Notes under the pieces: generated by a model | Databases searched by the model: none | What the model saw: the letters and a program-made list of their open reading frames with translations, nothing else | Told to the model about the DNA's origin: nothing | Source of the DNA: Myxococcota bacterium | Lineage (GTDB): Bacteria; Myxococcota_A; SURF-8 | Assembly: GCA_965140415.1 (NCBI GenBank) | Contig: OZ223209.1 | Coordinates: 4,512,001 to 4,576,000 of the forward strand | DNA length: 64,000 nt | Direction: 5' to 3' | Program-made: the position numbers and the translations under genes | In this document: positions 1 to 64,000 of the stretch, one piece after another | How positions within the stretch are numbered: the stretch's first letter is position 1 | How the letters are laid out: every line of letters begins with the position of its first letter

Positions 1-747
1 GATGTCGCCGATGCCGGAAGCGTTACCGTCGCCGGTGAAATCAAGGTTTTCGGCGTGGAAGCTCCCTGCCAGGCGTTGAAGGTGGAAGTGTACACCATGT
101 ACACCGACGCCGGTGTCATCAAAACCAGCTTCAGCGATCCGATCGCAACCGGTGTCGTTGTGGATCCGCCCGATGAGGATTTCCGCTGTCATCTGACCAT
201 CGAAAACGTTCCGGTCGGTCGCTGGTTGATCTTCAAATCCTATGACGAAGGCAACATCAACTTCAAAGACACCTACCAGAACAACGTTTACATCAAACCG
301 GAAGACAAGGACAACAGCCCCTTCCCCATTGAGATCAACGCCATCTCCAACACCTCCTGGTCGCTGGTTCCGATCACCGCCGGAGTCAATGGCGGCATCA
401 AGCCGGGACGTGGCGCGATTGCAGGCACCGTGAAGGACTGCGATGGCCGCCTGATCAAAAACGCCACCGTCGGCACCACCATTCGCCCGACATCGCTGGC
501 CTATTTCAATGCCATGCCGGAAGATCTGACTCCACAACAGGGTTTGAAATACACCAACAGTGATTCCACCTGGGCAGCGTTGGACATCAAACCGGGCGCC
601 ATCAAAGGCGTTTCGCTGGCGATGATCGACGGGGAAATCGTGGAACTGGCCAACTTCACCATGATCGTGGTGCCAGACGCCATTTCCATCATGGGTTTCC
701 GCTGCGGCAATCCCATGAACTACGGTGAATTCACCGCTCCCGAATAA
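1..747 (+). CDS. 5'-truncated hypothetical exported protein with a beta-sandwich (carboxypeptidase-regulatory-like) domain
   Basis: Frame +1 is open from base 1 (DVADAGSVTVAGEIKVFGVE...) to TAA at 745-747. The GAIAGTVKDCDG..IKNATV motif resembles CarboxypepD_reg-type domains. A terminator follows. Confidence 0.6.
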   Translation, partial: DVADAGSVTVAGEIKVFGVEAPCQALKVEVYTMYTDAGVIKTSFSDPIATGVVVDPPDEDFRCHLTIENVPVGRWLIFKSYDEGNINFKDTYQNNVYIKPEDKDNSPFPIEINAISNTSWSLVPITAGVNGGIKPGRGAIAGTVKDCDGRLIKNATVGTTIRPTSLAYFNAMPEDLTPQQGLKYTNSDSTWAALDIKPGAIKGVSLAMIDGEIVELANFTMIVVPDAISIMGFRCGNPMNYGEFTAPE

Positions 748-770
748 ACCGCATTTCGGATAGAGCTATC

Positions 771-808
771 GCACCCGCTTCCTTTGAAGGAGGCGGGTGT
801 TTTTGTTT
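771..808 (+). terminator. Rho-independent terminator
   Basis: Stem gcacccgcttcctt / aaggaggcgggtgt followed by a T-rich tract, 23 nt after the stop codon. Confidence 0.75.
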
Positions 809-873
809 GGCTTACCGAAGCAACGAGTAAAACGGACGGTCAGCAAATTGTCGGACGGTGTAACCATGGCAAA

Positions 874-961
874 GGGTGGCGCGGGCCAAGCGGAATGGAA
901 TGGAGCTTGCCCGTGTTCCTGTTTCGGCTCATGGGCAACCTGCGGTTCGCCCATGCCACCC
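874..961. repeat. REPIN-like element (inverted pair of palindromes), copy A
   Basis: gggtggcgcgggc...gcccgtg and catgggc...gcccatgccaccc. It closely matches the reverse complement of 63582-63668. Confidence 0.7.
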
Positions 962-962
962 A

Positions 963-1063
963 CCGTGTCTAACCTATTGAAAACACACAGCCTTCCACGA
1001 CCTTCGATCGCGAAAGACTATGCCACAAACTCATGGAACCAGTGGCTAAATATGACGAAAACC
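963..1063. repeat. ~100-bp dispersed intergenic repeat, copy 1
   Basis: ccgtgtctaacctattgaa...gactatgccacaaa...gtggct.aatatga is near-identical to 8290-8391. Confidence 0.85.
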
Positions 1064-1076
1064 TGGTCTGACCCGT

Positions 1077-1841
1077 CTATTTTCCGGCAAGAATAGCGGC
1101 GGCCTCTTCGGTATACTCGCCATCCGAGCGTTCGAGAAACAGAGGCGGAAGGATTTGCAATTCAGGCAGGCGCGTAGCAATGGCTTCGACCAATGCCAAG
1201 CGTGCGTCCTCGCCCATGCGCGGATACACCAAGCGCAGCCTGCGCGGTGGCAGATGATGTGTCTGAAGCACGGTGAATAGTTCATATAGACGAGAAGCCG
1301 GGTAGATGAAGAAGGCGCGTCCCTTGTTCGTCACCAGGTATTTGGCGGCGGCCACGACATCCACCATGCGGCACTGATGCTCCCTGCGGGCGATCGCTTT
1401 CTGCTCGCTGGGATTGTCGCGCCCGCTTCCTACCGGATAAAATGGAGGATTCGCCGTTACCACATCCGCCGATTGCGGAGGCAGCAGATCGCGTATTCGG
1501 CGTACATCTCCGTGGAGAATGCTCAGCCTGTCTTTAACCTCATTGAGTTCGACGTTGCGGCGGGCCAGCTCTGCCAGTTCGGTCTGGATTTCCACTCCCA
1601 ACGCACCCTGCGCCTTTCCCTGTTGCAACAGAATCAACGGGATGACCCCAACACCGCAGCCAAGATCAACGATACGCTGTTTTTTCTGAGAGAACGGCAC
1701 GAAGTCCGCCAGTAACACCGCATCCACCGAAAAGCGATACCCTCGCAGGGGTTGCAGCAGGCGCACCTTCCCATTGAGCGCGGCATCCAGACTTTCCGTT
1801 TCGGGATTGTAGTCGAGTGCTTGCTCCAGTTCTTCGGTCAC
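1077..1841 (-). CDS. yfiC: tRNA1(Val) adenine(37)-N6 methyltransferase (YfiC/TrmN6 family)
   Basis: GYRFSVDAVLLA, SAM-binding DLGCGVG, NPPF catalytic motif and ARRE segment. Confidence 0.8.
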   Translation of the reverse strand: MTEELEQALDYNPETESLDAALNGKVRLLQPLRGYRFSVDAVLLADFVPFSQKKQRIVDLGCGVGVIPLILLQQGKAQGALGVEIQTELAELARRNVELNEVKDRLSILHGDVRRIRDLLPPQSADVVTANPPFYPVGSGRDNPSEQKAIARREHQCRMVDVVAAAKYLVTNKGRAFFIYPASRLYELFTVLQTHHLPPRRLRLVYPRMGEDARLALVEAIATRLPELQILPPLFLERSDGEYTEEAAAILAGK

Positions 1842-2452
1842 ACGGACATTCCTTGACTGGCTAAGAAATCCCGGATTTCCGTTTCGGAGATCGCTCCGGG
1901 ACGCACGATTTTCAACCGTCCGTTGCGAATCGTAAGCACCGTCGATTCCGTTACTTCCTTGACCGATGTTTCATCGGGCAGTACCAGCACATCCCGGTTT
2001 TCGATGGTCAGTTGTACGATCTCTTCACTGACGGTAGGCGAGCGTCCGCTCAAATTGGCGCTGGTTGCCGTGATCGGCACTCCGGCGCGACGCACCAATT
2101 CCGTTGCGGTTGGATGACTGGAGCAGCGTAAACCCAGTAGGGGCATCGCCAGATGCACGACAGAAGCCGTCGGTTTGGCTCGCATCAATAACGTCAACGG
2201 ACCAGGCCAGTATTGCTTAATCAGCGCCCGTTCCATTTCGCTGGGCGAAGCCACGAGTTCTTCAAGCCAGCTTTCATCCGGAATCAGAACCGAATATGGC
2301 CGTTCACCCGAAGAGCCTTTGATGGTTCGCACACGGGACACTGCCACAGGATCGTCGGCGCGCGCACCGAGCCCGTAACAGGTTTCGGTCGGGTACGCAA
2401 CCACCGCCCCTTTTAAGATCGCTTCTACCGCCTGATCCATAGACGTCGTCAT
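1838..2452 (-). CDS. tsaC: L-threonylcarbamoyladenylate synthase (Sua5/YrdC/TsaC)
   Basis: AYPTETCYGLG, WPGPLTL and TSANLSG motifs. Confidence 0.9.
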   Translation of the reverse strand: MTTSMDQAVEAILKGAVVAYPTETCYGLGARADDPVAVSRVRTIKGSSGERPYSVLIPDESWLEELVASPSEMERALIKQYWPGPLTLLMRAKPTASVVHLAMPLLGLRCSSHPTATELVRRAGVPITATSANLSGRSPTVSEEIVQLTIENRDVLVLPDETSVKEVTESTVLTIRNGRLKIVRPGAISETEIRDFLASQGMSV

Positions 2453-2461
2453 GATTGTTCC

Positions 2462-2968
2462 CTATTGTTGAAGCGTTTTCTGTAGCCGCTTGTCTTTTTC
2501 CACAACCTGCTTGGCCAGTTTTGCCTTGTACTCGGCATAACGACCGGCCAGTTCTTCATCGGATATCGCCAGAATCTGTACTGCAAACAGGCCCGCGTTA
2601 CGCGCTCCAGCCTTGCCGATTGCCATGGAAGCAACCGGAACGCCCGAAGGCATCTGCACCGTGGCGAGCAAGGCATCCAGCCCCTGCAACGCGCTGCTAT
2701 CGATGGGAACGCCGATAATGGGTAGCGTCGTTTCGGCGGCAATGACACCGGCTAAATGCGCAGCCGCTCCCGCGCCGACGATAAAACAACCGCAGCCGCT
2801 TTTCGCTGCGCTCTTCGCGATGGTAGAGGTGCGTTTGGGGGAACGATGCGCGGAGGATACCATCATCTTGGCAGGCACTCCGAACTCCACCAACGTATCA
2901 TACGCCTGGCGCATGATATCCGCATCCGAATCCGAACCCATTACGATCCATACTTCTTTCTTCGCCAT
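2462..2968 (-). CDS. purE: N5-carboxyaminoimidazole ribonucleotide mutase
   Basis: MGSDSD, SAHRSP, GAGAAAHLAG and VQMPSGVPVA motifs. Confidence 0.97.
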   Translation of the reverse strand: MAKKEVWIVMGSDSDADIMRQAYDTLVEFGVPAKMMVSSAHRSPKRTSTIAKSAAKSGCGCFIVGAGAAAHLAGVIAAETTLPIIGVPIDSSALQGLDALLATVQMPSGVPVASMAIGKAGARNAGLFAVQILAISDEELAGRYAEYKAKLAKQVVEKDKRLQKTLQQ

Positions 2969-2989
2969 GTTGAGAATTCTCCTGGTTGG

Positions 2990-4264
2990 TTACATACGTC
3001 CAAATGCCCGACGAGCAATGTCGGATCGATAATGTACGTTTTCCCATGTAATGATGTTAGTTGCTTCATAACTGCGCTCAACGGCTTGCTGGATGTTATC
3101 CCCCAGTGCCGTAACGCCCAAAACGCGTCCACCGCTGTTCTGCCAGACGCCGTCTACGAGTTTGGTTCCGGCATGGAAGACGGTCAGATCCTGCATCTGC
3201 TCCGCCTGATCCAACCCTGCAATCGCGTGTCCGGCATCCGCTTTGCCCGGATAACCGCCCGAGGCCATCACAACGCAAACCGCCGGGCGCGTGTCCCATT
3301 CGGCCTGCACATCGGCCAAACGGCCTTCCGCCGTCGCCAATAACAGCTCGACCAGATCGGATTTCAAACGCGCCATAATCGGCTGGGTTTCCGGATCGCC
3401 GAAACGGCAGTTGAATTCCAGCACGTACGGTACGCCTTCACAGATCATCAATCCCGCATAAAGTACACCGCTAAATGGAGTTCCGTCCTTCTCCATTCCT
3501 TCGATGGTCGGAATCATGACCGTTTCCATGATTTTATCGTGCATTTCAGGCGTGATCACCGGTGCCGGAGAATAGGCCCCCATACCGCCCGTATTCGGCC
3601 CCTGATCGTCGTTAAAGACTCGTTTGTGGTCCTGGCTGCTTGCCATGGGCAACACGGTCTTACCATCGGTCAAGGCGATAAAGCTGGCTTCCTCGCCGAT
3701 CAGCAGCTTTTCAACCACCACCACGTCTCCGGCCTTGCCGAAACGCTTGGAGACCAGAATTTCATCCAAGGCCTGCTCGACATCCTGCGGCTTGTAGCAA
3801 AGTATCACGCCCTTGCCTGCCGCCAGGCCATCCGCCTTGATCACGACCGGCAAGCCGATGCGTTCCACTGCATCGCGCGCCTCTTCGAGCGTTTTAGCGG
3901 TTTCATAGGCCGCAGTCGGAATCCCGTGGCGCTTCATCAAATCCTTGCTGAACGCCTTGCTGCCTTCGATCTGGGCGGCCAGTGCATTGGGACCGACGAT
4001 CTTCAGCCCACGGGCGGTGAAGGCGTCTACAATACCCAGCGTCAACGGATCTTCGGGACCGACCATGGTCAGCTCGATCCCTTCCGTCTCGGCAAACTGG
4101 GCCAGTTTCTCCACTTCATTGACCTTAATCGGCACACACTTCGCCACTTTGGCGATTGCATCGCTTCCTGGTGCGGCATACACGGTATCGACACTTGGAC
4201 TTTGGGCGATCTTCCAGACCAACGCATGCTCGCGTCCGCCACCGCCGATGACCAATACCTTCAT
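2990..4264 (-). CDS. purD: Phosphoribosylamine-glycine ligase
   Basis: GGGGREHAL, KADGLAAGKGV, GPNTGGMGAYSP and EFNCRFGDPE motifs. Confidence 0.98.
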   Translation of the reverse strand: MKVLVIGGGGREHALVWKIAQSPSVDTVYAAPGSDAIAKVAKCVPIKVNEVEKLAQFAETEGIELTMVGPEDPLTLGIVDAFTARGLKIVGPNALAAQIEGSKAFSKDLMKRHGIPTAAYETAKTLEEARDAVERIGLPVVIKADGLAAGKGVILCYKPQDVEQALDEILVSKRFGKAGDVVVVEKLLIGEEASFIALTDGKTVLPMASSQDHKRVFNDDQGPNTGGMGAYSPAPVITPEMHDKIMETVMIPTIEGMEKDGTPFSGVLYAGLMICEGVPYVLEFNCRFGDPETQPIMARLKSDLVELLLATAEGRLADVQAEWDTRPAVCVVMASGGYPGKADAGHAIAGLDQAEQMQDLTVFHAGTKLVDGVWQNSGGRVLGVTALGDNIQQAVERSYEATNIITWENVHYRSDIARRAFGRM

Positions 4265-4286
4265 TCACTCCTCCTGTTCACGAATA

Positions 4287-6692
4287 CTAACTGCCCGACA
4301 AGTATCGGACATAACGAACGTTAACGGATTTCGGATCCAGCCGGTAAGCCATCCGAGCATATACTTTCGCTTGATCCAACTCTCCCTGTCGGGTGGACAA
4401 TAACGCCATCAATGCCAACATGTTGGCATCGGTGCCATACGAATCGATCAAGCGCTGCAAACGCCGAAGCGCATCTGCCGATTTCCCTTCTTTGTCCAAA
4501 ATCGAACAGAGCACTCGGTTACCCAGTGGATCGTTACGATTCTTTTTCAACACATTGGCAAGATAACGACGAGCTTTAGATGTTTTATCCCGTTGCAGGT
4601 AGGCAAACGCCAAGTACAAATTGGCTTTGGGATGCATGGGAACGTTTTTCAGAATTTTTTCGAAGCTCTCGATCGATTCTTCGAACGCTCTGAAATGATA
4701 TTGCACCAACCCTTCAATGAAATACTTGTAATCATTATCGATTTCGTTCTCATCGACGGCGCTTAAGCGGGTAACGAGATCTTTTTGGAAGTAGTCGAAA
4801 TCGGTAAAGAGATTGACATCCGGATTGTTCAGCCAATGATCCGGTTCGTAGCCCATCAAGGTTTCAAGAGTCGTAAAGGCTTTGCGCGTATTCAAGGCAT
4901 CCAGATACATGGTGGTCAAAATGAACGTGGCCGGTCGATAACTCGAATCGGCTTGAATGGCACGTTGGAAATGTTCCATTGCGGATTTCAAGTCCCCGTT
5001 ACGACGCTCCAATTCCCCCATAAGCGTCCAGATTTCCGGCTGCTCCGGATAATCCAGCAACATGGCGTTGAGTAATCGCAAACCCTGTTCGACATCGGCA
5101 GGTGCAAGATCTCCCTGCAAGGTGCGAGTCATGACATACTGGTACCGACTATCCACATCATCCGGTCCAAGCTGGAACGCTTTCTCGGCGGCACGACGGG
5201 CTTGATCCCGCTTTTCATCCAATATGGAATAATGACTGATGGCCGCCCAGTATTGCACACGATCCGATTGACTGTAGCGCTCGACCTGTCCAGGCGGCAG
5301 GCTTTGCAGAATATTCAAACATTCTCGTATAGGCTCACCGGAGGCCCAGGCCACATGAGCCAAGCCAAGCAAACCGGCAACATCGCTGGGACGGGTTTCC
5401 TTTAAACGCGAATAGCTTTCCTTTGCTTTTTCGAATGCTCCGATGGATTCGTAAAACCGTCCCAGATCCTGGCACATGGCACAAGCACTTGGGTCGATTT
5501 CATCGCGCAGTTTCATAACCAGTTCCGCCTCGGCCAATTCGCCCAGGGCTAAATAGGCTTTCGAAAGCGGTCGGATCACCATGATCGGATATCCCGGTTT
5601 CGTAATGACCGGAGCCAGCAAATCCACAGCACGCTGTGGATCGGTGCCGATCAGCGTTTCCGCCAGCAATTCCATGTTTTCGATATTCGACGGCTCCAGC
5701 TTGCGGGCGATTTCCGCTTCCGCCTGTGCTTTGCTGCGCTGTTCCAAAGCCAGAAATACTCTTCCGCGAGCGCGATGTAATGCCACATGATCGGGCAAGA
5801 GGGTAAAGCCGTGTTCGATGAGATCAAGCAGGTTACGCAGATAGCGCAGATCCTTTGTTTTCTGCGGCAACAACATGCCGCTTTCGATGTATCTGGCGAT
5901 CAGTTCCGGGTTGTTCGGCATCAAAATCAAGGCTTTGCCGAACAATGTCTGCGCATTACGATACCCATCGGGCAAGTCGCGCTTGAATTGCATTTCCGCC
6001 TGCTTGGCAAACTGCAAGGCATCGCCTGCGGGGCGTCCCTGTCGCGCTTCCAATTCAGCGAGGAAACGCTCGCCTTTTGTGAACTCCGTCTTTTCAGCTT
6101 TGGGTGGAGGATAGGCAATCAATAGCAGATCGGGCAAGAAAACATAGACCCCACCGGCTAGAACCAACGCCGCGAGAAAGATCAAACCCCAAGTCGTCCA
6201 AGAAATCTCACTACGCCCACCGAAGACAGGAGCGGAGACTTGCGTATGCGTCGCACTGCGAATGTCTCCCGTGCGCCGCCTGGAGCGTTGCATGGTTTCG
6301 ATACTTTGTACACCCGATGACGGCTCCAGATCCCGATTCAATTCTTCTTTGATGCGGTCCACCCCGATCTTCGACGAACCTTCGGTAGAAGCAGGCATCG
6401 ACGAGGCCGGCTGCTTTGCTGGCGGTCCGCCTAGCGACTCGAACTGCGCAGAGCTGTTGGGAGTACTTGAAACCGGCTTTGGAGATGTCGCCAAATCGAG
6501 AGAAGCAGAGGAACGCCCTTGCTTGGCTTCAGGTTCATACCTCGAAACGAAAAACACCGGTTCCGGGGAGTTGGGATCCTGTTCCAGCAGATTCTTAGCC
6601 TGACAGGCCGGACATTTAACAATCGCCCGTTTTTGGATCTTGGCTTCGTTGAATTTGAATTTCGCACCGCAGGTTTTGCAACTTGCTATCAT
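4287..6692 (-). CDS. Zinc-ribbon (MJ0042-like) / single TM / TPR protein
   Basis: N-terminal CKTC...CPAC, Ser/Pro-rich linker, TM helix WGLIFLAALVLAGGVYVFL and a long TPR-like region. Start moved to MIASC (6692). Confidence 0.75.
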   Translation of the reverse strand: MIASCKTCGAKFKFNEAKIQKRAIVKCPACQAKNLLEQDPNSPEPVFFVSRYEPEAKQGRSSASLDLATSPKPVSSTPNSSAQFESLGGPPAKQPASSMPASTEGSSKIGVDRIKEELNRDLEPSSGVQSIETMQRSRRRTGDIRSATHTQVSAPVFGGRSEISWTTWGLIFLAALVLAGGVYVFLPDLLLIAYPPPKAEKTEFTKGERFLAELEARQGRPAGDALQFAKQAEMQFKRDLPDGYRNAQTLFGKALILMPNNPELIARYIESGMLLPQKTKDLRYLRNLLDLIEHGFTLLPDHVALHRARGRVFLALEQRSKAQAEAEIARKLEPSNIENMELLAETLIGTDPQRAVDLLAPVITKPGYPIMVIRPLSKAYLALGELAEAELVMKLRDEIDPSACAMCQDLGRFYESIGAFEKAKESYSRLKETRPSDVAGLLGLAHVAWASGEPIRECLNILQSLPPGQVERYSQSDRVQYWAAISHYSILDEKRDQARRAAEKAFQLGPDDVDSRYQYVMTRTLQGDLAPADVEQGLRLLNAMLLDYPEQPEIWTLMGELERRNGDLKSAMEHFQRAIQADSSYRPATFILTTMYLDALNTRKAFTTLETLMGYEPDHWLNNPDVNLFTDFDYFQKDLVTRLSAVDENEIDNDYKYFIEGLVQYHFRAFEESIESFEKILKNVPMHPKANLYLAFAYLQRDKTSKARRYLANVLKKNRNDPLGNRVLCSILDKEGKSADALRRLQRLIDSYGTDANMLALMALLSTRQGELDQAKVYARMAYRLDPKSVNVRYVRYLSGS

Positions 6693-6877
6693 GATTCTCG
6701 CACCGTCCCTTCGGATCCACACCCGGTTAGGCAATCCGAGATCCATCCCCCCCGCAACAGCTACGGCAGGTAAAACTTATGGGATCGAATCTCGCGACGT
6801 TCCGCGGTTCTTGCGGTGCGACATTTTACTCACAGCAGAAGGAAAACGTCAATCCCCCGACAACAAAAAATTGCACT

Positions 6878-7354
6878 TTATAGAATGAAATCTTTCAGGT
6901 TGTTCTTGCGGGTCTGGTGACGCAGCTTGTTCAAGCCCTTCACTTCGACCTGGCGAATACGCTCACGGGTCAGATTGAGGATTTCTCCAACCTCTTCGAG
7001 CGTGATGCCGCCGCGATCGGCGACATCCAGGGCGCAAGTTTCTTTCATTTCCCAGACTTCTTTTTCCGGGAAATTGAACTTGATCGATCCGGTTTCCATA
7101 TTGACATCGAGATATAGGTGATGCTTGCAGGAAACGAACATGCAGGGGCGCTGCCGGTTCTGGCAATCATCTCGATCTCTTGGCCGCATGTAGTCTACAA
7201 GCTGAATTAATTCAGCCATTTCAGGGTCTTCATTCTGGGCCTTCAACTCTTCCAGTTCGATACGAGTCAAGTTCGCTTTGCGCTTGAAACTCTTGGAAGA
7301 AGAGCTACTACGCTTGACCGGCTTCTGGAAATCGAGATTTTCGTGAACTTTCAT
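6878..7354 (-). CDS. Cys-rich DNA-binding protein with sigma-70 region 4 HTH
   Basis: [20 protein letters not shown] is a sigma region 4.2 signature. It is preceded by C-x6-C-x4-CKHH...TCALD, and no sigma region 2 is present. Confidence 0.75.
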
Positions 7355-7442
7355 TTGGCAACTCCTGCATTAACCTCACAGGGACGTTTTACGTTTTTTT
7401 GTCACGATGTCAATACCCAAATGTGGGTTTTGCAAAAAAAGA

Positions 7443-7937
7443 CTAAACGAGGAACGTATTTTCCAATCTTTCCAGAGTGGAAATCACCCGACTGAGGTTC
7501 TTGGTAACCAGTTCGATATCACGATTCAGCTGAACTTCGTTGCGATCTTTTTTGCCTTTGGCTTCGATATTTTCGCTCAGTTCGCCGGAAACTTCGTTCA
7601 CCACGCGCCGGGCTTCTTCCATTTTCTGGCGCATGGAAAAATACGAACCTTTGAGCTGTTCCAGTGTCAAGTCGCCCGAAATCATTTTTTTGATGGTGTT
7701 GATGCGCTCGATGGTGGTAACCGGATACAGGCCGCGCGAACCGCGATGCTTGCCCTTTTGGCCGACACGACGGCAGCGTTCTACCAGACCCATCTGCACG
7801 TATTTACGGAAAGTGGCTTCACTGAACTTGATGCCGCGACTTTTAAAGATATCCACAATCTCTACGGAAGATAGACCATTAGGATGCTTTTCGTTGATCT
7901 TCTTGATCTCAGCCTTCGTCAATAACTGTCCCATCAC
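7443..7937 (-). CDS. MerR-like helix-turn-helix protein
   Basis: SEATFRKYVQMGLV...GLYP...IERINTIK is a MerR-type winged HTH followed by a coiled coil. Strong RBS (AAGGAGG). Confidence 0.7.
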   Translation of the reverse strand: MMGQLLTKAEIKKINEKHPNGLSSVEIVDIFKSRGIKFSEATFRKYVQMGLVERCRRVGQKGKHRGSRGLYPVTTIERINTIKKMISGDLTLEQLKGSYFSMRQKMEEARRVVNEVSGELSENIEAKGKKDRNEVQLNRDIELVTKNLSRVISTLERLENTFLV

Positions 7938-7970
7938 CTTAACCTCCTTGGCATTCAGAATGATACACTG

Positions 7971-7999
7971 ACTGTACCCCAGCTTTTTATAATTGTCAA
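7971..7999 (-). promoter_or_regulatory. sigma70-type promoter for the MerR-like / sigma-r4 gene pair
   Basis: Minus strand TTGACA-17 nt-TACAGT with a very AT-rich upstream tract (8000-8070). Confidence 0.65.
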
Positions 8000-8228
8000 T
8001 AATTTTGTAGTAACTATTTTATATTTTCTATAATTTTATATAATTTAGCTTAACCAAACTTGGTATTTTCAGTGTATCTACAAGTACTTAACAAATTCCG
8101 CCCCTAAGACAATATTTTCAAAAAAAAGCGCAGCGAGTACAAAATATTGAATATCGACGCATCGGACCAAGACAATTTCCCAAATTTTCGTGATGTTCCA
8201 TGCGCTGTAAACAGATCCATAACTACCC

Positions 8229-8281
8229 CAGGATTGCAATCCTGATCCGAAATATTACGTGCGGGATTGCAATCCTGATCC
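8229..8281. repeat. Two copies of palindrome GGATTGCAATCC (REP-like or operator)
   Basis: ggattgcaatcctgatcc at 8231-8248 and 8264-8281, a 33-bp period. Confidence 0.75.
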
Positions 8282-8289
8282 ATCAAAAG

Positions 8290-8391
8290 CCGTGTCTAAC
8301 CTATTGAAGACACACAGCCTTCCACGATCTTCGATCGCGTAAGACTATGCCACAAATTCACAGGATCTGTGGCTGAATATGATTAAGAACC
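8290..8391. repeat. ~100-bp dispersed intergenic repeat, copy 2
   Basis: Aligns with 963-1063. Confidence 0.85.
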
Positions 8392-8405
8392 GGTATAGGA
8401 GAACG

Positions 8406-9692
8406 TTACTTCAGATAGATTTCCGGGTTGGCTCCGGGAACTAAAAAGACGATTTCTTTGTGTGGCGTTTCCTGCTCGGACAGGGGCATGAAGGTGATGA
8501 CGTGCCGTCCTGGCGGCAGTTTCAATTGCAACGGTGTTTTACCGGCTTTGCGATCATCCACCCAGACATCGCGGTCGGGTTTGGCATCGATGGGCAGCAA
8601 AGCATGGGGACCGAGCAATTCCAATATTGGCGTTTGACTGTCAAGCGACGACGATACCTGCTCGATGTCGTTGGGAGATGAAATCCGCCAGATGGAAACC
8701 AGCGCAGCAAGCAATAACGCGACCGTCAGCAATATCGCTACAGGGGCAATCTTCGTTGCAGATCGGGACGAAGCTGGCTCTTGCTTCGAGCTTTTCTTTG
8801 TTTGCGGCAAAGGAACGGTTTTACGAGCGGAACCCGTGTTGCCGGGAACCATCGTCAGGCTCTGTTCCACCCGCTGTCCCAATTCCCGCCGCAAATCCAT
8901 TTCGGGCTGCATCAACAAGGGACGCAGTCCAGCCGCAGCAGTCGCAGCCGATGTCGGTCTTTTTTGTCGATCCGTCTCGACCATGCTTTTCAGCACATGC
9001 GCCAACCGGCCTCCACCACGCTCTTTAAGGCTTTCCAATGCCGCTTTACGTTCTTCCCGTCCCTCCAGTTCGGGACGTCCGCCCAGCGCCAACTCGATCA
9101 GCACCAGCCCCAGACTATACAAATCACTTTCGGGGCCCTCCTGCTCACCTTGCTTGCGCTCCGGTGCGGCGTAGCGCCAGTTGCCACGCGCCTGAGTTTT
9201 ATTCTGCGACGAATTGATTCTACCGGCTACACCGAAATCAGCCAGTCGCACGAATCCATGCCGATCGATCAACAGGTTTTGCGGGCTGATATCCCGATGC
9301 AAGACCGCTCCGTCAGGACGATCGTGCAAATAGGCCAAGCCATCCAGCGCCTGTACACCGATCAATGCAACCAGCGCTTCGGCAAGCGCACGCTCTCCCA
9401 ATCGACCAGCATCCACCCCATCGATGTATTCCATAACCAGCAGACGCTCAGACCCTGCCTGCTCGAAACCATAGAATTGAACCAGATTGGGGTGGCGCAG
9501 ATTCAAGGCCAGTTCCGCCTCACGCGTGAACAAACGCAACAGCTCGGGATCGCGCTCCAATTCCGGTAGAATGCGTTTGACAACCAACGTCTTGGCCAGA
9601 CCATCCGCACCCGGCTTCTCTGCGAGGTAAACCTCGGCCATGCCTCCCCGCCCCAGTTGACGCAATAGCCGATAGGATCCGAGTGTCTTCAT
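8406..9692 (-). CDS. Membrane Ser/Thr protein kinase with C-terminal PEGA-like domain
   Basis: LGRGGMAEVY, VVKRI, HRDISPQN, DFG and APE motifs, a TM helix, then VWVDDRKAGKTPLQLKLPPGRH (PEGA). Start at MKTLGSY. Confidence 0.9.
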   Translation of the reverse strand: MKTLGSYRLLRQLGRGGMAEVYLAEKPGADGLAKTLVVKRILPELERDPELLRLFTREAELALNLRHPNLVQFYGFEQAGSERLLVMEYIDGVDAGRLGERALAEALVALIGVQALDGLAYLHDRPDGAVLHRDISPQNLLIDRHGFVRLADFGVAGRINSSQNKTQARGNWRYAAPERKQGEQEGPESDLYSLGLVLIELALGGRPELEGREERKAALESLKERGGGRLAHVLKSMVETDRQKRPTSAATAAAGLRPLLMQPEMDLRRELGQRVEQSLTMVPGNTGSARKTVPLPQTKKSSKQEPASSRSATKIAPVAILLTVALLLAALVSIWRISSPNDIEQVSSSLDSQTPILELLGPHALLPIDAKPDRDVWVDDRKAGKTPLQLKLPPGRHVITFMPLSEQETPHKEIVFLVPGANPEIYLK

Positions 9693-9708
9693 GAAAACAC
9701 CATTTCGC

Positions 9709-10878
9709 TTAATAGAGCCGCACGTGCCGGCACAGATCTTTAAAAGCTCCTGCCGCTTCCATGCCATATTCTCTGAAGTAGGCTTGCTTTTCCCCTCGCT
9801 CTATGGCGACACGAAGCTCGGAATTTCCAAACAGCAGGTCGATGGCCAGACGATCCGAAACGAATTCGTAGGTCTCGCGCCGCCAGTCGAAATCGGACCA
9901 GATTTCACGGGCGTGCCGCAGAATGAGGGTGTACGTAAGCCAGGGGAGGAAGGTATTCCGATCCGTAACATGCACCTGCAATCCTCGGCAGGTTTGACCG
10001 GAAAACTTGTGGAAGGTCGGTATAAAGGCCGTTTCACGAAACGCCACGCCTGGCAGCGTTTCCGCGTTCATTCGCTTCAATAACTCGGAAGCATTCAAAC
10101 CGGGCGCGCCGAACAACTCGAAAGGACGTGTCGTTCCGCGCCCCTCCGACAAGTTGGTTCCCTCCAATAAACATCCGCCGGGATATACCAGCGCCGTATC
10201 CAAGGTAGGCATGTTCGGCGACGGCAATACCCAGGGCAAACCGGTTTCATCGAAATACATGTTTCGCCGATAACCGGACATGGTCAGCACCTGCAACTCG
10301 GCCCCGATACCGAACTCATCGTTGGCCAGTGTTGCCAGTTCACCGACCGTCAACCCATGACGCACCGGAATCGGAAAATAACCGACGAAGGAACGCATGG
10401 CATCTTCAAGAACCGGACCTTCCTGTTGCAGACTCCCAATCGGATTGGGACGGTCCAACACCATTACAGCAACACCGACCTCTTTGGCGCGCTGCATGCA
10501 GAATGCCAGTGTATTGAAATACGTATAGTAACGCGAGCCGACATCCTGGATGTCCGCGACCAGCAGATCAACACCTTCGAAGTCGGAGGTCTCAGGCCAG
10601 AGCGATTCGAAAGAATCCCCATAGAGATTGACAACCGGCACCCGCTCGCGTCGTTCGCCTCTGTCCAAACCGATCTGATCCTGCTCCGTTCCGAACAGAC
10701 CGTGCTCGGGTGCGAAAATACGCACTAATTCCACATTTGGGGCTTGTTGAAACAGATTGATGATGTGCCGAAACTGTCGATCGATGCTGGGCTGATGTGC
10801 TAGAACCGCGACTCGTTTCCCTTGTAACGGCTCAAAGTCTACAGATACAAGCTTGTCCAGTCCGCTTTGAACCGACAC
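9709..10878 (-). CDS. namZ: Exo-beta-N-acetylmuramidase NamZ family (DUF1343)
   Basis: FAPEHG, DIQDVGSRYYTY, LDRPNP, PSPNMP and NLSEGRGTTRPFE motifs. Confidence 0.9.
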   Translation of the reverse strand: MSVQSGLDKLVSVDFEPLQGKRVAVLAHQPSIDRQFRHIINLFQQAPNVELVRIFAPEHGLFGTEQDQIGLDRGERRERVPVVNLYGDSFESLWPETSDFEGVDLLVADIQDVGSRYYTYFNTLAFCMQRAKEVGVAVMVLDRPNPIGSLQQEGPVLEDAMRSFVGYFPIPVRHGLTVGELATLANDEFGIGAELQVLTMSGYRRNMYFDETGLPWVLPSPNMPTLDTALVYPGGCLLEGTNLSEGRGTTRPFELFGAPGLNASELLKRMNAETLPGVAFRETAFIPTFHKFSGQTCRGLQVHVTDRNTFLPWLTYTLILRHAREIWSDFDWRRETYEFVSDRLAIDLLFGNSELRVAIERGEKQAYFREYGMEAAGAFKDLCRHVRLY

Positions 10879-10882
10879 GGCC

Positions 10883-11728
10883 TCACTCCCGGCTGTCGTC
10901 GTCTGTTGTATCGCTATATGCTTCGGAACCGGAATCTATTACTGAACGAATGGGGCGCATTCCGGCAAGAACGCGCTCTTTCTCGCTAAAGGCGCTGATA
11001 AAGCCCTGGATCACGACAGCCATTCCGGTAACAAAGAGGAACTCTGGAAATTTTCTGACCAGAATCAGAAGGAGCATAAGGAAAAATCCAACAACTTCCA
11101 GAGCCAAGCGGGCTTTGTTCTGGCTGCTCCCGATCTTGGTCATTGGAAAGTTACTCACTTCCAAACCGCCAAGCAGCAGCAGGTAGTACGGCAATCCACG
11201 CAGCATCCATTGGAACAACGCGACATCCTTATGGGCATAGCAGGTCAGAATGCAGGTTGCGATCAAACCACCGGCAATGGTGGTCGCCATACCGATCATG
11301 TACTTGGAGCCGGGGAAAGTCGTTACATTGAAACGCGCCAGCCGCATTGCAGAAGTCAGCACGAAGAAAATCAGGGAGAAGTACAAGAAGAAGCGGTCCG
11401 CATCATCGAAAAACGGAGATACCGCCGGATCGCCGGTGCAGATCATGAAAACAAGAAAAGCCGGGGCAATGCCGAAAGCGATAAAATCCGAGAAGGAATC
11501 GAACTGAACGCCGAAATCGGAGGACGCCTTTAGGGCACGGGCGGTGGAACCGTCGAGCTTATCGAGCACGACGCTGTACATGATCACCCATCCAGCCGTT
11601 ACATAATTGTGATTGTGTGCAAAAAAGATCGAAATCAATCCCATCACCAGGCTGGTGGCGGTAATCACGTTGGGCAGGACGTACTTCGACTTGTCCCGCA
11701 ATCGACCCGTTCGAGGTTCCGTGTCCAC
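10883..11728 (-). CDS. pssA: CDP-alcohol phosphatidyltransferase (phosphatidylserine synthase-like)
   Basis: LPNVIT, DKLDGSTAR...FGVQFDSFSD and RLARFN motifs, with multiple TM helices. Confidence 0.8.
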   Translation of the reverse strand: MDTEPRTGRLRDKSKYVLPNVITATSLVMGLISIFFAHNHNYVTAGWVIMYSVVLDKLDGSTARALKASSDFGVQFDSFSDFIAFGIAPAFLVFMICTGDPAVSPFFDDADRFFLYFSLIFFVLTSAMRLARFNVTTFPGSKYMIGMATTIAGGLIATCILTCYAHKDVALFQWMLRGLPYYLLLLGGLEVSNFPMTKIGSSQNKARLALEVVGFFLMLLLILVRKFPEFLFVTGMAVVIQGFISAFSEKERVLAGMRPIRSVIDSGSEAYSDTTDDDSRE

Positions 11729-11739
11729 GACGTTCTCTC

Positions 11740-12570
11740 CTACAGTTGCTCGTTGAACCAGGTGATGGCCAATTCGATCACACGCTCCCGGTCGATTTCG
11801 TTGAATATCTCGTGATACAATCCTTCCAGGATCTCAAGCTTCTTGTTCGAATCATTGATTCGATTGAAAAACTCGCGCGACGTTTGCGGATCGGCGATGC
11901 GGTCGTCTCCTCCGTGGAGCAGACACAACGGCAGCGACCACTCGGCAGCATGTTGCAGACAGTACACCTGCGCATCGCTGGCTTCTACAAACCAGCGGGC
12001 ATTCACTACCTTGGGCACCATTTCATCGGAGATGTATTCCTCTACAATCGCCGCATCATGGGTGAGCAGGTGCGGATCGATCTCCGAAGCCATCGACAGT
12101 TTCGGCAACACCTTGGAGAGCAGCCGTCCCATCGTTTCTTTCCAGACCGGCACCTTGACCTTCAATCCGAGATAAGGCGAAGAGAGCAGCACGCCCTTTA
12201 ATTCCGGGTGGCGCTTCAAGCACCAGGTCGCAGCGATAAGCCCGCCCATGCTGTGACCAACCAGGAACAACGGCCCCTTCACAAAGCGTTTTTTAACCTC
12301 GGAAAAAAACAGATCGATATCCTGCAAATATTCTTCGAAATCCATCACGGCGGCACGCTGTCCCTGAGAGCGGCCATGCCCGCGATGATCGATCAGGTAA
12401 CAGTTGAAATCCTGAGCCACCAAGGCATCCACCACGTGAGCGTATCTCTGGCTGTGCTCGCAATAGCCATGCAGGATCATCACTGCGGCCTTGGGAGACT
12501 CGACCTCATGGCTCTGCGTGTAAAGTTCAACACCACCCGCGCCTTTTAAAATTCCTTCGGAATATTGCAC
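11740..12570 (-). CDS. Alpha/beta hydrolase, lysophospholipase / monoacylglycerol lipase
   Basis: HGYCEH, DHRGHGRS, GHSMGG nucleophile elbow and YHEIFNE motifs. Confidence 0.88.
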   Translation of the reverse strand: MQYSEGILKGAGGVELYTQSHEVESPKAAVMILHGYCEHSQRYAHVVDALVAQDFNCYLIDHRGHGRSQGQRAAVMDFEEYLQDIDLFFSEVKKRFVKGPLFLVGHSMGGLIAATWCLKRHPELKGVLLSSPYLGLKVKVPVWKETMGRLLSKVLPKLSMASEIDPHLLTHDAAIVEEYISDEMVPKVVNARWFVEASDAQVYCLQHAAEWSLPLCLLHGGDDRIADPQTSREFFNRINDSNKKLEILEGLYHEIFNEIDRERVIELAITWFNEQL

Positions 12571-12596
12571 GATCGCTTCCTTTCCTGATATTTTCC

Positions 12597-13643
12597 TTAC
12601 GGCGTCACTTTTGGACGACGATATTGTTGTAACAGCTCTCTAGCCTCTTGTAACAGACGATAACCGTTTTCGCCAAGAAGTTGTTTTGCTTTATCGTATA
12701 CCCCTTTGGCTTGATGCATGTAGGCCGCCCGCTGTTCGAGCGTTAAGTCAATCATTTGAATTCCGGCCTGTTTCAATTTTTCCAACATAACCGGCTGAGT
12801 GGCGCGCACGATTTCACGACTGGATTGCATGTCGCTTTCTCGAAATTGTAAAAGCGCCTTTTTATGATCCTGTGCAAGACGATCGAAAATTTTCTTGGAG
12901 GCTAAAATCATCACCGGCTGAAACGTATGACCGGTCAGCGTGTAGTAATGGATATAATGGTAAAGCCCGGAACTATAGGTAAATAAAGGAGTATTATCGA
13001 AACCATCCACAATACCGGATTGCAGTCCGGGTGCTACTTCCACAACGTTGATCGAAACCGGGCTTGCTCCAAATTGCTTGAAGATGGCAGCATAGACTTC
13101 ACTTTGTTGACTGCGAAGGCGCAATCGTTTTAAATCCGCCGGATTTCTGATCGGCTTGTTGGCGGTAGCTAAATGCTTGAAACCATTATCTCCCCAGCCA
13201 AGCAGAACCAAGCCTTTTTCCTGTAATTTTTTGGTAACATCCTCATCCAATAGTTTTTCAATAACCAAATCGACTTCTTCATAATTATTGAATAGATAGG
13301 GCATTTCGAGCAGATTCAGTTCCGGTAAAACACTGGCAATGATGGTACTACTTACGGCAATCAGATCGACTTTCCCCATCTGACACAGGCGTAACAGCTC
13401 TTTTTCACCACCGAATTTTCCACCAAATCCGAAATCCAGTTGCAACTGCCCCTGCGTGTACTTCTTTGCATAACTATCGAAATGTCGAATGACCGTTTCC
13501 CATATCGATTTTTCCGGGGCCACCGTTCCGAATTTGAGTACAACCGTACCGGCTTGCGTTTCCGGCTGAGCCTGAATCGCCAATGCCCAGAAAGAAAGTA
13601 CACACCAGAACACAACTCCTGTAACAATCGTTCGAATGCCCAT
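12597..13643 (-). CDS. dctP: TRAP transporter substrate-binding protein DctP
   Basis: Signal peptide, GTVAPEKS.W, PADLKRLRLRS and LQSGIVDG motifs. Confidence 0.85.
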   Translation of the reverse strand: MGIRTIVTGVVFWCVLSFWALAIQAQPETQAGTVVLKFGTVAPEKSIWETVIRHFDSYAKKYTQGQLQLDFGFGGKFGGEKELLRLCQMGKVDLIAVSSTIIASVLPELNLLEMPYLFNNYEEVDLVIEKLLDEDVTKKLQEKGLVLLGWGDNGFKHLATANKPIRNPADLKRLRLRSQQSEVYAAIFKQFGASPVSINVVEVAPGLQSGIVDGFDNTPLFTYSSGLYHYIHYYTLTGHTFQPVMILASKKIFDRLAQDHKKALLQFRESDMQSSREIVRATQPVMLEKLKQAGIQMIDLTLEQRAAYMHQAKGVYDKAKQLLGENGYRLLQEARELLQQYRRPKVTP

Positions 13644-13878
13644 CGATATCCCTGAAAAACAGTTTCAATTCCCATAGTTATAGCTAATTCCAGCTGGATC
13701 GTCAATGGATCATTTCCTTAGATCGGCAAGGGAATGAATGACAGCAAATCGGTGGGTTCACGCTGTAGCGATGCGGAAAAACAACCATCGCCGAACTGGA
13801 TTAGCGGTGCTTATTGAGAAACCGAAAAGAAATGAAAAAAGGGACTTATGGAAAACTCCAAAATATGAATGGAGCAGC

Positions 13879-16356
13879 TTACACCTCCGCCGTGGCTTTG
13901 TCTTCTTTGCGTTGTTCGTTTCGCAGATTCATTAGTTGACGGTCACGGGCGACGGTTTCCGCGTGAGCATCGCGCAGAGCTTCCTTGGCAGAGGCGATTT
14001 CGCCTTCTTTTTCCCCCAGTGTCACCACGGCAATCGCCAATTTTTCCCGCAGCTCATCCAGCACACATTCCTTCTGCCGTAAGGATTCCTGCAACTCGAC
14101 GACTTTCAGATCCAGTTCTTCCCACTTCTGCCGCCATGGTTCCGCTTCCGTACCGCGCTCGTGTTCTGCGGCTAGAAGTTGTTTTAATTGTTGTACTTCT
14201 TCCTGAAGCTGCTGCCATTGCCGCTCGCTCTCATCCGGTTCTGTATGTACAGCAGCTTCGGTGGATTCCGTAACCTCGGCAAGCTCAGCGCTCTCCGGTT
14301 CCGACACAGCCTGATCCGACGATTCCTCTTTCTGCTCCTGCTCCACTCGATGCAACTCGGCTTGCAAACTCTCCAGCTGCTTTTGTTGCTCACTCAGCAA
14401 ATGCTCACGCCATTCCAACTCCGATTCCAGCTCGTCACGTTTGGCGTTGAGACGATCCAGAGCCAGATGCAGGTTGTCCATCTGCGACTGTGCACGTTCC
14501 TTTTCCCGTAACGCCTCATCGCGCTCGCCCTGAGCCAGCTCCAATTGCGACAGGGCATTCATGGCATCTTCTTCCAGCTTTATAAAACGCGCCTCATCGG
14601 AAACCGGCCCAGCCGAATCCGTGTTTGCAGCGCGCTGCAACTCCTCCAGTTCTTCCGTCGCCTTCTCACGCTGCACACGCTCCGACTCCAACTCCGCATT
14701 GACAGATTGCAGCTGTTCCCGGAGCGAATCCAACTCTTGCCCGGACTGCTCCAATTGTTGCTGCAAATCACCAATCTGCTGTTGTAAGACTTCGGTTTCC
14801 TGGTTTGAGCTCTCTGTATCTACCTCTTGCGAGGAGAGTTGCTCCAGTACTTCCATCTGCTCTCTCAACTGGGCCAGATCCTGGTTAACGCGCTCCGCCT
14901 CTTCCATCGCGCCATCTCGCTCCGTCCGCAATACCTGTACCTGCTCCAGCAGCGTATCCCGTTCGCGTTCGAATTTCTCGTATTGTTGCTGCTCCTGGCT
15001 CTGCCGGTCCTGTTGCGCCTGCGAAAGTTCCTCTATCTGTGCGCTTAGTTCCGATGCGCGCTGAATCTGCTCCTGGTTGGATTGCTGTAGCGTTTCCACC
15101 TGCTGCTCGGCTTGCTCGGCCCGCGATTGCCATTCTTGCAGGTTTTGCTGCACTTGCTGCTGCCGGGAAGCTTCCTCTCGCAGTTGCTCCAGTTCCTCAA
15201 CAAGCTGCTTGCGCTCTTCGCGCAGATTTTCCGCCTGCTCAAAGACGCTCTCTTGTTCCTCGCGCCGAATGCGTTCCCTCTCGCTCTCATCGCGCTGCTG
15301 TTGTGCAACCTGCTGTTTTAATTTCTCATTCTGTCGCTGCAACGAATTAAGCTGAACGTTCAACTCGTCGATCTGCTGTTCCTTTGTATTCTCCGCCGTC
15401 CCGAACCAGGCCTGTTCCACCCGGCTCTCTTCCTGCTCCCGAGTCAAACGCTTGATTTTTTCATCCGCTTCGGCCAACTGCCGTTGATAATCGGTTTTCT
15501 CAGCCTGCCAGGATTCGGAATCCATAGGAGTTTCGCTATTTTTCGTTTGGTCCTGCCAAACAGCTTTTTCCTTCTCCAATACCTCGATCAGTTGCTTTTG
15601 GGTACTGAGATTCGTTTCCAACTGCTCGCATTGCTCCGATTGAGCACTTAAGCACCGTCGAAGTTCGGATAGTTCCGCTTCCTGCTCGTCGGTAGAACCT
15701 TCGTCTCCATTCGGGCCGGATTGCTCCAGTTGGTGTTGTAACCGTTCGATTTCCAGGTTCAAACGTTCAGATTCCTGCTGGTAGGTGTAGCTGACGCTGC
15801 GCTTGGCTTCCACGAGCGCCTCATTTTCGCGTTGCAATTCCTCCAGTTCAGCCAACCTTTTTGCCAAGTCGGCGTTCAAGCTGCGATTGAGTGTTTCACT
15901 GGATTCCAGCATTTCCTGGAACGTGCGGCATTCCTCCATATACTGATCGCGCTCCAGTTCCACTTCCAACAACAGGTCGGTATCCTCTGTAGAAACAAGA
16001 ATCTCCTGCTCTTCTGCATCGGGCTGAACGCGCGTAAGCTGCTCGGTCAAGGCTTCGATCTGCTGTTGTTGCTCTTGTTGCAGCGCTTCCCAACTCTGAT
16101 GCTGCTCACGTAATCGCTGGACTTCTTCACTTTTTCTAAGAAGTTTATCACTCAGTTCTTGATTGCGAACTGTCAGAGTCTCCACAGTTTCGTTTGCCGG
16201 TGTGCCATCTGCGACCAGCGGATCTTGCACTTGTGCCAGCAATTCCGCATAGCGATTACGCATTTTCAACGCTGCTTCACGAATGCGCTGGATATCCTGA
16301 CGCAGACGAGTGCATTCCTTTTCCGAATTCCGCAATTTTTCGAGCATATCCGCCAT
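13879..16356 (-). CDS. Long acidic (E/Q-rich) coiled-coil protein
   Basis: 825-aa ORF with heptad Leu periodicity throughout. No signal peptide, TM helix or ATPase motif. Confidence 0.75.
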   Translation of the reverse strand: MADMLEKLRNSEKECTRLRQDIQRIREAALKMRNRYAELLAQVQDPLVADGTPANETVETLTVRNQELSDKLLRKSEEVQRLREQHQSWEALQQEQQQQIEALTEQLTRVQPDAEEQEILVSTEDTDLLLEVELERDQYMEECRTFQEMLESSETLNRSLNADLAKRLAELEELQRENEALVEAKRSVSYTYQQESERLNLEIERLQHQLEQSGPNGDEGSTDEQEAELSELRRCLSAQSEQCEQLETNLSTQKQLIEVLEKEKAVWQDQTKNSETPMDSESWQAEKTDYQRQLAEADEKIKRLTREQEESRVEQAWFGTAENTKEQQIDELNVQLNSLQRQNEKLKQQVAQQQRDESERERIRREEQESVFEQAENLREERKQLVEELEQLREEASRQQQVQQNLQEWQSRAEQAEQQVETLQQSNQEQIQRASELSAQIEELSQAQQDRQSQEQQQYEKFERERDTLLEQVQVLRTERDGAMEEAERVNQDLAQLREQMEVLEQLSSQEVDTESSNQETEVLQQQIGDLQQQLEQSGQELDSLREQLQSVNAELESERVQREKATEELEELQRAANTDSAGPVSDEARFIKLEEDAMNALSQLELAQGERDEALREKERAQSQMDNLHLALDRLNAKRDELESELEWREHLLSEQQKQLESLQAELHRVEQEQKEESSDQAVSEPESAELAEVTESTEAAVHTEPDESERQWQQLQEEVQQLKQLLAAEHERGTEAEPWRQKWEELDLKVVELQESLRQKECVLDELREKLAIAVVTLGEKEGEIASAKEALRDAHAETVARDRQLMNLRNEQRKEDKATAEV

Positions 16357-16765
16357 GATTCAATGCTCCTCTACGGGTTCATCTTCCTTGCCCCAAACAG
16401 GTTTTCCGTTCGTTTTCCACAGCCGCTATCCACGATTGGACCAGTGCCACACTTGCCACTCGATCGTAAAGCCGCCTGCCGAAAACACGTTTACTGCCGT
16501 TAATTCCAATCCCTTATAAAATCATAACCGAGCATTAATAAAAAGGCAACCGGCATCAACCGCTCTTGCCATCTTCGGTTTACAAATCTCCCCCCGCTTG
16601 TCTTCACTCATATACCAAGAGCGTCCAGCCAGAGCTTTGCTGCCATTTATTTGAAAACAAATCCTTCAAATCCATTTCGCAAACTCTGCCATAAACACAA
16701 AAACCGCCGTGGAAACAACCACGGCGGCATAATGGAACAGAATAAAAGCAACGAATCCCAAACGG

Positions 16766-18967
16766 TTAGCTGGAAGCCGTTTCAGCTTGGGTTTCCTTGT
16801 CTGTGTTGTAATAGCCGTAGCGATGGTAATAGTAGTAGTAGTGACTGCCGTACTCCTTACTGTCCAGGTCCAGATCGTTAATGATCGCTCCCAGCAGATT
16901 GGCTTTGACATCGGTCAGCGAGCGTTTGGCTTGAATGGCAACATCCCGCAAGGTCTTGCCACTCTTGACGATCATCACGACGCCATCAACCAGATTGGAC
17001 AGAATCAGCGAATCCGCCACGGCAATGACCGGGGGTGAATCGAGAATGACCATGTCGTACATGGCGGAGAGATTATCGATGATGGTCTTGAAGCGCTCCG
17101 AGCCGACCAGTTCCGCCGGATTCGGTGGAATGGGACCACAGGTCAGAATGGTCAGGTTTTCGATTTCCGTCTTTCGCACGGCTTCCGCCTCGTTCATGGT
17201 GCCCATGATGATGTTGGAAAGGCCGTATTCGTTTTTCATGTTGAAAGCCTTGTGCAAACGCGGACGACGCATATCTGTGTCCAGAATCAACACTTTGCGG
17301 CCCAGATTGGCCATGGTGATGCCGATATTGGACACAATGGTCGTCTTCCCTTCGCGCGGGGAGGCACTTGTCACCAGGATGCGGCGCAGAGGTTTTCCAG
17401 GGGAAACGAAATTGATGTTCGTTCGAATTGAACGGCAGCATTCCGCCAGGGAGGATTTTGGCCGTAAAAAGGCATAACGATCCACCACGTTGGGGATATT
17501 CTGCTCGAGCAGTTGCTGATCCACCTTCACCTGAGGCACGACGCCCAGCAGGGGCACCTTCAGGTAACGCCCGATATCCGCTGCGTTTTTAAGGGTTTTA
17601 TCCAGGATTTCCAACAGCACCGCTAAGCCGACACTGAAAATCAAGGCCAGCATGAAACCCAAGGCCAGATTCAACTTCACACGCGGACGAATGGGTTTGA
17701 TCGGCACCTTGGCTTCATCCAACATGCGGATATTGTTGACTTCCAGCATACTGGACAAATCGATTTCCTTCAATCGAACCAAGACCTGCTGGAACAATCC
17801 CTGGTTGCTTTCTTTTTCACGCAGCAGGCGATTATATTCCACCTGCTTCAACGTCAGCAGTTTGGCCTGATCCTTGACTTTGTCCAACTCGCTTTGGATG
17901 GCCAAAAAAGTCGTGCGAGACGCTTCGAATTCGGCGCGAACGCCATTGATGATCGCCCGCACTTCGGAGCGCAGGTTTTCTTTTGTGCGATCAAGCTGCG
18001 ATTTCACCTGGAGTACATCCGGATGGCGCTCTTTATAGACCTGCAGCAATTCGGAGTATTGGTTCTGCAAGCGAACGTACTCGACTTTCAGATCTTTGAT
18101 CAGCGGGCTTTGCAGCACCGTCATCGACGCGATACGCTCGACGTCCTCCTCCGGCATGATACGCTGCATGCTTTCGTATTGCGCCTTCAGTTTCACATAC
18201 TCGGTTTCAGCCCGTCGCGTTTCGGAATACAGTTCGGACAAGCGTGTTCCGGTGATATTGACACGCTCATCCATGTCAGTAGAGAGAATGTCGTTCTCTT
18301 TTTTGAATTCATACAGCGCGCGCTCGGATTCTTCCAATTTAGATTTCAGTTCGTCGACCTGTTCGGACAACCATGAAATAGCGCTACGCGCAGAACTGGT
18401 CTTGCGCTCCAGATTCTGTTCGATGTAAGCCTCGGCCACCGCGTTGGCAATGGTTGTAGCCTGCTGTGGGTCGGTGCCACGATAGCGGATCAGCGCTAAA
18501 CGGCTATCCGTTACCGGTTCGATAATAAGATTCAATAACAGCGTTTCCGCGGGATCGGCTTCTTCCAGCAATTCAGCCAGTTCCGCTTCATCCTCTATCT
18601 CATCCAAACCTAAAAACGCCAGATCCCGATCGAGATGCAACCGCTCCACAACCGCCAGTGCAACACGCCGGGAATGCAAAATCTGGTATTGGGTCTCGAA
18701 GTAGGATTTGTTATCCCAATACGACACATCACCGAGCTTGTAGACGTCGTTGACATCCGACAGCACCTGATCGGCCTGCAAATCGATTTCCACGGTCGCT
18801 ACGGCTTCATAGATCTTGGGCGATCGGATCGTAACGACGACGGAAATGAACAAAACCGAAACAAACACAAGTAAGATCAACCACTTGCGCTTTAACAAAC
18901 CCCGATAGTAATCGGTAAACGTCAGGGTTTCACTTTGCTGATGATTTTCTGTAGGTTGATAGTCCAC
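16766..18967 (-). CDS. wzc: Polysaccharide co-polymerase / BY-kinase (Wzc)
   Basis: Two TM helices around a periplasmic coiled coil, Walker A SASPREGKTT, DTDMRRP, ILDSPP and C-terminal Tyr cluster YYYYYHRYGYY. Confidence 0.95.
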   Translation of the reverse strand: MDYQPTENHQQSETLTFTDYYRGLLKRKWLILLVFVSVLFISVVVTIRSPKIYEAVATVEIDLQADQVLSDVNDVYKLGDVSYWDNKSYFETQYQILHSRRVALAVVERLHLDRDLAFLGLDEIEDEAELAELLEEADPAETLLLNLIIEPVTDSRLALIRYRGTDPQQATTIANAVAEAYIEQNLERKTSSARSAISWLSEQVDELKSKLEESERALYEFKKENDILSTDMDERVNITGTRLSELYSETRRAETEYVKLKAQYESMQRIMPEEDVERIASMTVLQSPLIKDLKVEYVRLQNQYSELLQVYKERHPDVLQVKSQLDRTKENLRSEVRAIINGVRAEFEASRTTFLAIQSELDKVKDQAKLLTLKQVEYNRLLREKESNQGLFQQVLVRLKEIDLSSMLEVNNIRMLDEAKVPIKPIRPRVKLNLALGFMLALIFSVGLAVLLEILDKTLKNAADIGRYLKVPLLGVVPQVKVDQQLLEQNIPNVVDRYAFLRPKSSLAECCRSIRTNINFVSPGKPLRRILVTSASPREGKTTIVSNIGITMANLGRKVLILDTDMRRPRLHKAFNMKNEYGLSNIIMGTMNEAEAVRKTEIENLTILTCGPIPPNPAELVGSERFKTIIDNLSAMYDMVILDSPPVIAVADSLILSNLVDGVVMIVKSGKTLRDVAIQAKRSLTDVKANLLGAIINDLDLDSKEYGSHYYYYYHRYGYYNTDKETQAETASS

Positions 18968-19022
18968 ACCGGTTTCCTAATCACGAGATATACGAAAAAA
19001 CTCCCACCGTCAGCAATCAGTG

Positions 19023-19661
19023 TCAGAAAAGCGCTTCGGGGATGAAAATGATGTCACCCGGCTGCAATGGCACGTTGGGTTGCTTGCCTTTCCAGATCAG
19101 ATCGACCTCGACATCGATTCGTTTCTCCGATCCGTCTACGATACGAGTGATACTCGCTTCGCTTTTCGCGGCAGTATTCGTATAGCCCCCCGCCATGGTG
19201 ATCGCTTGGATAATGGTCATGTTCTCTTCAAACCGAAACGTTCCCGGTTTTTGTACCTGACCGAATACAAATATCTTCTGACTATTGAATTCTTTAACAT
19301 AAACCGACACATACGCTTTTTTCAAATAATCCTTTTCCAAGCGCTGCTGGATCTCGGACTCGATCTGGCTGGGCGTTTTCCCAGAAATCTGAACGTCGCC
19401 GATCAATGGAAAAGCGATGGTGCCTTTATCGGAAACACGATAGATCGAACTCAGGTTCTCTTCGTTGAATACGCGCACCTCAAACACATCGTCCTGGCCC
19501 AAGGTCGCCGCCGTCCTGATCAGATCGCCGAGTTGGGAACTTTGATGGGCTGTTGCTTGCTGCTCGGGAGAAGTATTCCCCTTGCTATAGACACAGCCCC
19601 CAAGCAGGCTCACCAGGCAAAATAGCCATACCAGACGCAATAGTGTTTTATTAAGTTGCAT
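19023..19661 (-). CDS. wza: Short OPX polysaccharide export lipoprotein (Poly_export + SLBB)
   Basis: Lipobox LGGC, GTIAFPLIGDV (PES-like), VFGQVQKPG and LQPGDIIFIP. At 212 aa it lacks the C-terminal OM-spanning helix. Confidence 0.9.
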   Translation of the reverse strand: MQLNKTLLRLVWLFCLVSLLGGCVYSKGNTSPEQQATAHQSSQLGDLIRTAATLGQDDVFEVRVFNEENLSSIYRVSDKGTIAFPLIGDVQISGKTPSQIESEIQQRLEKDYLKKAYVSVYVKEFNSQKIFVFGQVQKPGTFRFEENMTIIQAITMAGGYTNTAAKSEASITRIVDGSEKRIDVEVDLIWKGKQPNVPLQPGDIIFIPEALF

Positions 19662-19775
19662 GGTTGTTGAATTCGGCTTTCGATTCGTATGTTACGGCAA
19701 AGCACTTCCCTCGCCGCCACCGAACCATCCCGCCGGAGCGTATTTCCACGGGCAGCGATGAAATAGGAACGTAGG

Positions 19776-21242
19776 TTAGTATGCCAAGGTTAGCTTTAAA
19801 AACGCCTCGTGCTTGAGGTAGTCGTAATAGGTTACCTGCTGTACCTGCTGGTTTGCGGCAGCGGAACTGTCGATAATGCGGTACACGAAATCGCTGTCAC
19901 GCCAGGTAAAGGTGTAACCGATTTCCATATAAATCCACGACAGGAAATCATATCGCATGCTGGGCGTAACGGACGCCTCGAATTCGATGTCGCGATTACC
20001 CAACGCCAAAAACTGATTGGCGGCTTCATCGGTATCTACACCATAAGGCGTTCCCTGATCGTCAATGCCGCTATCCGTGCGTCCGAACTCGAAGATGGAG
20101 AAATAGCCATAGAGGGAAAGCTTAAGGCTGTCATTGACAAACCACTGCTTGAATTCCATGTAAATCTTGTTGTCCACTTGGTAGGAGAACGTCGTGACCG
20201 GATTGAAGCTACGCGCGTAACCGCCTTTCAGTTGCGTACGCGGTGTAAACTGTCCAACCAGTTCCAGGCGTCCAAGGAAGTTGTTGTAATCTTCCTGCCG
20301 ACCGGAAGAGAAGGAGTTTCCATAACCAGCGGCAACGTTGATAAGGAATTTGTTGGTCACACGACCCATCACGCCAAGCAGTATGCGCAACGGCATGGCG
20401 CTGGGTTCGGAACTATTGGTATTCCCATTGTCATTGGTCACATTGAAATCGTAGTAATCACGAATGCCGAAACTGTTGGACATGAACAACGCCGTTTTGG
20501 GGAAGAATTCCCATTCCCAATTCAGCAGAAAGTTGTGTTCCATCCAATTTTGATTTGCGTAGATATTCACGCCTGCGGCGTCTTTCTTCGAATCGTAACG
20601 CTCCAGATCGTGGGTGTATCCCAAGGTAAAGCGTAGTTGCCCGCCACCGGGACGGATGTTCAATTTAGCTGAGAGTTGATTGTGCATACGGTCGTTGGTA
20701 TCGACAATACCGACTTTCTTCGGCTCGATGGAACGAGTGAAGGTATCGCTTACTTCAAAACCTGCAACCGCTTTGCGGAAAAGATTCAGCGCGACACGCA
20801 CATTACCGCTGGGAGCGGATAGATCTTTTGTCGTACTGTTATCGATACCGAAATAGCGTACGTAGCGAGCTTCACCATCTAACGTGAAAGCTACGATATC
20901 ACTGGGATAGTTCAATTTAAAAGCGCCGATGATGTGCAGAATATCATCGTAATTCACCAAACCGGAATAATTGGTGTCGTTTTTATCGCTAGCGTTGTTT
21001 ACGTTACTATCAAACACATTCTGAAGGCTCAAACCCGGATGCAACCGGAGTTTACCGATTTTAAAGCCACGATCGTTCTCGGCTTTCTTTTGTTTTTGCT
21101 CCAACGTCTGCATTTCTTCTTGTGCGCTGGCAGTTTGCCCCAAAAAGCCAACCACAAATACGGAAATCACCAACATGGATACGATAAGCCGTAGGTTTGT
21201 AGCGTTCATCCCCAATCCTTCCAAGGATTCCATTATATACAC
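19776..21242 (-). CDS. Outer-membrane beta-barrel, probable polysaccharide porin partner of short Wza (EpsX/Wzp-like)
   Basis: Signal peptide, GKLRLHPGL...FDSNV N-terminus, amphipathic beta-strands and C-terminal LKLTLAY BAM-type signal. Directly upstream of wza. Confidence 0.7.
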   Translation of the reverse strand: MYIMESLEGLGMNATNLRLIVSMLVISVFVVGFLGQTASAQEEMQTLEQKQKKAENDRGFKIGKLRLHPGLSLQNVFDSNVNNASDKNDTNYSGLVNYDDILHIIGAFKLNYPSDIVAFTLDGEARYVRYFGIDNSTTKDLSAPSGNVRVALNLFRKAVAGFEVSDTFTRSIEPKKVGIVDTNDRMHNQLSAKLNIRPGGGQLRFTLGYTHDLERYDSKKDAAGVNIYANQNWMEHNFLLNWEWEFFPKTALFMSNSFGIRDYYDFNVTNDNGNTNSSEPSAMPLRILLGVMGRVTNKFLINVAAGYGNSFSSGRQEDYNNFLGRLELVGQFTPRTQLKGGYARSFNPVTTFSYQVDNKIYMEFKQWFVNDSLKLSLYGYFSIFEFGRTDSGIDDQGTPYGVDTDEAANQFLALGNRDIEFEASVTPSMRYDFLSWIYMEIGYTFTWRDSDFVYRIIDSSAAANQQVQQVTYYDYLKHEAFLKLTLAY

Positions 21243-21358
21243 TATTCAATACGCGAAATCGACGCGAAATCGGTCTCGGCGCAAAGCACCGAGGCCGTCT
21301 TCTCTCTAACACTTCCCACCCGTTCTACCCGTTCGCAACCCGAACGTGATAGATGCTA

Positions 21359-21985
21359 CTAAAAAGGACTAGCCACATCCTTCGGTGGAGTTGGTGGCAA
21401 TTCCGAATCACTGCTTGAGTCATCGAAAACACTGCCAACCTGACCCGTCGTTTGCTGCGACGAGGTATCCGACCGATCGGAATAGCTTTGTTCGCTTGCA
21501 TCATTGGGGTCGATATTATCGACCAAGGTGGTATCGTCACCCAAGGTGATTTCATCTACGATGACTTCTCGTCCACCTTCTTCACCGAAACGACTGGCGG
21601 CACCGAGCTGCTCCTCGGTTTCTTTGATCAATTGCGCAACTTGCTGATCTGCGATATCCAGCAGGTTACATTGGTCCGCCACACATTCCGCCGTGGCACA
21701 CTTGGAGGTGTTTTTCAGCTTGTCATTCGCTTTTTCGACCAATGTTTTCAGTTTACGTAACTCTCGGATCCATTCTTCGTATTTTGGCTTCTGGATCGGT
21801 TCAGCAGCATTCATCTGTTTACCATATTCATCGATCCATTTATCCAAATCTTGAACGGTTTTATCCGCTTTATTCTGGCAAGTCGAGCGAGAAGCCGCCT
21901 GAGCGCTCGCCTGCGAAGCAAAACCGAGGTTGATTGCCAATGACAGCAATACCGCCATAACTAAAAGCAGACGTTTCGTACCCAT
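21359..21985 (-). CDS. Secreted hypothetical protein (helical Cys-containing core, acidic Ser-rich tail)
   Basis: RBS AAGGA before MGTKRLLL and a signal peptide ending ASA. Lies between gltG and the beta-barrel gene. Confidence 0.65.
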   Translation of the reverse strand: MGTKRLLLVMAVLLSLAINLGFASQASAQAASRSTCQNKADKTVQDLDKWIDEYGKQMNAAEPIQKPKYEEWIRELRKLKTLVEKANDKLKNTSKCATAECVADQCNLLDIADQQVAQLIKETEEQLGAASRFGEEGGREVIVDEITLGDDTTLVDNIDPNDASEQSYSDRSDTSSQQTTGQVGSVFDDSSSDSELPPTPPKDVASPF

Positions 21986-22262
21986 CTCGACGTTCCTTTC
22001 CTTGAGCCACTGAACGCCCCCGAACAACTGAGCGCAATTTTTTGTAAATTCTACCTCGTTCGCAAACGAAAGGCAACTAAAAATAACTCTTTTCAAGATC
22101 TTATTTCCCCCCTGGCAATTTGGCATGAACTAAAGTTCAAACCCTTGCACGTAGGATAAGTGCCTATCGCATCATGGATGGATTAAATTCTTTTTTGAAT
22201 CCCGAATTTTTTCTCAATTTTGCCGGGCAAAGTTGCACACACCCCGACCAATATCCGAAAAA

Positions 22263-23639
22263 TCAGCGGCTTGACATGAAAATGAAGGGGTATTCAATAA
22301 CCGTTTCATCTTCCGGCCTTGGGAATCGCCAACGCCTAACGGTTTTCAGAATACATTTTTCAACATTGGAATTACTCAGAGAACTGGAAACAACCGAGGC
22401 ATTGGTAACCGCACCTGTTGAACCAATCGTCCATTCCACTGTCACTTTTCCGTTCAGTTTCGGATTCAAGCGCAATTCCGCTTCGTAACAATGCTTAATG
22501 GCCGGCTGATTTCTTTTGACGATCCGATTTACGGCTTTTTGATCCAGGCTACCATCTACGGTGGGAACGCCCAGAGAGGCCTTGGCCACAATCTTCTTTT
22601 CCGCACGTCCGGATAAACCTTCTTTTCCACCCGAACTGACCTCAGCACGACCGATTTCTTTCGATTCCGGTCCGCCACCACCACCACGTCGTCCACGCTC
22701 GGTTGCCTTTTTGGCGACGCCTACACCGGTGACGCCTTCCATCATGCTATCGATTTCACCAAAGCGTCCACCCTCTTGCAGGGTATCAGCCAAAGCGGTT
22801 CCGCTTCCGTCACTCGCCGGACCTTTGGACGTCAACAGGGCGATTAAACCGGCTCCTGCAACTTTCTTGGCGATTTCTGCACGACGTTTCGCGGCGGCCT
22901 CTGCGCGCTCACGATCGCTCATTTCTTTCTTAGGCTTATTCGAGCCTTCGTTTTCGTCTTTCTTTGCCTTTTTCTCGGGCTTCTTTTCCTCTTTCAGGCC
23001 TTCGCCTTCGCCTTCGAGTTCTTGAGTGTCCTCTTTCAGCTTTGGCAAATCCGTTGCGATGATCTTAGCGAATCGCTCAGCCACCATCTCCAACTTGGCA
23101 CGTTTGGGAATCGGCTGTGTTGAGGCGTACCCGAAGAATGTTGAATGCGCGACGAAAGAAGCGAACAGAATGGCAACATAAACCCAGTCGATCGATTTTA
23201 CCCAGCCTCCACGGATGGATGCCGGAAGCTTCGGTTTTGCTGGCAATGGAGGCGCTTGGACAAAATGGAAAATAACCGTGACTTCACCAAAAGTCACTTT
23301 CCCTTTCATATCGTCGGAGAGCGGTAGCAGATACGCGTTGCCTTTTTTCTTGGCTTTTCCGCTACTGACCATCTCTTTAAGGGAGCCGACAGATCCTGCC
23401 GAAGTTACCTTACCCGACATATCGGAGGTGAATGAAAGCTCGTAACGGCTTCCTTTGTCAATGAAAAGAGGAAACAGTTTGGGAACAGCTGCGTCGGAAA
23501 CCGGAATAATGAAGCTCGCTTTTGGAGACTCGCCAATCGTTACGGTTTGTCGCTTTCGGATAAACCGCTCTTCGATAATCCGGCCTCTTTGTATGATGCC
23601 AATCCGAATGATTTTACCGGATTGTTTAGTGCTCATCAA
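22263..23639 (-). CDS. gltG: GltG/PglI-like TonB/TolA-type energy transducer
   Basis: Cytoplasmic beta-rich N-domain, TM helix with SFVAHS (SxxxH TonB-like), charged/Gly-rich linker and C-terminal IKHCYEAEL..NPKLNGKV...VEKCI...WRFPRP...YPFIF (AgmX/PglI C-terminal domain). Confidence 0.8.
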   Translation of the reverse strand: MMSTKQSGKIIRIGIIQRGRIIEERFIRKRQTVTIGESPKASFIIPVSDAAVPKLFPLFIDKGSRYELSFTSDMSGKVTSAGSVGSLKEMVSSGKAKKKGNAYLLPLSDDMKGKVTFGEVTVIFHFVQAPPLPAKPKLPASIRGGWVKSIDWVYVAILFASFVAHSTFFGYASTQPIPKRAKLEMVAERFAKIIATDLPKLKEDTQELEGEGEGLKEEKKPEKKAKKDENEGSNKPKKEMSDRERAEAAAKRRAEIAKKVAGAGLIALLTSKGPASDGSGTALADTLQEGGRFGEIDSMMEGVTGVGVAKKATERGRRGGGGGPESKEIGRAEVSSGGKEGLSGRAEKKIVAKASLGVPTVDGSLDQKAVNRIVKRNQPAIKHCYEAELRLNPKLNGKVTVEWTIGSTGAVTNASVVSSSLSNSNVEKCILKTVRRWRFPRPEDETVIEYPFIFMSSR

Positions 23640-23856
23640 CTGTCCCTTTCTCGCGGATCACGCAATGCCGAAACCAAAGAAACCTAAAAACCCGCCGGTT
23701 ATTGCTGCGAACACTCCCGCACAACAGCCAGCCTCACGTCGCTTTCCAAATTCCTTCCCTCAAATATGTCCAACGACAGTGATACGCGTTCCGGCGAAAC
23801 GCCACGGCCCCTTTCACTGCAAACACAGAGAAAGGGGTCGGCGAAAACAGAAAACC

Positions 23857-24453
23857 TTAGAGTCGGATTACGGCAAATTCGAATTCCCCGAACTCCGCCT
23901 GACCCGCAGTATACAACACTTCAGCCAATAAGCGATAGGGAACTTCTTCATCACCGATAATCAACATTCTACCCTGAAACTTGACGCTCGAGTTATACTG
24001 GCTAAGTTTCTTTTGTTTCTCAGCCGCCGTCTGCAATGCATCGAACAACGGCGTGATGAAATAGCCATCTTCTCCATCGCGCTTGGCAGACGCGGAAACT
24101 TTGCCCTCTTTCACCTGAACGATCGGCTTGTCATCCACCAGGATGTGCTTTTTCGTAATGGCCAGTGGCGTTAAATGAGAGTGCGTTTCCTGCGTTTCCA
24201 ACGATTGAACCAGCTGCAAATCGGCAGACGGATTGATGTTCAACGGGCTTGTCGCATAGTTCATGAGCATGAAGACGAGCAAGATGGTCATGATGTCCAT
24301 CAATGAGGTAATACTCATTTCCTGCTTGTCACCAGGCCTGCGACCCTTTGAACGCTTGCGCCGCTTAAGCCGCAGCTTACGTTTCTCTTCGAGTTCTTCC
24401 AACTCTTCAGGCGTCAGGTTCTTTTCTTGGGCTGTCGTGTTTATCTCACTCAT
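23857..24453 (-). CDS. aglS: ExbD/TolR-family motor subunit (AglS-like)
   Basis: ITSLMDIMTILLVFML TM with the conserved Asp, and IIGDEEVPYRLLAEVLYTAGQAEF. Confidence 0.75.
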   Translation of the reverse strand: MSEINTTAQEKNLTPEELEELEEKRKLRLKRRKRSKGRRPGDKQEMSITSLMDIMTILLVFMLMNYATSPLNINPSADLQLVQSLETQETHSHLTPLAITKKHILVDDKPIVQVKEGKVSASAKRDGEDGYFITPLFDALQTAAEKQKKLSQYNSSVKFQGRMLIIGDEEVPYRLLAEVLYTAGQAEFGEFEFAVIRL

Positions 24454-24520
24454 CCCGTCTTACTCCTTCAATGCCCCGGCATGCCGCCGGGGCGTATCTA
24501 CCATGCTGTGTGAAGCAGGA

Positions 24521-25219
24521 CTAAACGACGCCGGCTGTCAACACCACTTGTGGAAAGAGAAACTCTTTTTCATTCGCATCGTTGATGAAACTTCTGGAAG
24601 TATCCATCACGCGAATGATCGTCGTAAACAGAATATTCGGATCACTTGAAAGCATAACCTGCTTCTCATCCGGGAAAGCCTTTTTGATAACCTGAAGCTT
24701 CTCGTTGAGCAGCGGATAGTTATGGTCCAGTTCTTCTGTAATCTGCAACGGCCCGGAGCTGTTTTTGTAATTTTCCAGCCGGCTGTTGAGCTCTTCTTCT
24801 TCCATGAGATGGGTGCCCATGGTGTACTTCTTGCCGTTGTGCGTCCAAATCCGCATCAACTCGACAGAGCGCCCCTGAGAGTTACGGCCTTTATAAACCT
24901 TGACGTTCACTTTAGGAATCGTCGGGCCAGTCTGTGCGGTTTGCTCTTCACTGCCTGGCAATACGTTGTTGGCGCTGGCAATATAAATACCCAGCGAGCT
25001 AACGGCCAGAGTCAGGTTCAACGGAGGCTTTTCATCCGTTTTTTCCACGGCTTCGGCCTTGGGACCGATGCGCGGCGAAGAAACGGCGATCGTCGCCACC
25101 TTGATGTATTCCGTCGAGATCAGCAGCGCCGGAATCAGGATGGCCAACAGATTCATGAATGGAATCAGGTCCACCTCGGAACCGACGAGCGACTTCTTGT
25201 ATTTGTCTGTTCTAGACAT
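24521..25219 (-). CDS. ExbD/TolR-family motor subunit (AglQ position)
   Basis: VDLIPFMNLLAILIPALL TM and SDPNILFTTIIRVMD...LFPQV. Located between the TolQ-like and second ExbD genes. Confidence 0.75.
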   Translation of the reverse strand: MSRTDKYKKSLVGSEVDLIPFMNLLAILIPALLISTEYIKVATIAVSSPRIGPKAEAVEKTDEKPPLNLTLAVSSLGIYIASANNVLPGSEEQTAQTGPTIPKVNVKVYKGRNSQGRSVELMRIWTHNGKKYTMGTHLMEEEELNSRLENYKNSSGPLQITEELDHNYPLLNEKLQVIKKAFPDEKQVMLSSDPNILFTTIIRVMDTSRSFINDANEKEFLFPQVVLTAGVV

Positions 25220-25262
25220 AAACTACCCCTTAGTTACCAAAGTTAGGGTATTAAGGTTCGCC

Positions 25263-25907
25263 CTATTTCTCCAAGCCAGTACCTTTGCCGCGAGAAACCA
25301 GCAGATTCTCCAGCTTAACCGAATACTGATCGATTTCCTGGATGATCTTGGTGGTCACGTTCGACAGGAACAGATGCACGGCCATGCAAGGAATCGCGAC
25401 GATCAGACCGAAAGCGGTGGTGTTCATGGCGATCGAAATGGCGGCGGCCAAAACGGTGGCTTTCTGTTCCGGAGCTGCGGTAGCCACAGCCTCGAAGGCC
25501 TGGATCATACCGAAGATGGTTCCGAGCAGACCAAGGTAAGTAGCGATCTGAGCCAGGGTAACCAGGCTGCCGGTACGCTTCTGGATGACGGGCAGCACTT
25601 CCAAGGAGGCTTCTTCGATCGCGTTGGCGATTTCGGTTTCACCCTTGTTGGCGCGAGTCAGACCAGCTTTGATGACTTTGGGCAACGCAGCATTCTGAGC
25701 GGCATTGCAAAGCTTGATCGCACGGTCGATGTTATTGGCCATGACCAGTTTCTGGACCTGAGCCATGAACGCATTCGCATTGATGTTGAAACGGAAAAAG
25801 AGGAACACAAAGCGCTCAATCATAACAGCCAGCGCGATGACCGAAACGGCGGCGATCACGTACATAAAGGGACCACCCTGCTCCATGAATTGTTGCACAG
25901 CACCCAT
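25263..25907 (-). CDS. aglR: MotA/TolQ/ExbB proton-channel protein (AglR-like)
   Basis: GGPFM, IER, ATYLGLLGTIFGMIQAF and AMNTTAFGLIVAIP motifs. Confidence 0.85.
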   Translation of the reverse strand: MGAVQQFMEQGGPFMYVIAAVSVIALAVMIERFVFLFFRFNINANAFMAQVQKLVMANNIDRAIKLCNAAQNAALPKVIKAGLTRANKGETEIANAIEEASLEVLPVIQKRTGSLVTLAQIATYLGLLGTIFGMIQAFEAVATAAPEQKATVLAAAISIAMNTTAFGLIVAIPCMAVHLFLSNVTTKIIQEIDQYSVKLENLLVSRGKGTGLEK

Positions 25908-26083
25908 GATTCAAGACCTCCTGCTACAAAAGCACATTAACGGGATAGAAATTTTCCTTGGATACAATTCCCAAAGGAAACACACGACTCTTTTCACTTA
26001 TTTTGTTTCACACATAACTCATGCCTGAAAGGCACGGGAATGTAATCTACCCTAGCTTATTCATAAAGCCAAGAAAATTTAGC

Positions 26084-26341
26084 TTAAAACGGCTCTTGTT
26101 TTACGGATCGAACGATTCTGGGTAAAAAACTCTCTTTTAGCTTCAACGCATCGTAGTTAATTTTCGATCGTTGCAGCACCAGCGACATCTCCGGTCGCAT
26201 GATTTTACCTCGAATCTCGATACCTTCCTTAATTACCATGCGTTTGACTTTACGCGCTTCAACAACGCTTGGGGAGGCAAACGCAACGATCAACCCCAGC
26301 ACCATCGTAAAGATAATCGTTTTCACTCCGGCGCGCTTTCT
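26084..26341 (-). CDS. gltF: GltF/CglF-like small exported protein
   Basis: Signal peptide, then IEIRGKIMRPE...RSKINY...ESFLPRIVRSV..PF, in the gltF position after the gltD/gltE-like genes. Start is approximate. Confidence 0.7.
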   Translation of the reverse strand, partial: RKRAGVKTIIFTMVLGLIVAFASPSVVEARKVKRMVIKEGIEIRGKIMRPEMSLVLQRSKINYDALKLKESFLPRIVRSVKQEPF

Positions 26342-26469
26342 CATGTTCACTCCCCGCAAATATGGGAACGGATGATAAATTAATGCCTTGATCTTTTCAA
26401 GTATTTTTTTTCATCCCTGATGCAATTCGATTCAAAAAACCACTATTCCCTGTAAATACACCGTAATTT

Positions 26470-28227
26470 CTATTCCACCGGTGGAGGAATTTCCTCTTCT
26501 TCTTCACTTTCCGGTGGGCTGCTTTTCTTTTTCTGGGCTTCTTCGTAGCGCCGCTGAGCCTCTTCCACAGCTTTACGCTCTTCATCGCTCAGACCATCAT
26601 CCGAAGCTTTTTCTTGCTCAACCTTCGGAGATTCCGGCTCGGTTGGCTGCGGCTGCTCTTGCGCCTTTTCATTTTCCTGCTCGGCAGCGGCCTGTTCAGC
26701 GGCAGCTTGCTCGGCGGCGGCCTGCTCGGCAGCAGCTTGTTCGGCGGCGGCTTTTTCAGCGGCAGCCTTTTCCGCAGCGGCTTCCGCTTCTCGCGCCTTA
26801 CGGCGGGCATTACGCTTGATACGTTTCTGTAAACGCACAATCGTTCGCTCGTTCTTGTTCAGGCTGGAATCGATCTCCTCGATGTACTTCGGAGCCGGGT
26901 CATCATCGGAAAGCGGACGCGCCAACTCTTCGTATTTACTCAGGTAACCACGAGCGATGCCCAAACGTTCATTCACGGCTTTCAAATGAACGATTTCTTC
27001 TTCCGAGCTTGCGTTTTCCTTCAATTGCGGCATGATCTGCAAAAAAACCAGTCCGCGATCGAAATACAACTCAATCATACCCGAATTGAGTTTTTCCGCC
27101 TGATCGTAGGCCGCTAGCGCTTCCTTCTCTTTTTCCAATCCCGCTAACGCCGCACCTTTATTCAGGTATGCTTCCGCAAAGCTGGGATTGTAGCGAATCG
27201 CCTTTTCAAAACTTTGCAGCGCCTTGTCGAATTCCTTGGTATCGAGATAATAAATCCCAAGATTATTATGAGCTTCGCTGAAGTCTTCTCGATACTTGAT
27301 CGCATTGATGTAGCTCTGCTGGGCGTCTGCCAGGCGTTTTTCTTTCCGGTCCACCGTCGCCAGTCCATACCAGGCTTCCGCTACGGATTCATCGATTTTG
27401 AGAATGCGCTTGAAAACCATACGCGCCAGTTCGGTTTTTCCCTCATTCAAGTAGGCTTCACCCAAGACCATCAGCGCGGTTGTGTCTTGCTCATTCTTCT
27501 TCAGCGCTTGCTTGGCAATTTCGATGGCACGATTGTTCTCACCATCCAAAACAAGGATTCTGGCCAAAGCAACGCTGAGATCCGTGCTCTCCGGGAAACG
27601 CTGCGTCATCTCTTCGAGAAAACGCACCCCATCCCTGCTACGACCCTGCTGCACGTACGACATCGCCAGGTTAGCAGCCGCAATGTAGTAGTTGCGCTTG
27701 ATATTCAAAGCCCGCTTGAAGCGTTCTTCCGCCGCACGATAATTGCGCTCGCGCATGGACAACAACCCCAGGTTGTTTTCCGCCTGGTAGCATTTGGCAT
27801 CTTTCGCCAACGCCGCCATGAATGTTTTGCGGGCTTCGGCAGGATTATCAGCCGCCATGGCGATACCCCGCTCGATATCCAGAGCGCAACTACCGGTAGC
27901 CTCGAACTCGTAGGGCTTTTCCTTCTCTTCTTCAATGGCCATTGCTTCCGGCAACGGCTCTTCAGGCGTCTTCGCCTGTTCCTCTTCAGGTTTATCAGCG
28001 GGTTGCTGCACGTCTTCTTCCGCAGCAGGGCCCTTGCCTTCTTCTTCTGCAACTGGCGGTTCCGCTTCCACTTCATCGGAGGCCAACCCGGCATCGGGCA
28101 ACAGATCCTCTTTTTGCTTGCTCTTATCGGCAGCACAGGAAGCCACCAACAGCGCCATGATTGCCAGCGCCGCAAGCGACCAGATCCCGGATCGCCAGAT
28201 TGTCCTCTTCCGTTTCATCGAAACCAC
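26470..28227 (-). CDS. gltE: TPR lipoprotein, GltE/AglT-like
   Basis: Lipobox VASC, multiple TPRs (AENNLG, EAHNNLG, AYLNKG) and an Ala/Glu-rich tail. Confidence 0.7.
   Translation of the reverse strand: MVSMKRKRTIWRSGIWSLAALAIMALLVASCAADKSKQKEDLLPDAGLASDEVEAEPPVAEEEGKGPAAEEDVQQPADKPEEEQAKTPEEPLPEAMAIEEEKEKPYEFEATGSCALDIERGIAMAADNPAEARKTFMAALAKDAKCYQAENNLGLLSMRERNYRAAEERFKRALNIKRNYYIAAANLAMSYVQQGRSRDGVRFLEEMTQRFPESTDLSVALARILVLDGENNRAIEIAKQALKKNEQDTTALMVLGEAYLNEGKTELARMVFKRILKIDESVAEAWYGLATVDRKEKRLADAQQSYINAIKYREDFSEAHNNLGIYYLDTKEFDKALQSFEKAIRYNPSFAEAYLNKGAALAGLEKEKEALAAYDQAEKLNSGMIELYFDRGLVFLQIMPQLKENASSEEEIVHLKAVNERLGIARGYLSKYEELARPLSDDDPAPKYIEEIDSSLNKNERTIVRLQKRIKRNARRKAREAEAAAEKAAAEKAAAEQAAAEQAAAEQAAAEQAAAEQENEKAQEQPQPTEPESPKVEQEKASDDGLSDEERKAVEEAQRRYEEAQKKKSSPPESEEEEEIPPPVE
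26677..26781 (-). repeat. Coding 15-bp tandem repeat, (AAAE[K/Q]) x7
   Basis: TolA-like helical repeat in the gltE-like C-terminus. Confidence 0.85.
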
Positions 28228-28306
28228 TTTCTTTTAAACTCTGCGGTACAAACCGCGATCACATGTTCCTTCGCATTTCGACCCATGCCCGAACGGCATT
28301 AATCGG

Positions 28307-31300
28307 TCATCCTTTTTTCTCGCCCGTCGGCGGCTGTTCAGCAGGAGCCTCTTCCACATCCTTGGGCTTAACAGGTTCATGTTTTTTACCGTTATCCATC
28401 GGCAACGGCGATGTCACCTGCATGCGCGGTCGTGTCATTTCACGTTTGCGCAGCTTACCCACACCGGAAATCATAGTCGTCAGATTCGGACGATTCATGG
28501 CGTCCATCAGTCGCTTCCACCAATCCGAAGTAAACAATTTCGCTTGCTTACCCACTTCGAAGGCTTCCATGTACTGATCCGCCGCCTGCTTGTAGAAAGG
28601 CCGCGCCTGATCCGTCAACGCCTGCTGGTACATCAGCACCGCATCTTCGCCCAGTTTCTTGATTTCACGCGGGATCGGCGCGTCAAACAGGGCATCGGCG
28701 AACAATTCCACCGTTTCGGCTTTACGATAACGGGTAGCCAGCAGATATTCGGGGCTACGATAATCCATGACCGTGTTGTACTTCTTGATCAATTCATACA
28801 TGCCCTCTTCCTTCTTTTTGAAGGATTCGGCCATTTTCTTCTGATTGCGTCCACCGATCCGAATCGCCAGATACTTCTCGCGTTCCAGTTCGATCAGACG
28901 GAACTGAGCTGCTGCCGCCATCTGGTTGGAAAGATAATCCGTCTGGATGGTTTCATGAGTCTTGAAGAAGTCCAGAGCTTTTTCGAAATACTTGACGCCG
29001 CCTTTGCGGTTTTTGCGCTTGAATTCGGCTTCACCGATCTTGAAATAAGCCTGCATGACGTAGCGGTGGTTTTGCGGCTGGTTGCCATAGCGCTTGATGA
29101 ACTCGTTATAAACGCGATCCATGTTACGCCAGTCTTCCAGTTTCCCATACAAGTCACCCGCCGTAAACAGTACCGTGGGGGCATCCTTCTCCACCGCCTC
29201 GCACTGGTCGGCGTATTTCCGGTAAATGCTGGCCGCCTGGCGATACTCGCGGTTGAATTCCTTCAACTGCGCGTGGTTGATGATCGCCGCGCATTTACGC
29301 TTGGGATCGATATTGGGATACTTGGTGTACAACCGTTCGTACGCTTTGCTGGCGTAATCGAGATTGAATGATTCGTAGGCGCTATCCGCCACGAAGTACA
29401 ACGCATCGGGCGCATCGGGCGCATCGGGGAACTCGTCCACCATGCGCTGGAACAATTTCATTGCGGTAGCCGGACGATTCGCCATCGAGTAGTTAACGGC
29501 GGCGTTATACAACAGCTTCGGCGCGTTCTCGCTCTTGGTGTCCTGCTCGGCAGCCTTCAGGAACTGCTTGGCTGCTTTTTCGTATTCCTTGCGCTGCTGT
29601 AGTTCAACCGCGTATTGGGCGATGGCGTTGCCCTCGATCACCTTCAACTCGGCGCGCATCTTGTCGCGCTCTTCGGTCGACCCCAACTCCAACGAAGCCA
29701 GCTTCTCGGACCATTCGGTAACCTTCACCCAGTCTTCTGCCAGGTAGTAGGTATCGATAATCCGGCGGGCTGCACGCGGAGCGAACTTGCTCTTGGGGAA
29801 TTTATCGACGATTTCGATGTAACGGTTACGCGCTTCTTCCAAATGGTCGTACTCGAAATAGATACCCGCGATATTCCAGGCGATGGTCTCCAGATCGGTC
29901 GCCTTTTTACCCTTGGCATTTTTCACGTAGAACTCGCCGGCAGCAATGTACTTCTGCTGCAACTCGGGAATCTCACGTTTTTCGATCTTGCCTTTAAGCC
30001 GCTCACGCTGCATCTTTTCGGCTTCTTCGTCGGTGACTTCGATGTCGCCGCCTTTGGTGCCGATCATGTTGTCGTAACAGATCACGACCGAATAAGCCGC
30101 CTCGTTGAAGTATTTGTCGTCCAGTTTGCTGTCGCGCACCTTAAGGTATTCAACCACAGCCTCTTTGTAACTTCCGCCATAGAACAAAGCTTCAGCCAGG
30201 TTGAAGTTCAGCTCGTAAGCCTGTTTGTCATGCGGGAATTTTTCCAAAAACTTCCGGTAAGCTTTGGCGGCGCGTGCATAGTAAATGGTTGCTTCCGCCA
30301 CCTTGTTTTCGCTGCGGAATTTCTGCGCCTGCAAATTCTGGAACAACGCCCATTGCTTCAAGGAGTTCAGCGCCAGTTCCGAAGCGATCTTAAGCGCTTC
30401 CGGGTCGTCGGCGTTCTGAATCTGCCACTGGCTCCCCTCGCCGTAATCGGAAACGAGCTTTTCACGCTCGGTATTCTGTCTCTCTTCGTCGCGCAATCCA
30501 TAGAAATAGATCTGGATGATCTTGTTCTGTAGTTCGGGATTCTCGCGATTCCAGGGATCTTTCTTGAGCACCCGTTTATAAGCGGCTACCGCTTCTCCCC
30601 ATTTGGTCTGCTGGGTGAAGTAATCACCCAACTGCCGGAACACATCCGCTTCCCAGGGACGATTTCCCAGTCCGTCGAAGAAGAGTTCGGCGTTGCCTTC
30701 ACCGGCATTGGGCCAGTAATCCGTGCCTTGCGCATAGCAGTAGGCGATGTACTTGACGGCTTCATCCCGGAAGTAGGAATGTCGCCCGTCTTTCTTGAGC
30801 ATTTCCTCGGAATAGTCGTTGACCTTGGCGAAGGTCCGGATCGAATCGTCGAAACGGCTGAGAATAAAATAGGTGGATGCCAACTTGTACAGGATCTGAT
30901 CGTAGAAGATCGATTCCGTGAAACGCGACGCTTCCCTCAACGCTTCCATAGCGGGCATGTAATTCATTTCGTTGAAGTAGGCATCGCCGATTCTCAAATA
31001 AGCTTCCGCCACGTACTCGCTCTCCGGACGACTGGCAATCAGATTTTCCAGAGCCCTACGCACGTCGGCGTAAGCCCGTTGTTCCTGGTAGGCATAGGCC
31101 AGCATATAATAGACAGCGTCGATGTAGCGGTAATCGGGGAATTTCTGCGCCAGCGCTTCGTATATGCGAATCGAATGACTGAAATCGGGATGCGGCGGAA
31201 TCGGTTCGTCATCCCGCAGACCTTCCTCAAACATCGTCCACTGGCGCTCATACTCCTTTAACAGGTCTTCCTGTACCAGAGCGAATTCCTTCTCCGCCTT

Positions 31301-31759
31301 TTCGTAATACAGATCGGAAAGTCGGAACATGGAATCCGGGGTGTATTTAGGTTCGTTGGGATAGAGCTTTACAAAGCGCTCCAAGGTTTCGATGGCGTCT
31401 AGGATCAACTTCAGCTCCCGGTCGTTCATCTGCTTCAAACGACCCTTGTAGCGGTCGTCGATTTCCTTGTCTTTACGCTCGAATTGAGATTCGATTACGT
31501 CGCCGATATCCTCGCCGAATTCCGTTACGCGGCGTGTGAAGCGGCGCACCGCCTCTTCCACATCCTCCTCGGCGATCTGTACATCTTCCGCCGTTGCGCT
31601 TAGTAGTTCCTGCTTGGCCGGTTCTTCATCCGCTCCGGCAGGCGCCTGCTGCGCGATTGCAGGAATGCCGAGCAGCAACAGAACACCCGTAAGCATTCCG
31701 ATCCATACCAAACGGCGCAAGGCGTTGTTTTGTTCTCCTGTCAGTCGCACCCTACTCAC
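28307..31759 (-). CDS. gltD: Large periplasmic TPR protein, GltD/AgmU-like
   Basis: Signal peptide and 1150 aa of TPRs, with C-terminal FADALFDAPIP...YQQAL..QARPF typical of AgmU-like proteins. Confidence 0.75.
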   Translation of the reverse strand: MSRVRLTGEQNNALRRLVWIGMLTGVLLLLGIPAIAQQAPAGADEEPAKQELLSATAEDVQIAEEDVEEAVRRFTRRVTEFGEDIGDVIESQFERKDKEIDDRYKGRLKQMNDRELKLILDAIETLERFVKLYPNEPKYTPDSMFRLSDLYYEKAEKEFALVQEDLLKEYERQWTMFEEGLRDDEPIPPHPDFSHSIRIYEALAQKFPDYRYIDAVYYMLAYAYQEQRAYADVRRALENLIASRPESEYVAEAYLRIGDAYFNEMNYMPAMEALREASRFTESIFYDQILYKLASTYFILSRFDDSIRTFAKVNDYSEEMLKKDGRHSYFRDEAVKYIAYCYAQGTDYWPNAGEGNAELFFDGLGNRPWEADVFRQLGDYFTQQTKWGEAVAAYKRVLKKDPWNRENPELQNKIIQIYFYGLRDEERQNTEREKLVSDYGEGSQWQIQNADDPEALKIASELALNSLKQWALFQNLQAQKFRSENKVAEATIYYARAAKAYRKFLEKFPHDKQAYELNFNLAEALFYGGSYKEAVVEYLKVRDSKLDDKYFNEAAYSVVICYDNMIGTKGGDIEVTDEEAEKMQRERLKGKIEKREIPELQQKYIAAGEFYVKNAKGKKATDLETIAWNIAGIYFEYDHLEEARNRYIEIVDKFPKSKFAPRAARRIIDTYYLAEDWVKVTEWSEKLASLELGSTEERDKMRAELKVIEGNAIAQYAVELQQRKEYEKAAKQFLKAAEQDTKSENAPKLLYNAAVNYSMANRPATAMKLFQRMVDEFPDAPDAPDALYFVADSAYESFNLDYASKAYERLYTKYPNIDPKRKCAAIINHAQLKEFNREYRQAASIYRKYADQCEAVEKDAPTVLFTAGDLYGKLEDWRNMDRVYNEFIKRYGNQPQNHRYVMQAYFKIGEAEFKRKNRKGGVKYFEKALDFFKTHETIQTDYLSNQMAAAAQFRLIELEREKYLAIRIGGRNQKKMAESFKKKEEGMYELIKKYNTVMDYRSPEYLLATRYRKAETVELFADALFDAPIPREIKKLGEDAVLMYQQALTDQARPFYKQAADQYMEAFEVGKQAKLFTSDWWKRLMDAMNRPNLTTMISGVGKLRKREMTRPRMQVTSPLPMDNGKKHEPVKPKDVEEAPAEQPPTGEKKG

Positions 31760-34070
31760 CCCTCAGCTCCTGGAAGGTGATTTTCAACTGGTCTTTTTCA
31801 TCGCTACGCTGTTCCAACAACGTATTGACTTTTTCTTTGACCTTTTGGCGTCGCTCCCAGGCGACATCCACCATACCCACATTGGCTTTGAGCACGATGT
31901 CGTGAAAGCGCTCGCGCACGTCTTTGAGATTCTGATAGGCGATCTTGGCCGCCAATTCGGAAGATTCGTTGCGGTGCTGCACCAACGTCGCTTCAAAACG
32001 TTCAAGCTCACGCTCTTCGTTTTCCACTTCCTCGATAAAGGACTTCACACGGTCCTCCACCAGCGTTTCCAGATCCGCGAAAAAGGTCTGCACCGAGCCA
32101 TCCAGCCGATCCGCTCGCCCCTTGGCTTTTTCAACTCGCTCAAACAGCGCAATACCTTCCGGCGTCAATGCGGTGCGCATTCGCTCCAGCATATCTCTTT
32201 CCTGCGCCATTGTTTCTTCCAGTTGCTTGCGGATACGCTCGTCCTGATCCCCGGCTTCATCGCCGATCTTGGCCATTTCCAGACCCTCGCGCACGGTCGA
32301 TTGCATATCTTGCAGATAGTCCAGATTCGCCTGGATTTCCGCCCGCTCACGTTCGACCTTCTCTTTGACCTCGCGCAGGTAATTCTGACTCATCTTCGGA
32401 TCGCCACGCAATTGTTCGTGACGCTCCAATATCAATGTCATTAACTGGTTAAGACCTTCCATCTGCAATTTAAGAGCATAAAGCGACTTATCGAAACTCT
32501 CCAACTGCTGCACCTGCTTGTCACGCCGCTCCATCCGCTGCTGGGCGGTTTTGGGGATCTTGGCGTAGATTTCTTCCAGGTCGCGCCGCTTCTTTTGAAT
32601 TTCCAAAAGCTTTTCGCGATCGGACTGGGTGAACTTCTCGCTGAACAACTGGTTGGTCAGGCGCGTCAACTCGCCACGAACTTCCGTCAAACCATGCTCG
32701 ACTTCCACACCGGCCTCACGGCCTTCCCGCAGGTTGGGAAACAGATTGGCTTTGCTTTCCTGGTTAAGATGCACTTTCAACGCATCGATGATCTGATGCG
32801 ATTCGGCGGCATCCTGCTGGCTCGCTTCCAGATTTCTTACCATACCCAGCGCATCGGAGACGCCTTCTTCCTGGCTGAGCCACTCCATTACGATGGGAGG
32901 CAGCGTCGTTTCACGCCCCAGCACATGTTGCTGAATCTCTTCGGCGCGCTTTCCTTCCGATTCAACCAACATGCGATCCATCGTATCCACGACTGACGCA
33001 TACTTGTTGATCACGGTTTGGAAACTGTAGTTCGCATCGGAGAAGCGCCCTTCCCACAACAGGATGTTTCCTTTTAACACCTGAGAGTCCGGCGCATAGA
33101 TCGAGCCAGGCAGCGCCAGCAGAAGAATATCCAGTGTGTTGGCGGCTTCTGCGAACTTGCCTTCTTTAATGTAGATCCAGCAGACTTCATAGTAAGCCTG
33201 ATCGAAGAAGTCACTTTTAATCGGAATGAGGCGATATAACGAAAGCGCTTCGGATGAATTTCCTTGCTCGAAAAGAATTCTGGCCACGGCCAAGGTTGCC
33301 AGTTCGCGAATCGCGATGCTGCGCTTATCGTCTCCTTCCAGAGACATCAAATCACGGAAGGTCTCCCGCGCTTCATCCAACTTGTTCTGCTGAACGAGAA
33401 TAACGCCGGCAAAGTATTCCGCTTCGGCGTACTTGTTGCTGCTCATCGGAATCTGGCGGAAAATATGAAACGCACGATCCAGATAATTTTTCTTTTGCAA
33501 TGATTTGGCGAAGGCATATTGAATCAGATCCCAGCCCTCTCCGCCTTTAGCCGTATTCAAACGATCATAATAGTCTTCGGCATCTTCGAAGCGCCCCAAT
33601 TCCACGGAGATTTCGATCAGCCGTACAATCGCATCTCTGAAATGCGGGAACATATCGCCCCGAGCCACGACTTTTTCCAAATAAGTGCGGGCGGAAATGT
33701 AATTCCGGTCCCGGGAAAACGAATCGCCCAGATACCAGATCAGGTCGTAGTATTCGGCCCGGCGTTCAATGTTGGGATAATTGATCAGATCGGAAAAAAT
33801 AATCGAGGCATGCACGAAATCGCCGTCGTTGTACAGAAAGACCGCACGCTCGAAACGGCGCGTGAAATACTCCACTCCAGACATTTCCAGCGGCTTGACA
33901 TAACGTCCGCGCATCTCGGCTACATTCGATTCCATGTAGTCGAGCCGCTTTTCCAGATCGCCAAGATCTCCGGCCATGTCGGCATGAGCCATCGGCATCC
34001 ACACGCACAGCGCGACGAAGATCCCTACGACTCCGAATACTGTATCTTGCACCCTGTCGGCAATTCGCAT
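31752..34070 (-). CDS. Exported TPR + coiled-coil protein of the Glt-like operon
   Basis: Signal peptide (AHA), TPRs, long coiled coil and C-terminal KANVGMVDVAW. Overlaps the gltD-like start. Confidence 0.7.
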   Translation of the reverse strand: MRIADRVQDTVFGVVGIFVALCVWMPMAHADMAGDLGDLEKRLDYMESNVAEMRGRYVKPLEMSGVEYFTRRFERAVFLYNDGDFVHASIIFSDLINYPNIERRAEYYDLIWYLGDSFSRDRNYISARTYLEKVVARGDMFPHFRDAIVRLIEISVELGRFEDAEDYYDRLNTAKGGEGWDLIQYAFAKSLQKKNYLDRAFHIFRQIPMSSNKYAEAEYFAGVILVQQNKLDEARETFRDLMSLEGDDKRSIAIRELATLAVARILFEQGNSSEALSLYRLIPIKSDFFDQAYYEVCWIYIKEGKFAEAANTLDILLLALPGSIYAPDSQVLKGNILLWEGRFSDANYSFQTVINKYASVVDTMDRMLVESEGKRAEEIQQHVLGRETTLPPIVMEWLSQEEGVSDALGMVRNLEASQQDAAESHQIIDALKVHLNQESKANLFPNLREGREAGVEVEHGLTEVRGELTRLTNQLFSEKFTQSDREKLLEIQKKRRDLEEIYAKIPKTAQQRMERRDKQVQQLESFDKSLYALKLQMEGLNQLMTLILERHEQLRGDPKMSQNYLREVKEKVERERAEIQANLDYLQDMQSTVREGLEMAKIGDEAGDQDERIRKQLEETMAQERDMLERMRTALTPEGIALFERVEKAKGRADRLDGSVQTFFADLETLVEDRVKSFIEEVENEERELERFEATLVQHRNESSELAAKIAYQNLKDVRERFHDIVLKANVGMVDVAWERRQKVKEKVNTLLEQRSDEKDQLKITFQELRGE

Positions 34071-34141
34071 TGTTACGTGCCCCGTCCTAACAGTTCACCT
34101 GCGCCTGGTTCTGACCGGCCATACGGATTGGCAGACCGTTC

Positions 34142-34867
34142 CTACCCTTCCACATCGCTGCCCTTGTCATCCTGCTTATCTTCGAGATTTTCTTCCTGAA
34201 GGTCGTAGAAATGAGTCTGGTATTTAACAGCCGGGCGCTCTTCAAATCGAGCAGTCGAGCCACCCTTATCGTAGCCGACGACATCGATCTTTGTGATTTT
34301 GCCTTCTTCGGCCTTGAACGTGTAAGAAGACTTCAGCTTGACCTGAATTCCTTCCACATAAACAAACACGGCGGAATGACCGCGATACACCATGTACACA
34401 GACAGCAGGTGATTTCCCGGTTGAATCGTACCGTTGTAAATTTCGATTTCCTTGTCGTTGTTCAAATCACCATCGATATCGATCTTACCGAAAATCGGAG
34501 CACCATCGAGGTAATAGGCAACGCTTTCAAGCTTGTAAACGGAGCCGATGTCATTTTTGTGGGTAATTACGGATTTGCTTCCGGCAATCACGCCATGAAG
34601 AATGGTTTCCTGCAACAACAACAAGCGGGTTTTGGAACGGAAAATTTTTTCCTTGAGCTGATTGACTTTCTCTTCCAACTGCTTCAGCTTCAACTCGTAT
34701 GCATCGTCACCGGAAGCCATGACTGGCGAGCTTTCCGGCTGTACGGCTGCCCCTTGCTCATTACCGGAAGCCTCCGGCGCTGCTTGCTGCGCCCACAGTG
34801 TCTGACATGTAAAAAGCAATGTCAGAGTAACCGCACAAATTGCAATACTCAACCGAGCTGCCCGCAT
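34142..34867 (-). CDS. Exported coiled-coil + beta-sandwich protein, first gene of the Glt-like operon
   Basis: RBS GGAGG before MRAARL, a signal peptide, coiled coil LKQLEEKVNQLKEKIFRSKTRL, then a beta-rich domain. Confidence 0.7.
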   Translation of the reverse strand: MRAARLSIAICAVTLTLLFTCQTLWAQQAAPEASGNEQGAAVQPESSPVMASGDDAYELKLKQLEEKVNQLKEKIFRSKTRLLLLQETILHGVIAGSKSVITHKNDIGSVYKLESVAYYLDGAPIFGKIDIDGDLNNDKEIEIYNGTIQPGNHLLSVYMVYRGHSAVFVYVEGIQVKLKSSYTFKAEEGKITKIDVVGYDKGGSTARFEERPAVKYQTHFYDLQEENLEDKQDDKGSDVEG

Positions 34868-34956
34868 GTTTATCCTCCCTAAGACGCCGATTCGAACGGG
34901 AATACCACACAATGTCCGAAAACACGGCAGATATCTTTGACTTTCCAACGTATCGA

Positions 34957-34985
34957 AAAATAGCAAACCCCACCGGGACTGTCAA
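34957..34985 (-). promoter_or_regulatory. Putative sigma70 promoter of the Glt-like operon
   Basis: Minus strand TTGACA-17 nt-TATTTT with an extended TG. Confidence 0.45.
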
Positions 34986-35261
34986 CGCTTTTTCCCCGGT
35001 ATGATATGTACATACGCGTCTTCTGCGTAATTGCTGACTACTACTTAGTCTCCCCTTTTCGCCTGTACCAGTATGATCTCCAACTCTAGTACTATCGGCT
35101 TACAACCACTTTAAGTTCAATCATTCTACTAAATAAGAGGGATAGCCGCAAGCAAATTAAATACAATCTGGCAAATTGGCAGAACAAGTCAGTTCTCCAT
35201 CAGTTCTCCATCGGGTTGACAAATCTCCAATATCAATTCAGAATATCGGCAGCAATCGCAA

Positions 35262-36227
35262 TTGATTCAATTTGGAGATCATTTTTTTTCGATCAAGGAG
35301 ACCTTATTGCATTCCACTTATCCACCAAAACTACAACCAGGCGATACCATCGGCCTGGTCGCTCCCAGCAGTCCCTTTTTGCGCGAACGCATGGACGTCG
35401 GCGTCAACCTGCTTGAATCACTAGGATTTAGGACAACTTACGAATCCGGTCTGTTTGAAAAAGAGGATTATCTGGCAGGAAGCGATCAACATCGCTGCCA
35501 GCAACTGCAACATCTGTTTGCAGATCCGCAGGTGCGCGCCATCTGGGCAGTTCGCGGCGGCTACGGCTCCATGCGATTGCTAACCGATTTGGATTATTCT
35601 CTCATACGACAAACTCCAAAACTTCTATTGGGCTTTTCCGATATCACCGCGCTGCATTCGGCGCTTTACACCCATGCCGGATTACCGGGTATTCACGGTC
35701 CGAATATCGGTTCGCTGCCCGATGCTTCAATTGAGCTTCGGAATCATCTATTCGCTTTGATTGCGGGCGAAACCACCGACATCGACCTCTTTCCGCAACC
35801 CCTTTCCTGCTGGAATCCAGGAACGGCGGAAGGTTGGCTGCTGCCCGCGAATCTGTCGATTTTATCGGCGCTGGGCGGCACTCCCTATCGTCCCGATCTG
35901 AATGGCGCGATCCTGCTGCTGGAAGATGTCGACGAAAGCGCCTACCGCGTGGACCGCATGCTCACTCAACTGGAACTGGCTGGAGATCTGGATCGAATTG
36001 CGGCGCTGGCGATAGGACAGTTTACAACCCAATTGAACGATCCGGAGGAGCACAAGCGTCTGGTGAAAAAGCGAATTCTGCAACTAGCGAAGCGGCATCA
36101 TCTGCCGGTGCTGGGTGATTGTCCATTCGGACATGTCAACGAAAATTATCCGATTCCGGTTGGCTTGCGCGCAAGACTCGACGCGGAGGCAGAACGTATC
36201 ACATTGTTGGATTCTCCGGTGCGCTAG
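35262..36227 (+). CDS. ldcA: LD-carboxypeptidase (peptidase S66)
   Basis: LQPGDTIGLVAPSS, YLAGSD, RGGYG, GFSDIT, LLEDV and FGH motifs. Start uncertain. Confidence 0.92.
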   Translation: MIQFGDHFFSIKETLLHSTYPPKLQPGDTIGLVAPSSPFLRERMDVGVNLLESLGFRTTYESGLFEKEDYLAGSDQHRCQQLQHLFADPQVRAIWAVRGGYGSMRLLTDLDYSLIRQTPKLLLGFSDITALHSALYTHAGLPGIHGPNIGSLPDASIELRNHLFALIAGETTDIDLFPQPLSCWNPGTAEGWLLPANLSILSALGGTPYRPDLNGAILLLEDVDESAYRVDRMLTQLELAGDLDRIAALAIGQFTTQLNDPEEHKRLVKKRILQLAKRHHLPVLGDCPFGHVNENYPIPVGLRARLDAEAERITLLDSPVR

Positions 36228-36273
36228 CCCGTACCGCTATTTGCAGTACCCTTTACGATTGGAACACCATCTC

Positions 36274-38805
36274 ATGGATTTCAGTAGCATCTATCAATTA
36301 CTCGACGACGCCATCGCGCAGTCCGTCTGTTCCGCCGCCTCATTGGTCGTGGTTTACAAAGGGCAACCAGTCTATTCTCAAACGTTTGGGAGCGAGCATG
36401 GCGGCGAAGACGCCCTTTCCTGTGACGACAGCAGCCTTTTCGATCTGGCTTCATTGACCAAGCCGCTGGTGGTCGCTACGTTGACGGCACGCTTCCTGCA
36501 CCAGGATCGACTTAGCCTGAACGAACCGGTCTCCCGCTATCTAGGCGACTGGTCGCATGGTAAAAAAGCGCGTGTGCAGCTTAGACATCTTTTAGAACAC
36601 AGCAGCGGCTTACCTGCCTGGAAGCCCTATTTCGAACAACTGGCGCTGGGCGACAACCCCCGAGCGACTCTGATTCATGCCGTTTCGGCGGAAGAACTGC
36701 AAAGCGAACCGGGCGTAAAGTCCGTGTACAGCGATCTGGATTACATGTTATTGGGAACGATACTGGAACAGGTTGGCGGGGATCGATTGGATCACTTGTT
36801 CCAACAGCACATCTGCGACATCCTTGGAATTACAGACCTCTTTTTCCTGCCACTCGACGAAAAAGAAACTGACACTCGCCTGCAAGGACGTACAATCGTC
36901 GCCACGGAAATCTGCCCACGCCGAGGTCTGCTGCAAGGTCAGGTGCATGACGACAATGCCTTCGTCGTTGGCGGAGTATGCGGACATGCCGGTTTGTTCG
37001 GCACGGCGCAAGCGGTAATGAAACTCCTTCAGCAATGGCAGGCCGCACTGGATGGCAAAGGCCATTTATTCGATCGGCGCTGCGCCCATGCTTTCGTCTA
37101 TCCGCAAGCCAGCCCGCCGCCGCAAAGTTCCTACATTCCCGGCTGGGATCGTCCCGTCTGGAAAACCTCGCAGGCCGGGCGGCATATTTCGCCTCATAGC
37201 ATCGGCCATTTGGGATTTACCGGCGTCTCCGCCTGGCTGGATCACGAACGGCAGGTCGCAGTCGTCTTATTGACGAACCGCGTGCATCCCTCGCGAGACG
37301 ACGAACGCCATATTCCACTGCGACGCGAGATTCATACCCGCATTTTCGAAATTCTTGGAGAAACCGCACCCGGTCCTTTCTGCGCGTTTACCGATCCGAA
37401 TGCGGTCAAGAACGTGCATTTAGTGGGCGTGGCCGGCACCGGAATGGGATCGCTGGCAGGAATGCTAAAAAGTGCCGGTTATAACGTCACCGGATCGGAT
37501 CAGGCGATTTATCCTCCCATGTCTATCCTATTGGAAAAACAGAAGATTCCTGTGAAGCAGCCTTTCGCCTCAGCGAATCTACAACCGCCACCGGATCTGG
37601 CGATTGTGGGCAATGTCTGCACCCGCGATCATGTGGAAGTTGTTGAAATCAAAAGGAAAGATATTCCACACGATTCTTTCGCGGGTACCTTGGAACGGTT
37701 TTTCCTGGCCGGAAAAAAATCGCTGGTTGTGGCAGGAACGCACGGTAAAACCACCACAAGTTCCCTCATGGCGCACCTGTTGGACCAGTGCGAACTGGAC
37801 CCGAGTTTCATGATCGGCGGGCTGGTGCAGAACTTCCACGCCAATTACAAACTGGGTTCGGGAGACTATTTTGTCATTGAAGGCGACGAGTACGATTCCG
37901 CCTATTTCGACAAGTACCCGAAATTTTTGCACTATTGCCCGTTCGGTGCCATCGTGACAAGCATCGAATTCGATCACGCGGACATTTTCGATTCGGTGGA
38001 GAAAATTCAGCAGCATTTTGAATCCTTTGTCAAACTGATCCCTTCAGATGGTGTGTTGGCGGTCTGCTGGGATTATGAGCGCGTTCGCGAAGTCGCCAAA
38101 AAGGCAAATTGCAAAGTACTTCGCTACGGTCAACACCCAGAAGCCGATGTCCGTGCGGAGAACGTTTGCGAAACCGAAGACGGAATTTCCTTCTCGCTGG
38201 TTGCACCTGGCATTCAACCGCAAGCAATGGAACTCCCGATGTCGGGGCGGCACAATCTCGATAACACCCTGGGAGTATTGGCTTTATTGCTCTCACAAGG
38301 ATTGTCTCCGCAAGCACTGGCAAACGGATTGCCCTCGTTTTTAGGTGTGGCCCGGCGTCAGCAGGTGCGCGGCATCGAAAACGGGGTGCGCGTGATCGAC
38401 GATTTCGCCCATCATCCGACCGCCATTGCCGTGACGTTGGCCGGACTTCGTCAGCGCTATCCCAAGGGTCGTTTGCTGGTTGCCTTCGATCCTCGAACCA
38501 ATACCACCAGCCGCAATATTTTTCAAAAGGAACTTTCCGAGTGCTTCTCTTCCGCAGATCTGGTTTGGATCGGCAAGCCGTCGCGTTCCGATCGCATCGC
38601 GCCGGAAGATCGCCTGGACCCGGAGAAACTTGCGAAAGATATTTGCAGCCGGGGCAAAGAGGCTCATCACGTTGCCGAAAGCGAGCAGATCGCTGTTGAA
38701 ATGGCAACCGCCGCCCAGGATCAAGATACAATCGCTGTGCTCAGTAATGGCAGTTTCGGCGGACTGCACGAGAAACTGCTGGAGCAATTGCGCCGGAAAG
38801 CCTGA
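36274..38805 (+). CDS. mpl: Fusion: class C beta-lactamase-like serine hydrolase + murein peptide ligase Mpl
   Basis: N-half has FDLASLTK (SxxK), YSD, HAGLFG and GHLGFTG. C-half has GVAGTGMGSLA, YPPMS, AGTHGKTTT, EGDEYDSAYFDK and DDFAHHPTAI. Single uninterrupted frame. Confidence 0.88.
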   Translation: MDFSSIYQLLDDAIAQSVCSAASLVVVYKGQPVYSQTFGSEHGGEDALSCDDSSLFDLASLTKPLVVATLTARFLHQDRLSLNEPVSRYLGDWSHGKKARVQLRHLLEHSSGLPAWKPYFEQLALGDNPRATLIHAVSAEELQSEPGVKSVYSDLDYMLLGTILEQVGGDRLDHLFQQHICDILGITDLFFLPLDEKETDTRLQGRTIVATEICPRRGLLQGQVHDDNAFVVGGVCGHAGLFGTAQAVMKLLQQWQAALDGKGHLFDRRCAHAFVYPQASPPPQSSYIPGWDRPVWKTSQAGRHISPHSIGHLGFTGVSAWLDHERQVAVVLLTNRVHPSRDDERHIPLRREIHTRIFEILGETAPGPFCAFTDPNAVKNVHLVGVAGTGMGSLAGMLKSAGYNVTGSDQAIYPPMSILLEKQKIPVKQPFASANLQPPPDLAIVGNVCTRDHVEVVEIKRKDIPHDSFAGTLERFFLAGKKSLVVAGTHGKTTTSSLMAHLLDQCELDPSFMIGGLVQNFHANYKLGSGDYFVIEGDEYDSAYFDKYPKFLHYCPFGAIVTSIEFDHADIFDSVEKIQQHFESFVKLIPSDGVLAVCWDYERVREVAKKANCKVLRYGQHPEADVRAENVCETEDGISFSLVAPGIQPQAMELPMSGRHNLDNTLGVLALLLSQGLSPQALANGLPSFLGVARRQQVRGIENGVRVIDDFAHHPTAIAVTLAGLRQRYPKGRLLVAFDPRTNTTSRNIFQKELSECFSSADLVWIGKPSRSDRIAPEDRLDPEKLAKDICSRGKEAHHVAESEQIAVEMATAAQDQDTIAVLSNGSFGGLHEKLLEQLRRKA

Positions 38806-38888
38806 GCGACTCGCTGCCCAATTGAGTTTCGCTGTACTCCACAGGGTTTCAGCATGCGAATCGCTACAATTCAAACCACCGGGATAGA

Positions 38889-38917
38889 TTGACTTTTCCC
38901 ACCGATTCCGCTATGAC
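38889..38917 (+). promoter_or_regulatory. Putative sigma70 promoter
   Basis: TTGACT-17 nt-TATGAC, ~75 nt upstream of the GH36-like gene. Confidence 0.35.
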
Positions 38918-38991
38918 ACCGGGCAGTCCGAGAAACCGTCGCCCTCCATCGATTGCTTCGCTGGCATGGGCGTTTGCCGTGAGGAATAACT

Positions 38992-41901
38992 ATGTTCAAG
39001 CAGCCCCGTTTTCAGCACACTGTAGGCTTTTCCCGTCCGCGCCTCGTTCTTGCCAGGCTTATGGCAATAGTCCTTCTGGCTTTGACGGCCTTGGCCGCAA
39101 GCGGTTGCAGCGACGACTTCGTCATGGTCTGTATGCCCGGCTTGTATCGTTGCGGCGGCGAAGAAGGACACTTGCTGCAACGTTGCGACAGCACGGCGGC
39201 GCGCTGGGAAACGTTGTTAGACTGCCAGGACATGGGCGAGAGATATACCTGCGATCAGGGTTCCTGTGTAAACCCCGATGCCGATGGCGATCAGGATAGC
39301 GAGCAGAGTGAAGAAGAACTGGGCGCTTGTATGGACGATCTGGACTGCCAGGAAACCGCCGCCTGCATCGATGACCTCTGCGTTGAAAACGCCGAAGTTC
39401 GCTACGACCTCGATGTGCGAGGCGCGACTCTGGTTTATCGCAACGACAGCGGGCGCATCGACCTGTACGACACCGATGGCGCATGGCTGCTGAAAGGCGG
39501 CTATGCCGAAACATTATTGGACGAGTTGGACGAAGGCCATTCGCTTGCCACTTCGACCGTTTCCGCCGCCCGACGCAGTGTTAGCACCGGAACGGGACAG
39601 GATCAACTGGGACGTTACGAAGAATTGGAAATCACCCTCGCGGCAGAAGCAAACGAACCGGAAATGCGCTGGGTCATTCGAGGGTATAACGAGCTTGGAT
39701 TTTACACGTTCCGCATTCGCCTGATCAACGACAGCACGGAAACCATACAGATCGCCAAGCTGGCCGTATTGAAGACCGAAGGCTCTGAAAATGGCGGTCT
39801 GTGGCTGGGAAATTCTCCCGCGACGCATCGCATCTGGGAAAACGGCTCCCACACCCTGGCAGATCATGTCGTGGAGATCCGCCCCGGCGACACCCAACCG
39901 GATGTTTTCCTAAGCAGCGCGGCACCGGGCGATTACCAAGGCTACTCCGCTTCCAACTGGAATCACCTGCTCTACGATCTGGACAGCCAGAAAAGCTGGG
40001 TGGCCGGTGCCTTGACCACCGAAACCAGTTCGCCGATCATCAACCTGAGCTACGAAGCAGGCGACTCGCTCACCTCACCCGACGGGCGCTCCTCATTCAG
40101 CTATTTCTCCATGGAAGCCGCCATGCTGCCGCATCCCAAACCGGTTACAGCCGGTGAGCGGTTTTCTTCCGAGCGCTATTACGTGCATCCTTCCAAATCG
40201 AATCCGCTATCGGCTTTGGAAAATTACGCACTGACCACCAAGCAGCAAATGGGCATCGTGCTATGGACCGAACGCAAAAAAGGCAACCGTGTTCCCAACG
40301 GCTGGAACAGTTGGAGCGGATCGAGCCTCACCGGCGGCTACGGCACGGATATTACCGAAGAGATCATCCTGGCCAATCTGGACGTCATGGCCAGCGAATT
40401 CAAGGACTGGGGCATAGACTGGTTCCAGGTGGACGACGGCTACCAGTCCGCCTACGGCGATTGGTGGTGGCGCGAAGATCGTTTCCCGCACGGACCGAAA
40501 TGGCTTTCGGATCAGATTCGTGCGCGCGGTTTCAAGCCCGGCTTGTGGATGGCTCCCTTCACTTTCAAGGAAAACAGCGAAACTGCCGAAGCACACCCGA
40601 ACTGGATTGCGGACAAATCTCCCGCCGGAGCCTTGTTGGCCACCCAATACGATCTGATGGATCTGACAAACCCCGAGGCGCGCGACCACATCCGGGAACT
40701 GTTCCGAACCTTCACCGAAGACTGGGGCTTTGACTGGCTGAAAATGGACTTTTCCTACTGGGCGCTTTTAGGAGACAATTTCTACGATCCCAGCCAGACC
40801 CGCGAAGAAGCGTATCGTTCGGCGGCAGGAATCATCCGCGAGCAACTGGGCGATGACCGTTTCTTCCTGGCCGTCTCGGCCATGGGCGCGCATTACGGAA
40901 TCGCCGATGCGGATCGCATCACGATGGACAATGCACCGGTTTGGGATTTCGAACCCGGAATGGACGCTGAAGATCGATTCAACCAACAGGGAATGAAACC
41001 GACCATGCGCACCGTGGCGCGGCGATACTATCTGCACAATCGCTTGTGGATCAACCACCCGGATCTGATCATCTTCCGGTCCAATACGAAAGACGACACC
41101 TGGCCGCGCATCAGCTTCCAGGAAACACAGGCTTTCTGTAGTTTCGTGGGCTTATCCGGCGGCATCGTGAAAATGGGCGACAAACTGGTGGACATGGGTG
41201 TCCAGGAAATCAACGCCGTACGCAAACTGTTGCCCATTTACGGCAAGGGCGCGCGTCCATTGGATATTCTGGAACGCGAATACCCGCAAGTATGGCACCT
41301 GCCGATCTCTTCGACACTCGACGGCTACGGCGAAACCTACGACGTTATCGGTCTGTTTAACTGGGGCATGAACTGGGATATGACACAGAACCCCTACGTC
41401 TATCAACCCGACGAGTTGCAGCCCGTCACGTACAACGAAGATCTGCGCCGCTTCAACCTGGATGCAAGCAGCAGCTATCTGGCGTATGAATTCTGGACCG
41501 AAACCTTCCTGGGCGAGTTGACCGAAGGGACGTTGCAACTGGAAGTGCCCTCCCATGCTGCACGCGTCGTGGCGTTGCGCAAGAAAACCGGTGTGCCGCA
41601 GTTTTTGGGCTGGAACCGACAGATCACCATGGGCGCAACCGATTTGAAATCGGTATCATTCGACACGTTTGAAAACAGCCTGACTGTCAGTACAAAGGTC
41701 GCCAAGGATACACCGCGCGCGCCCTTTACCTATCGGATGTCGTTTTACGTGCCAGAAGGATACGCGTTCGACAGCGCTTCCTATTCGGGGGACGCCGTAA
41801 GCTATCACGAAGAGAAAACGGAACGTGGCGGACGCCTGCTGAAAATCGCCTTTATTCCCACCAAAACCGGCAACGTAACGGTGACTCTGGCGTTTAAGTA
41901 A
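38992..41901 (+). CDS. Lipoprotein glycoside hydrolase, clan GH-D (GH36/GH27 alpha-galactosidase-like), Cys-rich N-terminus
   Basis: Lipobox ASGC, and GWNSW, FQVDDGYQ, GLWMAPF, WLKMDF and WINHPD motifs. Confidence 0.8.
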   Translation: MFKQPRFQHTVGFSRPRLVLARLMAIVLLALTALAASGCSDDFVMVCMPGLYRCGGEEGHLLQRCDSTAARWETLLDCQDMGERYTCDQGSCVNPDADGDQDSEQSEEELGACMDDLDCQETAACIDDLCVENAEVRYDLDVRGATLVYRNDSGRIDLYDTDGAWLLKGGYAETLLDELDEGHSLATSTVSAARRSVSTGTGQDQLGRYEELEITLAAEANEPEMRWVIRGYNELGFYTFRIRLINDSTETIQIAKLAVLKTEGSENGGLWLGNSPATHRIWENGSHTLADHVVEIRPGDTQPDVFLSSAAPGDYQGYSASNWNHLLYDLDSQKSWVAGALTTETSSPIINLSYEAGDSLTSPDGRSSFSYFSMEAAMLPHPKPVTAGERFSSERYYVHPSKSNPLSALENYALTTKQQMGIVLWTERKKGNRVPNGWNSWSGSSLTGGYGTDITEEIILANLDVMASEFKDWGIDWFQVDDGYQSAYGDWWWREDRFPHGPKWLSDQIRARGFKPGLWMAPFTFKENSETAEAHPNWIADKSPAGALLATQYDLMDLTNPEARDHIRELFRTFTEDWGFDWLKMDFSYWALLGDNFYDPSQTREEAYRSAAGIIREQLGDDRFFLAVSAMGAHYGIADADRITMDNAPVWDFEPGMDAEDRFNQQGMKPTMRTVARRYYLHNRLWINHPDLIIFRSNTKDDTWPRISFQETQAFCSFVGLSGGIVKMGDKLVDMGVQEINAVRKLLPIYGKGARPLDILEREYPQVWHLPISSTLDGYGETYDVIGLFNWGMNWDMTQNPYVYQPDELQPVTYNEDLRRFNLDASSSYLAYEFWTETFLGELTEGTLQLEVPSHAARVVALRKKTGVPQFLGWNRQITMGATDLKSVSFDTFENSLTVSTKVAKDTPRAPFTYRMSFYVPEGYAFDSASYSGDAVSYHEEKTERGGRLLKIAFIPTKTGNVTVTLAFK

Positions 41902-41923
41902 GGCATAAACAAAAGGTTCAACC

Positions 41924-42724
41924 ATGACGACTCCCACTCCAGAAAGCATCCTGACCGCCCTGCGCGAAGGTCATCCGCTGGTGCACAACATCACCAATTA
42001 CGTGGTCATGAACTCCACCGCCAACGCATTGCTGGCCGCCGGAGCCTCACCCGTAATGGCGCATGCGCCGGAAGAAATGCGCGAGATGGCTTCGATCGCG
42101 CAGGCGCTGGTTCTGAACATCGGCACGCTTTCCAGCCCGTGGATTCAAGCCATGCATTTAGCGGGTGAAACGGCGGCTGAACGCGGGATTCCCATTGTTT
42201 TGGACCCGGTAGGCGCGGGAGCAACGACACTACGTACCGACACCTCGCGCACGCTGCTGGCAACCCTGCCGATTACAGCTATTCGCGGTAACGCCAGTGA
42301 AGTGCTGGCGGTGGCGGGCGAAAACATCACGACACGCGGAGTGGATAGCACCGCCGGTTCCAACGAAGCCGTAGAAGCCGCAAAAAGCATCGCCGCCAAA
42401 TACAAGCTGACGGTAGTCATCACCGGTGAAACGGACATCGTCACCGACGGCGAACGCACCGCCCTGATAAAAAACGGTCACCCGCTGATGGGTCGCGTTA
42501 CCGGCACCGGTTGTTCGGCAACCGCGTTATTAGGAGCTTTTCTCGCCATTGAAAAAGATGCCGTTGCGGCAGGCTGCACGATGTTGGCCTATTATGGCCT
42601 GGCCGGTGAACGCGCAGCCGAGAAAGCCCAGGGACCGGGCACCTTCTGGCCATTACTACTGGATCAGCTTTATTCCATCACCCCGCAGGATCTCGCCGCA
42701 GGTGCGCGCATCAGCTATCTTTAG
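41924..42724 (+). CDS. thiM: Hydroxyethylthiazole kinase
   Basis: PLVHNITNYV, NIGTL, LDPVGAGAT, RGNASE and VTGTGC motifs. Confidence 0.96.
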   Translation: MTTPTPESILTALREGHPLVHNITNYVVMNSTANALLAAGASPVMAHAPEEMREMASIAQALVLNIGTLSSPWIQAMHLAGETAAERGIPIVLDPVGAGATTLRTDTSRTLLATLPITAIRGNASEVLAVAGENITTRGVDSTAGSNEAVEAAKSIAAKYKLTVVITGETDIVTDGERTALIKNGHPLMGRVTGTGCSATALLGAFLAIEKDAVAAGCTMLAYYGLAGERAAEKAQGPGTFWPLLLDQLYSITPQDLAAGARISYL

Positions 42725-42755
42725 CAGATCGACATTCTGCTAACCGGAGACGACC

Positions 42756-43406
42756 ATGCCCGTTTTCGACTTCGACCTGTCCGTATACCTCGTCACCGAC
42801 CGTCGCCTGCTGCGTGGACGCAGCCTGACCGACACGGTGGAACGTGCGCTAATCGGCGGCACGACCATCGTGCAGTTGCGAGAAAAGCAGACAGAGGATG
42901 CAGAAGCCATCGAACTCGGACGCAAACTACTGAAATTGTGCAATCACTACAACGCCGCCCTGATCGTCAACGACCATCTCGACTGGTGCAAGGCCATCGG
43001 CGCCCACGGCCTGCACATCGGGCAGCAGGACGAAAGCCCGGCGCACATCCGAAATTTGCTCGGCCCGGACAAGATCCTGGGTGTATCGGTCAGCACCGTC
43101 AATGAAGCACTGGCCGCCAAGCAAGATGGGGCGGATTACATCAGTGTCAGTCCCGTTTACGACACCCCAACCAAAACCGACACCCCAACCGCCGCCGGGC
43201 TGGATGGCCTGCGAGCCATCCGCAAAGCCGTAGATACTCCCCTGGTGGGCATCGGCGGCCTGGATTTGCATAACAGTTACGACGCCATTTACGCCGGGCT
43301 GGATGGCGTTTCGGTGATTCGCGCCATTCTGGACACCCCCGACCCGGCGGATGCGGCAAGAGACCTGGCGGAAGTGGTCGCACGCGCCAAGCGCGACAGA
43401 AGGTAA
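42756..43406 (+). CDS. thiE: Thiamine-phosphate synthase
   Basis: YLVTD, VQLREK, IVND, HIGQQD, TPTK and IGG motifs. Confidence 0.95.
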   Translation: MPVFDFDLSVYLVTDRRLLRGRSLTDTVERALIGGTTIVQLREKQTEDAEAIELGRKLLKLCNHYNAALIVNDHLDWCKAIGAHGLHIGQQDESPAHIRNLLGPDKILGVSVSTVNEALAAKQDGADYISVSPVYDTPTKTDTPTAAGLDGLRAIRKAVDTPLVGIGGLDLHNSYDAIYAGLDGVSVIRAILDTPDPADAARDLAEVVARAKRDRR

Positions 43407-43527
43407 GGACTCGATTCCCACATCACATCCACATACTCGGATGAAATCGCCAAGTTAATCCATCTATGCTATGCTCGGGTACATCCCGGCAGGTGAATAA
43501 ACAGCCCGAGAGGAGAATGCGACCATC

Positions 43528-45414
43528 ATGTGTGGAATTCACGGCATCATCAGCCAGGAATTGACACGCCCCGAATTACGCGAGCGCCTGCGGCGCATGG
43601 GCGAGGTGCAACGGCATCGCGGTCCCGACGACATGGCGGTGGACGTTCACAAAACCCCAACAGCCAGAGTGGGGCTGGGGTTCGTGCGGCTGTCGATTCT
43701 GGATCTTGAAACCGGTATGCAACCGATCCAGCACCCGGTGGACGAATGCAGCATTATCTGCAACGGACAGATTTATAATTACATCGAACTGCGCGAAGAG
43801 CTGAAAGACGAACAATTCCGCACTCAGGGCGACATGGAAGTGGGCTTGAACGCCTACCGGCGTTTTGGAATCGACTTTCTGAATCGATTGAACGGCATGT
43901 ATGCCGGTGCGATTTACGATCCTCGTGAAAAGAAACTACTGCTTTTCCGCGACCGCTTCGGCATCAAACCGCTGTACTATGCCCAATTCGGCGAACGCTT
44001 TGTTTTCGCTTCGGAAATCAAACCGCTGCTTGCCGATTCCGACATCGCCCCCGAATTGAACCGGGAGCGGCTGGCAACCTATTTTTCCTATCGCTACGTT
44101 CCCGGTGAACAGACCCTGTTCAAAGGCATCAAAAAGCTGCCGCCGGGCTCGTTTTTAGAATACGATCTGCAATCGCATACCTACCAGATTCAGCGCTATT
44201 GGTCCTACGATTTGCAGGAACCGGATGACGGTCTGACGCCCGAACTGGCCGAAGAAGGTTTTTTAGAGCTTTTTCAGGACGCCGTGCGCATCCGGCTGCG
44301 CAGCGATGTCGAAGTCGGAAGCTTAATCAGCGGCGGCATCGACTCCTCGGCGGTCGCCTCACAGGCTGCACGGGAAAAACCCGGCATTCGCCTGTTCACC
44401 ATCGGTTTCGAGGAAGCGCTATACAACGAATTGACCAGCGTACAGCGCTTCGTTTCAAATCATTCCGACCGCTTCGACTCCCAACGCTTCCACCACCGCA
44501 CCTGCGGCAAAGACATGCTGCAAAATCTGACAGAGATCGTGCGGGCGGTGGAAGAACCAATCTGCCTGGGTGCGATGCTGCCCACAGATCAGGTCTGCAA
44601 GCTGTCCTCGGAGCGCGTCAAGGTGGTGCTGACCGGAGAAGGCGCGGACGAAATCTTCAGTGGATACCGCAAGTTCCTGATCGAAGCCGCCGCCCATGAT
44701 TATCCCGGACTTGGCGCAACCGAACAACGACGTCTACGCGAATTATACCCGGAGTTGGAGCCGTATCTGGCGGTGCGCGATCCGGACCCGATCAAGCGCT
44801 ATATCCAAAGCGAGTTGCTTTTTGGCACCAACGACCGGAAACGGCTACTGGGAGCGGATATTCCAGACGACGGGCCGCCTATCGACGCTCTACCGAAGTT
44901 GCCGGACGGGCTGCATCCACTATTGGCAGCACAGGCCATGGAAAGTCGCTTCCGTCTGCCGGATTACGTGATTTTGAGGCTGGACAAGCTCTCCATGCGG
45001 CATTCGCTGGAAACCCGTACGCCGTTTCTGGATTACCGTCTGGCCGAATTTGCCGCCAAGCTACCGATATCACTAAAGGTTGATGTAATGCAGGCGGAAG
45101 AAAAAGCGATTTGCCGCCGCTCCTTCCTACATTCCGGAATATTGGACCTGGATACGGTATCCAGGAAAAAGCAGCCGTTTACCATCCCCTTGGCAGACTG
45201 GCTGAGCGAACCGGAAAGCCTGCCGGAACGACTACAGGAGATCCTGCTGGGCGATGTCATCAAGCAGCAGGGCATCCTGGACCCGGAACTGACCAGCGAA
45301 CTCGTTCGCAGCGTCTCGACACAGGGCGTCGGTCCTGCTACACTGGTCAGCAATGCCGACCGGGTCTTTTCCGTATTGATCTTTTCCCTGTGGGCAGATG
45401 AGTTTTTGACTTGA
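43528..45414 (+). CDS. asnB: Asparagine synthetase (glutamine-hydrolysing)-family amidotransferase
   Basis: N-terminal MCGI, HRGPD, RDRFGIKPLYY, SGGIDSS, LTGEGADE and ETRTPFLD motifs. Confidence 0.9.
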   Translation: MCGIHGIISQELTRPELRERLRRMGEVQRHRGPDDMAVDVHKTPTARVGLGFVRLSILDLETGMQPIQHPVDECSIICNGQIYNYIELREELKDEQFRTQGDMEVGLNAYRRFGIDFLNRLNGMYAGAIYDPREKKLLLFRDRFGIKPLYYAQFGERFVFASEIKPLLADSDIAPELNRERLATYFSYRYVPGEQTLFKGIKKLPPGSFLEYDLQSHTYQIQRYWSYDLQEPDDGLTPELAEEGFLELFQDAVRIRLRSDVEVGSLISGGIDSSAVASQAAREKPGIRLFTIGFEEALYNELTSVQRFVSNHSDRFDSQRFHHRTCGKDMLQNLTEIVRAVEEPICLGAMLPTDQVCKLSSERVKVVLTGEGADEIFSGYRKFLIEAAAHDYPGLGATEQRRLRELYPELEPYLAVRDPDPIKRYIQSELLFGTNDRKRLLGADIPDDGPPIDALPKLPDGLHPLLAAQAMESRFRLPDYVILRLDKLSMRHSLETRTPFLDYRLAEFAAKLPISLKVDVMQAEEKAICRRSFLHSGILDLDTVSRKKQPFTIPLADWLSEPESLPERLQEILLGDVIKQQGILDPELTSELVRSVSTQGVGPATLVSNADRVFSVLIFSLWADEFLT

Positions 45415-45432
45415 GCAACGTAGAGGTTCACC

Positions 45433-46413
45433 GTGAGTAGTATGTTGAAAAAACAAGAGCGATTAGACAACTTTACCGATCAGTTATTGAATCTGTTACA
45501 AACCCAACTGGCCGACCGTTCCCGCCATGCACCGCGCAGTTTCGGCTTTGAGATCGAATTCTTACCGGTGGAACCGATGACCGCCGAAACGCTCGCCGGG
45601 ATACAGGATATCCTGCCTGAGATTGGTTTTTACAGCCTATCGGATCGCTGGGAGCATGAAAGCGGGCTGTTTATCACTTTCGAACCGGGTGGACAGATCG
45701 AGTTCTGTAGCCCACCTTTACTGGCCCATGAAACCGAACGCCTGGACGATCTACTCAAGCTGATCTGTGACAGCCTAATCGACATTCGCAGGCGCACCGG
45801 AGTCGATTTCGTAGCGCAAGGCTATCTGCCCGGTCGCGACACGGCCCCGATGCTGTTGACCAGCGAGCGCTATCGCCGCATGCACGAGCGCATGGCCTAC
45901 ACGGGTCAACGTGGACGCGACATGATGAAAGGCACCGCATCCATTCACCTACATGTGGGGTTCAATCATCTGGAGGAACTGCCGCTGTTGTTTCAGTCGC
46001 TGTGTGAACTGTCACAGACGATGACCTTCGGCATGTCCGATGTACGCAGAAAAATCTGGAACAGCACCGATCCAAGCCGCTGCGGTCTGATCCCCATGAA
46101 ATGGGATGAATCCTTGAGCCCGCGCGATTTCTTACGAGGCATCGTTGACACCGCACTTAAGGCGGAAGATCTTTACACCGACCGCCCCGCCTATGAGCTT
46201 GAAGAATTGAGCTTCCGCGACTTTCTTGTACACTTGACCACACTGTTTACCGACGTGCGCCTGAATTTGAAAGGCCCCAGTGTAGAACTGCGCACCCCGG
46301 ACAGTCTCCCGTTGGACTGGTTCGGTGAAAAGTGGGATCGCTTCGTGCAACTCTTCGACCATCAACAGGAATCCCCCTGTCACCACTGTACGTCTTCCCG
46401 CGCGATCAGGTAA
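45433..46413 (+). CDS. Glutamate-cysteine ligase family (GCS2/EgtA-like) protein, compact and divergent
   Basis: GFEIEF, EPGGQIEF.SPP, MMKGTASIH, DPSRCG, HLTTLFTDVR and ELR motifs. Confidence 0.8.
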   Translation: MSSMLKKQERLDNFTDQLLNLLQTQLADRSRHAPRSFGFEIEFLPVEPMTAETLAGIQDILPEIGFYSLSDRWEHESGLFITFEPGGQIEFCSPPLLAHETERLDDLLKLICDSLIDIRRRTGVDFVAQGYLPGRDTAPMLLTSERYRRMHERMAYTGQRGRDMMKGTASIHLHVGFNHLEELPLLFQSLCELSQTMTFGMSDVRRKIWNSTDPSRCGLIPMKWDESLSPRDFLRGIVDTALKAEDLYTDRPAYELEELSFRDFLVHLTTLFTDVRLNLKGPSVELRTPDSLPLDWFGEKWDRFVQLFDHQQESPCHHCTSSRAIR

Positions 46414-46530
46414 AAAAACGTAAACGACCTTTTACCTTTTTCAGAACATGATTGGATTGAATGGCAATCCGGTATACATGATTTGTCGGCTCCGTTGAAG
46501 CCGATCGACCTGGAAAGTTCCATAAAGCAG

Positions 46531-46563
46531 AAAAAAGCGGGAACCCAGAAGAGTTCCCGCTTT
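46531..46563 (-). terminator. Rho-independent (probably bidirectional) terminator
   Basis: aaagcgggaac-loop-gttcccgcttt with A/T tracts, between convergent genes. Confidence 0.75.
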
Positions 46564-46597
46564 CATTAGAACTTGTTTCGGCTAATGCCGATTAAGC

Positions 46598-49500
46598 CTA
46601 CTTACCCCAACTGTAATCGCAGCCATCGAACGTGTCGCCGGAGTTACATCCCGGAGCCGCACAGGCATTCAAACCAGCGCAATCAATGTCTTCCGCCGTG
46701 CAACCACAGTCGCAATCATCATCTCCGTACCAGCTATCGTTGCAACTCCAATCGACCGGAACACTGGATTCAACATCCGTGTCGCCATCGACCACATCGC
46801 CATCCACATCACCATCGACCGAGCAGTCGGCAGTGTCATCAAAGTGATCGTCTGGGTAGACAATGGCGCAGAAGTCGTCGCAGTAATCATCACCCTGCCA
46901 CATGCAAGGATCCGCCGCCGCGCAGGAACAGTTGTCGTAGTAGGTGCCACACACATAGGAATCGCAGGTATCATAATTGCAGGCGCAACCTTCAATGGCA
47001 TCTACACAAACACCGGAATCATAACCAGCACCGATGCAACCTGCGTTGCAGTCGCCGTAACCGTAACAGTCCGCCACGTCGCCATCGACCACATCGCCAT
47101 CGACCACGTCGCCGTCTACGACATCACCGTCCACCACGTCACCGTCGACCACGTCGCCGTCCACCACATCACCGTCTACCACCGCATCACCGGTCGTGAT
47201 CGTCAGGGTGTAATCGTAAAGATCACCGGGAGCGAAAGTAGTCAGCACCAGCACCAACTGCTGGCAATCGCCAATGGCGAGATCATCAAAGCCAGAGCAC
47301 AAGCCATTGAAGTCATCGCTGTAGGCATAGCAACCCGAGGGGCTACTGGGATCGAAGGTCTGATTGTAAACCGCCATCACGCTGTCGCCATCACCGCAGG
47401 TGATGTCGATATCCAGGGTTTGCGCCTGACCGGTCATGTTGACGATTTTGTACACATCGTAATGTACGCCAACGCCAGCACCAGAAGCCATCGCACAGCC
47501 TTCGCCATAGTAACGGTCATAGGTCGGATCGGAAACGTCCACAGCCCCTGTTTCGACCAGCGATTCGCCTAGCGGCATAATCTCATTCGCATCCTGATCC
47601 GGATCGCAAACCACGTCACCATCGACCACATCGCCATCGACCATATCACCATCAATCACATCACCATCCACATCGCCGTCGACCGAGCAGTCGGCGGTGT
47701 CGTCGAAGTGATCGTCCGGGTAGACAATGGCGCAGTAGTCGTCGCAGTAATCATCACCCTGCCACATGCAAGGATCCGCCGCCGCGCAGGAGCAGTTGTC
47801 GTAGTACATGCCACACACATAGGCATCGCAGCTATCATAATTGCAGGCGCAACCTTCAATCGCATCCACGCACATACCGGAATCGTAACCAGCACCAACA
47901 CAAAGCGAATCACAGTCGCCGTAGCCGTAACAGTCTGCCACGTCACCGTCTACCACATCGCCATCAACCACATCACCGTCGATCACGTCACCGTCCACCG
48001 AGCAATCGATGCTGTCATCGAAGTAATCATCCGGGTACGCAATCGCACAGTAATCATCACAGTAACCATCTTCCTGCCATGCACAGGGGTCCGCCGCCGC
48101 GCAGGAGCAGTTATCGTAGTAGGTACCGCACACATAGGCATCACAGCTATCGTAGCTGCATACACAACCCTGGGTCGCGTCCGAGCACACACCCGAATCA
48201 TAACCCGCATCGATGCAACCCGCGCTGCAATCGCCGTACCCGTAGCAATCAACCATGTCGCCGTCGACCACATCGCCGTCGACCACATCACCATCGATCA
48301 TGTCACCGTCAACCGAACAATCGATGCTGTCATCGAAAGAATCATCCGGGTACACAATCGCACAGTAATCATCGCAGTAACCATCTTCCTGCCATGCACA
48401 GGGATCCGCCGCCGCGCAGGAGCAGTTATCATAGTAGGTACCGCACACATAGGAATCACAGCTATCGTAATTGCAGGCACAACCTTGAATGGCATCTACA
48501 CACATACCGGAATCGTAACCGGCGCCAACACAAAGCGAATCACAGTCGCCGTAACCGTAGCAGTCTGCCATGTCGCCATCGACCATGTCACCATCAACCA
48601 TGTCACCATCAACCATGTCACCGTCGATCATGTCACCGTCGATCATGTCACCGTCGACCATGTCACCGTCGATCATGTCACCGTCGACCATGTCACCGTC
48701 GACCATGTCACCGTCGACCATGTCACCGTCGATCACGTCACCGTCGACTACATCACCGTCAGTACCACCACAATCACCGCAACCGAAGGATTCAACTTCG
48801 CCAACGCAAGTTGCATCCCAAATCGTGTCGCAGCACCAGCTGTCATAGAAACACACGCAATCGTTGATGGCCGTATCGCTACAACCACCGGTTTCATGCG
48901 GAGTACAGCAATCGCCGAGAACCACGTCACCATCAACCACGTCACCGTCGACCATGTCGCCGTCAACCATGTCGCCATCGACCATGTCGCCATCGACGCC
49001 ATCACCATCAACCACTACACAGCTGACATTCATGACGCCCGGAGTTCCGTAGTGCGGGCCATCGGCCACATACTCGGAAGCACCATGACACCAATAGGCA
49101 GCATTGTCGTTGTATGTCGGATCGTAGTAATCCACATCCAGTTGCCAGGAGTAACCGGCATCCTGCGACCATTCCGTAGCATCCACGGAATTGATCAACG
49201 TGCCCGTGGTACCATCAACGTACAGGCGTAGCGCATCACCGCTGTTGTTCAGCGAAAACGCGAAATCATACGCCACGTTGGTCAGCCCACCGTTTTCAGC
49301 AGGATTATCCGAACCCGCAAACAGCAGGGTTTCATTGGCACCGATTGTCAGATCTTCCGGAAGAACTTCGCAGTTCGTATCGGCAGAATCGCACAGGGTC
49401 AAGCCACCCAGGCTCAGGATCTCATCGGTCATGTTGTAAATTTCAAGCCATTCACCAAGCTGCTCGGGAACGGTTCCGGTCGTATTGGCCAAAAATTCCG

Positions 49501-50419
49501 TGAAGATGATATCTCCAACATCAGGCAACGGATAGCTCATGTCACCATCAACCATGTCGCCGTCGACCATGTCACCATCAACCATGTCGCCATCAACCAT
49601 GTCGCCATCGACCATGTCGCCGTCAATCATGTCGCCGTCAATCATGTCGCCGTCAATCATGTCGCCGTCAATCACGTCGCCGTCAATCATGTCGCCATCA
49701 ATCATGTCGCCGTCAATCACGTCGCCGTCAACCACGTCGCCGTCAACCACGTCGCCGTCAACCACGTCGCCGTCAATCACGTCGCCGTCAATCACGTCGC
49801 CGTCAATCACGTCACCGTCAACCACGTCGCCGTCAACCACGTCGCCGTCAATCACGTCGCCGTCAATCACGTCGCCGTCAACCATGTCGCCGTCAACATC
49901 GCCGTCGGTATCACCATCGACTACATCACCGTCAACTTTGTCGCCGTCAACCACGTCACCATCGACCTTGTCACCATCGACTTGATCGCCGTCGACCTGG
50001 TCACCATCAACCTGATCGCCGTCGACCAGATCGCCATCAATCGAAGTGTCGGCATCGCCATCCGTGTCGCCCGGATTTGTCCAGGTGCACTGGAAGCCAT
50101 CCTGACCACCTTCATCGATGCAGTCGAAGAAGCCATCACATTCTTCGATTTCAGCACATCCCAGATATTTGGTGGGGAAGTCGGCAGGCGGATTCTCACA
50201 GGTCGCGGTGCAAAGCGCCGTCAATTCCGCATTTTCATACCCTAAACTTGCAGCGCATTCCGTAGCCAGTTCGCATGCCGCTTCACAATAAGGCAAGCAA
50301 TACTCAAGCTGTCCTTCGAAATCGCCATCGGTTGCGGTTTCGTCATCGCCGCCACATCCACCGGCTCCCATCGCCATGATGCTGACCAGCAATAGAAGTA
50401 ACCATCTTAGATCTTTCAT
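46598..50419 (-). CDS. Giant acidic surface lipoprotein: DGDxx repeats, lamin-tail-like domain, Cys-rich modules
   Basis: RBS GAGGAG and MKDLRW...GAGGC lipoprotein signal. GDIIFTEFLAN...EWLEIYN...FSLNNSGD...GTPG resembles a lamin-tail domain. Internal repeats are listed separately. Confidence 0.85.
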   Translation of the reverse strand: MKDLRWLLLLLVSIMAMGAGGCGGDDETATDGDFEGQLEYCLPYCEAACELATECAASLGYENAELTALCTATCENPPADFPTKYLGCAEIEECDGFFDCIDEGGQDGFQCTWTNPGDTDGDADTSIDGDLVDGDQVDGDQVDGDQVDGDKVDGDVVDGDKVDGDVVDGDTDGDVDGDMVDGDVIDGDVIDGDVVDGDVVDGDVIDGDVIDGDVIDGDVVDGDVVDGDVVDGDVIDGDMIDGDMIDGDVIDGDMIDGDMIDGDMIDGDMVDGDMVDGDMVDGDMVDGDMVDGDMSYPLPDVGDIIFTEFLANTTGTVPEQLGEWLEIYNMTDEILSLGGLTLCDSADTNCEVLPEDLTIGANETLLFAGSDNPAENGGLTNVAYDFAFSLNNSGDALRLYVDGTTGTLINSVDATEWSQDAGYSWQLDVDYYDPTYNDNAAYWCHGASEYVADGPHYGTPGVMNVSCVVVDGDGVDGDMVDGDMVDGDMVDGDVVDGDVVLGDCCTPHETGGCSDTAINDCVCFYDSWCCDTIWDATCVGEVESFGCGDCGGTDGDVVDGDVIDGDMVDGDMVDGDMVDGDMIDGDMVDGDMIDGDMIDGDMVDGDMVDGDMVDGDMADCYGYGDCDSLCVGAGYDSGMCVDAIQGCACNYDSCDSYVCGTYYDNCSCAAADPCAWQEDGYCDDYCAIVYPDDSFDDSIDCSVDGDMIDGDVVDGDVVDGDMVDCYGYGDCSAGCIDAGYDSGVCSDATQGCVCSYDSCDAYVCGTYYDNCSCAAADPCAWQEDGYCDDYCAIAYPDDYFDDSIDCSVDGDVIDGDVVDGDVVDGDVADCYGYGDCDSLCVGAGYDSGMCVDAIEGCACNYDSCDAYVCGMYYDNCSCAAADPCMWQGDDYCDDYCAIVYPDDHFDDTADCSVDGDVDGDVIDGDMVDGDVVDGDVVCDPDQDANEIMPLGESLVETGAVDVSDPTYDRYYGEGCAMASGAGVGVHYDVYKIVNMTGQAQTLDIDITCGDGDSVMAVYNQTFDPSSPSGCYAYSDDFNGLCSGFDDLAIGDCQQLVLVLTTFAPGDLYDYTLTITTGDAVVDGDVVDGDVVDGDVVDGDVVDGDVVDGDVVDGDVADCYGYGDCNAGCIGAGYDSGVCVDAIEGCACNYDTCDSYVCGTYYDNCSCAAADPCMWQGDDYCDDFCAIVYPDDHFDDTADCSVDGDVDGDVVDGDTDVESSVPVDWSCNDSWYGDDDCDCGCTAEDIDCAGLNACAAPGCNSGDTFDGCDYSWGK
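46817..48565 (-). repeat. Four copies of a 255-bp (85-aa, 14-Cys) module
   Basis: Copies at ~48311-48565, 47996-48250, 47681-47935 and 46817-47071 (DCYGYGDC...CAAADPC.WQ.D.YCDD.C...FDD..DCSV). Confidence 0.9.
49538..50038 (-). repeat. 15-bp coding tandem array, ~34 x DGD(V/M/Q/K)(V/I)
   Basis: gtcgccgtcaatcat-type units. Further blocks lie at ~48569-48763, ~48924-49010 and ~47075-47180. Confidence 0.95.
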
Positions 50420-50794
50420 CTGTACTCTCCTCATTGGCTGAATTAACAGGCTAACCTTTAAGCCGACTAAAAAACGAAACAATATCTTAGTTTCTGGTCA
50501 TAAAATAACATCACGTTGAATAGCCCAATCACAAAACAAACGCACACCACACCCGCGATCAACAACAAACCGTCGTTCCCGCGCCGGCGCTGTGGACGTT
50601 CGCCCCACTTCCGTAAATGCTCGGTCTACCTATTCAACGATGCAATACTACCCAATCAATGGAAATTACCCTACCGGATCAACCACTGTTTTGTCAAGGG
50701 CTTTATCAACCATACTGTATTCATTGCTTGGTTACAATCGATACAATATCACCTAGTTTTCATGCAAGATAGAGGCGAAATGGGAGTTGAGAGC

Positions 50795-51862
50795 TTACAA
50801 GTGCTGCATAATGCGCCTTGAACGTGCCCGACGTAACTTTTCGCGCACCATGATCATCGCCACCCGCTGGCTAGGTTGGCGCTGTTGATCGGACTGATAC
50901 AGGACACGCTCGATTGTTTCGTAAATTCCATTGGTTAGGATTGCCGCCTTGGCAGCATCGTAATGGTGTACCTCACAGGCATTGGCATACAATCCACCTG
51001 CATTCACGGCAAAATCCGGTGCGTAATCGATGCTTCTCTCATGAAGCATACGCCCATGCCAATCCGGCTTAATCAGTTGATTGTTGGCGGAACCGGCCAC
51101 ACATTTGGCTTGCAGCCGCGGAATCGACGTTCCATCAAGCACCCAACCATCGCCGCATGGACTGAAGATGTCGCATTCCGTATCGTACACTTGTTCTATC
51201 TCTATGATTTTACCATTGAATTCACGAGCAGCGATTTCCGCTTTCTCGGCAACCGTATCGGCAACCATCAACTCCGCTCCAGACATGTGCAGCATTTCAC
51301 ATAGGCCGTAGCCCACTACCCCAACACCGTAGACCAGCACTTTTACTCCACGCAAACTATCGGTTTTGAAGCGCCGACGCACCAGCGCCTCAATTCCCCG
51401 TAGTACTCCTAGAGAGGTAAAATAAGATGAAAATCCGGTTCCGCCACTGGTTCCACCGCAAGCAAAAGGAGTTGCCGTTTTCAATACATCCATATCTTGT
51501 GGGTGAGTTCCCAGATCTTCCGTCGCCACTACGTGACCGTTGAGCCGATCGATCAGGCGTCCATACGCTTCGAACAAAATCCGTCGATCCGCCACATCCT
51601 CTCCCGGATCGATCAGCACACCACAGGCTCCTCCAAAGGGGATATTGGCCATGGCGGCTTTGTAGGTGTTCAACTGCGCCACCATCACCGCTTCGTCTAA
51701 TGCTCGCTTTTCATTGAGGCAGGGATGAAAGCGTGTTGAACACAAAGCCGGTCCCAAAAGCGTGCTGTGAATGGCGATCACGGCACGTAACCCGGTTTCA
51801 TCGTCCTGGGCGACCATCAGTTCCTCAACGCCCGAATGCAATGGATGTCGAATATCCAGCAC
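50795..51862 (-). CDS. Leu/Phe/Val dehydrogenase homologue with degenerate active site
   Basis: GLRAVIAIHSTLLGPAL, TYK, EDLG, GVGVVG, GSANNQL and PDFAVNAGG motifs. The GGGK motif reads GGAC. Confidence 0.85.
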   Translation of the reverse strand: MLDIRHPLHSGVEELMVAQDDETGLRAVIAIHSTLLGPALCSTRFHPCLNEKRALDEAVMVAQLNTYKAAMANIPFGGACGVLIDPGEDVADRRILFEAYGRLIDRLNGHVVATEDLGTHPQDMDVLKTATPFACGGTSGGTGFSSYFTSLGVLRGIEALVRRRFKTDSLRGVKVLVYGVGVVGYGLCEMLHMSGAELMVADTVAEKAEIAAREFNGKIIEIEQVYDTECDIFSPCGDGWVLDGTSIPRLQAKCVAGSANNQLIKPDWHGRMLHERSIDYAPDFAVNAGGLYANACEVHHYDAAKAAILTNGIYETIERVLYQSDQQRQPSQRVAMIMVREKLRRARSRRIMQHL

Positions 51863-52045
51863 CGTCTTCCTCCCTTTTCCACCGGTTATCGGCGACTTCG
51901 TCAGTGTATTCTAAAATGCCGTTCGATGCAAAATTTGAAAAAAGCTTGCACACGGCTCGATGACGGGTATACTTCCCCGGTCGTAGGAAGCTCCTGGCGC
52001 AAAGCGCCAAAGGATTGGTTTTATATAATTTCGAAGGAGAAGGTC

Positions 52046-52198
52046 ATGGGCCGTTCGGACAATCGGCATTCGATGAAGATGCGCCGTCACGTTGGTGCGA
52101 ATAAGAAGAAAGCGCGTATGCAGCGCAAGGCCGAAGCCGTGCGACAGGAACGTCGCAACAAGAAATCCAACTCTCACGCGGCTACCTCTCAAGGCTAA
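52046..52198 (+). CDS. Small basic (R/K-rich) 50-aa protein
   Basis: Strong RBS AAGGAG upstream of ATG. Sequence MGRSDNRHSMKMRRHVGANKKKARMQRKAEAVRQERRNKK... Confidence 0.65.
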   Translation: MGRSDNRHSMKMRRHVGANKKKARMQRKAEAVRQERRNKKSNSHAATSQG

Positions 52199-52481
52199 CC
52201 CGACCGCAGACTGCATCTCCGTCCCCACCCATTCTTAGTTACATCTGAGAAAGGGACGGTTACTCCCGCATCATGCATAAGCCGGTTCTCAAGGAGTCAA
52301 GCTCCTGGGGGATTGGTTTATGTTTTGGTATACTCTCAAAATCGAACAAGTCTGACTATCAAGCAACATTCATTCTAGTTTGCAGCTGATGATCCAATCA
52401 ATATTTCAGGAATCATTCCGATTTAAAACACATCTAAAAAACGTGTCTTTATTTTCTGATCGGAAATGGAGGATTTTCAGG

Positions 52482-53168
52482 ATGGTGAACATAACGACCG
52501 ACCGGACTATTACCAGATTTTCTTTGTTAATTATCGTGTTATTTGTCGGAATGGCATGTTCGGACAATGATGATACTACGTTGGATGGCGATCTGGAAAA
52601 CTCTCCATCCGAACAGGAATGGGAAACCGTTGAAGATGGCGATAGCGAATTTGCGACGGTTCCTCAAACCATTTTTTCCGAGTATTCGGCTGAAGAAAAA
52701 ACCGTTGCCTATGTGGATTTGGACCGGTATTTGGGAAAATGGTATGAAATAGCAACATTTGTCATTCCTTTCCAACAAGGTTGTACAGGTTCTACGGCGA
52801 CGTATGCCTTTAACGAAGCCGACTCCAGCGTTTCCGTTACCAACGAATGCTTCCTGGATTCGCTTGATGGGGAATATAAAGTCGACACTGCCCGTGCCAT
52901 CATCGTAAATGAAACCACAAACGCAGAATTAATTGTCTATTTCACCGAAGAGATCGGTGCGGATTATTGGATTATCGAATTGGACGGTCAGGATTCCGAA
53001 GATCCATATGAATGGGCTGTGGTGGGGAGCAGTTTTCCCATTTTCCTGTGGGTGTTAAGTAGAACGCCACAAATGGATTCGGAACGTTTGGAACTAATTT
53101 TGGACCGATTGGAAGAGCGGGAATACAACCTGGATAATCTGAGCTATACCGCACAACCAGAAGGATAA
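52482..53168 (+). CDS. blc: Lipocalin (Blc-like) lipoprotein
   Basis: Lipobox GMAC, VDLDRYLGKWYEIA, DYWII and LWVLSRTP. RBS GGAGG. Confidence 0.85.
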   Translation: MVNITTDRTITRFSLLIIVLFVGMACSDNDDTTLDGDLENSPSEQEWETVEDGDSEFATVPQTIFSEYSAEEKTVAYVDLDRYLGKWYEIATFVIPFQQGCTGSTATYAFNEADSSVSVTNECFLDSLDGEYKVDTARAIIVNETTNAELIVYFTEEIGADYWIIELDGQDSEDPYEWAVVGSSFPIFLWVLSRTPQMDSERLELILDRLEEREYNLDNLSYTAQPEG

Positions 53169-53395
53169 CATGCAAGATTGACATTCTTCCAACTCCTAAA
53201 AATCTCTACTTATCTGGCTTATAAGCGGACACTCGTGCGCACAAAGCGAACATCCACAGATAGTTCAAGTTAAGCTCTATTTTCATTGGCTTAGGCGCTG
53301 CATTCGGTTATACTGTCCCGAATGAATACTAACCGTGCGCCTATTACTTATGAAATCAAATGGATAGCGGCGCTCAATGGGGATAGCTTGGTAGA

Positions 53396-54460
53396 ATGCC
53401 CGCCCAAACACTGAAACATTACGTCGACTTCAACAATCCGGTTGCAAGGCTGTATTTGTCGTTCATGCTTATGCTGACCATGTTCGGAGTTGGAATCATC
53501 GGCTACAGCATCATCGGACAGGGCGACTGGTCGCTGTTGGACTGCGCCTACATGACCGTCATTACGCTGACCACGGTCGGATATGGAGAAATCGTAGACA
53601 TTTCCCACTATCCCGCGGCCCGCGTCTTTACCATGGTATTGATCCTGATGGGGATGGGCACCATCCTCTTTTTCGTGTCCAGCATGACGGCATTCGTGGT
53701 GGAAGGACAATTACAGGATATCCTTCGGAGAAAACGGATGAAAAAAGCGATCGAACAATTGGAAGATCATGTCATTATCTGCGGTCTCGGCGAAACGGGT
53801 TTGCACATCACCTCGGAAATGCTGGCAATTCACAAACCGGTGGTTCTGATCGACATGAACGAGGAGCGCCTGCGCAACATCTGCGAAACATTGCAGGTGG
53901 AACTGCCTTACATCGTCGGCGACGCCACCGACGATCACGTCCTGATGGAAGCCGGAGTCATGCGCGCCAGCGGTTTGATTGCGGCAGGTACCGAAGATAA
54001 AGACAACGCATTCATCATCGTTTCGGCCAAACAGTTGAATTCCGGGCTGCGCATCGTAACCAAGGCGATCAGCGTGCAGAGCGAACGGAAACTGCGCCGC
54101 ATCGGCGCGGATCGGGTCGTGACGACCACTCGCATCGGTGGCTTGCGTATGGCCAGCGAAATGCTGCGCCCCACGGTCACTACCTTTCTGGATCGCATGA
54201 TGCGCGATCAGGAAGTGGCCATGCGCATCGAAGAAGTGGACATCCTGCCCGGCTCGCCTTTTGTGGGAAGATCTCTAATCGAACTCGATATTCGCCGCAT
54301 GATGGATCTGACGGTCATTGCCATCGAAAACAAAAAAGAACGCAAATACCATTTCAACCCGGAAGCCATGTTCGTATTACAGGACGGGCTGACTCTGATC
54401 TGCCTGGGTGCCATCGATTCGATCGTTCAATTGCGCCGCATGGCCAAACCGGACAAGTAA
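53396..54460 (+). CDS. Potassium channel (2TM pore + RCK/TrkA-N and TrkA-C)
   Basis: TLTTVGYG selectivity filter, HVIICGLGETG and GDAT motifs. Confidence 0.92.
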   Translation: MPAQTLKHYVDFNNPVARLYLSFMLMLTMFGVGIIGYSIIGQGDWSLLDCAYMTVITLTTVGYGEIVDISHYPAARVFTMVLILMGMGTILFFVSSMTAFVVEGQLQDILRRKRMKKAIEQLEDHVIICGLGETGLHITSEMLAIHKPVVLIDMNEERLRNICETLQVELPYIVGDATDDHVLMEAGVMRASGLIAAGTEDKDNAFIIVSAKQLNSGLRIVTKAISVQSERKLRRIGADRVVTTTRIGGLRMASEMLRPTVTTFLDRMMRDQEVAMRIEEVDILPGSPFVGRSLIELDIRRMMDLTVIAIENKKERKYHFNPEAMFVLQDGLTLICLGAIDSIVQLRRMAKPDK

Positions 54461-54495
54461 GCGGGGTGGCAGATTGCATCCCTGAGAACGGTCCG

Positions 54496-54513
54496 AGCGG
54501 ACATGTCCGCTAC
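54496..54513 (-). repeat. GTAG-type REP-like palindrome
   Basis: Minus strand GTAGCGGACATGTCCGCT, containing a perfect 16-bp palindrome. Confidence 0.45.
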
Positions 54514-54531
54514 GGCTGAAAGATAAACAAC

Positions 54532-54999
54532 ATGGTAGATACTAAACATAATGACGATTTGGAACGAGTAATATACATCTGTCAAGTGTTCGACTATGCA
54601 TTTGGGCATGCTGGATTATACACCATCAATGACCCGATTGCCATGGGGTATAATACATTTGCTTGCATCCATCTTGTGTTTACGATGTTCCTGGTTGACA
54701 AAAAAGAAGATAAACCCATAGGCGGCTTCATCTACCCTATCCTTTCCAAAATGGGAAAGGAATCCCTGCTTGATAATGTGCAGGCCGTTCTTTGTGAAAA
54801 TCTTGGTGACATTACGTTCGAAGACTACCTAAGGAAGTACCGGAATAAATTGGCAACCCACGGCGACCTATCGATTGATTCTTTACCGACTATTCACAAG
54901 GAATTGGTTATTAGCGACAGAACAAATGATAGAATCTTGGAATTAATTGACAAACTTCGTTATGCTGTAGACAACCTGCTAAACGAACTACGCAAATAA
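54532..54999 (+). CDS. AT-rich orphan, putative HEPN-domain protein
   Basis: Helical 155-aa protein with YRNKLATH (R-x5-H). Visibly more AT-rich than its neighbours. Confidence 0.5.
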   Translation: MVDTKHNDDLERVIYICQVFDYAFGHAGLYTINDPIAMGYNTFACIHLVFTMFLVDKKEDKPIGGFIYPILSKMGKESLLDNVQAVLCENLGDITFEDYLRKYRNKLATHGDLSIDSLPTIHKELVISDRTNDRILELIDKLRYAVDNLLNELRK

Positions 55000-55231
55000 C
55001 GTAATCTTTCTTATCATGACCCCTCGTATTATTGAACTTCAAACCCAGCAGCAAAGTCATGCAGATGTTTTACTCAACCCGCAAAGCAGAGAACGGCCCG
55101 CCTTTCTAAATCTCTTCTAATCTACTTCACATTCCGCTTTGCACTTGATCCGGCATTCGCAGACAGGTATGCTAATCTAAGAAGCACGTTGTTTCTCTAT
55201 TCGTGAAGCGAATCCTGTAGGGGAGTGGAAC

Positions 55232-55900
55232 ATGCACCGATATTGGGTGATTGATGCAGTTGTAATCATAGCGATAGCTCTTTCTCTCTTTGCCTGCGGC
55301 GAAGAGGACGAACCGACCGCTGACGGCGATGACGAACTGGTCGTCACCTTCGATGATGGCGACATCCAGATCGGAAATCCCGACGGTGACACGAGCGAAA
55401 CGGATGCCGACCCCTTGCCTCCATTGGATGACGGTCCGATTTCCTGCTTGCCGGTTTGCTATGTCTACTGCGAACGCACCGGTGCCTGCGATGCGGATTA
55501 CAGCGAACAGAATGTGGATTCCTGCAAAACGGCCTGCGAACAGGCGGAAGAATCCGCTTCCGTCGCGACGAACCTGATCGCCTGCGCCTACGAATCGGAT
55601 TGCGACAAGTTCACCGCCTGCACGGACAATCACGGCGACACCAGCTTTCAATGCATCTGGGCCGAGATGGAAGATGGCGATATCGACCCGGAAGTGACGG
55701 CGGAGATGGCACTGTGCCAGTCCTTTTGCGACCGTCAGTACGAATGCGACCAGAGCGGCCAGTTGACGGAAGACAACTTAGCTTTCTGCCGCGAAAGTTG
55801 TGTAAACGATCCCGACAGCGATGATCCGCGCCAGATCTGTGCCGATGCACCGAATTGCACGGCTTTTCACGCCTGCATCGATGAGGTGGAAAACGGATGA
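55232..55900 (+). CDS. Cys-rich acidic lipoprotein (10-Cys + 8-Cys domains)
   Basis: Lipobox LFAC, DGD motifs and CxxxCxxxCx5C patterns. Confidence 0.75.
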   Translation: MHRYWVIDAVVIIAIALSLFACGEEDEPTADGDDELVVTFDDGDIQIGNPDGDTSETDADPLPPLDDGPISCLPVCYVYCERTGACDADYSEQNVDSCKTACEQAEESASVATNLIACAYESDCDKFTACTDNHGDTSFQCIWAEMEDGDIDPEVTAEMALCQSFCDRQYECDQSGQLTEDNLAFCRESCVNDPDSDDPRQICADAPNCTAFHACIDEVENG

Positions 55901-56583
55901 GCAAACCATCGACTACCACAGCCTGCTTTTCCCTGCCTGCTCTATTTGGACTGCTGCTTGTCTGGCTACTTGCGTTTCCGATAGCCTGCAACGAAGAAGA
56001 CCCTCCCGAATTCACCGGCGATCCGACTCCTTGCCCGGCGGCTTGCTTGGCACTGTGCGCCACACAAAAGCGTTGCGAGGATGCAAGTTTTGTATTCGAC
56101 TGGACTGCCGAAGATTGCAAGGAAAACTGCGCGCGCATTCAACTGGAAGACTGGGGTGACAGCGTCAGCATGGCACCTTTAGGCTGTGCGGCGGCGACAG
56201 ACTGCGATGCCTTCGATTTATGCCTTCTGTTAGGTGGGGAATACGAGTACCAGTGCAACGGCATCGAACCGGCTCCGAAAACCCAGGAATACTCCGCAGA
56301 CTGCACCGGCATATGCGCGTATTACTCCGATTGCGTGGAAGCAGAGGAATTGCCCGAGTACTATTATTACGACCAACAGTACTGTCTGGAAGAATGCAAC
56401 AATGGATTGCAGCAGGGGTGGATGTCCGAGCGGGTTCTATTGTGCGTAGAGGCGCTGAACTGCTCTCGTATGGCCTCCTGCTTCAACGAATTGCAGTATA
56501 GCGAGGATCCTGGCGAATGGGATGATGCAGAAGAACCGAATCTGATTCCACCCGATGTCGCAGAGCCGGAGGTGTTGCCCTAA
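55897..56583 (+). CDS. Cys-rich acidic lipoprotein, paralogue of upstream gene
   Basis: PIAC lipobox-like signal, same Cys spacing as the upstream gene, and ATGA overlap with it. Confidence 0.75.
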   Translation: MSKPSTTTACFSLPALFGLLLVWLLAFPIACNEEDPPEFTGDPTPCPAACLALCATQKRCEDASFVFDWTAEDCKENCARIQLEDWGDSVSMAPLGCAAATDCDAFDLCLLLGGEYEYQCNGIEPAPKTQEYSADCTGICAYYSDCVEAEELPEYYYYDQQYCLEECNNGLQQGWMSERVLLCVEALNCSRMASCFNELQYSEDPGEWDDAEEPNLIPPDVAEPEVLP

Positions 56584-56671
56584 GCATCACCTTCTTCTGT
56601 CCGGGATTCTGGTAGTGCATCCTTTTTTCTCGGCGTTTGCACATGCAAGGTCGACGCCATGGAGGTGAACG

Positions 56672-57871
56672 ATGGTTGAATCCAAACAGAGTAAAACCCT
56701 TTCCTCCATTCAGCAATCCGTAGAGGAAATATGCAAGTTCGGACCTCGGCGCGTGGGCTCGCCGGAAGAGGAACATGCCGCGCTGTGGCTGGAGAACGGC
56801 CTGAAGGAAAGCGGCTTCGGCGTTACGATGCAACGTTTCGAAGCACCGAAAAGCATGGGCATGATCGTGCTGGTGCATTTGCTGCTCGCGCTGCTCGCGT
56901 CCTGCCTGCTGCCCTTTTATCCGGAACTCAGTCTGTTGATCTTGTTGGTAACGCTGCATTCCTTTATCGGAGAATTCACCGGACGCTGGCAGGTGTTACG
57001 CGGGCTGGTTCCCACCATCCACAGCAGCAACGTAGTCGGCCACTACAAACCGGAGCGACCTAAGCGCACCATCATCGTATCCGCTCACTTGGACACCGCC
57101 CAGGCGGGGTGGTTGTTCAGTCCGGCGTTAACACGCCTGGTGTCGCGTGAAAACGGCCAATTCACCGTCGGTCCCCTTTTCGCACCCTTTCTGGCGATGC
57201 TGGTTCTGGCGCTGGTCGCTCTAATTTTATCCTTCGATGGGGAAAGCGATCTGCTGACTATCTTGCATTGGCTCTCGGGCTTCGTCATTTTAATCGCCGC
57301 CGGTTTGATGGCGCAGTGGTCCTTTGCTCCGGCAGTTACTGGAGCCAACGATAACGCCTCGGGTATAGCAGGGGTTTTGTGGCTGGCCCAGCAGGTCGGC
57401 AAAAAGCTACCCAACGACACCGAATTCTACTTTGTCGGCTTCGGTGGCGAAGAGTCGCATCTATCCGGCTCGCTGGCGTTTATCAAAGCCACCCAGAATC
57501 GTTTGAATCGCAACCACACCTACATGATCAACCTGGACGGCATCGCCGCCGGGAAACTGGGCTTTGTCACGCACGAGGCAATTCTCGTTCCGCAAGCCTA
57601 CCCGGATCAGGAACTGGTGGTGCTTGCTCGAAATCTGGTCCGCAACAACGGCCCCTTTTCGGAAATCGCGGCCACGCGCATTCAGGGTCACACCGATGCG
57701 CTTCCCTTCGCACTGTACGGCATCAAGGCGTTGTCGTTGGTCGCTTTGGAAAACAATGGCATTCCGCTGAATTACCATACGGAAAAAGACAGACCGGAAC
57801 TGATGACCTGGCAGGATACCGAATTGGCGCTGGAATTCTCGCAAGCGCTGATCGCCGCCATCCGGGTCTGA
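56672..57871 (+). CDS. Membrane-embedded M28-family metallopeptidase
   Basis: SAHLD, GANDNASG, GGEE, NLD and YHT motifs, with inserted TM hairpins. Confidence 0.85.
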   Translation: MVESKQSKTLSSIQQSVEEICKFGPRRVGSPEEEHAALWLENGLKESGFGVTMQRFEAPKSMGMIVLVHLLLALLASCLLPFYPELSLLILLVTLHSFIGEFTGRWQVLRGLVPTIHSSNVVGHYKPERPKRTIIVSAHLDTAQAGWLFSPALTRLVSRENGQFTVGPLFAPFLAMLVLALVALILSFDGESDLLTILHWLSGFVILIAAGLMAQWSFAPAVTGANDNASGIAGVLWLAQQVGKKLPNDTEFYFVGFGGEESHLSGSLAFIKATQNRLNRNHTYMINLDGIAAGKLGFVTHEAILVPQAYPDQELVVLARNLVRNNGPFSEIAATRIQGHTDALPFALYGIKALSLVALENNGIPLNYHTEKDRPELMTWQDTELALEFSQALIAAIRV

Positions 57872-58061
57872 GAGATACAGCAAGCAAGAGTGTTTGCATT
57901 CATTACTCTCGATGTCTTTTTGTAGCAGCGAGGCGTAAGCCCGTCGACTAACTTATTAAATACGGCTGGTTTACGTTTGTTCGGATGGTTCAGCCAAGCA
58001 AGTCGGGTCAAATGACCCCACAATTCAGTTCATGTCTGATGGGTATACTGATTATATGAGA

Positions 58062-59996
58062 TTACCTTCCCGCGCGGCGCTCGTCGAGCAGGCGGAAGCC
58101 TTCCAACATCAGATTTTCGGTGGGAAGATTGATTTTGATCTCCGGGATGGTGACGTCGGTTTCGAAGGCGAAATCGCCGTGTTCCCATTCCAGTAGCAGG
58201 TAGAACGCCTCGACTCCGTCCTTACCCTTGTAATAGCAATTGATCACCTGGCCGTTTTCGAAAAAGACTTTGGCCTCCTCGTTTTGACGGGCAAGCGTCA
58301 GCATGCCGGTTTTGCGGCTGTTGCTGAAAAGCTGCACGATATCGGTCAGAGAGATGTCTTCCAGGCTGCCGGTGACCGAGGCGCGTGGGGGCGTGGTCTG
58401 AGCCTGCATCTCGGTCAGGGTTTCGTGACGAATGGCGATCAGTCGCTTGACTTTGGCCAGCACGATTTCTACCCGGATGGGGCGTTGGAAGAAATCGTCC
58501 GCGCCAACGTCGAAGGCAGCGCTGACCAACTTGCTGGGCATTTCCTGATTCGTGATGAACACAAAGGGGATGCCTTTTGTCTGCGAAGAGGATTTCAGCG
58601 CCGAGCAGAGCTGGTGGCCGCTTAGCGGCTGGGTGTTGACTTCGGAGAGCACCAACTCGATGCGGGTGCGTTTGATCGCCTGTACCGCCGCATCGGTGTC
58701 GTGCGCAACCAGCACCCGCAGACCCGCTTCTTTCAGACGCGCAATCAACGGTGCATAGCCGTTGCCAGAAGGGTCGATCAGCAGGATGGTTTTCATCGCC
58801 TCGCCCGGCATCAGCGAAGCTCCCTGCTGGGCTTCCTGAACGACTTCATACAAGGCCTTCAACACGCGCCGGTCAAAGCAGGTGCCCTGATAGTTGAACA
58901 GCTCCCGTAGTACTTCCGTGGCGCTTTTTTCCGTCCAGTCCGGATGACGGACCAGATCTTCATAGGCATCCACCACCGCAATGATGCGCGAACCTAAAGG
59001 AATGTTTTCACCGGAAAGCCCTTTGGGAAAGCCTTTGCCATCGTAGCGTTCGAACAGATGCGTGAGAATCTGGGGAATCAAGCTGGGAAAATGCGCCGTT
59101 TCGATCAGGCGGATCGGCGACAGATAGAATTTCTGAGCCAGCTTCAGATCTCGCTCGGTATTGAGGTTGATCAGCGTATAGTGTACGCCCTCGCGCTTGC
59201 CCAGATCGTGCAGATAGGCAGCGACGACGTTCAGGTAGACGTCCTTGGGCATCAATTCGAGTTTTTCGGAAACCTTCTTGGTCAGCCTTGCCACCGAGGC
59301 GCTGTGACCCCTGAAGGAGCCGCGCTTCATTTCCAATAACGAAATCAGGATGTTCAGCGTTTCGACGAAGACGTTATCCGACAAGAGCGAACTGCTGATG
59401 ACTTCGTCCGCTAGCCGCAGCCCGGTGTGCGCCTGTAGCTCGTCCGTTGTTAAAACCGCCTGGCGATCGTTGCCGGTGGTGGCGCCGAAGGACATCATCG
59501 GGCTTTGATTCATGCTGCGCTCTTCCAGCGAGGTAAAGGAGCGAGGATCGCCGCGATAGAACTTGCGCACGCCAGCCATAATGGTGGGTTTAAGCGCCAG
59601 ATAGGCATTGACTTCGCAGCATTGCGCCAGAAGCTGCACTTCTTTGATCAGCTTGGGGTCTGTTGGCGTATTGGCCAGTACGGACAACACACCGCCCTCC
59701 TGATCGTACATCAGCGGCAATACGAATTTTCGTTCGGCATAGTCCATCGGGACCATATCCAATACGATTTTAGGGATTTTGATCGACGCCAGTTTGTCGG
59801 CTGTGATGTAATGAATGCGAAAGCGTTCCGCGAGAACCTTCAGAATATCCGATTCCGAAATGAAACCGAGCGAAAACAGCAATTCACCGAGGCGTTCCTT
59901 GCGTTTTTTTTGCAGGTTCAACGCGACATCGAGTTGCTCTTCTGTGATCAGCCCCAATTCAATGAGCTGTTGTCCGATAAGTTTTTGTGCAGCCAT
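58062..59996 (-). CDS. MshEN/GSPII_N + HD-GYP-like + receiver-like + DUF4388 signalling protein
   Basis: LIGQQLIELGLIT...RLGELL..LGFIS (MshEN), LHDLGK...ERYDGKGFP (HD-GYP-like), a REC fold, and GSLEDISLTDIVQL...KTGML (DUF4388). Confidence 0.85.
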   Translation of the reverse strand: MAAQKLIGQQLIELGLITEEQLDVALNLQKKRKERLGELLFSLGFISESDILKVLAERFRIHYITADKLASIKIPKIVLDMVPMDYAERKFVLPLMYDQEGGVLSVLANTPTDPKLIKEVQLLAQCCEVNAYLALKPTIMAGVRKFYRGDPRSFTSLEERSMNQSPMMSFGATTGNDRQAVLTTDELQAHTGLRLADEVISSSLLSDNVFVETLNILISLLEMKRGSFRGHSASVARLTKKVSEKLELMPKDVYLNVVAAYLHDLGKREGVHYTLINLNTERDLKLAQKFYLSPIRLIETAHFPSLIPQILTHLFERYDGKGFPKGLSGENIPLGSRIIAVVDAYEDLVRHPDWTEKSATEVLRELFNYQGTCFDRRVLKALYEVVQEAQQGASLMPGEAMKTILLIDPSGNGYAPLIARLKEAGLRVLVAHDTDAAVQAIKRTRIELVLSEVNTQPLSGHQLCSALKSSSQTKGIPFVFITNQEMPSKLVSAAFDVGADDFFQRPIRVEIVLAKVKRLIAIRHETLTEMQAQTTPPRASVTGSLEDISLTDIVQLFSNSRKTGMLTLARQNEEAKVFFENGQVINCYYKGKDGVEAFYLLLEWEHGDFAFETDVTIPEIKINLPTENLMLEGFRLLDERRAGR

Positions 59997-60131
59997 CTGT
60001 GCTCTGCCAACCCTCTCCGACAAGTAGAGGGGGTTCCCGATTCCTTTAATGGAAAACCATCGGAAACCGCCGGTTTCGTTCGGGCCAGTGTATCCGAGTT
60101 CTTAACGTTGTATCACGGCTTTGATCTCAGG

Positions 60132-61097
60132 TCAAACGGCTGCTTTACGTGACGCACCATTTTTTGCCGTGCTTCGGGGCGATCCCTTGATGTCTTCACC
60201 TTTGCAAAACAACTTGAAGATGTTAAGGAATTCCTGGTGTGCTTTGGATAAATGCAGATCGGAACGGTAGTAAAGGTTCACCGGTTTGGTCAATGTAATG
60301 CCTTCCAGCGGCTTGACGGTAACCAGTTTTTCCTTGATCTCGTTTCGTACGGCGCATTCCGGAACGATGCTGCCGCCCATGCCGCGAATTACCATACTCT
60401 TGATAATTTCGATGTTTTCCGATTCGATAACGGTGTCAAGCTGCAACTTGTGATCTCGCACAAGACCGTCTACCGCCTGGCGAATTTGGGATTGCTTGGA
60501 AAAGGAGATGAAGCGGCATTTTTCCAGCGATTCGACGGGCATGCTTTCTCGCTGCTGGACGCTGCATTCGTGTTCGCAATTTTTGGAACAGATGAAAATC
60601 AGCGGCTGGCCACCCATGCTCTTCGTGTCCAGGCCTTCGAATGTCTCATCGGTGTTCAGCAGACCGAAATCCAATTCCCCCGTTTTCAGCATGTAGACCA
60701 CATCGTCAATCGGTTTGAAGATGGTGTGCAGCATGATCTGCGGGAACTGGGTGGAGAACGATTTCAAGAAATCCGGCAACAGATAGTTTCCCAAAGAGGG
60801 CGTGCTGGCGATACGCAAACTGCCACGTACTTCCTTGCGGAACTGATCCATGGCCGTTTCCAGGTTACTGATATCCTGAAAGATATTACGGCAATGATCC
60901 AACAGCACCAGTCCTGCGTCCGTTAGTTTAACGGAACGCTTGGTGCGATCGAAAAGCTTGACTTGCAGCTGATCTTCTAACTGTTGGATTTGCTTGGATA
61001 ATGCCGGTTGTGTGATGTACAAGTGCTTGGCAGCCTTGGAGAAATTCAGATGCTGTGCGGTAACGTAAAAATAATGTAGCGTGTAGATATTCAGCAT
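60132..61097 (-). CDS. LysR-family transcriptional regulator
   Basis: NFSKAAKHLYITQPALSKQIQQLE...LFDR HTH plus substrate-binding domain. Confidence 0.93.
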   Translation of the reverse strand: MLNIYTLHYFYVTAQHLNFSKAAKHLYITQPALSKQIQQLEDQLQVKLFDRTKRSVKLTDAGLVLLDHCRNIFQDISNLETAMDQFRKEVRGSLRIASTPSLGNYLLPDFLKSFSTQFPQIMLHTIFKPIDDVVYMLKTGELDFGLLNTDETFEGLDTKSMGGQPLIFICSKNCEHECSVQQRESMPVESLEKCRFISFSKQSQIRQAVDGLVRDHKLQLDTVIESENIEIIKSMVIRGMGGSIVPECAVRNEIKEKLVTVKPLEGITLTKPVNLYYRSDLHLSKAHQEFLNIFKLFCKGEDIKGSPRSTAKNGASRKAAV

Positions 61098-61596
61098 GGG
61101 TTCCCACAACAAACGGTTGGTGATAATCATTTCGGCAGTTGCTCATTTCCGCCGAATCCCAATTACCTATAATCAGGATCTATGACCTTACTCAACAATA
61201 TATTATAACGCAAGAAAAATTATCGATATTATGAGATATTATTATAGTAGTGCTGAATGATTGGAATTGTAACGCTTTTTCCGTTTTGAATCGTGGTTCA
61301 GTTGCTGCGATGGGGTTGTAATGGCATTACCGGGTGTTTTGGACAACCGAAAAAGGGCGAATGAAACAGTGCAGTCGGGCCGGCTGATTCGGATCAAGGG
61401 GATTTCAACGAATTCGTTGCAAATCGAGCAGTATTTGGAAAGAAACCGCTAAGACATAGAATTGAAATGACTCGAACCTTTCGCTTTTGCTTGATCTTCC
61501 ACGGCGGATAGACTATGCTCCATCGCTAGAGATTTTACCTAGTTAGGTTTGAAAACGACCGATACGTTTACGGCTCGGGCGGAGAAGGAGGAGAGA

Positions 61597-62676
61597 ATGG
61601 CATACGAAGCGAAGCGCTGGCTGCAAAGCCTGATTCTGGTCATGGTGCTGGGACTCTTTCTGGCGGCTTGCGGCTCCAGTGACGAAGACGCCGATGGCGA
61701 TATCGATGGCGACACCAACGAGCCGACTGGCGGTCAGCTCTTTTTAGGTGGCAATGAAAACGGATACATGCTGCCGCACCTGTTCACCCATGACGGCGAA
61801 CTGGCGGTGCTGTATCGCAACGCACTAGGCATTTTCTTACAGAAGCCCTACACCGGCGATACCATCACCGTGGATATGCTGGGACAGACCAATCCGAATT
61901 ATGGCGTAACCAACTACACGCTGAACGAAAACTACCTGGTCTGGAATGAAAGCGGCTTGACCTATCGTTACCAGTGGAACCGCTCGACCTTGTCGGCGCA
62001 GACCGGTCTTTTGGCTCCGGGTATGTGCATCACCAAGAATCTGCGTGGCGATGACGTGCTGGTGGGTGCGGCGTCTAGCGGTCAGATGTACACCATCGCG
62101 CTTTCCAATTTCAACGATGCGCAGGAGCGCGTTCCAAAAAGCCTGACCGATCCGGCGGACAACACCGAAAACATACGCGTTCATAGCTTTGCCTGCTCGG
62201 GTGAAACTGCGCTGGTTGGTAGCGAAGACGGACGGCTCTTCTCGCTGAATCTGAACGATCCTACGCCGACGCTGGTCACTCTGCCCAACGTCAGCGGTGA
62301 AAGTTTCGATTTGTTGCAGTATAGCCCTCCATACGTCGTGTGGGTTGATCTGGCCAATGATATCAAAGTCTATAGCCTGGAAGCTCAATTGGAGCCGCTG
62401 GTTTTGGATGTGGACCCCAACAATCGGGTGCCGGAATATCGCCTGCGCGATCTGCGCATCTTCGACAACATCGTGTTGTGGAGCGACACTTCCTCGGGTA
62501 GCTCGGATATCTGGGGCGCGGACCTGACGTTGACCCAGGGTGGCGTGGACTACATCCAGATCACGAACGAAATTCACGACCAGAGCTATCCTTTCATCTA
62601 CGAAAACAAAATTTACTGGCAGGATAACCGCGACGATCTGGACGAGATCTTCTACGGATCGCTACCTGCATTTTGA
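61597..62676 (+). CDS. Lipoprotein with beta-propeller-like domain
   Basis: RBS AAGGAGG, lipobox LAAC, DADGDIDGD linker and repeated VW.D / YWQD.R blades. Confidence 0.7.
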   Translation: MAYEAKRWLQSLILVMVLGLFLAACGSSDEDADGDIDGDTNEPTGGQLFLGGNENGYMLPHLFTHDGELAVLYRNALGIFLQKPYTGDTITVDMLGQTNPNYGVTNYTLNENYLVWNESGLTYRYQWNRSTLSAQTGLLAPGMCITKNLRGDDVLVGAASSGQMYTIALSNFNDAQERVPKSLTDPADNTENIRVHSFACSGETALVGSEDGRLFSLNLNDPTPTLVTLPNVSGESFDLLQYSPPYVVWVDLANDIKVYSLEAQLEPLVLDVDPNNRVPEYRLRDLRIFDNIVLWSDTSSGSSDIWGADLTLTQGGVDYIQITNEIHDQSYPFIYENKIYWQDNRDDLDEIFYGSLPAF

Positions 62677-62697
62677 TCCTACATCCCATGCTTTTAT

Positions 62698-62731
62698 ACC
62701 GGTGGAAGAGGTCGGCTTTTCCACCGGTTTT
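62698..62731 (+). terminator. Probable Rho-independent terminator
   Basis: accggtggaa...ttccaccggt stem followed by ttt. Confidence 0.6.
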
Positions 62732-62875
62732 CATTTCCATCCCCGTGTGGTAAATTGGGGAATTCCGAAGGATGAAAATCCATCGAAGAAGAACAGTAGC
62801 GAATTTTCTGCGGATGAAATTTAGGGGTTACTTTACATTCAGTATCGATAATAGCTGAAAAAACAGGAGAGAAGA

Positions 62876-63439
62876 ATGAAAAAGACCATGTTGAAATTGA
62901 TGATGTTGACGTTATTGGGTGTTTTTCTGATGGGAGCTGCTTCTTCCGCAGAAGCGGCGGGCAGAAAGATGGATCTGGGTATCGGCGGTCACATCGGCCT
63001 GGGTGGCACGACCGATGAACAATTCGCCTTCGCACTGACGCCGTACTTGAGCTTCAGCCCCATCGATAATCTTTCCGTTTTCGGGCGTTTGCCTTTTTAC
63101 GAAGGACTTTTCACCGGTCCGGTGGACATTCACCTCTTTCCTTTCCTGTTCGGTGCGCGCTATCATTTCCAGGTGATGGATAAGCTGCGGGTGTATCCGG
63201 GTATGGCATTAGGCTTTACCATTATTCATACTGCGGCCATCAAAGCGGGTGGATTTACGATAGCCGGGGCAAATGATGCGGTAAGGTTTTCGCTGAACTT
63301 CCAGGGCGGTGTGGAATACGAAGTAATTCCGAATCTTGGCCTGGACGCCTCGTTCGATATCTACCTGATCAACGTCGAGAAAAACGCCAACGCCCGTTTC
63401 GGAGTGACGCTCGGCGCGATTTATTACCTACCGATTTAG
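62876..63439 (+). CDS. Small outer-membrane beta-barrel (OmpA/OmpW-like, ~8 strands)
   Basis: Signal peptide ending AEA, alternating beta-strands, GARYHF, GGVEY and terminal GAIYYL. Confidence 0.8.
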   Translation: MKKTMLKLMMLTLLGVFLMGAASSAEAAGRKMDLGIGGHIGLGGTTDEQFAFALTPYLSFSPIDNLSVFGRLPFYEGLFTGPVDIHLFPFLFGARYHFQVMDKLRVYPGMALGFTIIHTAAIKAGGFTIAGANDAVRFSLNFQGGVEYEVIPNLGLDASFDIYLINVEKNANARFGVTLGAIYYLPI

Positions 63440-63461
63440 TGTTTGCTAAACCTTGAACGAC

Positions 63462-63491
63462 AAAACGGAGCCAGTCGGCTCCGTTTTTTTA
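63462..63491 (+). terminator. Rho-independent terminator
   Basis: aaaacggagcc-agtc-ggctccgttttttt. Confidence 0.85.
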
Positions 63492-63581
63492 TGCCGGTTC
63501 TTAATCATTTTTAGCGATTCGTTCTTTTGATTTACCGTAGCGGCGGAGCGTGAGCCCGCCAAGAAACATTAGTTGATTTCA

Positions 63582-63668
63582 GGGTGGCGCGGGCTAAACC
63601 GCAGGTTTGCCCGTGTTCAAAGGGCACATGGGCAAGCTTCGTTTCCCTCCGCTTGGCCCATGCCACAC
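63582..63668. repeat. REPIN-like element, copy B (inverted relative to 874-961)
   Basis: Its reverse complement gtgtggcatgggccaagcgga...agcttgcccatgtg...acgggcaaacctgcggtttagcccgcgccaccc aligns to copy A. Confidence 0.7.
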
Positions 63669-63780
63669 GTCAGTCCTGAACTATCGGTTTTCGGTCGGGG
63701 CCCCGTCCCGACCATAAAGACAAACGAATGGAGCAGAACAAGACCCCGCTCCAACGTTGATCAAGCGATGATACTACCCA

Positions 63781-64000
63781 TCATTCATAAGATGTGATCT
63801 GTGTGCGGCGCAGCGCCTTGTTGCCATCGGGCGCATCGTAAATTTCCAGCCTGCCCTCATCGGATAAGATCTCGATCATACGGCGGCGGATGATCGGGGA
63901 GTCTTCCAGTTTTTCCGACTGCCAGCGCTTGATGAAGTAGTTCATCCCGACATAGCCGGATTGGAAGGTTTGCTCGGCGCGTTCCAACTCGTGCAACAGC
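63781..64000 (-). CDS. 3' end of a hypothetical protein running off the window
   Basis: Open frame from the window edge to TGA at 63781, with genome-typical codon usage. Confidence 0.5.
   Translation of the reverse strand, partial: LLHELERAEQTFQSGYVGMNYFIKRWQSEKLEDSPIIRRRMIEILSDEGRLEIYDAPDGNKALRRTQITSYE

Follow-up and report, generated by a model that had tools for sequence, protein, structure and literature searches.

A G4-type Agl-Glt gene cluster in a Myxococcota bacterium adjoins genes for a WzpB-WzaB-type polysaccharide exit and may encode a Ton-like accessory of the export pore

What does a Glt-type machine with an embedded motor do when its genes run directly into those of a polysaccharide exporter? 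The question is raised by a locus of a Myxococcota bacterium (GCA_965140415.1, contig OZ223209.1), analyzed in a window of 64,000 nucleotides (positions 4,512,001 to 4,576,000). All 13 open reading frames lie co-oriented on the minus strand (16766..34867; all features below are on this strand), in the order listed in an earlier note on this DNA. Spacing between the longest open reading frames is -8 to 217 bp. The strongest terminator-like site in the region, an intrinsic terminator-like hairpin recognized by consensus match only, lies 3′ of wzc (16703..16728; 10 pairs, 8 of them G-C, with a T-rich tail); promoter-like matches in the region are at chance level (15 versus 15.8 in shuffled sequence). 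The earlier note called the locus self-contained. For polymer synthesis it is not, since the 13 genes include no wzx, wzy or glycosyltransferase gene and the three flippase and five Wzy_C matches of the genome all lie outside it. Peptidoglycan-recycling genes flank the locus.

The upstream part encodes a Glt-type scaffold. P (34142..34867), the first gene of G4-type loci and by inference at the MXAN_1924 position, encodes an exported coiled-coil and β-rich protein of no recognized family, with no Pfam or meaningful NCBIfam match among 22 homologues; AGGAGG precedes its ATG at 34867, and the longest frame begins at 34966. The next gene (31752..34070) encodes a 772-aa protein of TPR and coiled-coil structure, described as such in the earlier note, which saw no gltC. 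Its match to the GltC model NF033756 (E 1.2e-12; 47 bits, far below the curated threshold of 450) and its gltC position make it the missing gltC-like gene of G4 type. It is followed by a gltD-like TPR scaffold of 1150 aa (28307..31759; TPR families), a gltE-like TPR lipoprotein (26470..28227; NF033758, 130 bits, cut-off 225) with a repetitive C-terminal tail (15-bp repeat at 26676-26783), and a 91-aa gltF-like product (26084..26359) whose position is conserved across loci; the latter has no NCBIfam match at 1e-5, and its profile also recovers the other GltF of the genome. The gltG-like gene (22263..23639), separated from these by the motor genes, encodes a 458-aa TonB/TolA-type transducer with TonB_C above cut-off and an S-x3-H motif at residue 161. 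It has no N-terminal FHA domain, and its match to NF033760 (190 bits, cut-off 650) begins only at profile position 219. Compared with canonical gliding and Nfs clusters, the FHA domain of GltG is absent and GltC, GltE and GltG all score under the curated cut-offs. The GltA/GltB/GltH (NfsA/B/H) barrels are also absent from the locus.

This arrangement resembles the orphan cluster G4 of M. xanthus, MXAN_1923-1919 (PMC3169522), which has the same gltC-D-E-F-G order, an FHA-less GltG and no gltA/B/H, with proteins of 809/1111/490/91/447 aa compared with 772/1150/585/91/458 aa here. G4 adjoins the hypothetical gene MXAN_1917 and wzpB/wzaB (MXAN_1916/1915), confirming what the earlier note had said of such a cluster; in both species a hypothetical gene, a barrel gene and wza come after gltG. 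Unlike in M. xanthus, the motor genes are embedded in the cluster and wza is succeeded by wzc. In a FastTree analysis of 44 GltD rows, the GltA/H-FHA and G5-like set separates with a support of 96, and the present genes stand apart from gliding-type Glt. The GltD here falls into a 99-support set with that of a Myxococcaceae G4-type locus that has no motor and carries a cNMP-binding gene between gltG and the following gene; the G4-type group as a whole is weakly supported (68). By these comparisons we take the locus to be the Myxococcota counterpart of G4, fitted with an Agl motor whose genes are placed as in the published "core complex"; the assignment to MXAN_1919-1923 is drawn from gene order, lengths, the WzaB match and the tree.

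The core-complex order, gltC-D-E-(small gene)-aglR-Q-S-gltG, is common to this locus and Gura_3077-3070, and homologues of gltC, D, E and G and of aglR, Q and S all occur here in one region. The Agl-Glt core complex has been described in Geobacter, Gammaproteobacteria and Fibrobacter (PMC3169522), so that a motor inside a Glt core, as pointed out in the earlier note, was already published. Core loci also show a P homologue (5′ of gltC in a Nitrospirota locus, hhalign probability 95.9) and an Asn at the AglQ site described below, and their GltD and AglR form clades separate from the G4-type ones. Among the few non-Myxococcota core loci examined, there is no gene for the barrel, its upstream neighbor or wza; three such loci (L057, L058 and L064) also have no wzc. 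These loci lend no support to the closeness to an ancestral Agl-Glt function that the earlier note had suggested.

The G4-type block is followed by four genes, for a protein termed X, a WzpB-type barrel, WzaB and Wzc. The barrel (19776..21242; the MXAN_1916 position) has 18 strands in the AF2 model (pLDDT 83) and only short helices at its N-terminus. As a single protein it matches no Pfam or NCBIfam family and no PDB sequence relative, and a Foldseek search of the PDB gave generic barrel matches only; family PF10082 is found in 15 of 24 homologues. After a gap of 114 bp comes a 212-aa Class-3 short OPX lipoprotein of the WzaB type (19023..19661; Poly_export and SLBB; invariant Cys23) without a C-terminal membrane helix. 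Its best PDB match is M. xanthus WzaB (9N9A; E 1.8e-48, 168 bits), aligned through to the end of 9N9A, and it scores 93 bits with the EpsY model (cut-off 320). The last gene (16766..18967; Wzz, GNVR, AAA_31 and TIGR01007 above cut-off) encodes a PCP-2A co-polymerase with a fused tyrosine kinase, like WzcB, in which Walker A, DTDMRRP and a tyrosine cluster are present. The short OPX, the barrel directly upstream and the kinase-bearing PCP-2A Wzc are features of the BPS translocon WzcB-WzaB-WzpB, a Class-3 OPX with an 18-strand porin (PMC7310880, PMC9603273, PMC9601211, PMC12819527). WzpB binds WzaB directly, wzpB deletion gives an export-defective phenotype, and the published model requires neither plug nor motor. 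The passages searched in the same papers name neither a WzpB plug protein nor the G4 genes, and MXAN_1917 appears in them as a "hypothetical protein" in a supplement only.

The linkage of the two blocks, a point that the earlier note had named for checking, holds across the phylum. Where a genome has both genes, the barrel is usually preceded immediately by G4-type gltG (86 of 92 genomes; median gap 854 bp). This is so in 60 of 64 genomes outside profile building and in 28 of 31 families, kin genomes being non-independent in these counts; other gltG loci never lie beside the barrel (0/35). This linkage was not found in the published literature searched. A related-locus search with one GltG query returned just two G4-type loci among 18. 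Among 141 genomes, 77 have G4, barrel and a WzaB-type gene, 19 have G4 and barrel without a WzaB-type match, 12 have barrel and WzaB without G4, two have G4 alone and 31 have none; the barrel is never found alone. In 12 genomes the WzaB-type gene is found apart from that of the barrel, and wherever the gene order is interrupted after the barrel, X and the barrel remain with the glt genes.

Conserved order can persist through co-regulation alone, and the two blocks might be neighbors with no physical coupling, G4 having a general envelope job such as maintaining the outer membrane in a Tol-like way or housing the motor that the other Glt cluster uses. The YbgF-like TPR matches on GltC and GltD and the core loci devoid of X, barrel and wza are consistent with this, as are the lack of a further Agl-type motor in the genome and the 12 genomes without G4, all from one family (f12), which keep the exporter in every case. 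In M. xanthus a polar mutant of MXAN_1922 in G4 shows no appreciable motility defect, compared with a severe swarm defect in wzpB/wzaB mutants. The polar mutant also fits mere co-regulation. Together with the f12 genomes it argues against an essential role for G4 and does not support the proposal of the earlier note that the machine extrudes the glycan. Bare co-regulation nevertheless has to account for an order held in 28 of 31 families though motor, wza and wzc are each readily separated from the run, and for a G4 cluster whose locus offers it no second outer-membrane partner, where gliding-type clusters carry GltA/GltH. We consider it unlikely. The barrel is the sole outer-membrane candidate here, in keeping with the earlier note, which saw in it a possible partner of the machine.

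A possible point of contact is X (21359..21985; the MXAN_1917 position), whose gene immediately precedes that of the barrel in 103 of 108 loci. It is modeled as a secreted three-helix bundle followed by an alternating β-strand motif and an acidic tail that ends in PPxxSP(F/Y). The strand preceding the tail, G-(D/E)-T-x-V-x-V-x-V-D, is one that we take to resemble a TonB box. The tail is net-negative in 97 of 98 homologues and exceeds here the family median of 47 residues. X as a single protein has no Pfam or NCBIfam family and no informative name, Foldseek yields nothing at E≤0.001, and an Atlas query with an X homologue returned only unnamed Myxococcota clusters with a recognition value below the usual level. 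The tail motif was considered as a Glt-specific docking site and rejected, since f12 retains X and the motif without G4.

The predicted X-barrel complex scored 0.63 (runs 0.63, 0.68 and 0.26, one of the three falling below the mark), and the best of three controls scored 0.00; the mark is reached by 116 of 157 solved pairs and 2 of 215 mismatched pairs. The runs have at least 48% of contacts in common, with a partner pLDDT of at least 58. In the model, X residues 159-206 are placed inside the barrel lumen, with confident contacts over all 18 strands. The controls were folded natural proteins, with no acidic disordered peptides among them, so modeling of this kind might place an acidic tail of any sort within a cationic pore. 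The contact residues of the present barrel comprise 16 K/R versus 8 D/E, and the net charge of the contact columns is positive in just 57 of 98 barrels; the idea that tail and lumen charges match from one homologue to the next was rejected because barrel charge does not track tail charge (rho 0.06). Judged from the model, X looks like a trans-encoded putative plug for the barrel.

TonB-dependent transporters are 22-strand barrels whose own chain also carries the N-terminal plug and the TonB box, and Ton systems are importers. By analogy, the locus would supply a 5:2-type proton motor, a TonB_C transducer and a barrel with a lumenal plug after a β-strand motif. It is unlike Ton in its 18-strand exporter-type barrel, separate plug protein, large intervening TPR scaffold and ExbD hetero-pair with one acidic site; the barrel does not have the features of a TonB-dependent transporter, and the likeness proposed is one of working, not of membership. 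Barrel, X plug, GltG and motor might then form a split system of this kind that takes up or recycles glycan or envelope fragments, with WzaB exporting through the same pore only in some lineages. The 19 genomes with G4 and barrel that lack a WzaB-type match would fit such a system, and so would the peptidoglycan-recycling genes, which flank the locus and in M. xanthus occur close to wzaB (MXAN_1910/1911). Fourteen of the 19 show no wza behind the barrel, but five have a diverged wza directly behind it, and about three more are cut short by the contig end or fall outside the loci sampled. Export is also what the wzpB deletion impairs, WzpB-WzaB binding is direct, and a substrate-binding or hydrolase gene is not conserved in the locus. 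We regard energized import as improbable.

The motor bears on what kind of work the machine could do. It consists of an AglR/TolQ-type subunit (25263..25907; PF01618, TolQ/ExbB), an AglQ-type ExbD subunit (24521..25219; PF02472) and an AglS-type ExbD subunit (23857..24453; PF02472). T130 and T164 of the AglR-type subunit occupy channel-threonine motif positions and are presumably equivalent to the motor channel threonines. The AglS-type subunit has the conserved Asp53; all of the 86 second subunits aligned have Asp at this site. The AglQ-type subunit, for which no PDB sequence relative was found, has an asparagine, Asn23 (codon 25151-25153), where the motor-class alignment shows a conserved aspartate in the membrane-spanning segment; canonical motors have this Asp in both AglQ and AglS. 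Embedded motors (n=56) have Asn in 48 cases, Ser in five, and Gly, Asp and a gap in one each; Asn is also found in three of five non-Myxococcota core rows, and Asp in 11 of 13 clade-B rows and six of eight detached-motor rows (two gaps in each of the three sets). The site corresponds to AglQ Asp28 as read from clade-B proteins such as that of L045, where it is residue 28. Asp28 is essential, and the same change engineered in AglQ paralyses Agl-Glt gliding and blocks sporulation.

Agl-Nfs and Agl-Glt (PMC3858216, PMC11761067) share with this locus a homologous motor, the GltC/D/E/F/G scaffold and a tie to a secreted polysaccharide. The earlier note pictured a PMF machine that extrudes or spreads a surface glycan, a role comparable to that of Agl-Nfs in the spore coat. 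That precedent of moving Exo polymer, the conserved glt-barrel linkage and the motor embedded in 58 of 100 loci speak for it (the motor is missing from 41). Surface transport by Glt/Nfs, however, uses the GltA/B/H barrels and an FHA-bearing GltG; here GltA/B/H/K/I/J and the FHA domain are missing, GltD belongs to a separate clade and the motor bears the very residue that disables AglQ. BPS, moreover, is released rather than surface-bound, and the exporter persists without G4. We regard this version as quite improbable.

Nor is the motor "dedicated", as it had been called. Its AglR-type gene is single in the genome (376 bits versus 111 for the next; one match at E≤1e-25), which holds a second, motor-less Glt cluster with GltA- and GltH-like genes (C1:4701817-4712849). 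The f12 genomes checked (n=3) have a clade-B motor only. A first, quick AglR tree gave long-branch warnings; in a rebuild with 56 of 89 rows (seven long rows dropped, embedded rows halved), detached motors form one clade (100/99), joined to embedded motors at just 72/92. In Myxococcaceae MAGs two motors occur, one 49-51% and the other 43-44% identical to the present one; in three of five MAGs the closer motor is preceded at 3-4 kb by a DprA gene. No paper was found that ties this neighborhood to MXAN_3003, and when detached AglQ-type subunits were used as protein queries, no entry could be identified as that of M. xanthus. M2 (MXAN_3003-3005; PMC3169522), whose MXAN_3003 does not bind GltG or NfsG, is suggested to be the motor of the G4 cluster.

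The reading that we prefer, at a probability of roughly 0.45, is that the locus encodes both a G4-type Agl-Glt machine and the outer-membrane structure on which it acts. The machine would work like Ton, shifting a plug within the pore for the glycan, and would be accessory to export. Wzc would pass the polymer to a WzaB octamer docked on the 18-strand barrel, as established in M. xanthus and likely here by homology, while the acidic tail of the separate periplasmic protein X is predicted to sit in the barrel as a plug. Proton flow through the AglR-type pentamer and the Asn/Asp ExbD pair would use one acidic site and give a pulling stroke, not processive movement. GltG, braced by GltD/E/F/C and P, may relay that stroke to X or the barrel in a TonB-like manner; against this, a GltF strand occupies the TonB-like domain of GltG in the published Glt model. 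The machine would gate, clear or reseal the pore and not be the force extruding the polymer, and the same motor may also serve the second Glt cluster. A more specific proposal, doubtful as a whole, makes G4 a Ton-like gate of the export pore with X/MXAN_1917 as plug and a single-aspartate motor, the Agl core having begun with the Asn/Asp pair and the processive gliding and sporulation motor having arisen within a two-aspartate clade.

The individual parts are all known; what is added is the adjacency of X and barrel with the lumen model, the Asn at the AglQ site and the sole Agl-type motor. All parts have positional counterparts in the tractable M. xanthus (MXAN_1924-1915 and MXAN_3003-3005), so the predictions can be tested there: MXAN_1917 would lie inside WzpB, the G4 GltG would pair with M2, and Asn/Asp motors would work despite the loss of the AglQ aspartate. 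Since 2011 no function has been assigned to the G4 cluster or to the ancestral core of Agl-Glt. If the pore is indeed gated in this way, the orphan G4 would gain a function, and Class-3 OPX export would gain a plug and an energy input, which addresses how Class-3 OPX porins are closed and opened.

All 13 genes of the locus (16766..34867) lie on the minus strand, running from 34867 to 16766 with short gaps between the called ORFs, and the region's best terminator-like hairpin closes the run. Domain scans confirmed TolQ, two ExbD proteins, a TonB_C-bearing GltG, GltE, a short OPX protein (19023..19661) and a fused Wzc. The 13 co-oriented genes described in the earlier note are therefore upheld, with one correction: gltC had been overlooked, as the second gene is GltC-like. 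The WzpB-type barrel (19776..21242) is 18-stranded in its structure model, and the structure closest to the OPX protein is M. xanthus WzaB (PDB 9N9A). Flippase and Wzy matches sit outside the locus, elsewhere in the genome. Judged by the named proteins beside which its genes fall in the trees, the organism probably belongs to the Myxococcota. A second wza-wzc pair occurs within a glycosyltransferase cluster (contig C1 of the source genome, 2676042-2697217), with an OPX protein of 319 aa and no barrel.

The gene order is that of the published Agl-Glt core, in which gltC, D, E and G are grouped with aglR, Q and S in a single region, as described for Geobacter and further bacteria (passages of PMC3169522). 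The same passages give the function of the M. xanthus orphan Glt cluster G4 (MXAN_1923-1919) and motor M2 (MXAN_3003-3005) as unknown; motility was not appreciably affected by a polar MXAN_1922 mutant or by MXAN_3004 deletion (PMC3169522). In M. xanthus, MXAN_1915 is WzaB and MXAN_1916 is WzpB, the WzaB, WzpB and WzcB proteins bind directly, and loss of wzpB causes a severe swarm defect (PMC7310880, PMC9603273, PMC9601211, PMC12819527). The present locus is a member of the G4-type Agl-Glt core family joined to a translocon of the biosurfactant polysaccharide (BPS) type; it is neither a gliding nor an Nfs machine. The literature search returned no paper in which G4 is tied to the BPS exporter, to a plug or to a motor with Asn, and the searched passages of two 2026 preprints do not discuss G4. 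A 2015 opinion article reportedly argued for a capsule origin of Agl-Glt and may already note the linkage.

Several neighbouring genes were recorded. Divergent from the locus (35262-38805, plus strand) are an LD-carboxypeptidase (S66) and, after it, an 896-aa ORF in which a Mur ligase (Mpl-like) is fused with a domain of the beta-lactamase family; NamZ is encoded at 9709-10878, and in M. xanthus the recycling/beta-lactamase genes MXAN_1910/1911 lie close to wzaB. Beyond the terminator, an 825-aa acidic coiled-coil protein (13879-16356, minus strand) has weak SMC-like matches only; in one relative (L011) wzc is likewise followed by an SMC-like gene. The window further contains a run of a Ser/Thr kinase, a sigma70-r4 protein and a zinc-ribbon TPR protein (4287-9767, minus strand), an asparagine-synthase-like and GCS2 ligase pair and a 1294-aa protein whose sole match is a lamin-tail domain (43528-46413, plus strand; 46598-50482, minus strand), and a 375-aa protein without family ahead of a small beta-barrel of the outer membrane (PF13505; 61549-63439, plus strand).

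Profiles of G4-type GltG, barrel and OPX were built from relatives and run on 141 genomes of the phylum, including the source genome. GltG matched in 94 genomes (E<=1e-85), the barrel in 108 (E<=1e-25) and both in 92. In 86 of these 92, spanning 28 of 31 families, the barrel lies on the same strand within 10 kb downstream of gltG (median 854 bp), which bears out across the phylum the glt-exporter link drawn in the earlier note; among genomes that were not profile seeds the figure is 60/64. No p-value is attached, because linked loci supplied the profile seeds and related genomes are not independent. Three of the six exceptions (G036, G101, G134) stop at contig edges, and gltG and barrel look truly split in the others (G019, G096, G114). 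X, barrel and wza were found in none of the 35 other gltG loci with at least 3 kb downstream (38 in total). Of 108 loci, 103 have the gene for the secreted protein X (21359..21985) upstream of the barrel, and a full wzc fell inside 10 of the 100 fetched G4-type stretches, which reached about 7 kb past gltG. Some lineages carry a cNMP-binding gene between gltG and X (L052:11536-11982; L018:13964-14413, here beside a 1601-aa protein), a possible regulatory input. Rearranged G4 loci include one with a clade-B motor and gltG inserted in reverse (L169), one whose motor is inverted and which lacks the barrel (L168), one with a duplicated tolQ (L158), one that retains X-barrel-wza without gltG (L198) and one with the barrel split into three pieces (L121).

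G4 and barrel co-occur with a WzaB-type OPX (E<=1e-50) in 77 of the 141 genomes and without it in 19, five of which carry a diverged wza downstream of the barrel; G4 stands alone in 2, and 31 have none of the modules. Four genomes were reclassed as G4-positive from sub-threshold glt genes visible in their loci. The remaining 12, all of one family, have barrel and WzaB without G4: the ten fetched all keep barrel-wza-wzc, nine keep X, and none has G4 genes upstream. Since each module is lost in some genomes, X and the barrel form a hinge common to two separately losable modules. The loss pattern supports a coupling of G4 to the barrel, and it also argues that export can do without G4. The reading of G4 and exporter as uncoupled neighbours is considered unlikely. 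Glycan extrusion or surface spreading by the machine, as envisaged in the earlier note, is the least probable of the readings weighed.

The embedded motor is the genome's only AglRQS-type motor (376/272/289 bits, versus 111/32/20 for the next best). A second Glt cluster (C1:4701817-4712849) comprises gltA-like, gltC, D, E, F, FHA-gltG and gltH-like genes; it encodes GltA- and GltH-like barrels but lacks gltB, and no motor was seen alongside. The motor can therefore not be called dedicated, as had been supposed. The genome also encodes a lone GltG paralogue and a GltJ-like zinc-ribbon protein, listed in that order at C1:3108432-3109877 and C1:708479-710491. Across the genomes surveyed, 58 of 100 G4-type loci have an embedded motor, 41 lack one between gltF and gltG, and one could not be scored. 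In AglR trees the embedded motors stand apart from stand-alone clade B (13 rows, 100/99). Genomes with a motor-less G4 contribute eight further detached motors, which group together and join the embedded motors at moderate support (72/92). Several genomes carry two AglRQS-type motors of different clades head to head (L113, L114, L115), as listed for Sorangium sce2991-2996.

Embedded motors mostly carry Asn at the conserved transmembrane acidic site of the first ExbD subunit: of 56, 48 have Asn, 5 Ser, 1 Gly, 1 Asp and 1 a gap. The site is also Asn in 3/3 aligned non-Myxococcota core rows; it is Asp in 11/11 aligned clade-B and 6/6 aligned detached rows. For the second subunit, Asp is present in 86/86. 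A further acidic residue in the helix is absent from all 55 Asn-type subunits. By the numbering of clade-B proteins, the position is residue 28 or near and would match AglQ D28. The D28N substitution abolishes motility and sporulation, and MXAN_3003 bound neither GltG nor NfsG (passages of PMC3858216); both AglQ and AglS have a mid-membrane aspartate (excerpts of PMC11761067, PMC9946355, PMC9389320). That the motor genes are kept suggests, from sequence, a working one-aspartate motor.

X had no name in any library tried, and its positional counterpart MXAN_1917 is solely a "hypothetical protein" in the passages and supplement text of PMC7310880 and PMC9601211. Its model shows a bundle of three helices followed by a disordered tail; the tail contains an alternating strand motif, ends in PPxxSP(F/Y) and carries a net negative charge in 97 of 98 homologues. 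The lumen is positively charged in only 57 of 98 barrels. The X-barrel complex model scored 0.63 (runs 0.63, 0.68 and 0.26). The best of three controls, none of them an acidic disordered peptide, reached 0.00; the mark for this score is reached by 116/157 solved and 2/215 mismatched pairs, counts that are approximate with own alignments. Contact agreement between runs was at least 48% and partner pLDDT at least 58. Confident contacts join X residues 159-206 to alternating residues on all 18 strands. The model supports binding, with the X tail predicted to act as a plug in trans inside the barrel lumen.

The Glt structural model and the Ton analogy are taken from portions of PMC11761067, PMC9946355 and PMC9389320. 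An import or recycling role is regarded as improbable. The gene content and linkage, the reciprocal losses, the presence of one motor only and the Asn/Asp pattern are observations. Our tentative preference, at a probability of roughly 0.45, is for Ton-like gating as an accessory to export: GltG and its scaffold would pull on X or the barrel, with the X tail predicted to sit in the barrel lumen.
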